Shown: piece by piece, positions 1 to 64,000 of the stretch | How the letters are laid out: each line of letters begins with the position of its first letter | Position numbering within the stretch: the stretch's first letter is position 1 | IMG/VR virus record: IMGVR_UViG_3300022752_000050 | DNA length: 64,000 nt | From: an uncultured virus (IMG/VR IMGVR_UViG_3300022752_000050) | Lineage: Duplodnaviria > Heunggongvirae > Uroviricota > Caudoviricetes | Strand: one strand, 5' to 3' | Program-made: the position numbers and the translations under genes | Notes under the pieces: model-generated | The model's database searches: none | The model's input: only the letters and a program-made list of their open reading frames with translations | Told to the model about the DNA's origin: nothing

Positions 1-597
1 ATTTTCATCGGAAGTTTCCCAATTTGATGGTGTGGGTATATAATCAATCGAATCAAATTTTACTAATTCTGATGGTTTTATGGTATAAAGATATTTCCAA
101 ATATATCCATCACCACTTGTTCCCGCAGATCTTGGTTCAAGGTCCACAAAAGTTGGTTCATCAAGTGATGGTTTGCCTTCTGGGGTTTCTGGTGTAGTTC
201 CATTTTGTAAACAGATATAAACTCTAAAATCACTGTTTATAACATAATAATTTGACGAATATAAAGATGTTGCTGATGAATTTGCTGGAGGATTGGAAAC
301 ACTATAATCATGGCGATAATAATCATAAGTTGTACCGGATGACCAAGTACTTTTTTTGACCACCAATTTAACATCAGATGTTGTTATTTTTTTAAGTGCT
401 ATTATGGTATCCCAAGTATCCCACTCAGAACTAAAGTTATCTGTAGGACTTGGTGGATTGTCATTCCAATCACTTTGAATAGTAGTTGGATTTGGTAAAC
501 CAACAAAAGAATAATAAGAATTTGCAGTAGATGTTACACCTGCTACAAATTTCTTTGCATTTAATATTCTAATCTTATCAGTTATAATTGCTGCCAT
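1..597 (-). CDS. gp8: Baseplate wedge subunit gp8 (5' part, runs off window)
   Basis: ATG at 597; my translation MAAIITDKIRILNAKKFVAG...WSSGTTYDYYRHDY...YVINSDFRVYICLQNG...DGYIWKYLYTI matches T4-like cyanophage gp8; late promoter upstream. Confidence 0.85.
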   Translation of the reverse strand, partial: MAAIITDKIRILNAKKFVAGVTSTANSYYSFVGLPNPTTIQSDWNDNPPSPTDNFSSEWDTWDTIIALKKITTSDVKLVVKKSTWSSGTTYDYYRHDYSVSNPPANSSATSLYSSNYYVINSDFRVYICLQNGTTPETPEGKPSLDEPTFVDLEPRSAGTSGDGYIWKYLYTIKPSELVKFDSIDYIPTPSNWETSDEN

Positions 598-609
598 TTT
601 TTGAGTTTT

Positions 610-617
610 TATTTATT
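610..617 (-). promoter_or_regulatory. T4-type late promoter AATAAATA
   Basis: tatttatt on plus strand 13 nt upstream of the gp8 start. Confidence 0.6.
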
Positions 618-619
618 TA

Positions 620-943
620 TTACTGTGGTTTCGGATATTTGTTTTTAACTGCTTGAATTTGTTCTGCCATTTCTGGTGGAAAAACTCCAGCGTGAAATAA
701 AGCATCAAGTTGGTCACCGATTGATGGGTACTCTGGTGCTCTTTGTCTTTGATATTCTGTTTTTTCTTGTTCTATTTTAAGTTCTTTTATTTTATTTGCA
801 ATTTCTTCTTCCGATGGTTTTTTTAATGTTTTTGAAGTCCATACAATATTTTCATAAGATGGTTCACCTCTAAAAAAGAAATGTTCTGATTCTTCATTTA
901 CAATTGCAATAAGTGCGGAGTGCATTGGCGTTAAAATATTCAT
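620..943 (-). CDS. Small tail-fibre-associated (assembly chaperone-like) protein
   Basis: EYQRQRAPEYPSIGDQLDAL...AVKNKYPKP type sequence; 1-nt overlap with the fibre gene. Confidence 0.55.
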   Translation of the reverse strand: MNILTPMHSALIAIVNEESEHFFFRGEPSYENIVWTSKTLKKPSEEEIANKIKELKIEQEKTEYQRQRAPEYPSIGDQLDALFHAGVFPPEMAEQIQAVKNKYPKPQ

Positions 944-2448
944 TATTGATCAATTCTCCCTGTATAATAGATACTATATCTGTTATTAGTGCTTGAATTA
1001 TACGCGCTTGTTACAAACATACTAATGCTTTGAGTCCCATTTGGATCCCATGGAATTAGTATTTCTGTTTGAAACACATTATAATACCAATTATAATGTT
1101 GATTCTCAATATAAGTTCCATCTATGTTATAAGTTTTACCAGTTTGAAATATCCACCCAGAAAGATATCCATGATATGCACCACTATTATGTTCATAAGT
1201 GACATTAATTCTAACAATTTTTGTTTTTGAATTAGTATATCCTGAAATTGATCCTAACAATTGTGTCGTAGAGTTATAAGTAGTATTCCAAGTTATGCCA
1301 GTAGCTAATGCAACATAAGCAGTGGTCAAACTAATTGGATTTGGAATACTTGTTCCACTAACATTGGTTAATGTATTAACTCTTAAAGTCGTTGCAGTTA
1401 TAATTCCAGAAGCATTAATATTTCCATCTCTAACATTAACATAGGTTGTTCCAGATCCAATCGGTCCAACAACTAAATTATTTGCAACCGTTGCTGTGGA
1501 GACTGATATAGTATTGCTAGAGGCAGTTCCGGTAATACTAATATCATATGATCCTGTTAACCTTCCACTAGGAATTATACCGGAACTTAAATTACTTGCA
1601 TCTAAACTTGTCAATCCAGAACCATTTCCATAGAAATTAGTTGCTTGGACTGATGTTGCACCAGTTACAACACCTACAGTTGAGACTCCAGTAACTCTAA
1701 GAGTTGTTGCAGTAATAAATCCTAATGTACTAATACCTGGAACATTAAGTCCTGTAGTTACTCCAGCAAGAGATAGATTTGCTATACGGGTGTTACCTAA
1801 AGTACTAATACCTGCAACATTAAGTCCTGTAGTGATTCCTGCTAAGAAAAGGTCACTAACACTAGTATCCCCTAAAGTACTAATACCAGGAACATTAAGA
1901 CCTGTAGTCACTCCAGCAAGAGTTAAGTTTGCTACACTGACACTACCTAATGTAGAAACTCCAGTGACTCTTAAGTTAGTATTAGAGACTGATCCTAACG
2001 TACTAATACCTGGAGCATTAAGTCCTGTGGTGATTCCAGCAAGTGTTAAGTTTGCTGCACTGACACTACCTAACGTGGAGAATCCTGAAACATTTAAAGT
2101 AGTAGCAGTAATGAAACCTAAGGTACTAATACCAGGAACATTAAGTCCTGTAGTTACTCCAGCAAGTGTTAAGTTTGCTGCACTAATGCTTCCTAATGTA
2201 GAGAATCCAGATACATTTAAAGTAGTGTGCTGAGCAAATGCTAAGGTACTAATGCCTGGAGAGTTAAATCCTGTAGTGATTCCTGAAAGTGATAAATTAC
2301 TCGCCTTTATGGCATTTAAATTATTTCCATCACCCAAAAATGAATATAGTTCACTAAAATTTTGATTAATTTTTACAGCACCACTAGCAAGAGTATCGCC
2401 TGTTCCATCATTGGGTACTATACCTGTGCTTATTCCTTGCCTTGCCAT
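943..2448 (-). CDS. Short tail fibre with gp9/gp10-like N-terminus
   Basis: N-terminal GIVPNDGTGDTL..GAVKINQNFSELY motif; Ser/Thr/Gly repeats LNVPGISTLG. Confidence 0.75.
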   Translation of the reverse strand: MARQGISTGIVPNDGTGDTLASGAVKINQNFSELYSFLGDGNNLNAIKASNLSLSGITTGFNSPGISTLAFAQHTTLNVSGFSTLGSISAANLTLAGVTTGLNVPGISTLGFITATTLNVSGFSTLGSVSAANLTLAGITTGLNAPGISTLGSVSNTNLRVTGVSTLGSVSVANLTLAGVTTGLNVPGISTLGDTSVSDLFLAGITTGLNVAGISTLGNTRIANLSLAGVTTGLNVPGISTLGFITATTLRVTGVSTVGVVTGATSVQATNFYGNGSGLTSLDASNLSSGIIPSGRLTGSYDISITGTASSNTISVSTATVANNLVVGPIGSGTTYVNVRDGNINASGIITATTLRVNTLTNVSGTSIPNPISLTTAYVALATGITWNTTYNSTTQLLGSISGYTNSKTKIVRINVTYEHNSGAYHGYLSGWIFQTGKTYNIDGTYIENQHYNWYYNVFQTEILIPWDPNGTQSISMFVTSAYNSSTNNRYSIYYTGRIDQ

Positions 2449-2480
2449 TATTTAAAAATAATTCTTGAGTAAGTTAAAAG

Positions 2481-2488
2481 TATTTATC
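2481..2488 (-). promoter_or_regulatory. T4-type late promoter GATAAATA
   Basis: Overlaps the upstream stop codon, 33 nt before the fibre start. Confidence 0.55.
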
Positions 2489-5400
2489 CAGTATAATTCT
2501 TAAATTTTAATCTGTTGGTCCTTTGAAGATAATCTGAGGTGTTAATTCCAGATAAACCATATTTTGCATATGAAACAAAAGTATTAACTCCAACTCTTGG
2601 AGAAAATACAAGTTTACCCCAAGTGAAGTTTCCATAATAAGGTAAAATATTATAAATCTGAATATCGTTATTTGTTAAATCTGATATTGAATAATCAAAA
2701 GTAGTTAATAACGAATCAAATGTAGAATCAATGCTTGTGAAGTTTTTTGTCCCTGCCCCAGTAACATTAACAACAACTCTATTAATATATGTAACTCCGA
2801 TTCCAGTTACGGAACTTTGAATTACACTTGATTCTCTGACTTGATATATGCCATCTAAGAAACTAGTAGAAATGCCAACAACAGAATTATCAATCCCATA
2901 ACAATATCTTTGTTTTTGATAAACACCGATATTTGATTTATTAATAACAAAGAAGTCACCAGTTGTAATTCCGCTCACTGTTACGGCAGTTCCTGTTACT
3001 GTAGATGATCTTAAATGCGAATCCGTTGGGATAAACAAATCAAGAACCATCTTATCAATTGGAACAGTAGATCCAACTCCTACCGTGAGGTTAAATCCTA
3101 CTGTAAACGCGATACCAACAATAATTCCAGAATCTCCATAATAAGTAGTGACGCCAATTGTTTCACGAGAAGTAGTTGGAGGTGATATTAAAACAACTGG
3201 TGGATTAGTATTTGTATATCCAATACCTGCATTTTCAATTTGAATAGTAGAAATTGTTCCTCCAACTGAAATTACAGGAATTGCAGTTGCTCTGGTAGTA
3301 CCAATACCAATTGGATTTTCAATCGTAACTTGGCATGTTGTATAACCAACGCCACCATCAGATATTACAATATTTGATATTGTTCCAGCAATCGAAACAA
3401 CCGCAGTCGCTGCTGCACCAACTTGAGTTTTTTGTGAATTAATTGTAATTTTATTTTGATGCTCTAAATTGCTGCTTTCATTTTGTGGAAAGAAGAAAGG
3501 TCTGATACTATCAACATAAACTGATGTAGATCCAATTCCCAAAGGTTGAATAATATAAGAAACTGGATAAACGCTAGGTTCATAAATTTCACGATCTTTT
3601 GTAATCAGTTTATTTTCTACAATTAAATCTTCTGTTTGCCTACAAATTGTTGCTGATCTGAGAAGTTCACTATCTTCACTTAATCCTGGTCCATAATAAG
3701 CATTGGTGTCAACAGAACTTGAAGAATTAATTTTGGTAATAATCCTTTCATTTTGTTGGAACAGACTCTTTTGTCCCAATGATCTTTCAAAGTTAAGCGT
3801 TATTCCATCTCCAATTTGAACTGGATCTGTAACCTCTTTTGGTAGGATATCAATTCCACTTGTTCCTTTATAGAAGAAAAATTTCATTCTATCATCTGGT
3901 TTTGGAGCTTCGCGGAATGTAATTGTACTTCCTCCTCTAAATTTATAAGAAAGACCCGGAACTTGTAAAATATCATTGATAAAAATGATCACAACATCTT
4001 CCACTTTAACTAATGATCCATATTTTGATTGAATAGAAACTGGAGATCCCGAACGAGTGATTGGGAAAGCCTTTCTAGATCCATTAAACAGATTTGAAAA
4101 ATTGTCTAATACCTCAAGTTCTCCAACTGACCATGCAGAGAATCTATCAGTCTCAACCTCTTGAATGCTTAATTGAAACTCTCTGAAATTGGCAACTGAT
4201 GTTGTTGGAATACCAGTCAAACCACCAATTGGTACAGTCAGAATATGATTAACACCATATCCATATCCAGAGTCTCTGAGTGTAAATGCAACTACACTAG
4301 ATCCTTGTCCAACTGTAATGTCAACTTTTGCTTGTACACCACCACTTCCTAAACTTTCTTGACTGTAAATTAAAGGAATATTTGAGTATGGAAGAGGATC
4401 ATCTATAATCACATATGGTGGATTTGATTGACTAAATCCAGAAACACTGTTTGTAACTGCTATACTTACAATGTGACCATTACTTACAACTGCTGTTCCG
4501 ATAAATTGCAAGTTTGGAATTCCAGTTGTAGAAGAAGATACTGCAACTCTAACTGTCTGAACTCCAACTCTATATCCAGATCCACTGTTTCCGATACTTA
4601 CTGATGATATTGTTCCAGCAATAGAAACAATTGCAGTTCCTCCAGCTGAAACCAATGGTTGATATCCAAATCCCATTGTAGAGCCAACTGAAACGATTAC
4701 TCCTCCAGTAGGTATATTTAATGAATTTGGATCAGATGATTGTGTGCTTGTAGAACCAGTAAAAGTAATAGATGTAATTCCAGAGGTTTCACTTAAAGTG
4801 TAATCATAGTTTAATCCTTTTCCTTGTACAATTCCATTGATAAGAATAAATGCATTATTAGTTGCAACTCCAACAACATTAGATCCTCCAGATTGTAAAG
4901 TATATGTATTTCTACTTGCCGTAAAGTTTTGTGATATATCATCAAAGACATAGTTCTTAGCATATGCTTCTTCTGTTCCATTAACTGCACCAGAATGCAT
5001 GAACATTCTTCCACTAAAACTTGCAGAAGTTGTAATTCCTTCCCAGTCTCTAAATGGCACTGGATCAGTTATACTTCCAATTGGTGTTCTACCAGGTGGT
5101 GGATCTGCAAAATTAATAATATTTTCAACAATGTTATAATTTCCTGATATTTGTACAACTCTTGATCCAGTATCATGTCCAGCAAGAACAGTGCCCATTT
5201 CTGCACGAGACACCTGAATAGCGTTTGTTGATCCAATACCAACACCAACGATTTTCATAATTTCATTATCTACTTTGATATAATTTCCACTAAAGAAAGA
5301 GGTTATACCAGTTAAGTAAATTAAGTCTTGAGTTCTCAGTGCAGAATTTGACAGAGAAGATGCTATCGAAGTTAATACAATGGGAGACTGAACTAGATTA

Positions 5401-8400
5401 TCAATTGATATTAAAACTTTTTGATTTTGATTTTTAGAAACTATACTGTGAGACGTTCCAATTCCAACAGAAGTTAAATCTAATGAAACTGGGATCTCCT
5501 TCAGTGCATTTTGTGCAGATGCTGCAAATTTAATTTTACTCTCATTTACTTTAATAATAAAGACTGAAGAAGGTAATTTATCCGTTGTTCCTATTCCAGC
5601 AATGGTTGTAGTTGCAATTCCGACGTTATTTGTCCCTATACCAGTTTTTGGATAGTATGAAACTTCTTCGCCACCTACAAAAAAGTGATTTGGTATGAAT
5701 ACTGTATTATTTTGCAAATCAACAACTGAAGGGTCTGAACCGTCAAAAACTCTCTTAAATATTGGATAACCTTTATAAGTAAGATTAAAATCTTTCTTAA
5801 CATCTATTTCTGTTCCCGTATAGAAAGAAATGGAATTTTCTATTCTTGAACTAATCAGTTCTATGGGAGTTGATCCTGATGTATTTTCTTCGAGTTTAAG
5901 GAAATTAACTAATGATTTAATTCTTGCTTCATATGATCCAGTTTTTGTAAAGGTCAATTCTAAATTAGATCCCGATAATCTTGCACCAAAATCACCCAAA
6001 CTTTGTCCACTTGTACTTACGACACCAAATTCAGTGATATAAGCATCGCTAGAATCCCATAGAACTACAATTTCAGATATTTGATATTTTACATTTGTAA
6101 CATCTGATACCTGAACAACAAAATAAGCAGCATCATACTCATTAGGAATAGATACCACAGTTTGCTCTCCAGTTGCAGATGTAACCAACAACTTCTCTCT
6201 CGCTGCAACTAATCCATATGGCATATAAACAGTTGCACCAACTCCAGTATTATCAAAAGTATATTTTTCGGAAGAAATTCCAATTACAATCGAACTTACT
6301 TTTGCAGTTGTAATTCCAGAACTTGCTTTTAAAGTATAATCTACAACTATATCACTACCACTTAAATATGGATAGAAAGTTCCAATTCCAGATGAAGAAA
6401 ATCCATCAGTTAAAGTATGAAGACTTAGTTGTCCAAATTCAATGCTATGCAGTTCTGTTCCATCATGAACGATGTTAATTTCATTATATTCGCTTACACT
6501 TCTAGATTCATTACTCTCTACAACTGTTAAGATTTTTGCAGACCTTACTCCAGAAGTAATAATTCCAACTTTAGGTAATCTTAAGATAGTTTCTGCTATA
6601 CCAGCATTAACAAATACATTTGATGCCGCAATACTTACAATTGGACCAGAAAGATTTGTAGAGACACCTATATTTCTAAAACTAGATTGAGTTTCTGAAT
6701 CAGTTAAAACTTCATCTATATTGTATGATATGTAAGATATGTTGTAATTATTAAATCTATATTTTACTGGATAAAATTTAACAAATCCGGTGTTAGAACC
6801 AGTATCAACATCATAGTCAAAATAACCTAAACTATTTTGACTATCAAGAGTTCCATATTGATTAATCATTCCGACACCACGAATCGGGTCATTTAGAATA
6901 TTGAGGATCGATATTTGTCTCTCTCCGGTAAACAATCTATCTCTAACATATGTAAAATACTTGTGAAATCTGTTTTTACTAGTATTAAAATTAATAGACT
7001 TAACAACTCCATAAGGAGTTGTTCTACCAGAACTATTAAATTCACTACTAATGTCATCTATTCTTAAAACGCGATTTGAAATATTTTCACCATAATCTGT
7101 TAAAATTAATGAATAAAAATTGATTTCATCAGAAAAAGCTGTTTTTTCATCAGTGAGATAATTTTCATATGCCAAATCAAAATCAGAAACGCAATTTAAG
7201 TCATACTCACTGTTTATAGAAATAGTTGCTGTTAATGATGGTATAACATCAGGAGAAAGTGATGTTGGAGATATAGACTCTATTTGCAAATCACTAAATT
7301 TTCTAAATCCAGCAGTATGAGTTAATGAACTAACAGCATCGTTCCATTTATCAAAATATACTTTTGATTTAATTGCATAAGAAAAATTCTGATAATATTC
7401 ATTATCATGTAATCTTTGAGATGAATCATTTAAAACACCTGTTGTATATTCCCATCCATTATTAACTATAGAATAATAATCTAGATTATAATTTGAATCA
7501 AAGGATAAAACTTTTTTAATTCTACCTCTTGCCCCAGTTTCTTTAGATGAAATAATTTTATTAACCTGAAAATCTTCTATTCCTTCTACAATCAAATACT
7601 TGTTTACAACATCATACTCAAATACTTTACCAGATGCATTTCCATCAGTAACGATATCTAACTTTTTAAAGTCTTGCGATTTTAAAATAATTTTAAATGT
7701 TGGGAAAAATCTTTCTGGTACTAAAACTACAGAAGAATTTCCGGGATCAAAATTTCCTGGATATTGACCGGGAGTTAAATAATCCGATAGTTTATATGTA
7801 ACAACTCCTACTCCACCAAGATTTTGATGTACGCCAGTTACCTTAAATAATTGATAATTATAGTTTTCAGAATTATATCCAATTCCAGTTGATCCAACAC
7901 CAACACTAGCACCTTCTACTAAAACTTTATCTCCAGATACAATTGGAAATTCTTCATTTATAGAGTAAGAATTTTTTAGTGTGGCTGTTACTTCTCCGTT
8001 GTTGGAATTATAACTTAAACTTGATATTCCAATTCCATTAGAGTTCTGAATGGGAATAATTTTTGGAATTTGATTTGATAGTGAAAATGTATTACTAATA
8101 ATTTTTACACTTGATTGATCTAAAGGATTGTCAATTGAGTCCGAAACTCTTTGCCAGTTTGTATCTACAATTCTGATATCAATATCCGAAATAACTTCAT
8201 CTGTGACTGAATCTATGACGACTAATTTTGGAGGAACTAGGTAAAATTTTCCAAAAGAAGAAATTCCAACAAAATCAAGACCTGTCAATAATTCAATTTG
8301 TAAAATTTGTGGAACCTTAACTGATGGCTTAAGAGTCGTGTCTGATGGATAATCAAATCCAATATTTTCTATAGAAGTTTTTTTGATTTTTCCTATAGAG

Positions 8401-11400
8401 TTGCTAATAACTTCCAGTCGAGCTTCAGTTCCATTAGATGATGCAATACTTACAACGCTAGGTATTTTTGTATATCCTTCACCTTTATCATTAAGAATAA
8501 CACTTTTGATTGACCCCTGAGCACTCAAAGATGTAGTTGAATAATTTATAAATGATTGTGATGAAGAATATAATTCTGATTCTGGATATGAATTTAAAGT
8601 ATATGTAAATGTATTTTGAGAAGGAGTTAATATACTGAATTTTCCATTATATACACTATCTTCAACAATGATTTGATTATTAAAATCAATACTATCATCT
8701 ATTGATATTTGTTTATTAATATCTGAATTTTCTGCAGTATCTAATGGTATCAACTTATAGTAAAGAAGTTTTGGAGTATTTTCATTAATTTTTAAAGATA
8801 CTCTTGCGTCTGATGAAACTCCAACGACACCATTATGAATAACATCAAATTCTACATTTTTGCCAGATGTTTGATATTGTTCTACAAAGTTTTGATCTTT
8901 ATAAAAATTTAATTTAAATGCTGGATATTTTAAACCACTTCTAGTATATGATAAAGATTCATCAGATAAATCAAAATCAACAATACCATTTTTATATACT
9001 TTTATGGGTGGATTTACTGGCAATAAAGTTCCAGATGAAGGAGATGTAATATTAATAAACGATGGATTTTTTTGAGTAGATTCATATTTGCTATTTGCAA
9101 ATTTTATAGTATTTCTGTCAACCACATATGCATAATATTCAAATTCATTCTTGAGACCACCAGAAGGATAATCTGATACATGTATAACTTTTTGTCCAGA
9201 TGTTAATTTATGGTTTTCAATATAAATTGAGTTATTTAATATGTCAACAGATTCGGAAGTAAAGGATAATTCATTTAATACTAATTTTTTACTTGAAGAA
9301 TTATATTTGACAATGAAAGAAGTTGATATTGATGGATTTACCTCAATATCAACAGTATCAAAATCATTTAGATTGTGAGAAGATGCTGTAGAAACTTTTA
9401 CTATACTTTTTTGTACCGTCCCTGTAATTACGTTTGGATAAAGTGTTTTAAAACTATGATATGTTCCAGTGCCTAATCCAACAAAATACAATAAACCCTG
9501 ATGACTTGTAGAAGCAGATGCTCCAACAAAAGTACCTGTTGTTCCTAACCCAACTTTAACTGTTGATAATCCTATAAAATCGTTAGATAATTTTGCAACA
9601 AATAGAGATGAATAATTTGAAATTATAGAAGAGGTTCCACCACCAACTGTTGATATTGCAATTGAATCACCACTATTAGTATAATATATGACTTCATCAC
9701 CAGTAACTAAATTATGATTTGGAAGATATACTGCTCTCGTCGGAACAAAAATTTGTGTTTTTCCCGAACCTGGGTTTGATATTTGTAAAGTTACACCTAC
9801 ACCTACACTTATATCACTTCCTATTCCAATACTTTCTTTTGGATCAAAGTAATATTCAGTATTAATTTGACCATCAAAATTAGTTTTTACTCCAACATTT
9901 AATTTAAATATTCTTGGATTATTTTTTATAACACTTCCTGGAGCAAATCGATAAGATTGAGTATTATTAACAGATCTAAGAACTCTTATTCTGGAAGATT
10001 TTTTGTCTATATTTAAAACTTTAACTTCTTCCCCAAAAAATGCATTATTTCTTTGTGCTGGACCATCATCATCAGGATTTTTAAAATCATTAGATCCGAA
10101 TACCCTTGCAACCATTAACATATCACCAAGAGGGTCAATGCTTCCATTACCATCAACATCATGGTAAGCAGTTCCTCCCATTGTATGAAGACCTATAAAA
10201 GATCTTATTGATTTTGAGGTATTTCTTGTTGCATTATTTGGAAAATCAATTTTATAAATTAAATTATCACCAGAAAAAGATCCAAAATAATATCTAAGTA
10301 AAATAGTAGCATCATTTTCAGATACAATACCATCACCATCAACGTCAAAAGCATCATAATGATCCCAACACCAATTATATATTTCAGAGTCTTTAGTTCT
10401 AGTTGCATTTTGAGGTAATGCTTTGCTAGTAATTGCAATTCCCACCTGAGGAGATAATTGACGATTTGTTGGATAATAACCAAATTCTCCATATAATGTC
10501 AATGTATCATTAATTTTTAAATTTGGAAACTCAAAATCAGAAGAGAAACAAGAAACATCAATATATGTTACAATTCCAGTAACTGTAGAAGAATCTAATT
10601 GTTTTGTTAATTTTAATTCTGAGGTAGTAATTCCAATTCGATAAGAACCTTCCGATAAAGAACTAGATGTTGTTAAACCAGAAAGTACAATTGCATCGCC
10701 ATTTTTTAAATTATTTTTAGTTTTTGTTATGCCAATAAATCCTTTACTGTTTCCAAAAAAGTTCCATGGATAAAACTCAACTTCACTTAAAATTATTGAT
10801 TCAACTGAAATTGTATTAATTCCAACACCCAAAACTTTATATACTTTTGCATTTGCACTAAATCCTGTTACTGGATCTGCCTCAAAAATAATTCTATCAT
10901 TAACTTTATAATTTTTACCACCTGTAATAATTCCGACAGAATCTATTTTTCCCTTTTTGGTATATTTGATAATGGAATCCTGACTAGTGTACTTATATGA
11001 TTCGCTAATATATTCATAGGTGCTATTTTTTTGATTTAACTGATATGGATAAGTATTTCTTATCCAATTTGTTTGATTTAAATCAATTCCATCTTGATTA
11101 GAATTTCTTTTAAAATTAAAGTCGATTGGTTTTGATTTATAATTTTCTCCGATTAAATATGGGAACAAAGGTTTCTTATAATTTTTAAATATTTCATCAG
11201 AAGATGCAGTTTGTTCAAAAGTTGCAAAATAAGCATAAACTCCATTTGGATAATCTGGCGTAACACAAAATCTTCCATTATTTTCATCCAAATAAGATTC
11301 ATCAGTAGAATTAAACCAAGTAAAATCCTCAACAAAAAATTCTTTTGGAAAAGAACCCAAAGGTGGTCTATTTGGTTTTAGATCTAATGAATATCCCGAC

Positions 11401-14400
11401 TTTAATTGTACAATTGAACCACCAGAAGAATTTGAATACCCATATGGACCATAAATTGGATTTCCATCATATGCCCATCCAATAATTGGAGAGTGATTGA
11501 TGCTGTTAGATTCGACATTATTTACTTTCATAATGTCAAATTTTCCATATATTAGGTTGCCAAATTGATCAGTTGAATATAGTGAGCTTCTTAGACTTCT
11601 AGGAGCATATACGTGAGAACACTGCAATCCATAGTCAGAATTAAATGAATTTGCAACAAAAACATCATCTTCCGTTATGTTTGTATAATTTTTTACAAAC
11701 TGATTGATCTGCCAAGATTGAAGATTTATTTTAAAATTAGCACCAACTCCAAAGGGTTCTACTTTTATAGAAGTAGTTGATGCCCCATATCCTATTCCAG
11801 CATCATCAATTTTTACCGAAATAATCATTCCATCTGAGAGAATAGGAATTAAATTTGCAGAATTACCTTCACCAATAACTGTTAATTTAGGAATTGAATT
11901 GTAATTACTACCTCTATTGCTAATTGTAACATCTACAATTTTTCCTTCATGTACTATTGGATGCAATTGAGCAGAAGAACCAAGATTTGTATTAATATCT
12001 GGATATCTCTCAAAATTAATGATATCAGAAGAACCATATCCAACACCATTTTTTGATAAATGAACTGAAGTTATTTCACCTCTAACAATTGGATATATCT
12101 GCGCTTCAAATGTATTTTCTCCTATAGAGGAGATACCTGTCTTTCCAATTATCTCAACTTTAATATCAGGATAATTGAATATATGTGTTCCAATTCCTGA
12201 TGTTTTTAATTCTAAAAATTGTTTAGTTTTAAAATAAAAATCATTATTTGTAGTTCCAACACCAACTATTGACAATCTAAAAGAATCTTTATCTACAGTG
12301 GTAACATAATATTCATCTGTCGTATTGATTCCACTTATTGCTTGTCCATCTGAAATGTATTTGATAATCTCTCCAGTTTTATATCCATGATTACTAATTG
12401 TAATAATATTTAATGAAGTATTAATTCCTGTTGGACCACACGTTAGGGTCTTATTTTGATAACCAGATCCAGAATTAATAATATTGATGTTATTTAATAC
12501 TGCTTTTCCATTTAAAGAAGAAATTGCATGTCTTCCACTTCCATAATCAACTAAAGAAACGGTCTCAATGCCAACCACAGCTCCGTCAAAAGATCCATGC
12601 AATTTTATTGTATGGTCATCAATAACTGAAATATAATACACTGAATTTGTATTTAAACCTACAACTGAAGGTGATCCAAATGTTTTATATACTACTCTTT
12701 CTGCATTTCTAAATTTATGATAAGTAGTAAATCCTATGGTTGAAACGTCACTTCCAATTCCAACTTCACTTGGACTTGATGCATCAAATATAACTTCGTA
12801 TGGGATAACTTTTAATTTTGCTTCTGCTAAAGCACCAGTTCCATTTCCACCACTAATTTTTATCTTGGGAACTTCAATATAATCAAAACCGGGATCTTTA
12901 ATTAAAATTTCTTGGAAAGATCCGGTAACTCCAAAAAATCCAGTAGCCCCAAATCCTATTGGATCTGAAATATTTAATGATGGTGGATTTATTACATCAT
13001 AATCTTTTCCACCAGAAATAACATCGATTGAATTTATTTGACCATAATAAACTTTATCTTGAGATTTATAATTTAATATCTCTACACCATTTACTAAAAT
13101 TCCAGTGAATCCAGATTTTGTTTTATATAATTTTCCATCATTAATTGGTGGAGATATTTCTCTTAAAATTTTTGGTGTTTCTATTATTTTTGATGCAAAA
13201 TCATATTTTTCAATACAGTTGTTTGTAATTGTTTTAGTTTCAGTTGTAATCGAAACAAAAAGTTCTTTAAAGATATTAGATCTGCTTTTTGCAAATTTTA
13301 CATTGTTTTCATCTATTCTTTTGACAAAATAAAGACCTTCTTCGAAAAGATAACTAATGACATTTCCTTGACTATCTTTTTCTGGAGTATAATATACAGC
13401 ATCTCCAGTAAAAAAGTTATGATCAATGTTAGTTGTAATTTTAAAAACACTTTCTCCAATAAAATATTTGCCAGAAAAAAATATTTTATTGAGCTTTGGA
13501 TTTAATTTTAAATTCGATACTGAAGGTAAAGATGATGAAGAAACTAAAACCTTTTCGCCGTCAATGTAAGTGTTTTGAACGTTTGAGGAATACTTATTGA
13601 GATATGGATAAAAATCAGAACTTACCTTTGATAAAACTCTTCTGATACTATGAACATTATTTAAGTTGAGATTTTCTGTTCCTCTGATCACCAGAGTGTT
13701 TTGATTAAAAATATTTGTTACATCAAAATTTTCATTTAGAGTTTCTCCACTTAATGATGTAATTTTAATTTTATCGCCTATTCTGAGAATATTCTTATCT
13801 TTAGTTTCTACCCTATAAACATTATTTTCTGTATCAATTAAGCTTATATTATTTACATAATATGATTGAGATGTATTAAAAATCCAATTATTCTGCTTTG
13901 CGTTATTTCCTATTTTGCCAAGAGAAATAATTTTGATTCTTGATCCTGTTTTTTGTCCGCAATTATTTGGGATTACTAATTCATTCAATACTGACCGAAT
14001 TCTTATACGTATTCCGTCCGTGGTTCCAGCACCAGATGCATATGCAAAAGTATTTTGATCAATGGAAGTTTTATCTAAAATATTTTTTTCAACTCCAGAT
14101 ACATTTATAAATTGATTGTAAGTTTTATCTGAATACGTTACAACTCCTATAGATGAATCGTTATATGCAAAAGTTATTGATCCAGAAGATGGAAATCCCA
14201 AAGTAGAATCAACATCTATAAAAGTTTGCCCTATGCCAACATTTCCAATTACCTTTGTTTTTGCATGAACAGAAAAATTATCATATAGTAATTCAATATT
14301 TGATCCCTGTTTATTGATAAAGGAACCGTCAAGACTTACTTTATAATATTTGTCTGTTAAAATTCCCACAGAGACATTTTCTACATTTGAAACTGAGGAA

Positions 14401-15203
14401 TATGCCTTTGCAATATTTTCAAATTCATCTTGATATAATGTTTTGTTAATTAAATCAAAAGGATCGCCAGAAACAGATTCGACAATAATATCTTTTGTTT
14501 TCCTATAGTTTGCATTAGATGGCGAAATAACATAATCTTTAGGTTTAATAATTGTTACATCTTCTCCATAGAGAGACTTAAATAAGATTTTAAAGGATAC
14601 ATCTGTTCCTCTTGTGGTGTAAAAATCTTTTGAGTGTTTTATAAATTCAGATTCATTTAGATCTGGAAGCAGTTGTCTGTCTTTAAATCCAGGTAAAATT
14701 TGATATTTAATTTTGTTTAAAAACTTTTCTAAGAATAAAACACTTAGATTTTCTACCTTATTTCCAGAAGAATGAGAATCTGCAATAGATGTGGAAAATA
14801 CTAAATCTTCAGGATTATCCGGATTCCTAAAAGATGTAATCCCACTAAATCCTCTAATGCAATTAACAAAAGATACTTTAGTTTTTGATTCATATGTGAT
14901 AATTTCATTATCAATCTTTATGAGACCATAATTTTCTGGAAATCCGTCCGTATTACTAACATCAATTGTTGCATCGATGCTGTCTATGTCAGAAGAAAGA
15001 GTAGTTGATGGTATTGTTTCTGAACAATTGTTTAATTGTACGTATCTGTCAATGTTCTGAAGTAAATCAAGAGGAGCTCCCTGAAACTCCTGCCCAAGAT
15101 AATAACTTTTTAAAAAATCTCCAATTAATGGAAAATCTTCCTGAACATAAAGTGGTAGTTGATTCGTAACAATTTTATTAAACTGAACTCTTTTTTCTGT
15201 CAT
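2484..15203 (-). CDS. Giant baseplate wedge initiator (gp7-like) structural protein, 4239 aa
   Basis: Lies between gp6 and gp8; N-terminal QLPLYVQEDFP..FLKSYY and KDFYTTRGT..SFKILF; internal HSPIIGWAYDGNPIYGPYG...NGRFCVTPDYPNG (YHYH-like) segment; YYQNFSYAIKS. Confidence 0.75.
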   Translation of the reverse strand: MTEKRVQFNKIVTNQLPLYVQEDFPLIGDFLKSYYLGQEFQGAPLDLLQNIDRYVQLNNCSETIPSTTLSSDIDSIDATIDVSNTDGFPENYGLIKIDNEIITYESKTKVSFVNCIRGFSGITSFRNPDNPEDLVFSTSIADSHSSGNKVENLSVLFLEKFLNKIKYQILPGFKDRQLLPDLNESEFIKHSKDFYTTRGTDVSFKILFKSLYGEDVTIIKPKDYVISPSNANYRKTKDIIVESVSGDPFDLINKTLYQDEFENIAKAYSSVSNVENVSVGILTDKYYKVSLDGSFINKQGSNIELLYDNFSVHAKTKVIGNVGIGQTFIDVDSTLGFPSSGSITFAYNDSSIGVVTYSDKTYNQFINVSGVEKNILDKTSIDQNTFAYASGAGTTDGIRIRIRSVLNELVIPNNCGQKTGSRIKIISLGKIGNNAKQNNWIFNTSQSYYVNNISLIDTENNVYRVETKDKNILRIGDKIKITSLSGETLNENFDVTNIFNQNTLVIRGTENLNLNNVHSIRRVLSKVSSDFYPYLNKYSSNVQNTYIDGEKVLVSSSSLPSVSNLKLNPKLNKIFFSGKYFIGESVFKITTNIDHNFFTGDAVYYTPEKDSQGNVISYLFEEGLYFVKRIDENNVKFAKSRSNIFKELFVSITTETKTITNNCIEKYDFASKIIETPKILREISPPINDGKLYKTKSGFTGILVNGVEILNYKSQDKVYYGQINSIDVISGGKDYDVINPPSLNISDPIGFGATGFFGVTGSFQEILIKDPGFDYIEVPKIKISGGNGTGALAEAKLKVIPYEVIFDASSPSEVGIGSDVSTIGFTTYHKFRNAERVVYKTFGSPSVVGLNTNSVYYISVIDDHTIKLHGSFDGAVVGIETVSLVDYGSGRHAISSLNGKAVLNNINIINSGSGYQNKTLTCGPTGINTSLNIITISNHGYKTGEIIKYISDGQAISGINTTDEYYVTTVDKDSFRLSIVGVGTTNNDFYFKTKQFLELKTSGIGTHIFNYPDIKVEIIGKTGISSIGENTFEAQIYPIVRGEITSVHLSKNGVGYGSSDIINFERYPDINTNLGSSAQLHPIVHEGKIVDVTISNRGSNYNSIPKLTVIGEGNSANLIPILSDGMIISVKIDDAGIGYGASTTSIKVEPFGVGANFKINLQSWQINQFVKNYTNITEDDVFVANSFNSDYGLQCSHVYAPRSLRSSLYSTDQFGNLIYGKFDIMKVNNVESNSINHSPIIGWAYDGNPIYGPYGYSNSSGGSIVQLKSGYSLDLKPNRPPLGSFPKEFFVEDFTWFNSTDESYLDENNGRFCVTPDYPNGVYAYFATFEQTASSDEIFKNYKKPLFPYLIGENYKSKPIDFNFKRNSNQDGIDLNQTNWIRNTYPYQLNQKNSTYEYISESYKYTSQDSIIKYTKKGKIDSVGIITGGKNYKVNDRIIFEADPVTGFSANAKVYKVLGVGINTISVESIILSEVEFYPWNFFGNSKGFIGITKTKNNLKNGDAIVLSGLTTSSSLSEGSYRIGITTSELKLTKQLDSSTVTGIVTYIDVSCFSSDFEFPNLKINDTLTLYGEFGYYPTNRQLSPQVGIAITSKALPQNATRTKDSEIYNWCWDHYDAFDVDGDGIVSENDATILLRYYFGSFSGDNLIYKIDFPNNATRNTSKSIRSFIGLHTMGGTAYHDVDGNGSIDPLGDMLMVARVFGSNDFKNPDDDGPAQRNNAFFGEEVKVLNIDKKSSRIRVLRSVNNTQSYRFAPGSVIKNNPRIFKLNVGVKTNFDGQINTEYYFDPKESIGIGSDISVGVGVTLQISNPGSGKTQIFVPTRAVYLPNHNLVTGDEVIYYTNSGDSIAISTVGGGTSSIISNYSSLFVAKLSNDFIGLSTVKVGLGTTGTFVGASASTSHQGLLYFVGLGTGTYHSFKTLYPNVITGTVQKSIVKVSTASSHNLNDFDTVDIEVNPSISTSFIVKYNSSSKKLVLNELSFTSESVDILNNSIYIENHKLTSGQKVIHVSDYPSGGLKNEFEYYAYVVDRNTIKFANSKYESTQKNPSFINITSPSSGTLLPVNPPIKVYKNGIVDFDLSDESLSYTRSGLKYPAFKLNFYKDQNFVEQYQTSGKNVEFDVIHNGVVGVSSDARVSLKINENTPKLLYYKLIPLDTAENSDINKQISIDDSIDFNNQIIVEDSVYNGKFSILTPSQNTFTYTLNSYPESELYSSSQSFINYSTTSLSAQGSIKSVILNDKGEGYTKIPSVVSIASSNGTEARLEVISNSIGKIKKTSIENIGFDYPSDTTLKPSVKVPQILQIELLTGLDFVGISSFGKFYLVPPKLVVIDSVTDEVISDIDIRIVDTNWQRVSDSIDNPLDQSSVKIISNTFSLSNQIPKIIPIQNSNGIGISSLSYNSNNGEVTATLKNSYSINEEFPIVSGDKVLVEGASVGVGSTGIGYNSENYNYQLFKVTGVHQNLGGVGVVTYKLSDYLTPGQYPGNFDPGNSSVVLVPERFFPTFKIILKSQDFKKLDIVTDGNASGKVFEYDVVNKYLIVEGIEDFQVNKIISSKETGARGRIKKVLSFDSNYNLDYYSIVNNGWEYTTGVLNDSSQRLHDNEYYQNFSYAIKSKVYFDKWNDAVSSLTHTAGFRKFSDLQIESISPTSLSPDVIPSLTATISINSEYDLNCVSDFDLAYENYLTDEKTAFSDEINFYSLILTDYGENISNRVLRIDDISSEFNSSGRTTPYGVVKSINFNTSKNRFHKYFTYVRDRLFTGERQISILNILNDPIRGVGMINQYGTLDSQNSLGYFDYDVDTGSNTGFVKFYPVKYRFNNYNISYISYNIDEVLTDSETQSSFRNIGVSTNLSGPIVSIAASNVFVNAGIAETILRLPKVGIITSGVRSAKILTVVESNESRSVSEYNEINIVHDGTELHSIEFGQLSLHTLTDGFSSSGIGTFYPYLSGSDIVVDYTLKASSGITTAKVSSIVIGISSEKYTFDNTGVGATVYMPYGLVAAREKLLVTSATGEQTVVSIPNEYDAAYFVVQVSDVTNVKYQISEIVVLWDSSDAYITEFGVVSTSGQSLGDFGARLSGSNLELTFTKTGSYEARIKSLVNFLKLEENTSGSTPIELISSRIENSISFYTGTEIDVKKDFNLTYKGYPIFKRVFDGSDPSVVDLQNNTVFIPNHFFVGGEEVSYYPKTGIGTNNVGIATTTIAGIGTTDKLPSSVFIIKVNESKIKFAASAQNALKEIPVSLDLTSVGIGTSHSIVSKNQNQKVLISIDNLVQSPIVLTSIASSLSNSALRTQDLIYLTGITSFFSGNYIKVDNEIMKIVGVGIGSTNAIQVSRAEMGTVLAGHDTGSRVVQISGNYNIVENIINFADPPPGRTPIGSITDPVPFRDWEGITTSASFSGRMFMHSGAVNGTEEAYAKNYVFDDISQNFTASRNTYTLQSGGSNVVGVATNNAFILINGIVQGKGLNYDYTLSETSGITSITFTGSTSTQSSDPNSLNIPTGGVIVSVGSTMGFGYQPLVSAGGTAIVSIAGTISSVSIGNSGSGYRVGVQTVRVAVSSSTTGIPNLQFIGTAVVSNGHIVSIAVTNSVSGFSQSNPPYVIIDDPLPYSNIPLIYSQESLGSGGVQAKVDITVGQGSSVVAFTLRDSGYGYGVNHILTVPIGGLTGIPTTSVANFREFQLSIQEVETDRFSAWSVGELEVLDNFSNLFNGSRKAFPITRSGSPVSIQSKYGSLVKVEDVVIIFINDILQVPGLSYKFRGGSTITFREAPKPDDRMKFFFYKGTSGIDILPKEVTDPVQIGDGITLNFERSLGQKSLFQQNERIITKINSSSSVDTNAYYGPGLSEDSELLRSATICRQTEDLIVENKLITKDREIYEPSVYPVSYIIQPLGIGSTSVYVDSIRPFFFPQNESSNLEHQNKITINSQKTQVGAAATAVVSIAGTISNIVISDGGVGYTTCQVTIENPIGIGTTRATAIPVISVGGTISTIQIENAGIGYTNTNPPVVLISPPTTSRETIGVTTYYGDSGIIVGIAFTVGFNLTVGVGSTVPIDKMVLDLFIPTDSHLRSSTVTGTAVTVSGITTGDFFVINKSNIGVYQKQRYCYGIDNSVVGISTSFLDGIYQVRESSVIQSSVTGIGVTYINRVVVNVTGAGTKNFTSIDSTFDSLLTTFDYSISDLTNNDIQIYNILPYYGNFTWGKLVFSPRVGVNTFVSYAKYGLSGINTSDYLQRTNRLKFKNYTG

Positions 15204-15208
15204 TTTTC

Positions 15209-17143
15209 TTATCTTACAATATTGCCGCTGGTATAACTTGAGCTAACTTTGTAATTTGATCCGGATGGATCAAGACCGGAACTTATTTCATCAATAATAA
15301 CTTCGACTTCACTAATATCTAATTGTAGATATAAATCCTGAAGTCCGATAACATCATTAGAAGAAGGTATTCCAGAAATTTCCAAAATTTGTTGATTGTT
15401 TTTAGTTTTTCCAGATGTTATATTAATTGGATTTAAAGTAATTCGTCCTTTGATGTAATCAATTTTTCCAACGTTTTTTCTACGAACTACTGGTGTCGAT
15501 GATTGTGAAGATGATAAAGAAAAAAGAGAAATGTTTCCTGTTTTTTTGTCTGAATTTGGCACATCAAATAAGTAAACATCTTCAGAAATATCAAGAACTC
15601 TAAATGCACTTGATTTGATATTATACCCTTCCATTGAGTTAATATGGAATTCGTTTCCAAAATCAATGGCATATTCTGCAAATGTGTTAACTGCTAATCC
15701 CAAGTCTCTTCTCATTTGAATTGTTGTTATATTTGATGTCACAGATTCATGACTTTGATCAATAAGTTTCAGAAATTTACTGTACTTAAATCGAGCACCA
15801 TATCTATTTAACTCAGTAGATTCTTTGTACTTATTAATTGTTGACTGTACAAGAGAAGCAACAAAAGAGGTACTTGGTGCTAAATTTGTATTGTAGTAAA
15901 CCTTACTATTAGTCTCAAGATACAAATATTTTAAATCTAAAATTTCTGGTACAATACCTGCAACCGCATATTTTTTAAGATCTCTTTTGATATTTTCTTT
16001 GATTGCGTTGGGAACAAAATCTCCAGTTCTAGGTTTTATTGTTATGAATACTTTTCCATATTGTGGTGGAATCAGTTCCTCTCCACCAAATACTGATACT
16101 GATTCTGCTTCTGTATAAATTTTGTTTGGTATTAATACTTCATAGTCAGATGCCGTTAATGCTCTATTTTGTGTTTGATATTTTAACGGAGCATATTTAC
16201 GAATCGAATCAACACTCTCTATTTGCTCTCCTCCTGTTGAGGGATTTTCTAAAGTTAATAAAGAGATTCCTGAAGTAACGGTATAATCTACAGAATTTCT
16301 ATTATAGAGTAATCTGCCACTAAAAGTTAAATTACTAACACCATTTGCAGAGTCTCCTGAAGTTACGATATATGAAACCTCAATAACGTTTCCATCCTCA
16401 AGTGCTTTTCCAAAAACACCATCACCAAAAACAATTTCATATTGCTCATCTTCTATTTCTTGAACAAAATATACTGTGGAATTTTCATCAATTGTATATC
16501 CACTTCTTTCATTAAATAAATTATCTTGTTTGCTATACTTAACACCAACAGATGATGACGAATTTTTCTTAACTGCAACTCTTAAAGTATCTAAGTCTAT
16601 ACCAGAGTTATCTAAAATAAATTGTTGACGAAGATTTGTGGATGAATATGTAAACGATCTTTCGACTAATGTTCCTTCAAAAATTTCCAAAGAATTAAAA
16701 TTTGCTAAATTGTCTATGATTGTAACTGTTTTATCTTCAGGAATACAAAAAACATATGACTGACTGTTAAATTGACTTGCTGAAGATGCAACTGGACCTT
16801 TCTTTAAGATTAAAGATGAAGGAGTTGGAGAAATATTTGTTGTATCTACAAAGAAATTGATTTTTGTTCTTGATGATTTTTTAGATCTTGGAGTATATCC
16901 AATGTTTTTTGCGAGAGAAACGACATTTTCTCTTAAAGTCGCACTATCGAGAAAAACTTCATTGGATATCATATTTGCATTGTATGATGCAATATATGTG
17001 TTATATGCTAAGACATCAAGTATTGTTGACAGATTAGATCCATCAAAATCGTAATCTGTGAAATTTGGATTTGATCTTAGATAATCTCTAAGTGTTTGTT
17101 TTATTTGGTCAAAGTCTAGACCAGTGAAATTTTGAAGTGGCAT
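15209..17143 (-). CDS. gp6: Baseplate wedge subunit gp6
   Basis: LDFDQIK..L..YL, FTDYDFDGS.LS.ILD.LAYNTY, FLDSATLRENVVSLAK.IGY, QNRALTASDY. Confidence 0.93.
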   Translation of the reverse strand: MPLQNFTGLDFDQIKQTLRDYLRSNPNFTDYDFDGSNLSTILDVLAYNTYIASYNANMISNEVFLDSATLRENVVSLAKNIGYTPRSKKSSRTKINFFVDTTNISPTPSSLILKKGPVASSASQFNSQSYVFCIPEDKTVTIIDNLANFNSLEIFEGTLVERSFTYSSTNLRQQFILDNSGIDLDTLRVAVKKNSSSSVGVKYSKQDNLFNERSGYTIDENSTVYFVQEIEDEQYEIVFGDGVFGKALEDGNVIEVSYIVTSGDSANGVSNLTFSGRLLYNRNSVDYTVTSGISLLTLENPSTGGEQIESVDSIRKYAPLKYQTQNRALTASDYEVLIPNKIYTEAESVSVFGGEELIPPQYGKVFITIKPRTGDFVPNAIKENIKRDLKKYAVAGIVPEILDLKYLYLETNSKVYYNTNLAPSTSFVASLVQSTINKYKESTELNRYGARFKYSKFLKLIDQSHESVTSNITTIQMRRDLGLAVNTFAEYAIDFGNEFHINSMEGYNIKSSAFRVLDISEDVYLFDVPNSDKKTGNISLFSLSSSQSSTPVVRRKNVGKIDYIKGRITLNPINITSGKTKNNQQILEISGIPSSNDVIGLQDLYLQLDISEVEVIIDEISSGLDPSGSNYKVSSSYTSGNIVR

Positions 17144-17149
17144 TTATTT

Positions 17150-17551
17150 TTATCTGGTGGGTAATAAAACAAACTCCAATTGTTGATCTGAAATATCAAT
17201 TCCAATGATTCTATAAATGATTGTTACATCAAAACTATTTTCGTCATAGTTTGGAACAACAGAAACTTCCCTTAAAGAAACTCTTGGTTCATATGAAATG
17301 ATAGAGTTTTCTATCTCATTTTGTATTTCTATGGATGTAATTTCATCAATATTTTCAAAAAGAAGTTTTGAGACTCTTGATCCGAAATTTTGATTAAAAA
17401 ATTTCTCTCCAGGATTCGTAAATACAATATTACGAATAGAACGAGCAATTGCAACTTCATTTTTAAGTGCAATCAAATCATCATTTAAAGGGTTAGCCTT
17501 AAATGACATGCTAATGTCTTTAAAACTTTTGCTAACCCTTTCTAATGGCAT
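17150..17551 (-). CDS. gp25: Baseplate wedge subunit gp25
   Basis: AIARSIRNIVFTNPGEKFF...FGS...LLFE...YEPRV; adjacent to gp6. Confidence 0.92.
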   Translation of the reverse strand: MPLERVSKSFKDISMSFKANPLNDDLIALKNEVAIARSIRNIVFTNPGEKFFNQNFGSRVSKLLFENIDEITSIEIQNEIENSIISYEPRVSLREVSVVPNYDENSFDVTIIYRIIGIDISDQQLEFVLLPTR

Positions 17552-17573
17552 CGAAAAAATACAAATTCTAACT

Positions 17574-17581
17574 TATTTATG
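17574..17581 (-). promoter_or_regulatory. T4-type late promoter CATAAATA
   Basis: 23 nt upstream of gp25. Confidence 0.6.
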
Positions 17582-17591
17582 AGAAATTTTG

Positions 17592-17843
17592 TCAAAATTC
17601 TGACAATGGAATTGGTTCAGTTCCATACTCCCAGTCATCATAATCATTATCATTGCGAATTTTCTCATGAATTTCTTTTTGAACAACAAAATTGTGTTTT
17701 TTTGGTGTCAAATCATCATTTGAGATCTCACGAAGCATCTTTTGCTTCTCAATTTTTGTTTCCCAACCATATTCTGATGATAGAAATTGAGTTCCCCATT
17801 CATCTTTCATAAAATTTTCATCTTTATCAACTTGTTTGGTCAT
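17592..17843 (-). CDS. Hypothetical acidic protein
   Basis: 83-aa ORF with AGGAG upstream. Confidence 0.65.
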   Translation of the reverse strand: MTKQVDKDENFMKDEWGTQFLSSEYGWETKIEKQKMLREISNDDLTPKKHNFVVQKEIHEKIRNDNDYDDWEYGTEPIPLSEF

Positions 17844-18348
17844 TTGTTAGCTCCTGATTTGTTAAATCAGAACTTTTTACGGGGTTGCTATCCCGTTCTT
17901 TAATAATATCATAGTCATCTTCAAGAATTTCTTTTAGATATTCCCTGTCCCACAAGTCATAATATGATGTTTTTGCTAAACTTTCACGAAATTTTCTTAA
18001 TTTTTTTGTCGGTTGCCCTAAAATAAGATTATACTTTCCATTATTTGTCTGAATTCCATTGATAAAGGTGTCATAGCAACCACAATCCTCAAAAAACTTC
18101 CAATCTTTGTGTTTTGAGTTATAATAATTCACCCAAAAGTTAACGGTATCTAAGTCAAAGTGGTCTTCAACAATGTAAATAATGACTTGATAATCATCAA
18201 GAGGGCAAATATCTTCTGCAGAGCACTCTATGATCTTAAATTTTGCATTTGCAGCAAAAGGACATATGGAAAAACCATTTAATTCTGGTCTAACTTCAGA
18301 TACTTTACGAATCCATTGAAGAATATAAAGTTCTTTTTCTGAGAACAT
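17827..18348 (-). CDS. Hypothetical protein with CPFA motif
   Basis: 173-aa ORF, co-oriented. Confidence 0.65.
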   Translation of the reverse strand: MFSEKELYILQWIRKVSEVRPELNGFSICPFAANAKFKIIECSAEDICPLDDYQVIIYIVEDHFDLDTVNFWVNYYNSKHKDWKFFEDCGCYDTFINGIQTNNGKYNLILGQPTKKLRKFRESLAKTSYYDLWDREYLKEILEDDYDIIKERDSNPVKSSDLTNQELTNDQTS

Positions 18349-18382
18349 AAAAAAAAGAGTGCTTAGTTCTATTTAAGCACTC
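18349..18382 (-). terminator. Rho-independent terminator
   Basis: GAGTGCTTA-loop-TAAGCACTC followed by a T run on the minus strand. Confidence 0.75.
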
Positions 18383-18389
18383 ATTAATT

Positions 18390-18530
18390 TTATTTTCCTT
18401 GTCCTCGATATTTCTTTTTACGTCCATTACGAGACGTTGCACTCAGTAATGTGCGAGATGAACGCCCCTGACGAGTCTTCTTTGGTTCTCCAGACTGAAA
18501 CGTTGATTTATTACCTCCACCTTTTGACAT
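18390..18530 (-). CDS. Small Arg/Lys-rich protein, 46 aa (not in ORF track)
   Basis: MSKGGGNK...KKTRQGRSSRTLLSATSRNGRKKKYRGQGK; GGAGG RBS upstream. Confidence 0.7.
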   Translation of the reverse strand: MSKGGGNKSTFQSGEPKKTRQGRSSRTLLSATSRNGRKKKYRGQGK

Positions 18531-18543
18531 AAATTACCTCCAA

Positions 18544-19314
18544 TCAAATAATACGAGTCTTTTCATGTCCCACACGAATCCGAGGATCACACCAGATCTC
18601 AAATCCTGCTTCTTTTGCATCAAGACAGAATGAGACATCCTCACCACACATGTCCTGAACATTACCAGACTCAAAGACTTGCATCTTCGGAGCAAACCAA
18701 GGATATTCGAGATTCTCAAACACACCCTTTTTAATCAGAACCCATCCAAAACCAGTGTAGTCTACTGTGAAAGGCTTCTTTCTTTTTGCCATTGTTTCGA
18801 CAGTTTCGTGATTCATCACTCCACCATTCTTACGGAAATCATCCTCTTCCAACCAGTGTGCGACAGAAGTTGTGTGACCATCTTCAGTTGCATACCATCC
18901 AGCAGTGATTTCCTTTTCATCTCCCTCAACAGGAAGAGCTAGATCACAGAGTTGCCAGAACTTGGTTGTATCAAATACAATGTCACTATCAATCCAAAGT
19001 TGATAATCATACTCAAGTTTTCCATCCCAAGGAATTTGTTTTGGTCCACGAAGTACATTTGCTCCCAAACATTTACAGCGAGCAAAATTTACCATCGATG
19101 AGTAGTCTTGAGAGATCTGAATTGCCATTCCATTTTGTACAAGATCAAAACAGAGTTGTACAAAATTCTTCAGAAAAATATAAGAGCAACCTCTGCCAGG
19201 CAAACAAAAGACAATCGATTTCCCTCTCATTCTTTGTTTGACTGCATCAATATCCCAAGTCTGCTCTTGAGACTTCTGAGGCGCAACTGTTTTTACTGTA
19301 AATCCTTTAGCCAT
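18544..19314 (-). CDS. GT-A fold glycosyltransferase-like protein
   Basis: WIDSD (DxD), TGFGWVLIKKGVF, GEDVSFC, GHEK motifs. Confidence 0.7.
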   Translation of the reverse strand: MAKGFTVKTVAPQKSQEQTWDIDAVKQRMRGKSIVFCLPGRGCSYIFLKNFVQLCFDLVQNGMAIQISQDYSSMVNFARCKCLGANVLRGPKQIPWDGKLEYDYQLWIDSDIVFDTTKFWQLCDLALPVEGDEKEITAGWYATEDGHTTSVAHWLEEDDFRKNGGVMNHETVETMAKRKKPFTVDYTGFGWVLIKKGVFENLEYPWFAPKMQVFESGNVQDMCGEDVSFCLDAKEAGFEIWCDPRIRVGHEKTRII

Positions 19315-19338
19315 AAGATTTTATCTGTTTCAATATCA

Positions 19339-19367
19339 AGTTTATCTGATTATTTAAAAATTGTCAA
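19339..19367 (-). promoter_or_regulatory. sigma70-type promoter
   Basis: TTGACA-17 nt-TAAACT upstream of the glycosyltransferase-like gene. Confidence 0.65.
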
Positions 19368-19555
19368 TACGAAGAATTTTTGATAATTTCTTTATTGACG
19401 ACCACTTCTTCATAAGATAGATCATCTGCTTGATAATCTGTCTTAAGCAATCCTACGAGATGATGAAAAGTATTCCACATAATTTTAAAATCTTCTTCCT
19501 TTACCGAATGTATCAGACACTTATCTTTTGCATAAATGTGATAGACTTTTTCCAT
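19364..19555 (-). CDS. Hypothetical protein
   Basis: 63-aa ORF. Confidence 0.6.
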   Translation of the reverse strand: MEKVYHIYAKDKCLIHSVKEEDFKIMWNTFHHLVGLLKTDYQADDLSYEEVVVNKEIIKNSSY

Positions 19556-19770
19556 GAATCTTATATGGGGTAAAATTTTTGTGAAAAATTTTTTTCACCT
19601 CAAGGTATATATGATTCTTTTTACCCCACGGATTTTTTTATGAGAGTGATATTTAGAGGTCGATTTGTCACCTCTGTAGGTTAGGGTAGTTTGGTTTTTT
19701 TATATACGACAACGCCGCGCCGCGCTATAACAAACCGCCCGCAAATCACTGCCAAACGGGATCACGCATC

Positions 19771-19812
19771 ATCATAACATAAAGGGTGCTACAGTGTCAA
19801 ACCGTAGCACCC
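19771..19812 (-). promoter_or_regulatory. sigma70-type promoter with -35 inside a stem-loop
   Basis: TTGACA-18 nt-TATGAT; GGGTGCTAC/GTAGCACCC inverted repeat brackets the -35. Confidence 0.7.
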
Positions 19813-19824
19813 CTCAGAGTATCA

Positions 19825-19950
19825 TCAATCTGCCAAATCACCCTCCTCAGTATTACTCACAGCATCAGCAGCAAGAGTATCCAGAATCTGAAGAATCTCA
19901 TTGCCGTTGTTACCTTGTGCCAGAAGAGAGATGAGAACTTGCTTGGACAT
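19825..19950 (-). CDS. Small hypothetical protein, 41 aa (not in ORF track)
   Basis: MSKQVLISLLAQGNNGNEILQILDTLAADAVSNTEEGDLAD. Confidence 0.5.
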   Translation of the reverse strand: MSKQVLISLLAQGNNGNEILQILDTLAADAVSNTEEGDLAD

Positions 19951-20284
19951 AATGAAGAAGAAAAGTGAAGTAAACTGTGTGTTTTGTTTGTGTATGGTAG
20001 GAGGTAATCTTGCGTCCCTGATGATTACTCTTTGTCGTCACGCAGATATTAAACCACGGAGAGGACTTGGGCACCTACAATATACCTTACTGTTCGACTA
20101 GCACACCATACTCATTGCGATAAAAGTGCAGGATGTCATCATAAGAAACTGTGCGCTTCTGTTTGATAACGACTGGACGATTGATGGCATCAGAGCATTG
20201 CTTACAGATCTCATCAAAGGTATAACGAGACTGAGGAATGTAACGCATGATTGTTGATAACGAAGATGTGTGAAAAAGTGTAAC

Positions 20285-20530
20285 TCAGAGGTCGAACACG
20301 TCGCTATTGATTTGGACGACATTTACAGCGGGGTCACTATAACGAACTCCATCACCAGTGACTGCATCAGAACCGATGTAATCACAGAAGGTTTCATAAT
20401 CACCACACTCTAGAGCAAGGTGATACAAACCCTCACTATTGTTGATCCAGAGAGCAACATTCCAGGTCTCATAATTCTCCCAACCATTATACTCAGTGGA
20501 GAGAACATTACGTTGGAAAGTGGTAGTCAT
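20285..20530 (-). CDS. Hypothetical phage protein
   Basis: YNGWENYETWNVALWI motif. Confidence 0.7.
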   Translation of the reverse strand: MTTTFQRNVLSTEYNGWENYETWNVALWINNSEGLYHLALECGDYETFCDYIGSDAVTGDGVRYSDPAVNVVQINSDVFDL

Positions 20531-20565
20531 TTCAGGAAAAGTGTAGAGTGAAAAGTGTAAGCGTA

Positions 20566-20853
20566 TCAGTGAGCAAAGACGCCGAGAGCATTAAACTCTG
20601 CAGGGATTTGCTTCTCTGCGATACGCTTACCGTTGACTTGCCAGGTATAACGGAATTGACCTTTTACAGTCTTGGAGACTTTACAAGTCAGGCAAACTTC
20701 GCCATCATAAAGACCACTCCAAGTGTACTTTGTGAAGTAGTGATTACAAACTCCAGGAAGGCGATAGTCAACAACTCCATTCAGTTGTTGATAGTGTTCG
20801 AGTGCAAGTGTCTCGGAGAGTTTCTTGCTTTGGAAGAGGTCGTTGATGTTCAT
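20566..20853 (-). CDS. Hypothetical protein (start corrected to ATG abutting repeat R1)
   Basis: ORF-track N-terminus DPPKCPYS is the translated repeat; protein begins MNINDLF. Confidence 0.6.
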   Translation of the reverse strand: MNINDLFQSKKLSETLALEHYQQLNGVVDYRLPGVCNHYFTKYTWSGLYDGEVCLTCKVSKTVKGQFRYTWQVNGKRIAEKQIPAEFNALGVFAH

Positions 20854-20884
20854 ACTATAGGGACACTTTGGAGGATCCAAGTTA
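20854..20884 (-). repeat. 31-bp element R1 (consensus)
   Basis: plus strand actatagggacactttggaggatccaagtta. Confidence 0.97.
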
Positions 20885-20919
20885 GTATCACCGAAGAATC
20901 ACACACTCACTGTTACTAA

Positions 20920-21093
20920 CTACCAACGATCAGGTACACTTAGGTCCTCAACGTATGCCTCACACTTCTCTGCAGGTTCCAACTTGAATAACTTCTCCCA
21001 GTCCAATTGATGCGGATCGAAATCACTCAAAACATCTAATTCCAGAGTGATCCTATAACGCTGCTTCTGTGCTGAATGATACGCAACTGACAT
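20920..21093 (-). CDS. Hypothetical protein (MSVAYHSAQK...)
   Basis: ATG at 21093 with GGAG upstream, downstream of a consensus promoter. Confidence 0.65.
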   Translation of the reverse strand: MSVAYHSAQKQRYRITLELDVLSDFDPHQLDWEKLFKLEPAEKCEAYVEDLSVPDRW

Positions 21094-21121
21094 AAGTGTG
21101 CTCCGTTGGTTTACTGACAAT

Positions 21122-21150
21122 ATTGTAAGATGCCTGAGAATTATTGTCAA
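21122..21150 (-). promoter_or_regulatory. sigma70-type promoter
   Basis: TTGACA-17 nt-TACAAT. Confidence 0.8.
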
Positions 21151-21223
21151 TAGTGTGAGTATATTTATCGGCGGTTGGGTGAATTTTTGTGCGGGATCTG
21201 TGAGGATTTGGTGATGCTGGGGG

Positions 21224-21262
21224 TTGACGTATTATGAGCGAGTGTGTTATAATGCGCTCGCT
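21224..21262 (+). promoter_or_regulatory. Divergent sigma70-type promoter with -10 in a hairpin loop
   Basis: TTGACG-18 nt-TATAAT; AGCGAG/CTCGCT stem around the -10; no sizeable ORF downstream. Confidence 0.65.
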
Positions 21263-21339
21263 AAGATCACAAGACTTGAGCACATTTATCAGGACATAAA
21301 TGCAAGGTCTCAGATACATTAAAAGACTCATAAATTATC

Positions 21340-21520
21340 AACAAAATGATACTCTTCTCAATACATCTGCTTATTGATTATCATTAAGAGACACTATTGA
21401 TTCTCAATAAATGTTACTTTATTGAGAATTGATTACAACGCTACATTATATTTTTTAATACATTTTTAATCGTTTTTTATCATTTTTTAACGTTATTTTG
21501 TCTAAAAAGCATAAAAAAAA
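21340..21520. other. Candidate replication origin (iterated TTCTCAATA/TATTGAGAA motifs plus AT-rich tract)
   Basis: Repeated and inverted motifs at about 21355-21430, then T/A runs at 21445-21520; non-coding. Confidence 0.4.
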
Positions 21521-21543
21521 GCAGAGGATTACCAGTCCTCTGC
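21513..21543 (-). terminator. Rho-independent terminator ending the early array
   Basis: GCAGAGGA-loop-TCCTCTGC plus T8. Confidence 0.8.
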
Positions 21544-21930
21544 CTATAACCCACTCACCACTATCTTGAGAATTATCTATACTCTATCGGAGTAACTTTT
21601 GATTGTAGATGAGGCAAACTCCTTCCTCTTTTAGGCATTAAACAAGATAAGATTTAGAACCGCAAGAGAGATAGAAACTCACCATAGATTCCGCTTCTGC
21701 AAGAGTATTAAACCATTGCGATCTCCACTCCAAATTGTTATACGGAACTTGGTAACGAACTTCATAACGAATCATGAGAATTAACCTTGATAAAGTGATA
21801 CTGAATGAGAGAACTTGTAACCAGCAAGATGACCAAAGTTTTGAGTCATTGCTTGATACTCAGACCTTGCAATAATCGTCTTAATGTGATTCGTATTGCA
21901 GTGTTGGAAGATATACTTTTTCATGAGATT

Positions 21931-22242
21931 TCAGTTGAGTTTGATACCATTACCAAAAGGAAGATCACCATCCTTTGTTGATACAAACCATTGGAAGTTC
22001 TTTTGATAAACAGACTCGCAATTCCCATGCTCTTTGAGAATAGCATTGAGACGTGATTTGGTGGTATATGTTTGATACCCACCATCGAACAATTCCAACC
22101 ATGTATCACCAATCATTGCAATCAGATTGCTATACAGATAAACAAAAGATACACCTTCGATATTAACAACTTGAGTGTTGTCTTTTTTCCAATCAGTTTC
22201 GGTACTGATTGCATCATTCATTTGGCGTTCGATGAGTCGCAT
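21931..22242 (-). CDS. Hypothetical phage protein
   Basis: 103 aa; DGGYQTYTTKSRLNA motif; first gene after R2. Confidence 0.7.
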   Translation of the reverse strand: MRLIERQMNDAISTETDWKKDNTQVVNIEGVSFVYLYSNLIAMIGDTWLELFDGGYQTYTTKSRLNAILKEHGNCESVYQKNFQWFVSTKDGDLPFGNGIKLN

Positions 22243-22265
22243 TGTGGTTTGGTGAAAGTGGTTAC

Positions 22266-22296
22266 ACTATAGGGACACTTTGGAGGATCCAAGTTA
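22266..22296 (-). repeat. 31-bp element R2 (consensus)
   Basis: Identical to R1. Confidence 0.97.
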
Positions 22297-22592
22297 GTAA
22301 CTCTTACGATTTCACTCTTGAGTATCGCAAAACTCCATCAGAAAGTAATCAACAGAAACACCTAATTCTTGTGCTTGAGAGACTACATCCAGATAAACAT
22401 TTTCAGGTAAAATGTGATAATCAGTTTCAATCATGATCAGAAATGTTCCAAACAGTGAAGGGAGTGTGAGTGATCAAACCAGCGCGGACTTGTGCGCGAT
22501 AGGATTCTTCTGCTTGCAAACGTTGAGTGTATGCTGAGAGTGCAAGTTGGACTGCAGAATCATTCTTTGCAGTATCATTCAGAATATACATA

Positions 22593-22775
22593 TCAGTTAC
22601 CGAAGAAAGCATCAAACTCATCAGCAATCTGATCAATCAATTCATCAGTTGCATCCAGGTTAAAAGTATAACAAACCCAGTCAACTGCATCATTCAGATC
22701 AGTGAAGTTGTTGCAAAGAAAGTCACGCAGATCAGGTGCGATTTCAGAGTTAAAGTCGATTTGAGTGTTGTTCAT
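22593..22775 (-). CDS. Hypothetical protein (start abuts R3)
   Basis: MNNTQIDFNSEIAPDL... Confidence 0.55.
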   Translation of the reverse strand: MNNTQIDFNSEIAPDLRDFLCNNFTDLNDAVDWVCYTFNLDATDELIDQIADEFDAFFGN

Positions 22776-22806
22776 ACTATAGGGACACTTTCGAGAATCC
22801 AAGTTA
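22776..22806 (-). repeat. 31-bp element R3
   Basis: 2 mismatches to consensus. Confidence 0.95.
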
Positions 22807-22834
22807 CTGATGCGAAAAGGATTAGGTAGGGAGA

Positions 22835-23029
22835 TCATCTCAGAATGTGACGATAATCAATGGATTTGATACACCATCCAGTTGCACATGTGATCTCTTC
22901 AACTAGATCTTCCTCATTATCTGCCTCCCAGATCTGACCAATCGTTTCATCAATGATCTGTTGTTGCTCACTTTCATCCCAGACGTAAGAGTCAAAATCA
23001 AACTCAATTTCAGTAACTTGGAATTGCAT
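22835..23029 (-). CDS. Hypothetical acidic protein
   Basis: 64 aa; EDLVEEITCATGWCI. Confidence 0.65.
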   Translation of the reverse strand: MQFQVTEIEFDFDSYVWDESEQQQIIDETIGQIWEADNEEDLVEEITCATGWCIKSIDYRHILR

Positions 23030-23186
23030 AATCAGTTCAGTTGGTTAAAGTTATCGACTACAATTTGGCAGGCAAGATCTTTAACTTCATCAAGATAATC
23101 AACCTCACCAAATTGTGATTCAAGAAGACAAATCAAATCTTCTTGAAGTTGCTCACGAACAGAAAGAATGTCAGTGGTGTTCATCA

Positions 23187-23357
23187 TCAATCAACAACAG
23201 AGTAACAAGCAACAGAGGAAGGGATGCCAGAAAGTGCTAACGAACCGTTGCGATCATCAGCATAATCTTGTGCTTCTTCTTCAGTGTAGAAAGGTCCAAT
23301 ATACTCAGGAGAATCGAGTGCATCGGATACGAAACGGACGGTGAAGGTTTTGCTCAT
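23187..23357 (-). CDS. Hypothetical protein (start abuts R4)
   Basis: MSKTFTVRF...IGPFYTEEEAQDYAD. Confidence 0.55.
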   Translation of the reverse strand: MSKTFTVRFVSDALDSPEYIGPFYTEEEAQDYADDRNGSLALSGIPSSVACYSVVD

Positions 23358-23388
23358 ACTATAGGGACACTTTGGAGGATCCAAGTTA
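23358..23388 (-). repeat. 31-bp element R4 (consensus)
   Basis: Identical to R1; upstream TGA 3 nt away. Confidence 0.97.
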
Positions 23389-23391
23389 CTA

Positions 23392-23535
23392 TCATCGAAA
23401 AACAGGATTGACACCAATCACCTTGGCAGTCGGATTACGCGACAGTGCTGTTGCTTTTGCATCCTGATTGTTGACTGCCTCTACACTTTCAGTGAAGACT
23501 TTGCCGCCAACGTAGAGTTTAACTTCGTACTTCAT
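23392..23535 (-). CDS. Small hypothetical protein, 47 aa (not in ORF track)
   Basis: MKYEVKLYVGGKVFTESVEAVNNQDAKATALSRNPTAKVIGVNPVFR. Confidence 0.65.
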   Translation of the reverse strand: MKYEVKLYVGGKVFTESVEAVNNQDAKATALSRNPTAKVIGVNPVFR

Positions 23536-23541
23536 AATCAA

Positions 23542-23820
23542 TCAAACCAGAGTAAGTTCTTGAGCAGGTTGCACAGAATAGGTGAAACGTTTTGCAGTAA
23601 TCGAAACAGCAGAAGATTGAGCACCCAATTCATCAACAACTTCCCAAAAGTCTTCACCTTCTTCGATTACAACATAACCGAAAGTTCCAGGTTGTGAAAG
23701 TTGCTTACGTCCACACTGTTTTGCATCATTCAAATCGTCGAATCGCTCTTTACGATTCCACCAACCCAAACGTGCTACATCTTCACTCGGACCGAAAGAG
23801 ATTGTGATAAAGTCAGACAT
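23542..23820 (-). CDS. Hypothetical protein
   Basis: 92-aa ORF in a tightly packed array. Confidence 0.6.
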   Translation of the reverse strand: MSDFITISFGPSEDVARLGWWNRKERFDDLNDAKQCGRKQLSQPGTFGYVVIEEGEDFWEVVDELGAQSSAVSITAKRFTYSVQPAQELTLV

Positions 23821-24172
23821 GATTTAGATAGAAGGTTCGACAGAGATTTCTTTGATGTTTAATCCACAGAGTTGATTGTAGACTCGATTGAGTATCAGTT
23901 TGTCCGCAGTCTTTGCTTTGGATTTCTCATACCAAATCGTGACACATCCATCGTAGGTTTCAACTTGGACACGATAGTTGTTCATCATTTTGCAGGATAA
24001 ATGCAGGAACTAATATGTCCAGGAGTTTGCAAGATTTGTCCTCCTTTTGCTGCACACTGTGCTTCAAGTTTTGGGTTGGTAACTGATAACATACCAACCG
24101 CAATCAAGAGAAGAAAAATACCAGCACCAAAAGTAAGAAAAACTTCAGTCCAAGTTGTGTTGTTGTTCATAA

Positions 24173-24412
24173 TCAGTACAGGAGAGAGAATGAACCACAG
24201 AAGCGACGAACCCACTGGAGAGTATCATAATGGGAACGCGGTTTGCTCATCACCATGCTAGTATTCTTCTCAGGATTGAGAGCAATCGCAACATATTGAT
24301 GACCACATTCTTGCCATTCAGGTGTCACTTGCTGAATGAACATTTGGCAGACTTTGCCTTCTTTCCAGTTGGTCGTGTAGTGAAAGACTTCAGTCATTTG
24401 GGTAGTGCTCAT
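24173..24412 (-). CDS. Hypothetical protein (start abuts R5, or at the second Met)
   Basis: MSTTQMTEVFHYTT... Confidence 0.55.
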   Translation of the reverse strand: MSTTQMTEVFHYTTNWKEGKVCQMFIQQVTPEWQECGHQYVAIALNPEKNTSMVMSKPRSHYDTLQWVRRFCGSFSLLY

Positions 24413-24443
24413 ACTATAGGGACACTTTCGAGGATCCAAGTTA
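24413..24443 (-). repeat. 31-bp element R5
   Basis: 1 mismatch to consensus. Confidence 0.96.
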
Positions 24444-24450
24444 CTAACTC

Positions 24451-24705
24451 TTACCAAGTCCCGCGCTGAATGTGAATCTTTTTGATTTCGCTATAAATGA
24501 ACTGACGAAGTTTAGGTTCGGAAGTGTGATCAAAAGCATAATAAAGACGATTCAGATACTCATTCTGTGTTGCACCAATGTTACCATTTCCACCAAGATC
24601 ATTGAGTGAAGAACCTCCGATAGATTTTCTCCTGCCGAAGTTTCCTGTGATGTTACCAGATGTTCTCAGTTTAGGGCGAATCTTTGAGAGATTAGAATAT
24701 GTCAT
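24451..24705 (-). CDS. Hypothetical basic protein
   Basis: 84 aa; ATGA overlap with the upstream gene. Confidence 0.65.
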   Translation of the reverse strand: MTYSNLSKIRPKLRTSGNITGNFGRRKSIGGSSLNDLGGNGNIGATQNEYLNRLYYAFDHTSEPKLRQFIYSEIKKIHIQRGTW

Positions 24706-24896
24706 CGGGGAAACTTGTGATTACAATCAGGGCACATAAAGTATGCAGTTCGATCTACATCACAATCATAACATCCAATCACACGACTATAGAAATACGG
24801 TGGAGAATAGTTTTCCCAGTATTGTTGTGGAATGAGTTTATCAACCCAATTAGCACCACATTCAGGACAATTCTCAAGTTTTGTGATGTCAGTCAT
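24702..24896 (-). CDS. Zinc-ribbon-like small protein
   Basis: CPEC...CPDC pairs; ATGA overlaps. Confidence 0.65.
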   Translation of the reverse strand: MTDITKLENCPECGANWVDKLIPQQYWENYSPPYFYSRVIGCYDCDVDRTAYFMCPDCNHKFPR

Positions 24897-25120
24897 CGTG
24901 CAATAATGTCCAGAGACTCCAACAGCATCAGAGCAAGTTCTATCTGATTTTCCTCATCAACCACAGGAATGTTTGCATCAACGAACTCACTTGCAAGTTG
25001 ACTAAAGAGTTCAGTTGTTCGCTCATCTGCAAATACAAATGTAGCAAACTCATTCTTAAACCCATCACGGAGAAGTTTGAGAGACTTTGTGACAGTTAGT
25101 TCGTTAATTGTGTCGTTCAT
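24893..25120 (-). CDS. Hypothetical protein
   Basis: 75 aa; ATGA overlaps. Confidence 0.65.
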   Translation of the reverse strand: MNDTINELTVTKSLKLLRDGFKNEFATFVFADERTTELFSQLASEFVDANIPVVDEENQIELALMLLESLDIIAR

Positions 25121-25368
25121 TTTACAGCGTAAATTGTGTCAAGTTGAGTTTTAATCAAGAGACCAGATGCTTTTGCTTTACGAACTGCCATTCTAATGCT
25201 TGTTTGTTCTGCTTTGGATTCTGCTCCTAATGTATCATACAAATCGTCATGAAGACGAATGTATTTTACACCTTTCTTGATGAGAGCATTGATAATCAAA
25301 GTTGCAGCAACATCAAACGCAGCAACATAATCGCCAGAAGTAGAAGTCTTAAAAGAATACATAATCAC
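25117..25368 (-). CDS. Hypothetical protein
   Basis: 83 aa; overlapping neighbours. Confidence 0.55.
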   Translation of the reverse strand: MIMYSFKTSTSGDYVAAFDVAATLIINALIKKGVKYIRLHDDLYDTLGAESKAEQTSIRMAVRKAKASGLLIKTQLDTIYAVK

Positions 25369-25796
25369 TTCGCGTACAGATAACCACCTGCCCAGTCAGC
25401 ATGTTCCAGCAACCATTCACGTTGCTCAATCAATCGCAGGTCATAACGAACACCTTTGGCAGGTGCTTTCCAAGATGCAGACTTATACACTTCACCAGTC
25501 TTTTTATCCACAAAAGCATGAACAGAGCGAGAACCAGCAGCGTTCATGATAATTTTGTGATACTTTCTACCAGTCTCAGGATAGAAATCATAGTCACAAA
25601 TACCTTGCTTGAGTTTCTCAATGCAGGCATCATGATACTCTACATCAGACGTGCGAAGTTGATGAGATTTGATACTATAATCAATGTAATTCTGACGCAG
25701 TGCTTCACACAATGCGTAAGTATGTGCTAGAACAGCATTAGCAATGTTTTCTCTTGCTTCCTGCTGTGCAGCATAATCAGCGAAGGTAGTTGTCAT
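25365..25796 (-). CDS. Conserved phage hypothetical protein
   Basis: GRKYHKI...SVHAFVDKKTGEVYKSASWKAPAKGVRY motif. Confidence 0.75.
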   Translation of the reverse strand: MTTTFADYAAQQEARENIANAVLAHTYALCEALRQNYIDYSIKSHQLRTSDVEYHDACIEKLKQGICDYDFYPETGRKYHKIIMNAAGSRSVHAFVDKKTGEVYKSASWKAPAKGVRYDLRLIEQREWLLEHADWAGGYLYAK

Positions 25797-25798
25797 AA

Positions 25799-25966
25799 TC
25801 AGAGACCAAGATCAACGGGAATGGTAATCCAAACTGCACGATCAGTTCCAATAGTGAACTGATTGCACCAGACAAAATGAGTCGCTTCTTGATTTGACAT
25901 GTTATGATTGTCCATCAAAAAGTTGACTGCTTCAGTGAAAAATTGAAATCGGTGTGTGTTGTTCAT
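25799..25966 (-). CDS. Hypothetical protein (start abuts R6)
   Basis: MNNTHRFQFFTEAVNFLM... Confidence 0.5.
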   Translation of the reverse strand: MNNTHRFQFFTEAVNFLMDNHNMSNQEATHFVWCNQFTIGTDRAVWITIPVDLGL

Positions 25967-25997
25967 ACTATAGGGACACTTTGGAGGATCCAAGTTA
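25967..25997 (-). repeat. 31-bp element R6 (consensus)
   Basis: Identical to R1. Confidence 0.97.
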
Positions 25998-26011
25998 CCA
26001 ACTCTTTGCAA

Positions 26012-26099
26012 GATAAATACTTTGCCTGGTTTGTGTGGTAACTTCTCAGGTAGGGGAGATTTTAGGATCTCCTCTCATAAATAATAAAACCACACAAAC
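26012..26099 (+). promoter_or_regulatory. Two late promoters and nested hairpins upstream of the HNH gene
   Basis: GATAAATA 26012-26019 and CATAAATA 26076-26083; perfect 11-bp inverted repeat 26029-26039/26089-26099; inner GGAGAT/ATCTCC stem. Confidence 0.55.
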
Positions 26100-26108
26100 A
26101 TAGAGCAG

Positions 26109-26591
26109 ATGAAAGAACATCCTGCCCATAAGGGTTACTTTATCACGGAAGATGGTAGAGTATTTAATTGTAACAAATTGATGGGCAAATCAGGTGGAGG
26201 AACTTATAGTGTTGTTGACTATAAAAATCCAAAAGAGTTGCAAGGTTATGATCTAAATGGTTATCGGTTCTTTTCTATAAAGAATAGATCAGTTGGAGGA
26301 TACAGATTAGTTGCTGAAACTTACATTCCAAATCCAAATAATTTGGAAGAAGTTAATCACATTGATAGAAACAAAAGTAATAATCACGCAAGCAACTTAG
26401 AGTGGATTACTAAGAAAGATAACTTAGCAGATGCTCACGCAAAAACATACAAATTAAAAAATCCTAATGGTGAAATAATAATAGTTACGAATTTGAGAAG
26501 ATGGTGTAAAGAAAACTCAATTCACGAAAGTCATTTATGGGGAAGAGGTAAAAGTAAAGGATTTACACTGATTGAAACCTTCCAGAGTTAA
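26109..26591 (+). CDS. Free-standing HNH homing endonuclease (NUMOD4/HNH_3 type)
   Basis: HPAHKGYFITEDGRV; RLVAETYIPNPNNLEEVNHIDRNKSNNHASNLEWIT; only convincing plus-strand gene. Confidence 0.85.
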   Translation: MKEHPAHKGYFITEDGRVFNCNKLMGKSGGGTYSVVDYKNPKELQGYDLNGYRFFSIKNRSVGGYRLVAETYIPNPNNLEEVNHIDRNKSNNHASNLEWITKKDNLADAHAKTYKLKNPNGEIIIVTNLRRWCKENSIHESHLWGRGKSKGFTLIETFQS

Positions 26592-27456
26592 AGTTAGCAT
26601 AAGAAAAGACCTCCCTGTTAATAAGTTTAAACATACCAAACTCATTCGTCATCACATAACCTTCTGAATCAATTCTGTCGTATCCGATGTATGCTGCAGG
26701 ACCATCATTTCGGCACAGGAACAAACAATCCTCCTTGATTGACTTGATCAGCAACCAGAACTCAATCAGCAGATGATCACAATCAAACTCTTTCGGATTG
26801 ATGTCACGACCTTCACGAATACAAGCATTAAGTTGTTTCTCAATCTTCTTTGCTTCCTTGTTAGAAACAAAGTTGACCAGAGTAGACATTTGACGGGCAA
26901 ATGCACAGACTTCCTCTACATCAGCAAACGATTCTTGACCATGCTGAATGTATGCTTCAGGTTTCACAAACTTGACGCGAGCAGTATCAATCCACAGATA
27001 AAAATCAGGTTGTGCTACAGCATCGCGCAGATCTTTCTTTGCAATGTAACAAGTATGAGGTGCAATAATGATGTTTTGCTCTACAATCTCTGGAAACTTG
27101 TAGGTGATAGTATTTGGTTTGTATTCGTCTTTACCACCAAACCCGATAAAGTCTGCTTGCACAATACCAGCAATGCGAGGTAGATTGTCGAAGCAAGCAT
27201 GAAGAATCTCTGCTACATTTCCAGTGTGATTCGCATCAATATCCTCATGCGATTCGTTGATCTTGATTTTTACTTTGTTAAAGACACTTTTGGTGCCCAC
27301 AAAGAATCGACCAGTTGCAGGATTTGTACCAAAAACTAATGCAGGAGCACCATCAATCTTGACAGACAGATTACCTTTGGCAGTGAACCAATTCAGCACA
27401 GACATATCGCCCGTGAGAATAGAATCTTCAGGATGTTGTAGGTGAGTGTTCTTCAT
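26563..27456 (-). CDS. Conserved T4-like cyanophage protein (DUF6267-like) with ligase-type motifs
   Basis: MKNTHLQHPED start abutting R7; SVKIDGAPA, FFVGTKSVFN, VQADF, EGYV, FKLINR. Confidence 0.7.
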   Translation of the reverse strand: MKNTHLQHPEDSILTGDMSVLNWFTAKGNLSVKIDGAPALVFGTNPATGRFFVGTKSVFNKVKIKINESHEDIDANHTGNVAEILHACFDNLPRIAGIVQADFIGFGGKDEYKPNTITYKFPEIVEQNIIIAPHTCYIAKKDLRDAVAQPDFYLWIDTARVKFVKPEAYIQHGQESFADVEEVCAFARQMSTLVNFVSNKEAKKIEKQLNACIREGRDINPKEFDCDHLLIEFWLLIKSIKEDCLFLCRNDGPAAYIGYDRIDSEGYVMTNEFGMFKLINREVFSYANFNSGRFQSV

Positions 27457-27487
27457 ACTATAGGGACACTTTGGAGGATCCAAGTTA
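27457..27487 (-). repeat. 31-bp element R7 (consensus)
   Basis: Identical to R1. Confidence 0.97.
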
Positions 27488-27496
27488 AGATACCAT

Positions 27497-27521
27497 AAAA
27501 AAAGAGGACTTAAGTCCTCTT
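27497..27521 (-). terminator. Rho-independent terminator just upstream of R7
   Basis: AGAGGAC-TTAA-GTCCTCT plus T run. Confidence 0.75.
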
Positions 27522-27532
27522 GCAACAGTTAT

Positions 27533-27775
27533 TTAACTGGCATACTTGGCACGAACTTGTTGATATTGAGAAACAACATAATTCAGTGCGCTTTTCACAT
27601 AAGGAGCAACAGTTTGAGTAACTTTGCTCAGATCATCACGAAGTTTGTTGACTTCATACTGATGGATTTGCCAGCGAATTTTAATGTCTTGGAAGTATTG
27701 TTCCCGAGTAATAATAACTTCAGGAACTTTCACCTCAGCAACAACATTAACGGTTTGCTTGCGATTGCGGGTCAT
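27533..27775 (-). CDS. Hypothetical protein
   Basis: MTRNRKQTV...; first ATG after R8. Confidence 0.65.
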   Translation of the reverse strand: MTRNRKQTVNVVAEVKVPEVIITREQYFQDIKIRWQIHQYEVNKLRDDLSKVTQTVAPYVKSALNYVVSQYQQVRAKYAS

Positions 27776-27793
27776 GCAGACCTTGTGAACTAC

Positions 27794-27824
27794 ACTATAG
27801 GAACACTTTAGAGGATCCAAGTTA
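27794..27824 (-). repeat. 31-bp element R8
   Basis: 2 mismatches; upstream TAA 3 nt away. Confidence 0.95.
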
Positions 27825-27827
27825 GTA

Positions 27828-28049
27828 TTACAAAGGAAGTTTTGCTACGCTTTTACCTTTCTTGTGAGCATCAATAAACTTTCGTGCAGAACTTTCGGTT
27901 CTACACACTTTCAGTTGTTGCCCATTGTGTATAATCATTAGTTGCTTGCCAAATGGTACAACAGCGTATTCCCAATTCTTACCAACAACGAAACCGATTG
28001 GTCCTGGGTTAGCATCAAGAATGTTAGAGTTTGTTGGTTGATTCATCAA
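27828..28049 (-). CDS. Hypothetical protein
   Basis: 73 aa; overlaps the helicase stop. Confidence 0.65.
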   Translation of the reverse strand: MMNQPTNSNILDANPGPIGFVVGKNWEYAVVPFGKQLMIIHNGQQLKVCRTESSARKFIDAHKKGKSVAKLPL

Positions 28050-29278
28050 CGCCTCACAACAGATACAGCAGGTTCACCTTTAGTAAAGATGGTATCAACA
28101 ACTGCTTGAACTTTACGGGCAGTAGAGATACCAACAGAAGTATAAACTGGAATTACACACAGAGCGAAAGATTTGGTATATTGACCCAGTGCTCCAGGTT
28201 GAATCTTACCATCAGCAAGACCTTTAGCATCATCGTGATGCAATCTTACAATCCGCCCAATGCTTTGTGCAATTCCAATATAATCCATTGGACGCATAAA
28301 GATTACTGCTTCAAGTCCACTAACAGAAATACCCTCACTAATGATAGAATGGTGAATAACTACAAACTTTTTAGAGTTATCTTTACCCCAGGCATTTAGC
28401 GTATCAAAAAATTGCTCTCGGTTGACTTTTTTACCATCAATAATTGCACCAGTGCGACTTGTAATCACCATCCAAGAATAACCACGGTCTTTCAACTCTT
28501 TGCAGAAGTCAGTTTCAGAAATCAGACCAATAATTTGCTTGGTAGTTTTAGCACAAACAAGAACTTTACCAACCTTATAGTCATCAATCGTTTCCATCAG
28601 ATTCTCTGCATCACGGTCAAAAATGACCTGACGACCTTTAACCATAGGAAGTTGCTTGACTTCTACTTTAGGTGGAACAATGTATCCACCACGAACCATC
28701 TCTGGACCAGAAACATTTGCAATGATTTGCCCATAGACTTCACTCCAATTCATTCCAGGTTTACCGACAACATTGGAGTTTTTAGGAGTTGCAGTATAGG
28801 AATAGAACCTTTTTGCAGTCTTTGAAAAATACTCAACAGCAGGAAAGAAGTGCTTTTGAACCGAATTATGTGCCTCATCTATATGAACAGTATCAACCTC
28901 AATTCCTGCCTGCTGAAGACGAGAGAGAGAATGATAGGTGGTGAAGATAAGTTTGTGCGAATCTTTATGAGTATTCACCCAGTTACGAATCTCATAGGGA
29001 CGAGTAGAAGATTCCCAGTGAGTTTCTCCACTGTGGCAGTGAAATACCTTTGCATTAGTGATAAACTCCAGATACTCGTGAGAGAGTTGCTCTGCAAGCA
29101 AAATGCGAGGAGAAACAACAAAAACAGTTTTAGGAGTTTCTGATGCAAACTCCCGCGCAGTATCAGAAATTCCCACCAGAGTTTTACCTGCACCAGTTAC
29201 AGCACAGATAATACCTTTAGAATACTTAACCATTGCCTTTACGGAACGGTCTTGATGAGGACGAAGAGTAGGAATCAC
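28046..29278 (-). CDS. SF2 DEAH-box helicase (ResIII-like)
   Basis: LRPHQ Q motif, TGAGKT, DEAH, TATP, ISEGIS, QSIGRIVR. Confidence 0.88.
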   Translation of the reverse strand: MIPTLRPHQDRSVKAMVKYSKGIICAVTGAGKTLVGISDTAREFASETPKTVFVVSPRILLAEQLSHEYLEFITNAKVFHCHSGETHWESSTRPYEIRNWVNTHKDSHKLIFTTYHSLSRLQQAGIEVDTVHIDEAHNSVQKHFFPAVEYFSKTAKRFYSYTATPKNSNVVGKPGMNWSEVYGQIIANVSGPEMVRGGYIVPPKVEVKQLPMVKGRQVIFDRDAENLMETIDDYKVGKVLVCAKTTKQIIGLISETDFCKELKDRGYSWMVITSRTGAIIDGKKVNREQFFDTLNAWGKDNSKKFVVIHHSIISEGISVSGLEAVIFMRPMDYIGIAQSIGRIVRLHHDDAKGLADGKIQPGALGQYTKSFALCVIPVYTSVGISTARKVQAVVDTIFTKGEPAVSVVRR

Positions 29279-29466
29279 TGGTTCAGAATGTTGTTAAGAT
29301 CAAGAATAGCAGACTTCATTGCAGAGCGGGAGTATCCTGTAGCATATGGATAACTATGCACATCATCTTCCGATAATGAGTCTACATCATAGCACACGTT
29401 GATTGCATTTTGCAAATCACGAATTATACGCTGCAGGGTATCAACCCTCACATTCACAGTTTCCAT
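29275..29466 (-). CDS. Hypothetical protein
   Basis: 63 aa; YPYATGYSRSAM. Confidence 0.6.
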   Translation of the reverse strand: METVNVRVDTLQRIIRDLQNAINVCYDVDSLSEDDVHSYPYATGYSRSAMKSAILDLNNILNQ

Positions 29467-29503
29467 AATGTTGTAGGCGATTCTAGAGGGGTCTGGTGCT
29501 CAT

Positions 29504-29534
29504 ATCATAGAGACACTTCAGAGGATCCTAGTTA
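29504..29534 (-). repeat. 31-bp element R9 (divergent)
   Basis: atcatagagacacttcagaggatcctagtta, 6 mismatches; upstream TGA 3 nt away. Confidence 0.9.
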
Positions 29535-29537
29535 GAA

Positions 29538-30122
29538 TCAATATGAAGTGTAGCGATTCTTGAGTTGTTTTTCGGATGTTTTTCCTGTTGCCTGAAGAAC
29601 AATATCTCTCAACGTTGCTTCACCCTTTTTCTTCACTGCAAGTCTTTCTTTTCTTGATAATCCAGATGCTTTTGCTGGTTTATAATCAGGATGTGCTTGT
29701 TGTGTTGGTTTCTTTGTAGAAAGAAGTTTAGTTGCTGTTTTCTCTGCTTCTTTTGCTTTTGGTTTTGCTGCTGTTGCAGTTCCACCACCTTTCTTTGCTG
29801 CTGCTCTTGCTTGTGCTGCTCTTCTTCTTTCTTCTTTCGCTGCTGCTAATTGTCTCTCTCTTGCAGATCCACGCTCTTGTGTTGGTTGCTGTTCTCTTTC
29901 AGATCTTTGTCTTTGAGAACCAATATCGCTGCGTGGTTTGTAATCAACGGGTTCCATTTTGCCACCGCCGACTGCTTTCATGCGACGCCTTTCAGGAGTT
30001 GTTTTCTTACGCTTAGCACCAATTCTCCCGCCTTCACCTGTTTTGCGAACTTGAGAGGAAGACATTACACTTGCATCATAAGATGCTTCGGCAAGAATCA
30101 TAAACTCCTGAAAGGTTTTCAT
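29538..30122 (-). CDS. Basic protein with T4 internal-protein-like capsid targeting sequence
   Basis: Begins MKTFQEFMILAE; Lys/Arg-rich; CTAAATA late-type promoter upstream. Confidence 0.6.
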   Translation of the reverse strand: MKTFQEFMILAEASYDASVMSSSQVRKTGEGGRIGAKRKKTTPERRRMKAVGGGKMEPVDYKPRSDIGSQRQRSEREQQPTQERGSARERQLAAAKEERRRAAQARAAAKKGGGTATAAKPKAKEAEKTATKLLSTKKPTQQAHPDYKPAKASGLSRKERLAVKKKGEATLRDIVLQATGKTSEKQLKNRYTSY

Positions 30123-30148
30123 CGTTATCTAAACACTTTTTTTAGTAT

Positions 30149-30349
30149 TTAGTTGTCTATGTCTTTTTGTCGCAATCCACCTTTGGAAACACGTCCTTCT
30201 TTATAGAATTGTCGGACACGTTCGCGGCGAGTTGCAATCAAGAGATCATATTCTTCTTGTTGTTGTTTGCTGAAAATAAAATCTTGTTGTCTCCAAGAAG
30301 TTTTAAGTTCTTGGATGTGAGGCAGCACGTTAACAATTTGTTCAGTCAT
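30149..30349 (-). CDS. Hypothetical protein
   Basis: 66-aa ORF. Confidence 0.6.
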   Translation of the reverse strand: MTEQIVNVLPHIQELKTSWRQQDFIFSKQQQEEYDLLIATRRERVRQFYKEGRVSKGGLRQKDIDN

Positions 30350-30353
30350 TTAT

Positions 30354-30542
30354 TCAGGATGCAGGAGTTTCGGTGTCGGTGGGTTCTTCATTAGTTTCTA
30401 CCTTAGTCACATAGCGAATGTTGTAAGGAGAACTGTAGAACCTGCGGAAAGCAGTGACAATAATAATGAACGCTGAAATAACACCAACCAAGCCAAGGAA
30501 GGTAACAGCATCACCAGTGAAAGTGTAGGTGTCGGGATTCAT
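30354..30542 (-). CDS. Small membrane protein
   Basis: One hydrophobic segment VTFLGLVGVISAFIIIVTAF. Confidence 0.6.
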   Translation of the reverse strand: MNPDTYTFTGDAVTFLGLVGVISAFIIIVTAFRRFYSSPYNIRYVTKVETNEEPTDTETPAS

Positions 30543-30874
30543 AGTAGTTTAGAAGTCGATGTAACCAGAATCAATCAAAGATTGAAGAGTGCGTCCATAA
30601 TGCCCCTGCAACCACTGGTGCGCTTTTGTATCATAGATTTGTTGAAAAAGAGTAAAGAACTCTTCTTCGTCAAGTTCGCCAGATTCATAGCGAAACAAAA
30701 GATCGGTGTCAGGCATAATCAAAAATCAACGTTAGATTTCAAAAAAGCATCAAAGGATTTATCATCATCTTCTTCATCAAAGAGACCTTCATTCATCTCC
30801 TCAACAAAGTCAAATGAAGAAAACTCCTCAATTTGGATGTCGTCAAAGGAATCCATAATTCATAGGTTGCTTAC

Positions 30875-30905
30875 ATTATAGAGACATTTTAGAGGATCCA
30901 AGTTG
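30875..30905 (-). repeat. 31-bp element R10 (divergent)
   Basis: attatagagacattttagaggatccaagttg, 5 mismatches; upstream TAA 3 nt away. Confidence 0.9.
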
Positions 30906-30908
30906 GTG

Positions 30909-31052
30909 TTAACGAACAAGAATCTTTATATCTTTTGCTCCCTGTTGTTCTATGACTTTAGACCAAAACTCAGCATCATCAATTTTTAAGAATGTTGCAG
31001 TTTGCGTTGAGTATCCTTTCTTTTTTGGTTTCAAATATGTTACTTGGTACAT
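30909..31052 (-). CDS. Small hypothetical protein, 47 aa (not in ORF track)
   Basis: MYQVTYLKPKKKGYSTQTATFLKIDDAEFWSKVIEQQGAKDIKILVR. Confidence 0.6.
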   Translation of the reverse strand: MYQVTYLKPKKKGYSTQTATFLKIDDAEFWSKVIEQQGAKDIKILVR

Positions 31053-31218
31053 CATTCCAATGTCGAAGAGCGTTTGCTACAATAAAACAGTTTGTAATTA
31101 AAATAGACAGAAACATCAAAAGACGAATAAAAGCAATCTTATCCGCCTCTTGATCATTTTTACTTGCTTTTTCTCCCAAAGATTTAGCTAACAATCTCCA
31201 GAAACTTTTATGTTTCAT
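30979..31218 (-). CDS. Small membrane protein
   Basis: WRLLAKSLGEKA...DKIAFIR...NCFIVANALRHW. Confidence 0.6.
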   Translation of the reverse strand: MKHKSFWRLLAKSLGEKASKNDQEADKIAFIRLLMFLSILITNCFIVANALRHWNDVPSNIFETKKERILNANCNILKN

Positions 31219-31403
31219 TTATCAGATTCTTTAAGCAGTTTAACTTGATTCCAATCACTTTTATACACCAAAACGCAAACATCATTTACGGGATGATTTC
31301 CCACACTAACGCAAACAGAGATGTATTCATCACAAACAAATTGAACTTTTCCTATCCAGTTTTTGTGTTGAACTACAATACCTTCAGTAAAAGATGGTTT
31401 CAT
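31215..31403 (-). CDS. Hypothetical protein
   Basis: 62 aa; ATGA overlaps. Confidence 0.6.
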   Translation of the reverse strand: MKPSFTEGIVVQHKNWIGKVQFVCDEYISVCVSVGNHPVNDVCVLVYKSDWNQVKLLKESDK

Positions 31404-31705
31404 ACAAATGCACTTTCTAGCGGAGTCTGCCTCAACGGCATTGCTGTATAGTTTCTAGTGTTCTCAAAACTTACAATTTTACCAACCGTTTTTGAATTTA
31501 TAGGAGAATAGAACTTTTGATTCTTACTTGACCAAAATCCCCAAATACAACGAATTGGTTTGCCCAAATTGTAGTCAAACTCTCTGTCATAACATATCCA
31601 AATGCTAAAAACATTTCGCTTAAACTCCTCAACTTCATAGAACATTCCTTCTGGTGCTTTATGAGTAAACTGTGAAATCAAATCAATGGAGAGTTTCATC
31701 AACAA
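31400..31705 (-). CDS. Hypothetical protein
   Basis: 101-aa ORF. Confidence 0.65.
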   Translation of the reverse strand: MLMKLSIDLISQFTHKAPEGMFYEVEEFKRNVFSIWICYDREFDYNLGKPIRCIWGFWSSKNQKFYSPINSKTVGKIVSFENTRNYTAMPLRQTPLESAFV

Positions 31706-31862
31706 TCGTAATCTTTGACGTATGAAAGCAGTTTAATCTGTTCTTGGAGTTGGAGAATCTCTTTTTGCTGTTCTGTAATCTTTTGTTGCAATTGAGTGAT
31801 TCTATCTTGATATTGAGTTTTAAGTTCACCAATCATACAATTAGTGTGTTCTACATTTTGTG

Positions 31863-32102
31863 TCATGTCGTAAAAGACTCAACAACACTAGATTCCATTT
31901 CCTCTGAAAGTTGATAGACACGGGCATTTAGAATGTTTTCTTTTAGATCAGTATAATACTGTTCATAAAATCCACCAGTATCTTCAGCAGAAATAAGATC
32001 AAAACACTCATTGTCATCCTCTGCAACTACATTCCAGAGTCCACCATATTCTGAACTCGGAAAAGGAACATAATGATCAACAATGTAAAGAAATTTTGCC
32101 AT
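31863..32102 (-). CDS. Hypothetical protein
   Basis: LYIVDHYVPFPSSEYGG motif. Confidence 0.7.
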   Translation of the reverse strand: MAKFLYIVDHYVPFPSSEYGGLWNVVAEDDNECFDLISAEDTGGFYEQYYTDLKENILNARVYQLSEEMESSVVESFTT

Positions 32103-32553
32103 TTGTCTTTGTAAATTACTCCTTGATTTTAGAAAAGAATGAGGGAAATGTCAATCAATAGAACTCCGCAAGATAATAATCAACTGTTATCTCAAGTTTT
32201 TCTGCTTCACGCTCAACTTCTTTCCAAAACTCTTCCGCTGCCTTGTTCATTTCTGCTTGTTGGATTAGTTTTTTGATACGGTCAGAAATCATTTGCGTTT
32301 GTGCTCATCTAGATGATAAAAGTGTTTGGAAAATAGTGCAAAGAACATCCATGCAACTGATGCAGAGATGATGAGAAAATAAATCACTTTACATTACAAT
32401 CAGGATGCCATCCCGCTTGTTGTTGACAGTATCGTTCTTTTGGAGTTGGTTGATTGTATGCTTCATAGAGTTTTTGGTCTCGTTGTATAAGAAATACATT
32501 CCATGCAACAATTACAACAAAACCAATCAATCCTGCAGCAATATACTTGCGGT

Positions 32554-32742
32554 TCATTTGGAAGAAGAGTTAGATTTGAAAATAAGATTAGCAAGAAAGA
32601 TGATAGCAAATTTCTGCCAGAAAGACAAGATTACACCAAACCAAGACAGAATCAGTCCAAGTAACCACGCCTCAAAAAGAAGTCCAGCAGTTGCAAGAAC
32701 AATTACAGCAAAAAGAGCAAGAGCAGTAGCAGAAGTTTTCAT
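32554..32742 (-). CDS. Small membrane protein
   Basis: Hydrophobic 62-aa ORF. Confidence 0.55.
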   Translation of the reverse strand: MKTSATALALFAVIVLATAGLLFEAWLLGLILSWFGVILSFWQKFAIIFLANLIFKSNSSSK

Positions 32743-32745
32743 AGA

Positions 32746-33180
32746 TCAAACAGCGAGGGCACCAGAAGGGATTTCGACAACTTCAGGCAGTTTGCTATCA
32801 TCAAACTGATTCATGTTGTAGCAAACCCATTCACCACTGCGGAAGACATATGCAAACTCTTCGCTATTATCGGGCAGAAGATATGCACACAGGTCAGCAT
32901 CAAGGCGAGGAGGGCAATTCTCACCACGTTGGGAGTAGTATTGGGGACCATATTCCTCAACCTTATTAGGATAAGAACCCCAACGGTCTCCAGTCCAACG
33001 CTCATTAGTCCAACAAGTGCTCATATCGCCACCATCAATCAGTTCGGCGGCAAGTTCTTTGCTATTGTAGTGTGTCTTCAGGATGCGACCCAACCATTCG
33101 GGATAGGAATCCCAGTGATGATAAGCAGAGAGCACAGAACCATCAGAGAGTTCGATGCCGATGCGTCCACGAGTTGCCAT
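32746..33180 (-). CDS. Conserved phage hypothetical protein
   Basis: MATRGRIGIEL...YHHWDSYPEWLG..L..HY; first gene after R11. Confidence 0.75.
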   Translation of the reverse strand: MATRGRIGIELSDGSVLSAYHHWDSYPEWLGRILKTHYNSKELAAELIDGGDMSTCWTNERWTGDRWGSYPNKVEEYGPQYYSQRGENCPPRLDADLCAYLLPDNSEEFAYVFRSGEWVCYNMNQFDDSKLPEVVEIPSGALAV

Positions 33181-33196
33181 TTGATCTTGTGATTAC

Positions 33197-33227
33197 ACTA
33201 CAGAGACACTTTGGAGGATCCAAGTTA
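33197..33227 (-). repeat. 31-bp element R11
   Basis: 2 mismatches; methyltransferase TGA 3 nt away. Confidence 0.95.
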
Positions 33228-33230
33228 CTA

Positions 33231-33680
33231 TCAAACAAAGATAGTGCCTTGATTGAGAAAAATCTTTTGCATCATTAGATGCTCATCATCAGATTGTTGA
33301 TTAAGTTTTTTATCTGGATTTAGAGAATCTCCCATAATGATAGTTCCTCCACCCAATCTTTTCTTGCAAAGATCTACATTATCTCTCATAATATCCACAC
33401 CATAGATGTCTTTCAGTGCCTCTTGTTCGGATACCTGATATGCAAAGACTTTTAACCATTTAACAGCAACAAGAAACTGTCCATCACCACAAGCAGGATC
33501 AAGAACTGTTTTACCAGGAGCAAAATCATTCAGATCTGCTTTCTTTAACATTCGGATGACAAGATCTGTTGGTGTGAATACTTCAGCAGTTGCCTTGATT
33601 CTATATTCATCCCGATCAATCTCACCCATGTAGGTGTGATCGTTCATGCAATCTTTGATTTTATCCCACATATTGCTCAA
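33231..33680 (-). CDS. DNA methyltransferase, SAM-binding half
   Basis: EVFTP (motif X), VLDPACGDGQFL (motif I), IYGVDI (II), GDSL (III); no motif IV. Confidence 0.8.
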   Translation of the reverse strand: MSNMWDKIKDCMNDHTYMGEIDRDEYRIKATAEVFTPTDLVIRMLKKADLNDFAPGKTVLDPACGDGQFLVAVKWLKVFAYQVSEQEALKDIYGVDIMRDNVDLCKKRLGGGTIIMGDSLNPDKKLNQQSDDEHLMMQKIFLNQGTIFV

Positions 33681-34557
33681 TGTACTCCCTCTCCTCTTCA
33701 GTCAATCCAAAAAATAGATACATTTCACTATCAGTCATTTTACGATCTGTTGGTAGATTTGGCAATGCACAGAATACTTTTTCATTACCAAAACCAGACC
33801 ATTTTGCTGTCATGAGAATATATCTGATCAACTTACTATTCAGATTATATGATAAGTTATATCCACATTCATCAGATGGCACGAGCACATAATATGCCAT
33901 GTCTGTGCCACCTAATTCACCTTCATCGTAGAATGGTTTTGTATAACCACTACGAGACCACATTATTTTCTTTTTATTTGCCCAATCTTGCCGAATCTTG
34001 GAATACCAAATCTGCTTGTTTGTGTGTAGAATAGGATGCACATATTCATCATCTTGAGTTTTACTGATGATGCCAGTGTTTCTGAGTAGATTAACATTAT
34101 GACAGGTTACATAATCATATCTTACATCCAATTTGTCAGTTGTATCAAACACCACCTTGCGATGAATAGATAGTGATTCTTCACATACATCAATCGGCAA
34201 ATAGAAGGTGGATTTATCAATTTTGTGATAAAATGTGCTGACATCAGTTACAATTTCTGTTTTTCCGTCATTGAGTTGGTTGCGAATCATGTAGTCCGCA
34301 AATGTGCTTCCCACTTTCGGAAAATAGGTTTTTGTATCCAAGTGCAGAAACTTGACTGCCTTTGACTGAAAGATTTTGAGAATCTTGTTGGATGGTGATA
34401 GAAAACTACTGGGAGAAACCTGAAGAAGAACCCCTCCAGGTTTTAACCAGTCACTGAATGTTTTCTGAGTAAAATCAATCCACAGTTTGTGTTGTGTTTT
34501 CTTTTTGTTTTTCGAATCCTGAAATGGTGGATTCGTTGCTACAACATCAAACTGCAT
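33661..34557 (-). CDS. DNA amino-methyltransferase, catalytic plus TRD half
   Basis: FDVVATNPPF (motif IV) at the N-terminus, LKPGGVL..VSPSSFL, C-terminal LNSKLIRY TRD-like region; start probably the ATG in a TGATG overlap. Confidence 0.8.
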   Translation of the reverse strand: MQFDVVATNPPFQDSKNKKKTQHKLWIDFTQKTFSDWLKPGGVLLQVSPSSFLSPSNKILKIFQSKAVKFLHLDTKTYFPKVGSTFADYMIRNQLNDGKTEIVTDVSTFYHKIDKSTFYLPIDVCEESLSIHRKVVFDTTDKLDVRYDYVTCHNVNLLRNTGIISKTQDDEYVHPILHTNKQIWYSKIRQDWANKKKIMWSRSGYTKPFYDEGELGGTDMAYYVLVPSDECGYNLSYNLNSKLIRYILMTAKWSGFGNEKVFCALPNLPTDRKMTDSEMYLFFGLTEEEREYIEQYVG

Positions 34558-35681
34558 CAGCACACTCCTGCTTTTTTAAGATTAAGATAGGTATTGATAG
34601 AGGTAGAAATCTCTTTGGACTTTTTAGGGCGCCGCTCACCGTGAAGCAGGTCAACACCTTCTTTCTCGTGATATTGAGCACCAGAGTATTTTGCTTTAGG
34701 AAGATACCAAGCACCATTCTTTTGCAGAGTGAAAGGAACTTCGATGCTCACAATCACACCCGCAGAATCACGCAGAGTGAACAAAACACCCTTCTTATTT
34801 GTGATATATTCTACCACAGATTCATCAGAGTTGACACGTTCCAGAATCTGTGCATATTTCTGATTAAACATGGAGCACAGATATTTGCCCTTACCAACAA
34901 GCAGAATCTCCTCATCATAGTTAAGTCCTGCCATCTTGATGATGCGACTCTTCACTGCATCTTTAGAGATCGAATCCAGAGCAGAGATAATCGTTTGTGC
35001 TGCTTTCAGACCATAGGATGCACAATCACTCTTCCACTGAGAAGATACATTACTCCAGTAACGTGCTTGCTCACCATAAGTATAAAACTCTTTGATGGTG
35101 TCATTTACAGTGTCAAAGAAGTTATACACATCTTTGAGAGCATCGTAACCAAGTTCTTTAATCAAACAATCACGATACTCACGATCACATCCCTGAAATA
35201 CTCCGTCAGTGAAAGGATCGTGGAAAATACCAACACCAGCAGACTCAAACAGAAAATTGTTCAGAAATGAGTGCCAAGTGCCTGAACACAACTGAATACG
35301 ATTAAATCCTTTCTTGTAGTTCTTGAGAGAGAAAGAAACAGTGGAACCATCCTCAAACTGAATGACAAAATCACCCTTCAGTTTCTTATCACGAAACTCA
35401 CGCTCAACGTCTACAAAGTCAAACTTGCGTCCAGGATACTTGGCGAGCAAATCAGCAAAGAACTTATCAACAACAGCATCAATGTTTTCCTTGTAGACGC
35501 TCTTGTTAAACTCATTCAGTACATCACGATCTTCACAATACTGAGTGAAAGTATTGTATTTGTCGCTCACATCATCGGTGAGTGCAACTTCGTTCTCAAC
35601 AGCATGTGCCTGCAGAAGATACACAATGTATGCTTCTGCAGCATCCTGAATGAAATGATCTTTTGTGCAACCAGCGCCCAT
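34557..35681 (-). CDS. Putative restriction endonuclease (PD-(D/E)xK-like)
   Basis: KGDFVIQFEDGSTVSFSLKNY resembles the D-x(n)-SLK nuclease variant; translationally coupled to the methyltransferase genes. Confidence 0.55.
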   Translation of the reverse strand: MGAGCTKDHFIQDAAEAYIVYLLQAHAVENEVALTDDVSDKYNTFTQYCEDRDVLNEFNKSVYKENIDAVVDKFFADLLAKYPGRKFDFVDVEREFRDKKLKGDFVIQFEDGSTVSFSLKNYKKGFNRIQLCSGTWHSFLNNFLFESAGVGIFHDPFTDGVFQGCDREYRDCLIKELGYDALKDVYNFFDTVNDTIKEFYTYGEQARYWSNVSSQWKSDCASYGLKAAQTIISALDSISKDAVKSRIIKMAGLNYDEEILLVGKGKYLCSMFNQKYAQILERVNSDESVVEYITNKKGVLFTLRDSAGVIVSIEVPFTLQKNGAWYLPKAKYSGAQYHEKEGVDLLHGERRPKKSKEISTSINTYLNLKKAGVC

Positions 35682-35697
35682 AATAAAATGTGTTTGT

Positions 35698-35728
35698 ATA
35701 GTAGGTACGTTTTAGAGGATCCAAGTTA
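35698..35728 (-). repeat. 31-bp element R12 (most divergent)
   Basis: atagtaggtacgttttagaggatccaagtta, 7 mismatches; upstream TAA 3 nt away. Confidence 0.88.
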
Positions 35729-35731
35729 CTA

Positions 35732-36127
35732 TTATCGACAACCAATGCGGGAATAACTTACTCCAAGTGCAAGACCTAAGGGAACAGACCACCCATAAGC
35801 ATTTGGTTTTGATACTGATGCAGCGATTGCACCACCTAACAATCCATTAAAAATAGTTCTGTTCGGATCGCATCGAGGAATATATTGTGCTGTATATTGT
35901 GGTTCTGAATATACACCACCACAAGGAATTGGTTCTCTCCTTGCTCTAACATAACCATTCACATATCTCCCATCAGGCGTTTGATATCCTGGGACATATT
36001 GCTCCACATTCCTATAACACTCATCCTGAACATTATATTGTTGAGAATGTGCGGGAAGTTGAGAAAGTAAAATTGTTGACAATAAAACTGCTTGGAGTTT
36101 CATTTTCATTTTATGTATATCTATCAA
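35732..36127 (-). CDS. Hypothetical secreted or glycine-zipper-like protein
   Basis: Signal-peptide-like N-terminus; GLLGGAIAA...PLGLALG. Confidence 0.65.
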   Translation of the reverse strand: MIDIHKMKMKLQAVLLSTILLSQLPAHSQQYNVQDECYRNVEQYVPGYQTPDGRYVNGYVRARREPIPCGGVYSEPQYTAQYIPRCDPNRTIFNGLLGGAIAASVSKPNAYGWSVPLGLALGVSYSRIGCR

Positions 36128-36170
36128 TTATACAGGAAAAGAGAAGAAAAGTAAACCTCATATGCCACTT
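36127..36170 (-). promoter_or_regulatory. sigma70-type early promoter with upstream AAGTGGCA box
   Basis: TTTACT-17 nt-TATAAT. Confidence 0.55.
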
Positions 36171-36172
36171 TC

Positions 36173-36337
36173 TCAACCTCCTTTCTCACGCAAACTACGA
36201 ACAAGATATTCTGTAAACTCTTCCATTTTTTGAGGAGCAACTGCTTGAGGTCTTTCATTGATTGCATTTTTAAGTGCAGTCATTTCCTTCCACTCTTCTT
36301 GAGTCAGTTTGTTGTCTTTTCCTGATGAAAGAGTCAT
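36173..36337 (-). CDS. Small hypothetical protein, 54 aa (not in ORF track)
   Basis: MTLSSGKDNKLTQEEWKEMTALKNAINERPQAVAPQKMEEFTEYLVRSLREKGG. Confidence 0.6.
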   Translation of the reverse strand: MTLSSGKDNKLTQEEWKEMTALKNAINERPQAVAPQKMEEFTEYLVRSLREKGG

Positions 36338-36427
36338 AATTTTCTTCCGAATTGTGTGATTATCCTAACATTATTTAATCAAAATGACTTGATGCTTAAT
36401 ATTGTCTTAAGAGTATGTTAACAATAC

Positions 36428-36682
36428 TTAAGATTTTTGATCTAACTCATCTCTCAGTTGTTTTGCAATTTTCATTGAGCGATTCCATATCATCCATTTA
36501 ACAATTGGATTGGATGGATTATGCAGCAACCACCATTTGATTTTCTCATAATGAATTCTTACTATCTTACTCAACAAAACAAAAGCAGTTGCAACACTTT
36601 GATCTGTTACGATAGCGTAAAGCAACAGTGCAAAAATTGCAAAGTAAAATGTATATGTCAAACTCATTTTACTGCTCTCCAC
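36428..36682 (-). CDS. Small membrane protein
   Basis: 84 aa, hydrophobic N-half. Confidence 0.6.
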   Translation of the reverse strand: MESSKMSLTYTFYFAIFALLLYAIVTDQSVATAFVLLSKIVRIHYEKIKWWLLHNPSNPIVKWMIWNRSMKIAKQLRDELDQKS

Positions 36683-36733
36683 TCTTTTCTTATTTTAATG
36701 TATTTAAGATCTTTTTATTCTCTTTAAAATTAA

Positions 36734-36952
36734 TTACTTAAGAACTTGCCAATGTTCATTTCCCTTCTTGGGAATCCATGTATAATATTTACGATTGATG
36801 GAGACAAGAAAAAACTCATCCTCAGTTTCTTCTTTGATTTCCATTGCATGAAAAGAAGACATAACGTTCACAAAACGTTCTTTTGCCTTGGAACTCTTCG
36901 GAACTACATTCACGAATTGTTTCTTGTTTTTAAGATTCTTAAGAGTTTTCAT
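36734..36952 (-). CDS. Hypothetical protein
   Basis: 72-aa ORF. Confidence 0.65.
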   Translation of the reverse strand: MKTLKNLKNKKQFVNVVPKSSKAKERFVNVMSSFHAMEIKEETEDEFFLVSINRKYYTWIPKKGNEHWQVLK

Positions 36953-36990
36953 AATTTTTCAACCTCCACAAAGGTTATTATACAGAGTTT

Positions 36991-37446
36991 TCAGAATGAT
37001 GTCAAGCGATTAGGGAAACTGTAGATAAAGTCATCAAGTCCCAGGTATTCATTATAGAGCTGTACTTCCATTTGATGTGCTTCTATCTCCCATGGTTGAT
37101 CAGAATAGTCCGTCTGAGAGTGATCTATGCCCCTCCAAAGGCGCTTACCATGCTTATCCTTTAGATTACCCATAACGTGCTGATAAACGTGCCAGAGTTC
37201 ATGAAATAGGGTATGAAGATATAAATCAGAGTGCATTTGATTGTGTAACTCAATCTCAAATTCTCTTGGACGTGAGTTAGAATCCATCACAGTACACCAT
37301 CCATAAACACCTTCTCGTGCAAGTCCACGATGATTCACTACAATCTCCAATTTGTGTCTTGGAAGATACTTTTCGATAAACCAATTTACAGCATCAGCAC
37401 ATTGCCTCTTGCTATAATTGTATCCGCTTGTGTAGAGTGTCAGCAT
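36991..37446 (-). CDS. Zincin-like metallopeptidase
   Basis: TLFHELWHVYQH (HExxH) and PWEIEA. Confidence 0.75.
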   Translation of the reverse strand: MLTLYTSGYNYSKRQCADAVNWFIEKYLPRHKLEIVVNHRGLAREGVYGWCTVMDSNSRPREFEIELHNQMHSDLYLHTLFHELWHVYQHVMGNLKDKHGKRLWRGIDHSQTDYSDQPWEIEAHQMEVQLYNEYLGLDDFIYSFPNRLTSF

Positions 37447-37568
37447 CAGAATACTGCGTTCAGTGCAACTTCAGATACTTTAACACCCCAATGAGTGAAC
37501 CAGATAAAACTGGTGACAAAAAGTAAGCGATCCAGATTGGAGTACATTGATTTGTTGTGTATGTACCC

Positions 37569-37625
37569 ACTATAAAACCCACCAGGGCAATCCTGGTGGG
37601 TCTGTGTGACACTTATTAAATTGTC
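37569..37625 (-). promoter_or_regulatory. Early promoter element with stem-loop at the head of the early region
   Basis: GACA...AAGTGTC dyad, ACCCACCAGG/CCTGGTGGGT 10-bp stem, TATAGT -10. Confidence 0.6.
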
Positions 37626-37632
37626 TACTGAA

Positions 37633-37869
37633 TCATTCTGCTAGTGCTGCTTCTCCATCAGCAACCGCAGTCTCAAATGGTGTGAGATCGTGATCTTCGG
37701 TCCAATATGTTTTTCCAAGCATAATCTTAAGATGTTCTACATTACGCTGAATTGCATTTCTACCATTTTCAGTAAGAGGATCTTCTCCTACAAACTCATT
37801 CACAACTGAGACGCTATCCATAGTCGAACGATAGCTTTGATTAATTTTTTCTGGGGTCATTTCTTCCAT
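37633..37869 (-). CDS. Hypothetical protein
   Basis: 78 aa; AGGAG RBS; end of the sulfotransferase operon. Confidence 0.7.
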   Translation of the reverse strand: MEEMTPEKINQSYRSTMDSVSVVNEFVGEDPLTENGRNAIQRNVEHLKIMLGKTYWTEDHDLTPFETAVADGEAALAE

Positions 37870-37888
37870 GATTTTACTCCTTTTGGTT

Positions 37889-38791
37889 TTATTTTTCTAT
37901 ATAGTCAAAAATTTGATTGATGTCAAATAACTCTTGATCTTCATCAAATGGATATTCATGCTCTGGACCTGTAAAGTCAAAGTCAAACAAATAACTTCCA
38001 GGCAACTTAAATGTATGAGGTTTGATAGTCTCAATATTCGTGTGTATGTCATATCCAAACACCTTTGGACTTGTGCCATTCCACAGGACCAAAGATGGAA
38101 GTTTTAATGCAGCAGCAGCATGTTGCAGTGAACTATCAATTAGAATTCTTTTATCACTGTGAAGAATTACACTTAGAAACTCAAGAATTCCTAATTGCAT
38201 TGTATCAGAAAACTCAATGATTTCTGCATTGATAAGTTTTGGCGAATTTGCCTTAGTACACTGATAGATTGTGTACTTCTTGTGATACTTATCTACAATT
38301 TGTTGAGCAATATCAAAGGGCATATCTCTTGCCCACATGTATGGTTTGGCATCTGGAGTAATCATTCCTCCATTTGTGTGAATAACCATGACTGGTTTGT
38401 TGCTCTTTTTCCACACATCCTTTGAGATTTTCTTCTGAAGTGGATTAAACTTGAGTTCTGGCATTTCACCACGATACTCAAGATTATACATCTTACACCA
38501 AGTTTGAATCAGTGGAAGACGTTTGTGAATGTGGTCGGTTGTAAAATACGGTTCATTATGAAAAATTAAAGAATCTTTGTTCTCAACGTATGTTTGATAA
38601 AAATAACTAGTATTTCCTAGTTGATAGACTCTATCAATGAATGGAAGATTCAGAAATACATCTGTATATACGCCAACTACAATTAGTTTTCGTTCTGGAA
38701 AATTGTTTTTGATGCACTTTGCAACAGCAGTGGATGCAATATGTTTTCCAAGTCCTCCCTGAACGTGGAAAATGCAGTATTTTTCTTTCAT
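37889..38791 (-). CDS. Glycosyltransferase (GT-B, GT9-like)
   Basis: GGLGKHIASTAV and IDSSLQHAAAALKLPSLVLW motifs. Confidence 0.75.
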   Translation of the reverse strand: MKEKYCIFHVQGGLGKHIASTAVAKCIKNNFPERKLIVVGVYTDVFLNLPFIDRVYQLGNTSYFYQTYVENKDSLIFHNEPYFTTDHIHKRLPLIQTWCKMYNLEYRGEMPELKFNPLQKKISKDVWKKSNKPVMVIHTNGGMITPDAKPYMWARDMPFDIAQQIVDKYHKKYTIYQCTKANSPKLINAEIIEFSDTMQLGILEFLSVILHSDKRILIDSSLQHAAAALKLPSLVLWNGTSPKVFGYDIHTNIETIKPHTFKLPGSYLFDFDFTGPEHEYPFDEDQELFDINQIFDYIEK

Positions 38792-39726
38792 CAGTTTTTT
38801 ACAATGTTTGTTTGGCGCGAACTTGTCTCTATAATTTTGGGTGCTTGTTGCTTAACATTATATTGTTTTTGTCGCCAAAAGTCCATGCCTTCACATCTTT
38901 CCAGAACATAATCAGAAAGAACTTCCTTTGGACTTGGAGCAATTGATTTTAACTTAGACCGAACTTCGTGCATATCGGATAACCCATATGTGTTCATGTC
39001 ATTTTCACGATGAGTATTTGTGATGTTATCAAAATCATACTCATAGGCATCCTCTTCCAGAAATTCATGCAGTTTCTGAAGTGTTTCCTTTGGATTTTTT
39101 GTTAGATCACGATATTCTACATAATGTATGCGATCAGCAAATCCTTGATTTATACCCTCCATGATTGCATTTAGACTTTGCCCTAAAATTCCATCTGGAC
39201 CTGCAATGTATTCACAACGATTATCATCATTGATGGGAATATTGAGTTTTACCAGTTGTTCATCAATAAAGTTAATTCTTGGATTTCCTTCTTGATATGG
39301 ATTTCTACGAATCATTGTGATCATTGATGTGAGAATTTCATCAATATCTCTTACTGGACAAATAATCTTTGCCCTTCTTCCAATATAACCCTCAATAAAA
39401 GGAACTCTTGCTGTCCATGCACGATTCTTGTCAATAATCACTGGTTCATCAACATCACTATAAAATTGATCAATGACACTTGAGATTAACAAATGTGCTT
39501 GATCTGGTTTTGGATATCCATGAAAAAGTTCATCATTTTGCAGATGATTCTCAAGGACAAACATTGTTGATAAAACGGGGCTTGATGGACCCGAATAAAA
39601 TCTTGGATTTTGATTTAGAATAGATGACAGCAAAGTGCTTCCTGAGCGAGGAAGACCTGCCATGAAAAAATACTTTTTCTGAAATTCTGATGTATTTTTA
39701 TCTATTACTTGCGAAAGAAATGACAT
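38791..39726 (-). CDS. Sulfotransferase family protein
   Basis: 5'-PSB loop GLPRSGSTLL, IDKNR, KIICPVRD...S, VEYRDL..NP. Confidence 0.85.
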   Translation of the reverse strand: MSFLSQVIDKNTSEFQKKYFFMAGLPRSGSTLLSSILNQNPRFYSGPSSPVLSTMFVLENHLQNDELFHGYPKPDQAHLLISSVIDQFYSDVDEPVIIDKNRAWTARVPFIEGYIGRRAKIICPVRDIDEILTSMITMIRRNPYQEGNPRINFIDEQLVKLNIPINDDNRCEYIAGPDGILGQSLNAIMEGINQGFADRIHYVEYRDLTKNPKETLQKLHEFLEEDAYEYDFDNITNTHRENDMNTYGLSDMHEVRSKLKSIAPSPKEVLSDYVLERCEGMDFWRQKQYNVKQQAPKIIETSSRQTNIVKN

Positions 39727-39755
39727 AAATGAAATCGACTCAGTTTACTCTAACA

Positions 39756-39763
39756 TATTTATA
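39756..39763 (-). promoter_or_regulatory. T4 late promoter TATAAATA
   Basis: Exact consensus upstream of the sulfotransferase. Confidence 0.7.
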
Positions 39764-39771
39764 GTTATAAA

Positions 39772-41502
39772 TCAACCCACCGATGCAATTCCAACATGTG
39801 CTTTAATTGCTGCAATCTCTTCTCTGAGAAGTTTATTTTCTGCATCAAGTTCTTGGATTGCTTTAATCATAACTGGAATTAAGTTTGCCTTGTAAATTCC
39901 AAGATTGTCTGGGTCATTGTCATTAATCAAACGTAAGTAATCTGCATTGTATTCTGCAACAACTTCTTGGATTTGTTGTGCTAAGAAACCAGATTCCTCT
40001 TGTCCTTGTGGTGGTAGATTTTTCTTGGCTTCATCTCTAAAGTCCCACTTGAATTTAACTGGTCTTAATTTGCCTAAGAAGTCTTTACCAGTTTGCAAAC
40101 TTTGGATATTTGTTTTATCTCTACAATCAGATGTATTACCCCAAGCACTAAAGGCACCACTAAAACATGCTGCAGTTGCATTACCAGAAGAGATAACAAC
40201 TTGATTGCTATTTGTTGCTACTGGAACGTTAGCTGGTCCAATGACAATGTTACAAGATCCAGTTGTGTTATTACAACCAGAAAGTGTGCCTAAGAAAATA
40301 TTGCAATTTCCAGTGGTATTATTATATCCTGCCCAGAAACCAAGAAAGTTATTGCAACGTCCACAAGTATTACAATATCCTGCTTGATATCCCAAAAAGT
40401 TATTATAATCTCCATTCCCATTGGTATATCCTGCAGATTGACCAAAGAAATTATTATTGCCTCCGCCAGTATCACTATATCCTGCATAACAACCAAAGAA
40501 GTTATTATTGCTTCCACCTTGGTTGCAATATCCTGCTTGATATCCCAAAAAGTTATTATGAGATCCATTTGATGATGTTAATCCACCACCAAAACCAGCA
40601 CTTGCACCAATGGCAACGTTATGGTTTCCAGTTTCATTTCTATGTAGAGAACTGTGTCCTATCGCAACGTTTTGTCTTGCCGTTGTTGCACTATAACCTG
40701 CTCCAACACCCGCAAAGAAGTTACTGTCACCAGTAACAGGAAATCCAAAAATCCCTCCAGATCTTCCGCGCCCCGAATTACGACCTATAAAAATATTATC
40801 TATTGCACCAGGACTGCAACATCCAGCATTTTGTCCGATAAAAATATTATCGCATCCATTATTATTGCATCCCGCACAAGCACCAAAGAAGTTATTATTA
40901 GATCCAGTGGTGTTATTGAATCCTGCATTATTACCAAAGAAGTTATTATAACATCCAGAACTAATCTTACACCCCGCACAAGATCCAAAAAAGTTATTAT
41001 GAGAACCTGTTATATAAGTCGGAAGATAAGGTATAGTATAAGATGCTCCAGATCCTGCACAAAAACCAAAGAAGTTATTAAAACTTCCTGTAGTAATCAA
41101 ACAACCAGCATAAGAACCCAAAAAGTTATTACAAGATCCAGTGGTAATACTGTATGCTGCAAAAGAACCTATGCCAATATTGTTATTTCCAGTGGTGTTA
41201 AAGTATCCAGCACATGCACCAAAAAAGTTATTATTACTTCCAGTGGTATTGTAACGTCCGGCAGCATTACCAAGGAAAATATTATAAGTTCCAGAAGTTA
41301 ATAAAGAACCAGTTTCATTATTGCCAATTTTAATGTTTTGATTGGTGGTTGTAAATCCTATAAATCCATGAATACTGAGACCAGTGGTGATGCCAGTGAG
41401 TCTTAAGTTTCCTCCACTGATGCTACCTAATGTGCTGAATCCAGAAACATTTAAACTTCTACTGTCATCAATAACAGTAATATTTCCTACTTTAATAGCC
41501 AT
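39772..41502 (-). CDS. Tail fibre with Asn/Cys-rich 17-aa repeats and C-terminal intramolecular chaperone (peptidase S74)
   Basis: NNFFGxxAG repeats; SDCRDKTNIQ...LRPVKFKW...GFLAQQ. Confidence 0.85.
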   Translation of the reverse strand: MAIKVGNITVIDDSRSLNVSGFSTLGSISGGNLRLTGITTGLSIHGFIGFTTTNQNIKIGNNETGSLLTSGTYNIFLGNAAGRYNTTGSNNNFFGACAGYFNTTGNNNIGIGSFAAYSITTGSCNNFLGSYAGCLITTGSFNNFFGFCAGSGASYTIPYLPTYITGSHNNFFGSCAGCKISSGCYNNFFGNNAGFNNTTGSNNNFFGACAGCNNNGCDNIFIGQNAGCCSPGAIDNIFIGRNSGRGRSGGIFGFPVTGDSNFFAGVGAGYSATTARQNVAIGHSSLHRNETGNHNVAIGASAGFGGGLTSSNGSHNNFLGYQAGYCNQGGSNNNFFGCYAGYSDTGGGNNNFFGQSAGYTNGNGDYNNFLGYQAGYCNTCGRCNNFLGFWAGYNNTTGNCNIFLGTLSGCNNTTGSCNIVIGPANVPVATNSNQVVISSGNATAACFSGAFSAWGNTSDCRDKTNIQSLQTGKDFLGKLRPVKFKWDFRDEAKKNLPPQGQEESGFLAQQIQEVVAEYNADYLRLINDNDPDNLGIYKANLIPVMIKAIQELDAENKLLREEIAAIKAHVGIASVG

Positions 41503-41546
41503 CTACCGTCCTCGTATACACTGGGTAGTTTTTTATTATTTAGTTA

Positions 41547-44500
41547 TCACTCTAATTTGGAAATACGATCATTCAGTTCATTGATTTGAGATTGTTGTTC
41601 TTTTACAACCTCAATCAAGAGACCAATCAATCCGTTATAATTAACAGTCTTTGGATCTGAATCATTTACAAGTTCTGGCAAGACTTTCTGAATTTCATCT
41701 GCAATTACACCCATTGATTGTTTGTTGTTCTCAATCCATGTGAATGAAACACCTTGGATTTGAGATACTTTATCAATTGGATTCTGAATTGGATAAACAT
41801 TTGTCTTTAGTCTTGCATCAGATGTGGAGTTAATATCTGTTACAGTGACGACACCAACAAATCTACCATCACCAAAAACAGTGAGTTTTGATGTTGCATT
41901 TGATGCGTTAGTAGTTCCAACACCAACATTAAAGGAACTGTTGCCCTGAATCCAATATCCTCCATCTGCACCTATGGCAAGTTGACAAGATCCAGTTGCT
42001 GAAGGTAATACTGCAGCATAACCAAGAGCAACATTGCAAGAACCTGTTGTATTGGTGCATCCAGCATAACGACCAAAGAAAATGTTTCCTGATCCAGTAG
42101 TATTAGATTTTCCAGTAAATTCTCCCAGGAAAGTATTGTCATTACCAGATGCACCAGAAGCACCGCATCCTGCATTTTTTCCAAGCGCAATATTTCTTGA
42201 CCCAGTTAAATAATAACCTGCATTTTCTCCAAAGAAGTTATTATGACATCCACCAGAGTTTAAACGTCCTGCTTGAGAACCTAAGAAGTTATTATGGCAT
42301 CCACTTAAGTTACTAAATCCAGCACTTGCACCAATAGCAACGTTATGATTACCAGTTTCGTTTCTATAAAGAGTACTATGTCCTATCGCAACATTTTGTC
42401 TTGCTGTTGTTGCACTATAACCTGCCCCAACACCCGCGAAGAAGTTGCTGTCGCCAGTAACAGGATACCCACCTCTACCTCTACCTGCATTTTGTCCGAT
42501 AAAGGTATTATCAGATCCAGTGTTGTTGCTATATCCTGCACAATTACCTAAGAAGTTATTATGGCATCCAGTGTTGTTGTTAAATCCCGCATAACATCCA
42601 AAGAAGTTATTATGGATTCCGGTGGTAATATACCTTCCTGCACCACTACCAAGAAAATTATTATTATTTCCAGTAGTGATATATTTTCCTGCATTATTAC
42701 CAAAGAAATTATTGTTATATCCAGAAGAAACATTATAACTTCCAGCATAAGCACCAAAGAAATTGTTATTACTTCCAGAGGTGTTACTTTTTCCTGCAGA
42801 AAGACCTAAGAAGTTATTATGACATCCAGTAGTGTTATTGTATCCCGCAGAACAACCAAAGAAATTATTATTACATCCAGAAGTGTTGCATCTTCCTCCA
42901 TAACGACCAAAAAAGTTGTTGTTGTATCCAATGGTGTTGTATCTTCCTGCATTTCCACCAAAGAAGATATTATCAGATCCAGAGGTATTGCAGCATCCTG
43001 CAAAAGCACCAAAGAAGTTATTAGAACCTCCAGTGGTGTTATTGTATCCTGCACATAGACCAATGAAGTTATTATAAATTCCAGTAGTTAAACTTGTACC
43101 TGCTCCAACACCAGCAATAAAGTTATTATTTCCAGATGTAAGATTTGTGCCAATGCCAGTATTTCCAAAGAAAATATTTCCTTTGGTGAATGAAATATAT
43201 GAATAATCTCTTGCAGAATTGTATCCAGCGGTGAGACCAGCTCCAATCAATAATTGAGTGTTTGTTGCATCAAATCTTAAGTCTACATCAGTTGATGATG
43301 CAGTCATCGTACCAGATGTTAAGTTTGTGAGAACAACTCTCTCAATTCCAGACGTTGCACTTAACGTAGATCCAGTGTTTGTTAAACCAGATCCATCACC
43401 AACAAAAGCACTTGCAGTAAGTGTATTAGTGGAAGCATTATAAGTTAATCCACCATCAACAAATGGCGATTGATTTCCTGTGGATTGATCTGCAACAAGA
43501 ACAACAGATGTAATTGTGTCTGATGAGGTTGTTGCTGAAATGTTAATATTATTTGCATTTGTTGCAGTTCCATTGACTGTTGTGGCAGTAATAATACCAA
43601 CACTTAATCCTGTTGCTGATATTTGATTTAAAGTGCTAATACCACTAAAGTTAGCAGATGTTCCAGTTATTGATCCTAAAGTACTAATACCAGCAAAGTT
43701 TGCTGAAGTTCCAGTAACTGATGTTAAGGTACTAATACCCGGAACATTAAGTCCTGTTGTAACTCCAGCAAGTATCAGATTTGCTGCACTTACACTACCT
43801 AATGTAGAGAATCCAGAGACATTTAAAGTGGTGTTTTGAACAAACCCTAAGGTGCTAATACCAGTAAAGTTTGCTGAAGTTCCAGTAACTGATGTTAAAG
43901 TGCTAATACCTGGAACAGTAAGTCCTGTAGTCACTCCAGCAAGTCTTAAGTGTCCTGCAGTAACACTACCTAATGTGGTAAATCCAGTGATGTTTAATGC
44001 TGTTAAATTAACCGTTGCAATACCACTGTTTGATGTTAGATCAACAATTAAGTTTTCTCCGAAGTTAATCGTTGTGCTAACACCAGAAATCATATTGGAA
44101 CTATCACGAATGTTAATGCCAACACCAGCAGCAACAATATTCAAAAGTTGACTACCATCACCAACAAAGTAATTTGCAGTAATAATACCAGAAGATGCTC
44201 CAATGGTGATTCCAGAACCTATTTTTATATCACTTTGGAAGGTGGAAACTCCAGACACACTTAAGGTTGTTGCTGTTGCATTTCCAAGAGTTGATAAACC
44301 AGCATTAGAGAATCCAGTGGTATTAGTTTGCCCTAAGGTTGCAATACCTGTAACTCTAAGACCTGTGGTAATTCCTGCAAGAGTTAAGTTTCCTCCACTG
44401 ATACTACCTAATGTAGAGAATCCAGAGACAACTAAGGTAGTAGCAGTGGCATTACCTAAAGTTGATACACCAGCATTAGAGAATCCTGTGGTATTGGTTT

Positions 44501-47264
44501 GTCCTAGAGTTGTAATACCCGTAACTCTAAGTCTAGCTAAATCAGCACCTTCGGACGCATTAAGACCTCCAGAAAATGTAGAGACTCCAGTGACATTTAA
44601 AGTGGTGTGCTGAACAAATCCTAAAGTACTAATACCAGGAACATTAAGACCTGTAGTAACTCCAGCAAGAGTTAAGTTTCCTCCACTGATGCTACCTAAT
44701 GTAGAGAATCCAGAGACTACTAGAGTTGATGATGTAGCATTACCTAAAGTTGATACACCAGCATTGGAGAATCCAGTTGTATTCGTTTGTCCTAACGTTG
44801 TAATACCTGTAACTCTAAGTCTAGCTAAATCAGCACCTTCGGACGCATTAAGACCTCCAGAAAATGTAGAGACTCCAGTGACATTTAAAGTGGTGTGCTG
44901 AACAAATCCTAAAGTACTAATACCAGGAACATTAAGACCTGTAGTAACTCCAGCAAGAGTTAAGTTTCCTCCACTGATGCTACCTAATGTAGAGAATCCA
45001 GAGACTACTAGAGTTGATGATGTAGCATTACCTAAAGTTGATACACCAGCATTGGATAATCCAGTGGTATTAGTTTGTCCAAGAGTTGTAATACCAGAAA
45101 CATTGAGTCTTGATATTTGAGTAGATCCAAGAGTGCTAACACCAGCACTGCAACTAAACTCAGTAGATACATCAAGAGTAGTTAATCGCAGTTGACTTCC
45201 CAAAGATAATGTCGTAACTGTTGTGATGCCAGTAAAGTTTGCATGAACAGCACTTATTGATCCAAAAGTACTAAATCCAGATACATTTAAAGTTGATGCT
45301 GTGGCATTACCTAAAGTTGATACACCAGCATTAGAGAATCCAGTGGTATTCGTTTGTCCTAACGTTGTAATACCTGTAACTCTAAGTCTAGCTAAATCAG
45401 CACCTTCGGAACCACTGATTCCTCCAGAGAATGTAGAGACTCCAGAAACATTTAAAGTAGTGTGTTGAACAAATCCTAAAGTACTAATACCAGGAACATT
45501 AAGTCCTGTAGTAACTCCAGCAAGAGTTAAGTTTCCTCCACTGATACTACCTAATGTAGAGAATCCAGAAACAACTACTGTAGTAGCAGTAACATTTCCT
45601 AAAGTACTTAAACCTGTATTAGAAAGACCAGTGGTATTGGTTTGCCCTAATGTTGTAATACCTGTAACTCTAAGTCTGGATAAATCAACACCTTCAGACG
45701 CATTGATTCCTCCAGAGAATGTAGAAATTCCTGATACATTTAAAGTGGTGTGTTGAACAAATCCTAAAGTACTAATACCTGGAACATTGAGACCTGTGGT
45801 AATTCCTGCAAGAGTTAAGTTTGCTGCACTGACACTAGATAACGTAGAGAATCCAGAGACTACTAGAGTTGATGCTGTGGCATTTCCTAAAGTACTTAAT
45901 CCAGCATTAGAGAATCCAGTGGTATTTGTTTGCCCTAATGTTGTAATACCTGTAACTCTAAGTCTGGCTAGATCAGCACCTTCGGAACCGTTGATTCCTC
46001 CGGAAAATGTAGAGACTCCAGAGACATTTAAAGTAGTGTTTTGAACAAATCCTAAAGTACTAATACCAGGAACATTAAGTCCTGTAGTAACTCCAGCAAG
46101 AGTTAAGTTTCCTCCACTGATGCTTCCTAATGTAGAGAATCCAGAGACTACTGAAGTTGATGCAGTAACATTTCCTAACGTACTTAAACCAGCATTGGAG
46201 AATCCAGTTGTATTCGTTTGTCCTAATGTTGTAATACCAGGAACATTAAGTCCTGTAGTGACTCCAGCAAGAGTTAAGTTTGCTGCACTAATACTTCCTA
46301 AAGTACTAAATCCAGAAACATTTAAAGTAGTGTGTTGAACAAATCCTAAAGTACTAATACCTGGAACATTGAGACCTGTGGTAATTCCTGCAAGAGTTAA
46401 GTTTCCTCCACTGATACTACCTAATGTAGAGAATCCAGAAACAACTAGAGTTGATGCTGTGGCATTACCTAAAGTACTAATACCAGCATTGGATAATCCA
46501 GTAATATTGGTTTGTCCTAATGTTGTGATGCCTGCAACATAAAGTTGAGATGCGGTTAAGAATCCTACAGTGCTGATACCACTATAATTAAATGATTGTC
46601 CCGTTAATCTTGTAATAGTACCAATCGAAACTACAGCAGTTTCACTTCTATGACTTACAAATGACCCTACACCAGTACCTACAACGTCTCCTCTTGCATA
46701 GATTGCTGTTGTTCCAGTTGATGCTGAACTATAAGCAGTTAAAAGAACATTTGGATTTGTGGTTCCAACTCCAACAGTTCCGAATCCAGTAATAACAAAA
46801 AGAGATGTATCTGGATTTGCTTCATCTTCAACAACTAAAGCATTACCAGAACCCAACTGAGTAATGCGAACCATATCTTCCGATGTGGTTCCAGAAAATA
46901 TACCTGCGCTCTGATTTGATGGGGGAACTACATGTAATCTTGCATTTGGTAAAGTTATACCAATTCCAGTATTGCTCTGAATATATGCTGCACCAAATAC
47001 ACGGAGTAATTCTCCAGTCCCTGTTGGAACACCATTTCCAACTGTTACGGATGTAAAAGTTGTAATTCCAGGAACATTCAGGTTTTGCATTGTAGCAACA
47101 CCTGTAATATTCAGGTGTGTTGCTCCAATTCCACCAACAACGTGGAAGTTTTGTGTTGGCGCTGTTGTTCCTACACCAATACGACCATTTGACGTATTGG
47201 CAACAAGTAAAGAAGTGTTAACCTCAAGGCCATTTTTAATAACAAAATTCTTATTAATTGCCAT
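41547..47264 (-). CDS. Long tail fibre with S74 chaperone domain
   Basis: MAINKNFVIKNGLEV start, 96-aa S/T/G repeats, NNFFG repeats, SDARLKTNV...GVIADEIQKVLPELV. Confidence 0.88.
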   Translation of the reverse strand: MAINKNFVIKNGLEVNTSLLVANTSNGRIGVGTTAPTQNFHVVGGIGATHLNITGVATMQNLNVPGITTFTSVTVGNGVPTGTGELLRVFGAAYIQSNTGIGITLPNARLHVVPPSNQSAGIFSGTTSEDMVRITQLGSGNALVVEDEANPDTSLFVITGFGTVGVGTTNPNVLLTAYSSASTGTTAIYARGDVVGTGVGSFVSHRSETAVVSIGTITRLTGQSFNYSGISTVGFLTASQLYVAGITTLGQTNITGLSNAGISTLGNATASTLVVSGFSTLGSISGGNLTLAGITTGLNVPGISTLGFVQHTTLNVSGFSTLGSISAANLTLAGVTTGLNVPGITTLGQTNTTGFSNAGLSTLGNVTASTSVVSGFSTLGSISGGNLTLAGVTTGLNVPGISTLGFVQNTTLNVSGVSTFSGGINGSEGADLARLRVTGITTLGQTNTTGFSNAGLSTLGNATASTLVVSGFSTLSSVSAANLTLAGITTGLNVPGISTLGFVQHTTLNVSGISTFSGGINASEGVDLSRLRVTGITTLGQTNTTGLSNTGLSTLGNVTATTVVVSGFSTLGSISGGNLTLAGVTTGLNVPGISTLGFVQHTTLNVSGVSTFSGGISGSEGADLARLRVTGITTLGQTNTTGFSNAGVSTLGNATASTLNVSGFSTFGSISAVHANFTGITTVTTLSLGSQLRLTTLDVSTEFSCSAGVSTLGSTQISRLNVSGITTLGQTNTTGLSNAGVSTLGNATSSTLVVSGFSTLGSISGGNLTLAGVTTGLNVPGISTLGFVQHTTLNVTGVSTFSGGLNASEGADLARLRVTGITTLGQTNTTGFSNAGVSTLGNATSSTLVVSGFSTLGSISGGNLTLAGVTTGLNVPGISTLGFVQHTTLNVTGVSTFSGGLNASEGADLARLRVTGITTLGQTNTTGFSNAGVSTLGNATATTLVVSGFSTLGSISGGNLTLAGITTGLRVTGIATLGQTNTTGFSNAGLSTLGNATATTLSVSGVSTFQSDIKIGSGITIGASSGIITANYFVGDGSQLLNIVAAGVGINIRDSSNMISGVSTTINFGENLIVDLTSNSGIATVNLTALNITGFTTLGSVTAGHLRLAGVTTGLTVPGISTLTSVTGTSANFTGISTLGFVQNTTLNVSGFSTLGSVSAANLILAGVTTGLNVPGISTLTSVTGTSANFAGISTLGSITGTSANFSGISTLNQISATGLSVGIITATTVNGTATNANNINISATTSSDTITSVVLVADQSTGNQSPFVDGGLTYNASTNTLTASAFVGDGSGLTNTGSTLSATSGIERVVLTNLTSGTMTASSTDVDLRFDATNTQLLIGAGLTAGYNSARDYSYISFTKGNIFFGNTGIGTNLTSGNNNFIAGVGAGTSLTTGIYNNFIGLCAGYNNTTGGSNNFFGAFAGCCNTSGSDNIFFGGNAGRYNTIGYNNNFFGRYGGRCNTSGCNNNFFGCSAGYNNTTGCHNNFLGLSAGKSNTSGSNNNFFGAYAGSYNVSSGYNNNFFGNNAGKYITTGNNNNFLGSGAGRYITTGIHNNFFGCYAGFNNNTGCHNNFLGNCAGYSNNTGSDNTFIGQNAGRGRGGYPVTGDSNFFAGVGAGYSATTARQNVAIGHSTLYRNETGNHNVAIGASAGFSNLSGCHNNFLGSQAGRLNSGGCHNNFFGENAGYYLTGSRNIALGKNAGCGASGASGNDNTFLGEFTGKSNTTGSGNIFFGRYAGCTNTTGSCNVALGYAAVLPSATGSCQLAIGADGGYWIQGNSSFNVGVGTTNASNATSKLTVFGDGRFVGVVTVTDINSTSDARLKTNVYPIQNPIDKVSQIQGVSFTWIENNKQSMGVIADEIQKVLPELVNDSDPKTVNYNGLIGLLIEVVKEQQSQINELNDRISKLE
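43630..46530 (-). repeat. Intragenic tandem repeats with a 288-bp main period
   Basis: 44521-44768 appears identical to 44809-45056; several further degenerate units. Confidence 0.9.
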
Positions 47265-47295
47265 TCGGGTTCACTCTCCCCCTAGATTTTTTTAT

Positions 47296-47303
47296 TATTT
47301 ATG
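47296..47303 (-). promoter_or_regulatory. T4-type late promoter CATAAATA
   Basis: Overlaps the upstream stop, before the long fibre gene. Confidence 0.6.
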
Positions 47304-50300
47304 AGAAATTTTGTCCCTCAACAATTCCATATAAAGTTGCACCTTGATCAAACGTTCTAAATCTGTAAATGTCAGTTGCATATGCTGTTGTCGTTACAGT
47401 TGGGAAACTTCCACCACTCCAATAAACAGTAACTCCTGCTCCAACAGAATTTTTAAATGTATCAATTCCTACAGAATATCCTGTTGATCCTTGAGTAATT
47501 TTAATGACAAAAGATGTTGCTTCTGATGGTGCATTTAGAAGTGTAAATTGAGATGCAGCAGAATTAACAGTAAGATTAAATGTTTGTGCTTTCTGAAGAT
47601 CAATATTTACATTTCCACCAGAAACCGAAACATTCTCAATTGCTTCAGAATATGTTTTAAATCTTGCTGATCCCTCAATGTCAAGTTTTGCTCTTGGAGA
47701 AACTGTTCCAATTCCAACCAGTTGCGATGATGTTGTGGTGATTACAGTTCCGCTTGTTCCAACAACTAAAGTAGAAGTTGTGACAATGCCAGATCTGATA
47801 TTTGACCCAGAACTATCTAAGCGATATGAAGTTGATGTTAATATTCCAGTGACATCTAAGTTGGAAACCGAAACAACACCAACAAATACAGAGCGATTAT
47901 TTACAAGGAAATCAATTGTTCCTGCTTTTGGAGCTCCAACCTCAAGACGTACAGAAGGAACAGAAGTTCCAATTCCAACTCTTGTGAGAGCAGTATCATA
48001 AATTCCAGTATTTCCAGCACCAGCGACTTGAGCCCATCCAGTTGCTGAAACATTCAGACTTGTTAATCCAGAACCATCTCCAACAAATTTAAGCGCAGTA
48101 ACTGTTCCACTAACACCAATGTTAGCACTATAATCAGCATCACCAACAACACGAAGTTTTTTGCCATTTGCTGTGGTTCCGATACCAACACCATCATAAT
48201 CAACGGAAACTAATGAAGTTCCAGCACCAATACGAAGAACTGAAGTGTTTGTTAAGGTAGTAGTTGCAATTCCAACTTGATCAAATAATGGAATATTTGA
48301 GAACTTTGAGATACTAACGCTACCGAATCTTCTCCAATCTTTATCAAACGTATAAATCCAACCAAGATGTCCGCCTTGTCCTGGATTATCAGAATAAATC
48401 GTATCTCCAGGAATGGAAGAAGAAGATGGTGTTGAGATACCAACTGTATATTTTCTTGAGATGGATGCATCTCCCTGAAGATAAAGAAGTTTTGACTCAA
48501 TTCCATCATCCGATGTTGATTTTAACCTATCGTTAAAATTAACAGGACCATTAAATTCAGAAAGAGAATTATTTTCCAATCCACCTTCTACACGAATCGA
48601 ATTTGAAATAACTGCATTTGAAGTTCTTAAAACGTTTACTGAAGAAGATTCAAGAATATTCTCACCAGTTACGGTTACGATAGGAGTTTCGAAAACTTCT
48701 TCCTTTCCAGTAATCGAACTTAATTTTTTATTTCCTGCAAAAGAAACACCACGATCATTCATTCCTGAGAAGAAATTAATTCCACCATCTTTCTTTACAC
48801 TTTGAGCCAACAACTCTTCTTCAATGCTTACAGTACGATCATGCTTATCTGGAAGTCCAGTTGAGTAGTTTCCAGGACCGAATCCAATATACTCAAAGGT
48901 GTGACCAGAAGCCCTACTAATTGAGTGTCTTCTAAATTCTACTGGATATGCTTTAATTTTTCTAACAACAGAACCAATTGCGTGTGAGGATGGTTTTGTT
49001 CCAAAAACTCCACGGAAAACAATAATTGGATTTATTGCAGGATTTGCTGGATTAGTTTTAACTCTTACAATTTCATCATCAATTGTTAGATAATCTCCAA
49101 TTGTGATTCCAAGTCTATCCACATTTGTGAGTGAAATTTGAGTAGTTACCGCATCTGCAATTCCTGAAGAAAGGGTTGTTGTAAATCCAGCATAAGTTGG
49201 AACCATTCTTCCGTTTAAACTTTCATAATTTGCTGAAATTGTTCCATCTTGCGATGTAATTCCTTCAATTAATCCAAACATTGAAGATCCAATCGCAAGA
49301 ACACTTGTTGTAGCACCAACACCCACATTAATTGCAAATTTAGTCAAACTAATGTTTTCCTTGATAACAAAATCTCCATTAAATGCTGGAATTGTTGCAA
49401 TTCCAGAAGAAATTCTAATCTTTGCATTAATCTTTAATGCATGATTATTGTTTGTTGTAACAGTTGCAATTCCTGATGTTGGATCATAAGTAATGTTATT
49501 AATTTTGAGTGATTCTCCAAGTAAATTCCAAAAAGCATTTGCTAATGTTGTTGATCCTATTCCTGCTGTAGTAACGTTAGTAATTGCTGGATCACTTGCA
49601 ACAGTAAACGATTTGGAAGCACCAACCTGAACACCAGTAATTCTATAAATTGTATTATATGGAAGATATGTATTTGAGGAGACACCAGAGATACGAATTA
49701 CATCTCCGACATTATCATATACACTATCAACTCTTACAACTGCTGGTGTGTGAGTAACTCCAGTGGTTGCAATTCCAACAACTTGCATTGTGTTGCCAAC
49801 ACCATATGCACTTCCGCCATGCATAATTAATATGTTGGTGATTCCACCAGTTGCACTTACAGTAACTTTTGCAGTTGCATGTTGTCCTGTTGTGGAACTT
49901 CCGATGCTGATCAATTTTGCATTATAATATTCTGCTTGGACTCCAGTTCCATAGTTAACACCACTACTTGCAATACTGACTTTCGCAATACGATTTAATC
50001 CGTGATCAATTTGAGTATTGATTGTATGTTGAGTTCCTCCAACGCTGGTAATGATATCAGTGATTCCTGTTCCCACATTAATATCAGAAATAAATTTCTC
50101 AATCGTTTCCTTAGTGACGCTATTCCTTGGATCGTCTACAACAACTTTTCCAATTAATTTGGAAATTGCATGAGAAGTTGCTGAATTGGGATCAGAAACT
50201 GGATTATCTCTACTTACTTCAGGATATAGATTTCTAACTGATTGAGAAAACTTTTCTGAAGTAAATGGACTAATAGCTGGTTTAACTGAGGAATTTAATA

Positions 50301-53193
50301 GTGTAAGATAATAAATTCCATCTTGTGATCCATTGACATAAGGTTGAATTTCTTCTTTTTCCTGAATGTAATATGTTGTTTGATATTTTTTTCTCTTGTA
50401 ATATGGAAGATTTGTATCTCTAACTAATAAATCACTACTAAATGACCCTGGATTTGTGCTTAAGTTTATGGTAAATTCTCTAGCACTATTAATTCCAACA
50501 ACAGAATAAGATCCATTATATCCGGAATTTGCAACACCAGTAATATTGTTTCCGCTCTTGATATTAAGAATCTCGACTTGAGATCCTACAGATAAATTAT
50601 GTGGCAAATCTGTCAGGATATTAGCCTGAGAATTTGTGGAGCTCCAGTTTGCATTAGAAATAAATCTGAAATTTCTTTGTTGATTGACATTGTTAATTGT
50701 TCCAGATCCAAAATATGCCTGAATCTCAGTAGTTGTCGATCCAATTGAAGTATTAGACTCTTGTAAAATATAACCATCCAGGGGTTCTCTTGCAACAGAT
50801 CCTCCACTCAATGCAGGAATTACGTATCTTACTCTATATCCAGTATCTTTTGCAATTCTATTATCTACTTTCCTCTTAAGATATGTTCGTGAACTAATAT
50901 CTCCAAGAGATGTAGTTCCAAGTCCAACTACAACTTGATTGTAAATTTGATTTTCTGTACTTGCAGATGCTACTTTGACATACCACTGCTTTAATGAGTT
51001 GTCATATTGCACTGGATGACCAATATCACCTGCTTTTTTGTCAGATACTCTACTGATAATCTTTAATTCTCCGCCAAAATTATTGATTGAGATTGATGAT
51101 CCACCTTCGGCATCTTTAGGTGTTTTTGCTAATTTAATATCAGAACCTGATACCAATCCACTGTTTGCATTTGCACTTGTAATTGCGTAGTAAATTGTAT
51201 TTGCATCAATTCCATCTGGAAGACGACCAGTTGAGCTTAGAATACGAATTGATTCGGAATTTTCAAAGGTATGTGATTCTGTGAAAGTAATTGTATTACT
51301 TGTAATACTGTTTACTCCAGCAACACTTCTATTAATTTTAAATACTTTCTCAGAACTTGACTGAGAATTTGGCATTACAATACGTGAGAAATATTCTTGA
51401 GTTCCGTTTTGAGTGGGAACTAAAACATATAATTTATCATTTTCTCTTGCCCCAAATCTATATCCAAAATTTATTGTACTTGGTGGATTATCAAAGTTTT
51501 TTTCGCCATCCAAATATAATCTTTCACTTGTTGTTGCGACTCCAACTGTTGTTTTGTAATCTATTTTTCCAAAATCAACTGATATTTCATTGTTTGGAAA
51601 TTCTTTAGGTGGAATAATGTGCGTGATATAACCTAAATCATTTTGTGAAAAAGCATTCCTTTTATAACCAATTGAAGTTAAAGCTCTTTGACCAAAGTTG
51701 GAGTTTGAGTTAGATATTGAGATTTCTCCACCATTATCAGTCACAAAATGATCTGAGAATCCAATTGCAAATACTGAAACACATTGTACATAAGCATCAT
51801 TAACACATTTGATGTGGTAATTAGAATACGATGGTTTATATACTGCTCTTGAATCTGTATTTAAATTTTCATTTCCAGGAATACTACTATCTTCATATGA
51901 TCCTGTCGAAGAATTAAATTTTACAAATGCATTTGCATCCTTCTGAAGGCCAATTCCTGTGAATTGGGCAACAACCATAGATTTAAATCCCGTAGATTTA
52001 TCTCCATCAGCAAGTAATCCACACATTCCATATGTGGAACGCATTGATACGTTAAAAATATATGGAGAAGCTGAAGTAACAGAATCAGTATTGATTGATA
52101 CAAAAGAACCAACAGAAGATGGTAATGGATCTAATGGTGGGGTTTTAACTTCGTAGGTAAATTGAGTATTGCTAAGTTGCTCTTTAACTACATATTGACC
52201 ATCATAACCACTTGATGTGACTCCTTGTATTTTGATCGGAGTGTCTACAGCGAGTCCGTTAACAGTTGATGTTGTTGTGACAGTAATAGTCGAAGAAGAA
52301 ACTGATCCATTACCTGATTTAATGCTGGATATTCCAACAGACTCTCCCTTGGATCCTACAATTCGATACTCATCAACTTTTGCTTGAATGTCTAATCCAG
52401 TGGATGGATAATCTGGTTGAATTTCACGACCACTTGCAGTTCCATATACAAGACCAACTTTTTCATAATACATGTCAAGATCAGTTCTTGACGAAGAGTA
52501 TGTGCTATAGGAATCACTAATAGATACACCATTTACACCATCAACATACTCAAAACAATTTAATTTGTGATGAGAATAATTTGGAGAAAATGTACTACTT
52601 TCACTATAGTTTCCATAACAAAACTTTTGAGGATCTGCATCTAATATAGTGAATTGCCAAAAATAGCAACCTCCTGTAACTCTAAAAATAGCAGTCGATT
52701 CAATTGTATCATCTGTAGGACGTGGAACATATAATGGTCTGACTCTGGTTTTTCTTAAATCAACACCAACAATTGATGTTCCCCTTGGAATAATAACACC
52801 ACCATGGACACTGTTTAACTTATAAAGAGCATTATTTGGATTTGTTAAATCAAAAGTGGTAGTGGAATCCCAAGCACTATAATCGCCAGATTGCAATCCA
52901 TTTCTCAATCTAAAATTATTTTGTCCATCTGGAATCCAACCTGGTCTATTATCAATTACATGATCGCCCGGATACAACATGATAGTTGTCTGATCAAACC
53001 TATCGTTGTTTAATCCTCTTTGATATGAAAATCTTGATGCCTCAATTAATGCTCTCTGTAGAGTTTTAAATGGGCGAGTTAATGAATTTCCTCTGTTCTC
53101 AATACTATCTGTTGAGTCTAAATCATTAGGACTTACGTAGAGTATATTGCCGCGAACGTTCTTAATAAAATTATCTAATCTGGAGAGACCCAT
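47299..53193 (-). CDS. Large virion structural or tail fibre protein
   Basis: MGLSRLDNFIKN..ILYVSPND, RPFKTLQRALIEA, GGVIIPRGTSIVG, SPYIFNVS, GHTFEYIGFGPGNYST motifs of cyanophage fibres. Confidence 0.8.
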   Translation of the reverse strand: MGLSRLDNFIKNVRGNILYVSPNDLDSTDSIENRGNSLTRPFKTLQRALIEASRFSYQRGLNNDRFDQTTIMLYPGDHVIDNRPGWIPDGQNNFRLRNGLQSGDYSAWDSTTTFDLTNPNNALYKLNSVHGGVIIPRGTSIVGVDLRKTRVRPLYVPRPTDDTIESTAIFRVTGGCYFWQFTILDADPQKFCYGNYSESSTFSPNYSHHKLNCFEYVDGVNGVSISDSYSTYSSSRTDLDMYYEKVGLVYGTASGREIQPDYPSTGLDIQAKVDEYRIVGSKGESVGISSIKSGNGSVSSSTITVTTTSTVNGLAVDTPIKIQGVTSSGYDGQYVVKEQLSNTQFTYEVKTPPLDPLPSSVGSFVSINTDSVTSASPYIFNVSMRSTYGMCGLLADGDKSTGFKSMVVAQFTGIGLQKDANAFVKFNSSTGSYEDSSIPGNENLNTDSRAVYKPSYSNYHIKCVNDAYVQCVSVFAIGFSDHFVTDNGGEISISNSNSNFGQRALTSIGYKRNAFSQNDLGYITHIIPPKEFPNNEISVDFGKIDYKTTVGVATTSERLYLDGEKNFDNPPSTINFGYRFGARENDKLYVLVPTQNGTQEYFSRIVMPNSQSSSEKVFKINRSVAGVNSITSNTITFTESHTFENSESIRILSSTGRLPDGIDANTIYYAITSANANSGLVSGSDIKLAKTPKDAEGGSSISINNFGGELKIISRVSDKKAGDIGHPVQYDNSLKQWYVKVASASTENQIYNQVVVGLGTTSLGDISSRTYLKRKVDNRIAKDTGYRVRYVIPALSGGSVAREPLDGYILQESNTSIGSTTTEIQAYFGSGTINNVNQQRNFRFISNANWSSTNSQANILTDLPHNLSVGSQVEILNIKSGNNITGVANSGYNGSYSVVGINSAREFTINLSTNPGSFSSDLLVRDTNLPYYKRKKYQTTYYIQEKEEIQPYVNGSQDGIYYLTLLNSSVKPAISPFTSEKFSQSVRNLYPEVSRDNPVSDPNSATSHAISKLIGKVVVDDPRNSVTKETIEKFISDINVGTGITDIITSVGGTQHTINTQIDHGLNRIAKVSIASSGVNYGTGVQAEYYNAKLISIGSSTTGQHATAKVTVSATGGITNILIMHGGSAYGVGNTMQVVGIATTGVTHTPAVVRVDSVYDNVGDVIRISGVSSNTYLPYNTIYRITGVQVGASKSFTVASDPAITNVTTAGIGSTTLANAFWNLLGESLKINNITYDPTSGIATVTTNNNHALKINAKIRISSGIATIPAFNGDFVIKENISLTKFAINVGVGATTSVLAIGSSMFGLIEGITSQDGTISANYESLNGRMVPTYAGFTTTLSSGIADAVTTQISLTNVDRLGITIGDYLTIDDEIVRVKTNPANPAINPIIVFRGVFGTKPSSHAIGSVVRKIKAYPVEFRRHSISRASGHTFEYIGFGPGNYSTGLPDKHDRTVSIEEELLAQSVKKDGGINFFSGMNDRGVSFAGNKKLSSITGKEEVFETPIVTVTGENILESSSVNVLRTSNAVISNSIRVEGGLENNSLSEFNGPVNFNDRLKSTSDDGIESKLLYLQGDASISRKYTVGISTPSSSSIPGDTIYSDNPGQGGHLGWIYTFDKDWRRFGSVSISKFSNIPLFDQVGIATTTLTNTSVLRIGAGTSLVSVDYDGVGIGTTANGKKLRVVGDADYSANIGVSGTVTALKFVGDGSGLTSLNVSATGWAQVAGAGNTGIYDTALTRVGIGTSVPSVRLEVGAPKAGTIDFLVNNRSVFVGVVSVSNLDVTGILTSTSYRLDSSGSNIRSGIVTTSTLVVGTSGTVITTTSSQLVGIGTVSPRAKLDIEGSARFKTYSEAIENVSVSGGNVNIDLQKAQTFNLTVNSAASQFTLLNAPSEATSFVIKITQGSTGYSVGIDTFKNSVGAGVTVYWSGGSFPTVTTTAYATDIYRFRTFDQGATLYGIVEGQNFS

Positions 53194-53224
53194 TTTATTA
53201 GTGCTTATAGTTTCCGTTATGGAT

Positions 53225-53260
53225 TATTTATCATACAACAAAACCACCATAAGGTGGTTT
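53225..53260 (-). terminator. Terminator-like hairpin followed by late promoter GATAAATA
   Basis: AAACCACC-4 nt-GGTGGTTT at 53241-53260; tatttatc at 53225-53232. Confidence 0.55.
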
Positions 53261-53301
53261 CGAAGTCACACTTTTTGGGTCACTGCGAATTAGTATCGCA
53301 C

Positions 53302-53484
53302 TTATATATTAGCACACTTTTCTTCTTTCCACAACATGTATTCTACCGTATTTGCTACATCATTCATAGCATCACGCAAGTCTGGTCTTTGTCCTGATTC
53401 TTGTTTTAGAATTGGGCGAGAGTCATCAGTCAAAGTCCATCTCCATTGATTCATATCCTTACAATACCACAGATTAATTTTCAT
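53302..53484 (-). CDS. Hypothetical protein
   Basis: 60 aa; MKINLWY...QWRWTL. Confidence 0.65.
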   Translation of the reverse strand: MKINLWYCKDMNQWRWTLTDDSRPILKQESGQRPDLRDAMNDVANTVEYMLWKEEKCANI

Positions 53485-53651
53485 TTTTAAAATACTCCAG
53501 TTCTATCCAACGAAGAAGTGTATTATAAGCATAGATGGATGCTTCTGTACAGTTATCTTCTTTGAGTTTATGAATATAATATTCTAATGCTTCAATGACC
53601 ATTTCTCGGTCTTTTTGTGAAATTAATGACATTGGAGTTTTATAGAACTCA

Positions 53652-53736
53652 AGCTGGAGACAGGATTTGAACCTGCGGTGTCCTTTCGGAGCGGCATTAC
53701 AAGTGCCGTGCGTTCGACCTCTACGCTAACTCCAGC
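53652..53736 (-). tRNA. tRNA-Thr(UGU) with long variable arm, no encoded CCA
   Basis: Acceptor GCTGGAG/CTCCAGC; anticodon arm CGGCA-CTTGTAA-TGCCG; T arm GCAGG-TTCAAAT-CCTGT. Confidence 0.8.
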
Positions 53737-53744
53737 GTATTTAA

Positions 53745-54014
53745 TTAATCTGTTGGTAATAACTCTGGATTTTCTAATTCTACCTCAAAAAGCATCGGAT
53801 GGCAAAGTTCATCAATTAAGTAAAATGAGGAACGATACAAATCTTCGGGTTCATAAGACCGTTCATAATTTGCCGATTGCACCACTTCTGCTGTATGAAG
53901 TGCCGTATGAGGTAATTCGTCAAAAGTAAAAGGAATGTGATTAATGAAGTACATTAACACAATTTGAGTTTTGTTATTGTACCAACAATAAGCAGTATCT
54001 ATGCGATATTTCAT
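53745..54014 (-). CDS. Hypothetical protein between the tRNAs
   Basis: Start corrected to MKYRIDTAYCWY because the longer ORF overlaps tRNA-Leu. Confidence 0.7.
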   Translation of the reverse strand: MKYRIDTAYCWYNNKTQIVLMYFINHIPFTFDELPHTALHTAEVVQSANYERSYEPEDLYRSSFYLIDELCHPMLFEVELENPELLPTD

Positions 54015-54062
54015 AGAGTGAACTTGCTTTTGTTTATTTAGGAATTGATTAAGAACTCCTAA

Positions 54063-54343
54063 TGGGAGCGGCGAGACTTGAACTCGCATAGCCGAAGCCG
54101 ACGGATTTTCTTACCACTACAAGTTTCCTTGCCCTTACGGTTTGTGGTCTGGACTATACCTTCACCATACTTTACAGTTTAGGTGCTCCCCGTCTAGTCT
54201 CTACACCTTCATCTTGCGATGCTTGGCTCGGTATTGCCATTTTACAGGTTTCACCGAATTTGAGGAGTTACACTCATAAGGTTTCCCAAATGAGGCTCAA
54301 TTTTACATAAGTCCGTTGTGTCTACCGATTCCACCACGCTCCC
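54063..54343 (-). tRNA. trnL: tRNA-Leu(UAA), intron-containing (exons 54343-54309 and 54109-54063)
   Basis: GGGAGCG/CGCTCCC acceptor; spliced anticodon arm ACGGA-CTTAAAA-TCCGT; long variable arm; GCGAG-TTCAAGT-CTCGC T arm. Confidence 0.92.
54110..54308 (-). ncRNA. Group I intron (trnL-UAA type), 199 nt, no ORF
   Basis: Inserted after U34 and ends in G; core motifs AATTGAGCC, AAATTCGGTGAAACC, AATACCGAGCCAA, GTGTAGAGACTAGA, AAGGTATAGTCC. Confidence 0.9.
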
Positions 54344-54375
54344 ATAAAAACTCAGAAAATCTGAGTTACCTTAAA

Positions 54376-54561
54376 TCAAATAACAGGATTTGCGTATGAA
54401 AGAGTTTCCTCATCAACTGTGTTACGAACAAATTCTAGCACATTCATAAATTGCTCAACGGTCTCACAGGACACTTGTTTTTCTGACCCCTCGCTGGAAT
54501 AAAGATACACGGTTTTTTTAAGAGGGTCAACCACACACCGAGACAGATACTCGTCTTTCAT
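54376..54561 (-). CDS. Hypothetical protein
   Basis: 61-aa ORF. Confidence 0.65.
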   Translation of the reverse strand: MKDEYLSRCVVDPLKKTVYLYSSEGSEKQVSCETVEQFMNVLEFVRNTVDEETLSYANPVI

Positions 54562-54611
54562 AAGTTCGTTTGTTGATTACCCATTTATCATAGCATGGGA
54601 TCAAGAGCATG

Positions 54612-55406
54612 TCAAGGGTATGAGGAAATGATAGAAGAAGCAGAATTGTTTGATGTGATACCAACACTTAAACTGCTGCTTGATTTATTCAAGGACCACC
54701 ATTCTAATTGTGCTGAATGTTTATATCCCTTTAGTAAATTTGCATTGTTTGCGTGAGATGCTAGTCCAACATATTCACTATTATATTGTGTTTTGAGAGA
54801 TGAAAGACTGTTTGCAATACCAGTATATTCGGCACATCCTGGAGCTGCGAACGCGAATACAATTCCAGCAGAAGATCCACCCCCTCTTGTGTAGGATGTA
54901 GATTTTCCGATCCCAGCATTTGAGGACGTAATAGTAACATAACCTTCTCCTTCCAATGGATTATCTCCAGAAGCATCTAAAGTTTCTAGTTTTGGATAAC
55001 GATATGCTTCCAAAGCATCATATTTGATTGTGCCGTAGGTAACAGTAGTTGCAGATCCATTATTAATTCCAAAAGTTGAACCATAAGCAGTTGCCACACC
55101 ACTTACTAAATCACCATAAAGTGTAGTCATGGCAAATGCGCCAAGTGCAATATTTTTGATGTAACAATCCGATCCAAGACCAGTATTTCCACCAACAGTT
55201 GCAATATCTAACTGTCTTTGTTTAACTTTATTAAATAACGTCAACGCAGCATTATCAACTGAAGTGCATGGTATTTTCCATTTAGAAACAGTCTCACTTG
55301 CAATACCAATAGATTCAACTAGTGGACCAACAATTGCTGCACCACCAACAGTATTCGAGTTTGTTAAAATTTCACTAACAGTGAGTGTTGTACTTGCGAA
55401 TCCCAT
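54612..55406 (-). CDS. Putative virion structural protein
   Basis: 264 aa, S/T/G-rich; end of the gp5 operon. Confidence 0.6.
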   Translation of the reverse strand: MGFASTTLTVSEILTNSNTVGGAAIVGPLVESIGIASETVSKWKIPCTSVDNAALTLFNKVKQRQLDIATVGGNTGLGSDCYIKNIALGAFAMTTLYGDLVSGVATAYGSTFGINNGSATTVTYGTIKYDALEAYRYPKLETLDASGDNPLEGEGYVTITSSNAGIGKSTSYTRGGGSSAGIVFAFAAPGCAEYTGIANSLSSLKTQYNSEYVGLASHANNANLLKGYKHSAQLEWWSLNKSSSSLSVGITSNNSASSIISSYP

Positions 55407-56194
55407 TATGACTCACTCCTTAAATTTAACCAATCTTGACCAGGATAATCTTTTGGTGATGTTCCTTCATATTCTACAATAAGTTTTTCCATATCTTTTC
55501 TTTCTGCATAAACAGTATAATGACAAGAAATTGGACCTCCTTCACGATTTTTAACAATAATATTTTTGCCCCACTCAATTTTTTCAACAAATAATTCTTG
55601 ATAAGATCCAACTGGAGTAAGATTAACTGTAATTGACTCTTGATCAATCAAATTTTCCCAGTAATCTGGAAGTGTAATGGTATTTGTATCTTGTAGTTTT
55701 CCACGATAATAAACACCAATTTCTGGTCCCTCTAAGGATACGTGACGTAATCGTTGTCCTTTTTTAGATGGGTGTGGAATATCAAATGGTTTTGCAGGCA
55801 ATGCTTTTGCCAGATTAATATTTGATGCAACATCACCTACACCCGTGAGAGTCATTGTAGCGTTTGCAAAGATTGGTCCATTGCAAATAATTTTATCATT
55901 TACAATCACCTGTCCACTTACAATAGTATTTCTAGATTGTATTCTAAACGTTGGAATTTCACCTTGACTGTGAGCAAGTGTCATTATCTGAGTTGCAGTT
56001 CCATTGCAATAAAATCCAACATAATTTGCATTATTATTAAACAAAACCATTGCAAGATCTGTTAATTTAAATGATGTGTCTTCTGGCGAATCTGTATGCC
56101 AAAATCCTTCTTGAGAAAGGGCATCATAATTGTAGTCTCCACTAAAACTATTCGGACCTGTGAAAGTTCCATAGTTAACAAATTTAAATGACAT
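55406..56194 (-). CDS. Putative tail or spike-associated protein
   Basis: C-terminal KPFDIPHPSKKG.RLRHVSLEGPE..VYYRG domain; paralogue of the neighbour. Confidence 0.65.
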   Translation of the reverse strand: MSFKFVNYGTFTGPNSFSGDYNYDALSQEGFWHTDSPEDTSFKLTDLAMVLFNNNANYVGFYCNGTATQIMTLAHSQGEIPTFRIQSRNTIVSGQVIVNDKIICNGPIFANATMTLTGVGDVASNINLAKALPAKPFDIPHPSKKGQRLRHVSLEGPEIGVYYRGKLQDTNTITLPDYWENLIDQESITVNLTPVGSYQELFVEKIEWGKNIIVKNREGGPISCHYTVYAERKDMEKLIVEYEGTSPKDYPGQDWLNLRSES

Positions 56195-56865
56195 TAACCA
56201 TCAACCTCCGTAACTAATCTTGAAATATCTACGCGAGTTCCAAATACATGAAAATAACAATCAATTGGCATACCACCATTTGATTGCAAATGAATTACAT
56301 TATCATTGATTCTTTTTACAATTACATTTTGATGCGATCCTACTGGAGTTAGACTCACAGTAATTGAGGTTGGATCAACAAGTTTTGTCCAATATTCCGG
56401 AAGATAGATTTGAGTTTTATTTCTTACTCTACCCCTAAAATATACTGCATTTTCTGGTCCTTCCAAACAAGAATGAACAAGTTTCATTCCTTCTTTTGTT
56501 GGATGATCAATAAGAAAGTTTTTAGATCTTGCCATCAAAACTTCAGTATAAATTATTTTTGCTTTGACTAATTTAACCGTTAAAAGGGTATCAACTTTGA
56601 GAAAATCTCTAATTCGCGCATAAGTTTTAACAACCAATGCATAAAATGGAATTTTACCTTTAATATTATCTGATGCTTGCCCAAGCATCGTTACACCCTC
56701 TGCGGTTGTAAAGTCACTAATATTTCCGTTTTGATGTGGTCCTTCACAATACATTGACCCATCTGTTCTTAAAGGACCAACGCCAAGTGCAGATGGGATT
56801 TTTCCCTCTTTGCAAACCAAATGTTGTCCTTTATAAATGTGTGTTTCGTCAAATTGAAAAGCCAT
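56194..56865 (-). CDS. Putative tail or spike-associated protein
   Basis: KNFLIDHPTKEG.KLVHSCLEGPE..VYFRG domain. Confidence 0.65.
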   Translation of the reverse strand: MAFQFDETHIYKGQHLVCKEGKIPSALGVGPLRTDGSMYCEGPHQNGNISDFTTAEGVTMLGQASDNIKGKIPFYALVVKTYARIRDFLKVDTLLTVKLVKAKIIYTEVLMARSKNFLIDHPTKEGMKLVHSCLEGPENAVYFRGRVRNKTQIYLPEYWTKLVDPTSITVSLTPVGSHQNVIVKRINDNVIHLQSNGGMPIDCYFHVFGTRVDISRLVTEVDG

Positions 56866-56878
56866 AATTCTCCTTTGA

Positions 56879-57430
56879 TTAAGATCTTCCTAAAGTGCCA
56901 GGTGGTTTTTTGGAACCAGCTGCAGCAGATGCACCATTACAACTTGGAGCACTCATTTCCATTCCCAATTTTCCAGTCAAACTTAAAAGTCCTGTTGCTA
57001 ATAATTTTAATGCCTCTTTTGCATTTAATGTAATATTATTTGCATCTAATTTAAAACCATTGTTTGCTAAAGCAGCAATAAAACCTTGTTTGCCAGATCC
57101 TGTTGCGGTGATTTCAATATCAAGACCTTCAATTCTAATCTTTCCATTTCTAGCTCTAATAATTATATCACCATTTTCGGAATTAAAAAAGATTCCATCC
57201 TGTTGTTGCTTTAAATCCTCTCCAGCATTAATCTGAATTGCTCCTGGAGCATTAATTGTTGTCCAACCCTTTCTTTCACCATTCTCTGTTAAATCTATAA
57301 AGTGTCTTCCATCTTTTCCTTTGATCTCAACCGCAGAAGTGCATGTTTGATCTTCTGACAAGACACCAAAAGATAATGCACCATTCAGAGTCTGAATAAC
57401 TTGTCCCCAATAATTTTTCTTTTGTGCCAT
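56879..57430 (-). CDS. Putative gp5 C-terminal-like beta-helix spike protein
   Basis: Alternating hydrophobic beta repeats (NGDIIIRARNGKIRIEGLDIEITA); position after gp5. Confidence 0.55.
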   Translation of the reverse strand: MAQKKNYWGQVIQTLNGALSFGVLSEDQTCTSAVEIKGKDGRHFIDLTENGERKGWTTINAPGAIQINAGEDLKQQQDGIFFNSENGDIIIRARNGKIRIEGLDIEITATGSGKQGFIAALANNGFKLDANNITLNAKEALKLLATGLLSLTGKLGMEMSAPSCNGASAAAGSKKPPGTLGRS

Positions 57431-57473
57431 GAATAAAAGTAAGGTTTCTTAGTATTTATTGCTCATAATCAAA

Positions 57474-58466
57474 TTAGGTTGATTTCTGAATACTTTCAAC
57501 TCTTGTATTGTAAACAGGAATCTCCTTTCCAGTTTTAGGAACTCCAGCAAATTTTTGACCATTCTCAAAATAAACCTTTCCATAGTACGGTTTTCCATCA
57601 ACATATCCCTGAACGCTAAGACCAACTAAATCATAAACTTGAACTAAGTTTCTAAGATTTTTTTCTTTATCTACAAACAATGGATCACGAATAACTTCAA
57701 ACACAGGAATCAAATCTACATTTACTCCTGTTTTACTGTGAATGCATATTCTTATATGTTCAGAAAAAGTACCGCCAAAAAGAACTTGTACTTGTCTAAT
57801 TCTTCCAAATGGATCACATTGATATGTTAATACACTTCCATTAGGTTCTTTAAATGTTGTTCCATCTCTCTCAACACAAACTGTAATTTCATCAACACCG
57901 CAATTGTAATTAATTCCAGGATTTGCAACAATTACATCCTTGAGTTGTAAAAGAGCAGGATATTGTGGGGCATTTACAGGAGGTTGTAAATATCCAAATC
58001 CACCATCCTTTACAATGACTCGAACAACTTGCCCATTTTTAATTTCTGTTTCTAAAACTGCTCCTGCTCCATTTTTACATGGATCAATAACTTGAACCAA
58101 TGGAGGAGTTTGATAACCAAATCCACCACTCACCAAATCAACTGCAAGAATTACTCCATTTTTATCAATAACTGGATTTCCCTCTGCCCCAATTCCTTGC
58201 CCACCAAAAAAATTAATCAAAGGTGCAGTGCAAGGTAATTGTCCAGTATTACAAGGATTAGATCGCAAAGTATCTTGTATTGCTAATTGATTTACCTGAT
58301 CAATATTTAAATATTTTAATTGCCCATCACCATTTCTAAAAATAAAAGTAGTTCCTGGATTTAATTTTTCATGTAAATTTGCCTGAGAAATTGTAAGATC
58401 ACTAATATATCCCTCAGTTTTACTAATATATCCAACTCTAAGAACTGAATTAGGATTGATTGTCAT
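57474..58466 (-). CDS. Putative baseplate hub-associated structural protein
   Basis: GGFGYQTPPLV...GAGAVL repeats. Confidence 0.6.
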   Translation of the reverse strand: MTINPNSVLRVGYISKTEGYISDLTISQANLHEKLNPGTTFIFRNGDGQLKYLNIDQVNQLAIQDTLRSNPCNTGQLPCTAPLINFFGGQGIGAEGNPVIDKNGVILAVDLVSGGFGYQTPPLVQVIDPCKNGAGAVLETEIKNGQVVRVIVKDGGFGYLQPPVNAPQYPALLQLKDVIVANPGINYNCGVDEITVCVERDGTTFKEPNGSVLTYQCDPFGRIRQVQVLFGGTFSEHIRICIHSKTGVNVDLIPVFEVIRDPLFVDKEKNLRNLVQVYDLVGLSVQGYVDGKPYYGKVYFENGQKFAGVPKTGKEIPVYNTRVESIQKST

Positions 58467-58476
58467 TATATTTCTC

Positions 58477-60219
58477 CTATCCTATGTCTGATGGTAAGGT
58501 ATATGTCACTTCTGCTTCTGTTCCTGCTCCAGTAAGTGTTCCTCCACCCGTTGCTGATGCTAAACTTGCTTCATATTTTGCTTGTCCTTTTGTAGTGGTT
58601 ACAGCAACATTACCTGGACTTGGTTCATCTTTAGATGGTTGTCCACTTCCACCAGATTTCATTGTATGAGTATCATTTGGAGAAAATACTGGTTCTGGAT
58701 CACAACCAAACATTTTCATAATCGCACTAACAAAGTTAAGAGCAGATGCCATATCAAATCCACCTCCAATTCCACCAAGATCACCTAAGCTTCCAAGACC
58801 TCCGCTTAAATTGCCAAGACCACCAGCACCACCCAAACCTCCTATTCCACCAAGAGCACCAATATTGCCTTGCGATATTCCATCAATAGTATTGACCACT
58901 GAAGTAGCAGCACCCAAACCTGTATTTGTAACATCAAAAGCAGTACTTGCATAATTTAATCCAGGAATATTTGGAGAACTGATTCCGCCAGATGAAGTTG
59001 AGTATGATGGTGAATCACTTGTTCCAAGACCATACTCATTTAATACATTATTAACTCCATCAAAAATAGGAATCATTCCTGCGTTTACACCCTGAACAAT
59101 TTCATTAACATATTTTCCAACAATATCTCCAACAATTTCCTCTACAGAACAAATTGGGTCTGGTTGATAATAACCCGCTGGTGGAAGTGGGGGAAGAGGA
59201 TCACCACCTCTTCTTGCAATGGCATCATTAATTGATTTCTTTGCATCATCACATAAATTTAATCCGATTTTATTAAAAATACAAGAAATAAGTTCCAATG
59301 CTTTAATAACTTTATCCAAAAATTTAATCGTAGTTGTTGGTGGAGCGATTTTAAAAATTGGTTCCATAATTTTGGAAAACAAATCACTAATAAAATCTCT
59401 GATCGATTGAATAATCGTCATTAGAAATTTAGCAATTTCACAAGCAGCATCTTGAATTGCATTAGCAATTGCTGATGCACCACCTGCTAAACTACTTACA
59501 GCGCCAGCATATGTTTGTAGTGCTGCTTGATATTGTTGTAATTTTGCAGTTAAATTTTCAAGAACTGTTTTAATCCCTTTCATCGGGGATTGTTTTTGTG
59601 GATCAGGACATGCAAGAGCGTGTTTCTTTTCTAAAACTTTTGTTTTTTTCTTATCTGCAGCATTTTCTAAGTTTGGTGATGTTGGACTATTGACCGCAGG
59701 AGAAATACCAGGTTTTGGTTGTTCTGTTTTTAAATTTTGATCTGAAGTAAGTTGTAAATTTGGATCAGGATCTTTGCCACCTAAACCACTTTGAGATGTA
59801 AAATTTTGTCCCCCTTCTGCTCCAGTAGCACTTTCTTGATCAATCTGAGCATTTGCCCCCAAAAGTCCCATAATCACGGGAACTTGTTGATCCTGCCCAT
59901 CCATGAAAAATCCAAAAACAAAATTTCCTTGACGAATTGCTGGAGTTTGCCATGATCCACCTTGTCCACCCCCAGCAGTGATGGGATACATGACTTGTGC
60001 CCAAGGTAATTGATCGGATTTTAATGTTTGTTCCTCTTGATCATGTAATCCAATGATTCTGATTTTGTATCGATATCCCCAACCTTTAATATCTTTTGTG
60101 CTTTTAATTTTTTCTTGATTAACATTATCTCTCCACTCCTTATCATCAACTACTTGACCAACCCACCATAAAAAATTACCACCCAAAAATCCTGGATTAA
60201 AAAGAGCACCACCTTGCAT
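58477..60219 (-). CDS. gp5: Baseplate hub subunit gp5 (OB-fold N-terminus)
   Basis: FLWWVGQV, RYKIRIIGLH, LPWAQV, VFGFFMDG..QQVPVIMG. Confidence 0.85.
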   Translation of the reverse strand: MQGGALFNPGFLGGNFLWWVGQVVDDKEWRDNVNQEKIKSTKDIKGWGYRYKIRIIGLHDQEEQTLKSDQLPWAQVMYPITAGGGQGGSWQTPAIRQGNFVFGFFMDGQDQQVPVIMGLLGANAQIDQESATGAEGGQNFTSQSGLGGKDPDPNLQLTSDQNLKTEQPKPGISPAVNSPTSPNLENAADKKKTKVLEKKHALACPDPQKQSPMKGIKTVLENLTAKLQQYQAALQTYAGAVSSLAGGASAIANAIQDAACEIAKFLMTIIQSIRDFISDLFSKIMEPIFKIAPPTTTIKFLDKVIKALELISCIFNKIGLNLCDDAKKSINDAIARRGGDPLPPLPPAGYYQPDPICSVEEIVGDIVGKYVNEIVQGVNAGMIPIFDGVNNVLNEYGLGTSDSPSYSTSSGGISSPNIPGLNYASTAFDVTNTGLGAATSVVNTIDGISQGNIGALGGIGGLGGAGGLGNLSGGLGSLGDLGGIGGGFDMASALNFVSAIMKMFGCDPEPVFSPNDTHTMKSGGSGQPSKDEPSPGNVAVTTTKGQAKYEASLASATGGGTLTGAGTEAEVTYTLPSDIG

Positions 60220-60224
60220 TTAAA

Positions 60225-60443
60225 TTAATCCTCGTAAATCCTACACTCTGATGCATCTGGATGTTCATCACAATACATCTCAAATGCTGTTGGATCATGA
60301 TCCTCATCGGGATGATTTGCCTGATATTTTTCAAGATGATCTAGTTCATCCTCAACATGACGACGCATTTGCGGAGATAAGGTTGAATCATCCAATTTAT
60401 CTCTATCGTCATTAATGTGTTGTTGAATGCTTTTTGTTGTCAT
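60225..60443 (-). CDS. cp12: CP12 Calvin cycle regulator (auxiliary metabolic gene)
   Basis: C-terminal PTAFEMYCDEHPDASECRIYED. Confidence 0.93.
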   Translation of the reverse strand: MTTKSIQQHINDDRDKLDDSTLSPQMRRHVEDELDHLEKYQANHPDEDHDPTAFEMYCDEHPDASECRIYED

Positions 60444-61783
60444 AATGGAATCCTACTTGTGTGATTACCTTTTCTTCCAAAAGAATCTCTAACCAAGTTT
60501 AATTTAGTAAACGTTTGAGTTTGAGAAATATAGTGACATAAATCAGCTATAATATATAGACCTCCATACTCTTTGTTTACTTCATTAGATTTTTCTGATC
60601 TAAGACCAGGAGTATCTAAAAAGATGACATCTCCAGCATGTAAACTAAAATCTCCAGCAATGGTAATTGTCTGCATTCCAGCAAACATTTGATTATAACG
60701 ACGAATTGCCTGATTTAAAACTTTTTGTGCTTCAAAATTTTGTTCGGTTGATTTATCAATTTGTTGTTGAGTGCTTCCAGAGGGAAGAGTTCCTCTGTCA
60801 ATCAACATGTATGTCGTGCGGGTAAACTGACTTTTAAATTTATCATTAAATTTTGGAAGATCTTTAGCAGCAAGATTAGTTCCTTTCTTAGATTCATCTG
60901 CTGTTTGTTTAATCACTTCATAATAACAATTAAATGGATCAAAACAAACTAAACGAGTTCCATAAGCACCCATCTGAAACTTTTCTTGAGCATTTACAGA
61001 ATTATCTGATTGTTGTTCCAAAACTTTACCATCATATCCTGCAGGAACTTTTCCATCTTTATCCGTGGATTCATTATATATTAATGACTTTTTTTTCTCT
61101 TGTGCAAACAATCCATCAATTGATTTAAATTTAAATCCATCAGCAGTTTCAAAGAAAAAGAATCCTGCGCTATCACCCTTTTTTCCATCTTTTCCTGGAA
61201 CCGATGCTTTTGACAACCAATTTAGCGTATAATAAGGTTTGCGATTATTGCCAATAAAATTATAGTTATTACTTGTTTCCTCGATATCCAATTTTTTCTT
61301 TGTATTTAAAAACTTTTTATCAGTTAAAATTTGTTTAATATGATTAGATATTTTTCCATCAAATCTAATATTTAATCTAATCTGCTCATTCCTTAAGAAT
61401 TCTTCAGATACTAGACTAATCATAACTCTAGATTTTCTAGTATCCTCATAAGCTGGTGTCACTTTATTGACGTATAGTTTTGTTTTTATTGTATTATCAT
61501 TATTATCGGTAAATACCAAATTAACCTCTTCAGTTCCAACCAAAGGAAGTCCCTCAATCGTTGATTTATTGTCAATAGCACCACCAGTATCATCAAAGAT
61601 TACTTCTGCTTTTACTGTATCTTGTAAAATGCTTTCATAATACATTAACCTAACAAGTCTTGGTCCAGGTGCTTGAGTTCCACCCAACAAACTTACAACT
61701 TTGCTTGGATCTTTATTTGATTTAATTTCTGCTTTAGTTATAAAGGAAGATCTAGCGTTCCTTGATACGTTTGCCTGTGCCAT
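60440..61783 (-). CDS. Baseplate hub or tail protein (gp27-like)
   Basis: YYESIL, LPLVGTEEV, FFFFETADGFKFKSID.L, GDFSLHAGD.I, GLYIIADLCH, LVRDSFG. Confidence 0.7.
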   Translation of the reverse strand: MAQANVSRNARSSFITKAEIKSNKDPSKVVSLLGGTQAPGPRLVRLMYYESILQDTVKAEVIFDDTGGAIDNKSTIEGLPLVGTEEVNLVFTDNNDNTIKTKLYVNKVTPAYEDTRKSRVMISLVSEEFLRNEQIRLNIRFDGKISNHIKQILTDKKFLNTKKKLDIEETSNNYNFIGNNRKPYYTLNWLSKASVPGKDGKKGDSAGFFFFETADGFKFKSIDGLFAQEKKKSLIYNESTDKDGKVPAGYDGKVLEQQSDNSVNAQEKFQMGAYGTRLVCFDPFNCYYEVIKQTADESKKGTNLAAKDLPKFNDKFKSQFTRTTYMLIDRGTLPSGSTQQQIDKSTEQNFEAQKVLNQAIRRYNQMFAGMQTITIAGDFSLHAGDVIFLDTPGLRSEKSNEVNKEYGGLYIIADLCHYISQTQTFTKLNLVRDSFGRKGNHTSRIPL

Positions 61784-61805
61784 ATTTTATGTCTCCTTCT
61801 TATAT

Positions 61806-64000
61806 TTAACCACCCTTGTATAAAATATCCATTGGGTTTGAAGTTTCTCCCGAAGAAGACATACTTACAAGATTAGCCTCAACATCACTATCATCTCCCA
61901 TTGATTCTTGCATAGGTAAAGCAGAAGCAATAATTGTTTGTGGTGACATTGCATCATAAGGAGCATATTGTTGTATTGCTTTCATCACTCCTTTATAGTC
62001 TTTTGCTTGGTTAATGGCAAGAAGCATATCTCTTGCAGGAGGAACACTGTTGCCATCTATGACAATTTCTTCTTGATTTTTATCGCCCAGTACTGCCAAA
62101 TGTGGGTAATTTGGTGTTATACCCCCATTGCCATATGCTTTTGCGATTGTTGGATTGAAAGATCCGCCAAGAAATTCTTTTAATGCCTTCCTAACTTTTG
62201 CAGATCCACTATATTCTCGTGATCCAATAGAACCAGATCCTCCCCATTGACTTCCAGGAATGTCGAAGGCTCTCCCGACATAATGAAGAGATCCTGGATT
62301 ATGTCCCTCACGAACATTAAGTTCAGTAACTTGAAATCCTTTGGATTTGAAAAAATTAAATGCTCTTTGAGTTGTCTCTTTGTCCTTAAATGCCAAGTGA
62401 TCGTGATAGTTGTCAGGTGTTCCATGTCCAGATTTATCAAACTTTCCAAAAGGAGTATTGGGATCACCAGTTATATATTGTGAAAGAATTCCACCAACTC
62501 CACCTTTATCCGCTCCAGTAATATCCATGCTGCCAGGAATTTCATATCCTTTTTGAGTCTTATATTTTTGCAATCCAGCAAGATATTGGGCATGTATTTT
62601 TGGTCCTTTATCATTCTGAATATATCCCGCAGGTCTTTCCCAGTTTCTCATCCACCAATCAGCAGCATCTTGTGGTGATGAAAAGTTTTGTGTAAAGTAT
62701 TGTGGAGCAACATCTTCTTTTATAGCAAAGTCAATTTGACCTTTCCAATTAGTTGCATAATCTGGTACTGCTCTCAAAAATGCAGATTTTCTACCACCAC
62801 TAGAGTACTGAAATAAACCAACTCCAGGTCCACCAAATTCTGAAACACCAGGTTTAAATCCACTTTCCCTATGAATATTTGCCATAATACCAAGTGCATG
62901 ATTATCACTCATTCCTTTTGAGAGAAGATATTTGTATATGTCACCCTGAAGTCCTGTTGGAGAAAATTCTCCTGCTGTTCCACCAACATTTTCTCCTTCA
63001 CCTTTAGTACCTTCTTCATATTTTTTCTTTTCTGCATTCTCACGTATCATTCTTAAAGTTCTTTGGGCATTACTTTCAATCTCACCTTGGAATGTTTTTG
63101 CTACCCAATTACTAATATCCCCACCAGTTTCAGCAGCAGATAAAACGTCTGGATCTACAAGACCACCCTCAGCAAAAGCAGCAACAATACCACCTTTTAA
63201 TTGTTTGTCTTGTATTCCTTTTGCAATTAATAAGTTAAGACCACGCCCAACATTTTGATAGTCTTGTTGAGATGGTTTTTGCCCTGCAGTGATCTTTGAT
63301 GAAATTGCAAGAATAGGTCCAAAATAATCAGTTTTTCCAAGTTCTTCACCAGTATCTTTAACAGTTTTAAATGGATTTATTGCATTTGCAACTTTTTGTG
63401 CAGATGCAAGTGGGTTTGGAAATATTCCAAATAACTTATCTTTTCCACCAATGTCTGCGCCAGGAGAAGATATTTCTACCTTTCCAGGTTTTTGTGGTAT
63501 TGTTCGTCTATACTTTCCTTTTTTAGAATCTATCGTTCTCTTTACACCCCCCTGCACTCTTCCTCCACGAGATACAGGTGCTCTTCCACCACCAGCCATT
63601 CCAGGAACTGATGGTCCACCAAATGCTTTTACAATATCACTAACTAATAATACAGCATCAATACCCATTGATATTGAAGTAGCAACTCCAGCAACTAGTT
63701 CTAAAAGCCCGCCTGCTGGTAGACCAACTCCAGTGGCAGCAGCTGCTAATCCAGCGACAGCAACAGATCCAGCAAAAGCATCAAGAGCTGCGCCAATTCT
63801 TGCCATCCATCCACCAAGTTGTTCACCTCTTGCAAATCTTGATCTAGCGTCCATTTCACCAAATGCTGCACCAGCAAAAGGTATTGCAGCACCAGCAAAT
63901 TTTGAAAGAGGTCCTGCTAGTTTGGCAAAAGGACCACCTTTTAATTTTGAGGTTATTTTTTGCCACCACTTTGGACCCTTTGGACCGGTATCTCCAGTAA
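61806..64000 (-). CDS. Tail-associated protein with phage tail lysozyme domain (5' end beyond window)
   Basis: ALGIMANIHRESGF, GLFQY, WERPAG; SLHYVGRAFD peptidase-like motif; frame stays open to the window edge. Confidence 0.75.
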   Translation of the reverse strand, partial: TGDTGPKGPKWWQKITSKLKGGPFAKLAGPLSKFAGAAIPFAGAAFGEMDARSRFARGEQLGGWMARIGAALDAFAGSVAVAGLAAAATGVGLPAGGLLELVAGVATSISMGIDAVLLVSDIVKAFGGPSVPGMAGGGRAPVSRGGRVQGGVKRTIDSKKGKYRRTIPQKPGKVEISSPGADIGGKDKLFGIFPNPLASAQKVANAINPFKTVKDTGEELGKTDYFGPILAISSKITAGQKPSQQDYQNVGRGLNLLIAKGIQDKQLKGGIVAAFAEGGLVDPDVLSAAETGGDISNWVAKTFQGEIESNAQRTLRMIRENAEKKKYEEGTKGEGENVGGTAGEFSPTGLQGDIYKYLLSKGMSDNHALGIMANIHRESGFKPGVSEFGGPGVGLFQYSSGGRKSAFLRAVPDYATNWKGQIDFAIKEDVAPQYFTQNFSSPQDAADWWMRNWERPAGYIQNDKGPKIHAQYLAGLQKYKTQKGYEIPGSMDITGADKGGVGGILSQYITGDPNTPFGKFDKSGHGTPDNYHDHLAFKDKETTQRAFNFFKSKGFQVTELNVREGHNPGSLHYVGRAFDIPGSQWGGSGSIGSREYSGSAKVRKALKEFLGGSFNPTIAKAYGNGGITPNYPHLAVLGDKNQEEIVIDGNSVPPARDMLLAINQAKDYKGVMKAIQQYAPYDAMSPQTIIASALPMQESMGDDSDVEANLVSMSSSGETSNPMDILYKGG

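Follow-up and report, generated by a model that had tools for sequence, protein, structure and literature searches.

A repeated element in the small-gene block of a T4-like cyanophage, best read as a promoter class, and a candidate protein that may read it

The 64-kb window, by which we mean the whole stretch of DNA analysed here, contains a block of small genes that represents the hyperplastic region of a T4-like cyanophage and lies in the slot between the tail-fibre genes and gp25/gp6. A preliminary description of this DNA had claimed twelve minus-strand copies of a 31-bp element within the block, five of them identical and the rest with 1-7 mismatches; all coordinates and strands are borne out, and a recount gave the same figures (0 mismatches in five copies, 2 in three, and 1, 5, 6 and 7 in one each). 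The copies are as follows.

20854..20884, minus strand: element copy, 0 mismatches, then directly the ATG of a 95-aa gene (20566-20853)
22266..22296, minus strand: element copy, 0 mismatches, 24-nt leader before gene 21931-22242 (Kyano_Gp96)
22776..22806, minus strand: element copy, 2 mismatches, then directly the ATG of gene 22593-22775
23358..23388, minus strand: element copy, 0 mismatches, then directly the ATG of gene 23187-23357
24413..24443, minus strand: element copy, 1 mismatch, then directly the ATG of gene 24173-24412
25967..25997, minus strand: element copy, 0 mismatches, then directly the ATG of gene 25799-25966
27457..27487, minus strand: element copy, 0 mismatches, then directly the ATG of the DUF6267 gene
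27794..27824, minus strand: element copy, 2 mismatches, heading the unit 27533-27775
29504..29534, minus strand: element copy, 6 mismatches, straight after the stop codon of fam44, the candidate reader gene
30875..30905, minus strand: element copy, 5 mismatches
33197..33227, minus strand: element copy, 2 mismatches
35698..35728, minus strand: element copy, 7 mismatches, heading the methylase module

An ATG directly follows 7 of the 12 copies and is in frame as a gene start in 6 of these; at copy 29504 the ATG at +1 opens a frame of only 6 codons. The earlier statement that no copies lie outside these 15 kb stands, the next-best site in the 64 kb having 10 mismatches. A profile made from the 12 copies scores them at 37-56 bits, the rest of the window at 2.6 or less and three shuffles below 0, and 100 dinucleotide shuffles yielded no site with three or fewer mismatches to the element. 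Copy spacings of 337-2501 bp agree with the interval size of 0.3-2.5 kb given before. Two further statements hold in part: the copies do lie between genes, but in many of them the left edge abuts or runs into the stop codon upstream, and the intervals do not all hold unrelated ORFs, 33231-35681 looking like one methylase module. Other features of the block are listed below.

26563..27456, minus strand: DUF6267 gene, its start ATG adjoining the element
26109..26591, plus strand: HNH endonuclease, inserted on the opposite strand at the DUF6267 3' end and absent in the closest relative
28046..29278, minus strand: superfamily-2 helicase gene of the block
33231..35681, minus strand: three-gene module, a 374-aa protein without known family and two methyltransferase-like ORFs
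27502..27521, minus strand: hairpin and T run resembling an intrinsic terminator, directly upstream of copy 27457
21122..21150, minus strand: near-consensus (11/12) sigma-70 promoter within the block, before gene 20920-21093

Further near-consensus sigma-70 promoters occur at 32126-32154 and 36977-37005.

What, then, is the element? It is best read as a promoter class, which we call class II, spanning positions -31 to -1, and to judge from sequence transcription likely starts at the next base, a purine. The original suggestion of an expression signal is thus supported by inference, namely from where and on which strand the copies lie, from the in-frame ATG, and because a sigma-70-type promoter can take the element's place before the same gene. 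The more specific suggestion of a sigma-70 promoter with a conserved spacer fails: a sigma-70 scan called 74 sites, of which the 60 listed include no copy of the 12, and in the start-based register the class II element has no sigma-70 -10 box or TAnnnT at -12 to -7. Across 161 related loci, all 372 core matches fall on the coding strand. The common core consists of C at -21, AAA at -16 to -14 and TA-R-T at -4 to -1, and the left box (-30 to -18) differs from lineage to lineage. Besides the window, four cultured phages (S-SM2, SynMITS9220M01, S-B05 and P-TIM68) carry the class, and in the complete genome G001 a stretch of 18 kb holds 14 copies, with one looser match outside it. The same gene may be headed by either a class II element or a palindrome-plus-TAnnnT promoter (class I); for example, the closest relative has a class I promoter at the 27457 position, and the N-terminus of the DUF6267 protein is conserved in relatives with either class. 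A terminator-like hairpin precedes just 1 of the 12 copies in the window and 13 of 351 in relatives.

The proposed start is reflected in the bases that follow. R-T follows the element immediately in 282 of 288 copies and likewise stands at 152 of 215 class I candidate starts, and in both classes the first ATG comes either at once or mostly 15-21 nt further on. Where an ATG directly follows, it is in frame with the next gene in 171 of 187 copies, 77 of them without a second Met in codons 2-11; about half of the predicted messages would open on their own AUG, and most others would have 15-21-nt leaders. Under two other registers, the -10 box may be TATAGT or TAGT-R-T, with a T4-middle-like geometry as the result; TAGT-R-T fits TAnnnT in most copies, and +6/+7 is C/A-rich in non-ATG copies. 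Taking TAGT-R-T as the -10 box conflicts, however, with the in-frame ATGs: a downstream start would exclude the ATG of 171 copies from the message, and an ATG at offset 6 is found in just 1 of 288.

Does the element also shuffle genes? The preliminary description saw it as a recombination substrate within a cassette array, and as a passive substrate it does appear. In one related locus (L040) an exact element-to-element deletion has left the unit 27533-27775 cleanly missing, and the closest relative has this unit replaced; and there is one reordering with its ends inside elements (L016), the unit 20566-20853 lying at another place in a 90%-identical relative. Moreover, the 55 class II loci differ by gain or loss of whole single-element units. 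Of 406 copies, 10 bear the box of another lineage, so that mismatched copies are tolerated, at least for a time. These observations, together with the circles documented for the PeSLs of RB49/phi1 in the part of PMC2839356 concerned, speak for a PeSL-like array whose copies are kept alike by recombination that excises, inserts and reorders units, this being the main role beside promotion. Breakpoints are nevertheless not enriched at the element, largely the outcome that the preliminary description had itself named as favouring a purely regulatory motif: element junctions are broken in 113 of 300 cases and plain junctions in 191 of 500 (p=0.94), order changes number 33 of 112 and 43 of 178, respectively (p=0.34), and neighbouring genes stay together a little more often where an element separates them (0.39 vs 0.31). 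By hand count, 7 of the 12 gene-level differences from the closest relative lie away from elements, 3 abut the upstream edge and 2 end in elements. Four sequencing runs, whose contigs drop rare forms, gave no well-supported element-to-element skip or circle among the 15 joints listed, 150 more being unlisted; an RNA run yielded short contigs only. The scarcity of terminator-like hairpins also counts against a PeSL-like array, which we consider improbable.

A recombinase-driven array of the integron type is more doubtful still, to the point of being largely refuted. Integron attC arrays place repeats between whole genes, and here too direct repeats abut stop and start codons. The element, however, is 31 bp long with a lineage-dependent left half, forms no stable hairpin on either strand (z -1.4 to +0.9, 10 strands), has a putative promoter function of its own and lies in a backbone whose gene order is conserved among relatives. 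A scan of 65 + 28 proteins of the window showed no integrase, as first stated, and five whole class II genomes (G001, S-SM2, SynMITS9220M01, S-B05 and P-TIM68; controls positive) yielded neither a tyrosine nor a serine recombinase. In other words, the cassette reading is weak; the element serves as occasional homology for ordinary recombination, no more than other gene borders do.

A candidate for the protein that reads the element is encoded in the block itself, usually just upstream of one copy.

29538..30122, minus strand: fam44, candidate reader gene (194 aa; 48 K+R vs 21 D+E)
29604..29657, minus strand: fam44 codons 156-173, a basic helix predicted with confidence, its sequence varying with the type of left box, most strongly at residue 161
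30146..30152, minus strand: TAAATA late-promoter-like motif upstream of fam44

The protein has no Pfam or PHROG family match, is encoded in only 10 of 50,697 phage records and found no relative among solved structures (best E 0.84); its structure model is mostly unstructured and of low confidence (pTM 0.24). Its N-terminus resembles, and no more than resembles, the T4 capsid-targeting sequence, with F4 and F7 invariant in 41 sequences, and the motif is common to fam44 and other cyanophage proteins. According to a passage of PMC9026906, targeting of T4 IPIII depends on residues 4 and 7, and fam44 follows the internal-protein rule given there, with key residues 4 and 7 plus a downstream Glu. Of 10 structural-region genes checked, 7 have the TAAATA motif upstream, against 0 of 3 element-headed genes. 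We predict from these motifs that fam44 is made late and packaged in the virion.

The distribution of fam44 follows the promoter class. Among loci that span the fam44 slot, chosen regardless of fam44, all 15 class II loci carry the gene and none of the 10 class I loci does; for whole genomes the counts are 3 of 3 and 0 of 4, respectively. In a 25-gene tree Bellamy falls within the class II phages, but its promoters are class I and it lacks fam44. On the other side, a 20-kb fragment with 7 class II copies (L217) shows no fam44, although a fragment is uninformative about the rest of its genome. The sequence of fam44 follows the box as well. On a tree of 63 fam44 proteins, 11 changes account for 11 box types (minimum 10, shuffled 42.8), and for 60 of the 63 the N-terminal part requires 24 changes and the C-terminal part 11. 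Of 24 block genes tested, only fam44 separates same-box from different-box pairs, with an AUC of 0.93 for its C-terminal part (best window 0.95) against at most 0.68 for other block genes and 0.61 and 0.65 for flanking genes. The related loci in these tests are non-independent samples, and a first test with 22 proteins, coarse box groups and local identity gave an AUC of 0.53; the signal emerged with finer box groups, global alignment and more loci. By eye, 20 more proteins fit the helix code, some of them near-copies of training rows, and different protein clades share a helix motif where they share a box. S-B05, at first an apparent exception, had its box predicted from its fam44 helix; the box was then found in 14 copies, 12 of them heading genes on the other strand 116-125 kb from the fam44 gene, with 0 copies in Syn9, Bellamy and S-SRM01. 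The conserved part of the element is better explained as a protein-binding box than as a conserved spacer, and the left box is most likely read by the C-terminal basic helix of fam44.

Could the co-variation be hitch-hiking? The element might be a host-read promoter homogenised by gene conversion, with fam44 tracking the box through its 3' end beside a copy, and with a start perhaps 6-9 bases downstream behind TATAGT or TAGT-R-T as the -10 box. In keeping with this proposal, copies differ at 3.7 of 30 positions within a genome and at 6.2 between same-box genomes, the -10 fit noted above holds, and the 3' end of fam44 mostly lies just a few bases from a copy. Linkage would account for some of the signal. 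It hardly accounts for all of it, since five proteins without an adjacent copy match too, as does S-B05 at a distance of ~120 kb. Other genes that end beside a copy do not track the box (AUC 0.52-0.68), different clades share the helix motif where they share the box, and the in-frame ATGs speak against the downstream start. We give hitch-hiking little credence.

We hypothesize that class II is a phage-specific early-block promoter and fam44 its virion-delivered activator, the best explanation in our view and on balance a probable one. In this proposal, the class II element would be the phage-specific promoter of the small-gene (early, hyperplastic) block in a subgroup of T4-like cyanophages; fam44 would be made late, packed into the head via its N-terminal targeting peptide and carried into the host together with the phage DNA, where it would bind the boxes, and host RNA polymerase would then start at the element. 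The copies would be alike because fam44 selects for them, helped by copy-to-copy recombination. We infer the binding, packaging, injection, timing and start site, and likewise activation rather than repression. The same promoter and protein-box pair might instead involve a late-made repressor of early promoters, or a protein that binds the boxes otherwise (organising or protecting incoming DNA, or marking self and non-self in co-infection), with polymerase acting unaided or with another factor. The late-promoter motif fits shut-off, box and polymerase footprint overlap, copies with foreign boxes are tolerated, and co-variation does not tell activation from repression. Against such roles, host sigma-70 alone should read the element poorly, as a start at +1 leaves no TAnnnT at -12 to -7; the N-terminus, which resembles a targeting peptide, points to packaging; and class I phages, with normal -10 boxes, lack fam44. 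We judge this alternative unlikely, if worth keeping in mind.

The activator reading suggests that the virus brings its own key for its first genes, rather than a gene-shuffling machine. A fuller version, quite possible if short of probable, is that a private lock and key has replaced the usual early promoter: an injected, late-made basic protein, one helix with a residue-to-base code, a dozen non-sigma-70 and often leaderless promoters, at least 11 co-diversified specificities, and genes in between that are exchanged freely among lineages. With lock and key diversifying together while genes are exchanged, each phage would switch on only its own first genes. For the start of the first transcripts in T4-like cyanophages, this would supply both a promoter class and a candidate reader. 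The proposed specificity helix is short, nature offers variants of it for at least 11 boxes, and the four cultured phages carry the promoter class. If true, fam44 would give a T4-like phage a transcription activator that is sequence-specific and delivered by the virion, and cyanobacteria would gain a natural set of orthogonal protein-promoter pairs. The cassette-shuffling reading would add little, being weaker here than for described PeSLs.

How does class II compare with known systems? An early-gene regulatory element of T4-like cyanophages (Syn9, P-TIM40) was reportedly described by Doron et al. in 2016 (ISME J 10:1437), and the factor behind the Syn9 element is said not to have been identified. 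The Syn9-type element occupies the same slot, with similar small genes and a repeated non-standard signal heading units, and one arm of its palindrome resembles the class II core. In the Syn9 block, however, the palindrome lies ~30 bp upstream of a normal TAnnnT box (class I), without class II copies or fam44; the window block has 0 class I sites, and class II is compact, without a -10 box in the start-based register and with a lineage-specific box. PeSLs, as the relevant parts of PMC2839356 and PMC4122927 have it, occur in RB49/phi1, PST/T4 and nt-1/KVP40 and are likewise repeated promoter modules between non-essential genes of the T4-like hyperplastic region, sometimes at indel ends. In class II, by contrast, the unit contains neither a stem-loop nor a sigma-70 -35/-10 nor a Shine-Dalgarno (a leader is often absent), and breakpoints are not enriched; PeSLs were judged unlikely for S-PM2 in a passage of PMC4503421.

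At T4 middle promoters, MotA with AsiA reads a box that replaces the -35 and redirects host polymerase; MotA is an early product, and its promoters need an excellent sigma-70 -10 box (both from passages of PMC2988021). Class II would be similar in placing a putative phage-protein box, here one that co-varies with fam44, upstream of a core promoter. The MotA box is not known to show such lineage variation, and the T4 -10 box 12-13 bp downstream is absent from class II in the start-based register, being present only if TAGT-R-T is the -10. Unlike MotA, fam44 matches no PHROGs or Pfam family and appears to be late-made and packaged. T4-like cyanophages are reported, in a passage of PMC5780444, to lack MotA and AsiA, and no such family occurs among the window proteins scanned. 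Finally, the relevant parts of PMC9026906, PMC3012670 and PMC2988021 describe T4 internal proteins as injected with the DNA and bearing a capsid-targeting N-terminus; IPI blocks a restriction enzyme, and Alt modifies polymerase enzymatically and boosts early transcription. Like these proteins, fam44 is basic with a targeting-like N-terminus, its packaging being a prediction; neither IPI nor Alt is described in those parts as a sequence-specific promoter binder, and it is in this proposed role that fam44 would stand apart.

All twelve co-oriented copies of the 31-bp element that the preliminary description had placed between 20854 and 35728 were recovered directly at their positions, all on the minus strand and with 0–7 mismatches, and the next-nearest site elsewhere in the window differs from the element by at least 10 mismatches. 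The block that holds them is flanked by baseplate and tail genes, which places the window in a T4-like cyanophage; 427 phage records match the window, of which 408 carry the name Synechococcus, Prochlorococcus or Cyanophage, and the public runs that cover it best are freshwater and lake metagenomes. The element is a member of a class that is widespread: across 161 related loci its right half has 372 matches on the coding strand and 0 on the opposite strand, and 55 of these loci carry at least three copies. The left half, which includes the part that we call the box (−30 to −18), varies between lineages and is uniform inside one genome. This class (class II) is present in S-SM2, SynMITS9220M01, P-TIM68 and two single-cell viral records, and G001, a complete genome with the box type of the window, has 14 copies inside 18 kb. 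Syn9, S-SRM01 and Bellamy belong to another class (class I), in which a TAnnnT box has a palindrome ∼30 bp upstream. Some class I loci with few palindromes (L247, L215 and others) have class II-like block genes but promoters that are sparse or of class I, and they lack fam44, the candidate box reader discussed below; further promoter classes besides I and II may exist. Rfam gave no family match within the block, and our literature search, which did not extend to Doron 2016 and supplements, found no account of the class II element or of fam44. The genome survey of Doron 2016 may include class II. The window also contains the following features.

21330–21640: AT-rich, non-coding stretch in the block, with a terminator-like hairpin (21519–21545) and no Rfam match; candidate origin or small RNA. 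A related locus, L016, has extra short tandem repeats at this place
26109–26591, plus strand: free-standing HNH endonuclease, inserted in reverse where DUF6267 ends (3′); in its stead the closest relative has an AT-rich homing-endonuclease-like insertion near 31400
29538–30122, minus strand: gene for fam44, 194 aa
33231–35681, behind copy 35698: a 374-aa unknown plus two methyltransferase-like ORFs, present in few relatives; possibly a host-derived restriction-modification set
39772–47264: two tail-fibre-like genes, which contain repeat units of 51 bp and 288 bp and encode S74 chaperone domains at the C-terminus
∼54060–54360, minus strand: tRNA gene split by a group I intron (54128–54318, Rfam RF00028), missed by ARAGORN; looks like tRNA-Leu(UAA)

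Our reading of the element as a promoter comes mainly from the fact that relatives swap class I and class II before the DUF6267 gene; in the 77 loci viewed this gene is preceded by one class or the other, and the closest relative has a class I promoter at the place of the window's copy 27457. Where, then, does the transcript begin? Some of the geometry is directly visible: among 215 class I candidates, the ATG lies exactly six bases after the TAnnnT box in 75 and the candidate start reads R-T in 152, the two bases after the class II element read R-T in 282 of 288 copies, and the distance to the first ATG is 0 or mostly 15–21 in both classes. For 187 distinct copies an ATG then follows, in frame with the next gene in 171, and 77 of the ATG-followed copies have no second Met in codons 2–11. 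Additionally, a terminator-like hairpin precedes copy 27457, and conservation of the DUF6267 N-terminus begins with the ATG adjoining this copy. Taken together, these features make the first base after the element the most likely transcription start, which would put TATAGT at −6 to −1 and leave no sigma-70 −10 box at −12 to −7. In an alternative register, TAGT-R-T, which fits TAnnnT, would itself be the −10 box and the geometry would be that of a T4 middle promoter (PMC2988021); the spacing of R-T and ATG shared by the two classes and the in-frame ATGs lead us to prefer the base directly following the element as the start. An RNA run (share 0.10) contained nothing on transcription starts. Two other features of the element did not hold across lineages in the logo, namely the likeness of its core to the consensus of an ECF or sigma-54 promoter and a weak internal dyad.

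The candidate reader of the box, fam44, follows class II closely. It is found in 22 class II loci and in 0 of 79 class I loci, and among loci chosen via other genes and spanning the fam44 slot it is present in 15 of 15 of class II and 0 of 10 of class I. In a comparison of seven whole genomes, four S-SM2 frames were matched in each of the two remaining class II genomes and in none of class I. One is fam44, another is an acidic gene of 61 aa that nevertheless turns up in 8 class I loci, and the last two are short and seemingly overlap other genes. A tree of 25 genes places Bellamy as sister to S-SM2, yet Bellamy is class I and without fam44. Strict class II matches occur in 71 of the 82 loci with fam44; nine of the remaining 11 were viewed (L458 was box-typed separately and L457 lies outside the viewed set), with variant copies in eight and copies also in the ninth. 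L217, a mosaic fragment of 20 kb, may be an exception, as it carries class II copies and no fam44. The right part of this IMG/VR contig is 99% identical to the class II loci L218–L220 and its left part is class I in type and lacks the fam44 slot; the contig is either a true recombinant or an assembly chimera.

The protein is basic (48 K+R vs 21 D+E), its gene is preceded by a TAAATA motif that also precedes 7 of 10 structural-region genes checked, and its N-terminus, in which F4 and F7 are invariant, is like the T4 capsid-targeting sequence (PMC9026906). Its relatives number 2,871 at 90% clustering and 200 at 50%. Family searches assigned it to no known family, Pfam recognizes no domain in ten longer homologues, a PDB profile search came back empty, and an Atlas search returned unnamed viral clusters only. 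The AlphaFold model is too poor for a fold search (pTM 0.24), and the last helix is its best-predicted part (pLDDT 84–88).

It is this last helix that, by co-variation of sequences, tracks the box. A first test (22 proteins, coarse box groups, local identity) gave an AUC of 0.53. On a tree of 63 distinct fam44 proteins with 11 box types, from loci that are related and not independent, 11 changes are needed (minimum 10, shuffled 42.8). The signal lies at residues 141–185 (AUC 0.94–0.96; 0.54–0.70 up to residue 145). Under these box calls none of the other 23 block genes exceeds 0.68, which holds for both neighbours and for genes ending beside a copy too. For 60 of the 63 proteins the N-terminal part requires 24 changes and the C-terminal part 11, and residue 161 takes 7 states over the 11 boxes with 95% purity. 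The match of helix to box is itself observed: the same box goes with the same helix motif even in proteins of different clades, and twenty fam44 proteins outside the set fit the helix code by eye. Could simple linkage account for this match? In S-B05, where no elements had been seen at first, the helix matched the CTCACC-box group, and a search after this match found 14 copies, 12 of them at 116–125 kb from fam44, on the other strand and heading genes, a distance that breaks simple linkage; three class I genomes have no CTCACC-box copies. Co-variation alone does not prove binding. The class II block of S-B05 (MK799832; L501, L504) is in two parts ∼120 kb apart, on opposite strands.

Other candidate readers were rejected. 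One was a second phage sigma factor: Pfam Sigma70_r2 matches one protein each in S-SM2 and S-SRM01, presumably the late sigma gp55; the S-SM2 protein has homologues in two complete genomes, one of each class, and Sigma70_r4_2 has no match in 5 genomes. For gene 20920–21093 and three other families, the apparent signal of a first test did not survive a retest.

The element had also been proposed as the recombination substrate of a cassette array, and of this proposal single exact events stand. For example, in the related locus L040 the unit between copies 27794 and 27457 is precisely absent and one hybrid copy is left, in a relative ∼90% identical, gene 20566–20853 is flanked by two elements and sits upstream of the place it has in the window, and a foreign box, unchanged, is found in 10 of 406 distinct copies. 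Neither breakpoints nor order changes are enriched at elements. Among the junctions of 23 close pairs, breaks affect 113 of 300 that hold an element and 191 of 500 plain ones (p = 0.94). Order is discordant for 33 of 112 adjacencies with an element and for 43 of 178 plain ones in a set of 50 dereplicated loci (p = 0.34), a test in which class I phages behave alike. These two negative tests speak against a breakpoint hot spot at the element. Gene turnover occurs everywhere in the block and is not confined to elements; by hand count, the closest relative differs from the window in 12 places at gene level, of which 7 lie away from elements, 3 abut an upstream edge and 2 end in elements, and of 19 distinct displaced blocks, 10 have neither end at an element and 9 have one. 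The likeness to an integron fails, as the element does not fold and five whole class II genomes contain no tyrosine or serine recombinase. Contigs of four runs, which cannot show rare circles, gave no well-supported element-to-element joint among the joints listed. In one run, pieces identical to the window break at identical copies and bridge the divergent copies 29504, 30875, 33197 and 35698, so the order of the window where it crosses identical copies, whose longest shared stretch is 38 bp, lacks independent confirmation. We conclude that the element is probably not a cassette-shuffling system. Plain gene junctions are often stop-TT-ATG (TGATTATG), as at window positions 23034, 23540, 24175, 25367, 25801 and 30721, with 9 matches in the 16-kb block vs 6 in the remaining 48 kb; this motif may give micro-homology for single-gene swaps.

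The element is real, and we read it, from sequence, as a putative phage-activated promoter with a specific candidate reader. We infer that fam44 would be made late, packaged and injected with the DNA, and would then bind the box. Binding of the box by fam44 we consider probable. That fam44 activates rather than represses, and with it the overall reading, we favour by a modest degree; the lack of a −10 box and the likeness of the N-terminus to a targeting peptide would point to activation over repression. Among known systems, the class II element differs from PeSL, attC and Syn9-type elements in defining traits of each. In our proposal, fam44 would act on its box as MotA does on its own, and would be delivered in the same way as a T4-type internal protein.
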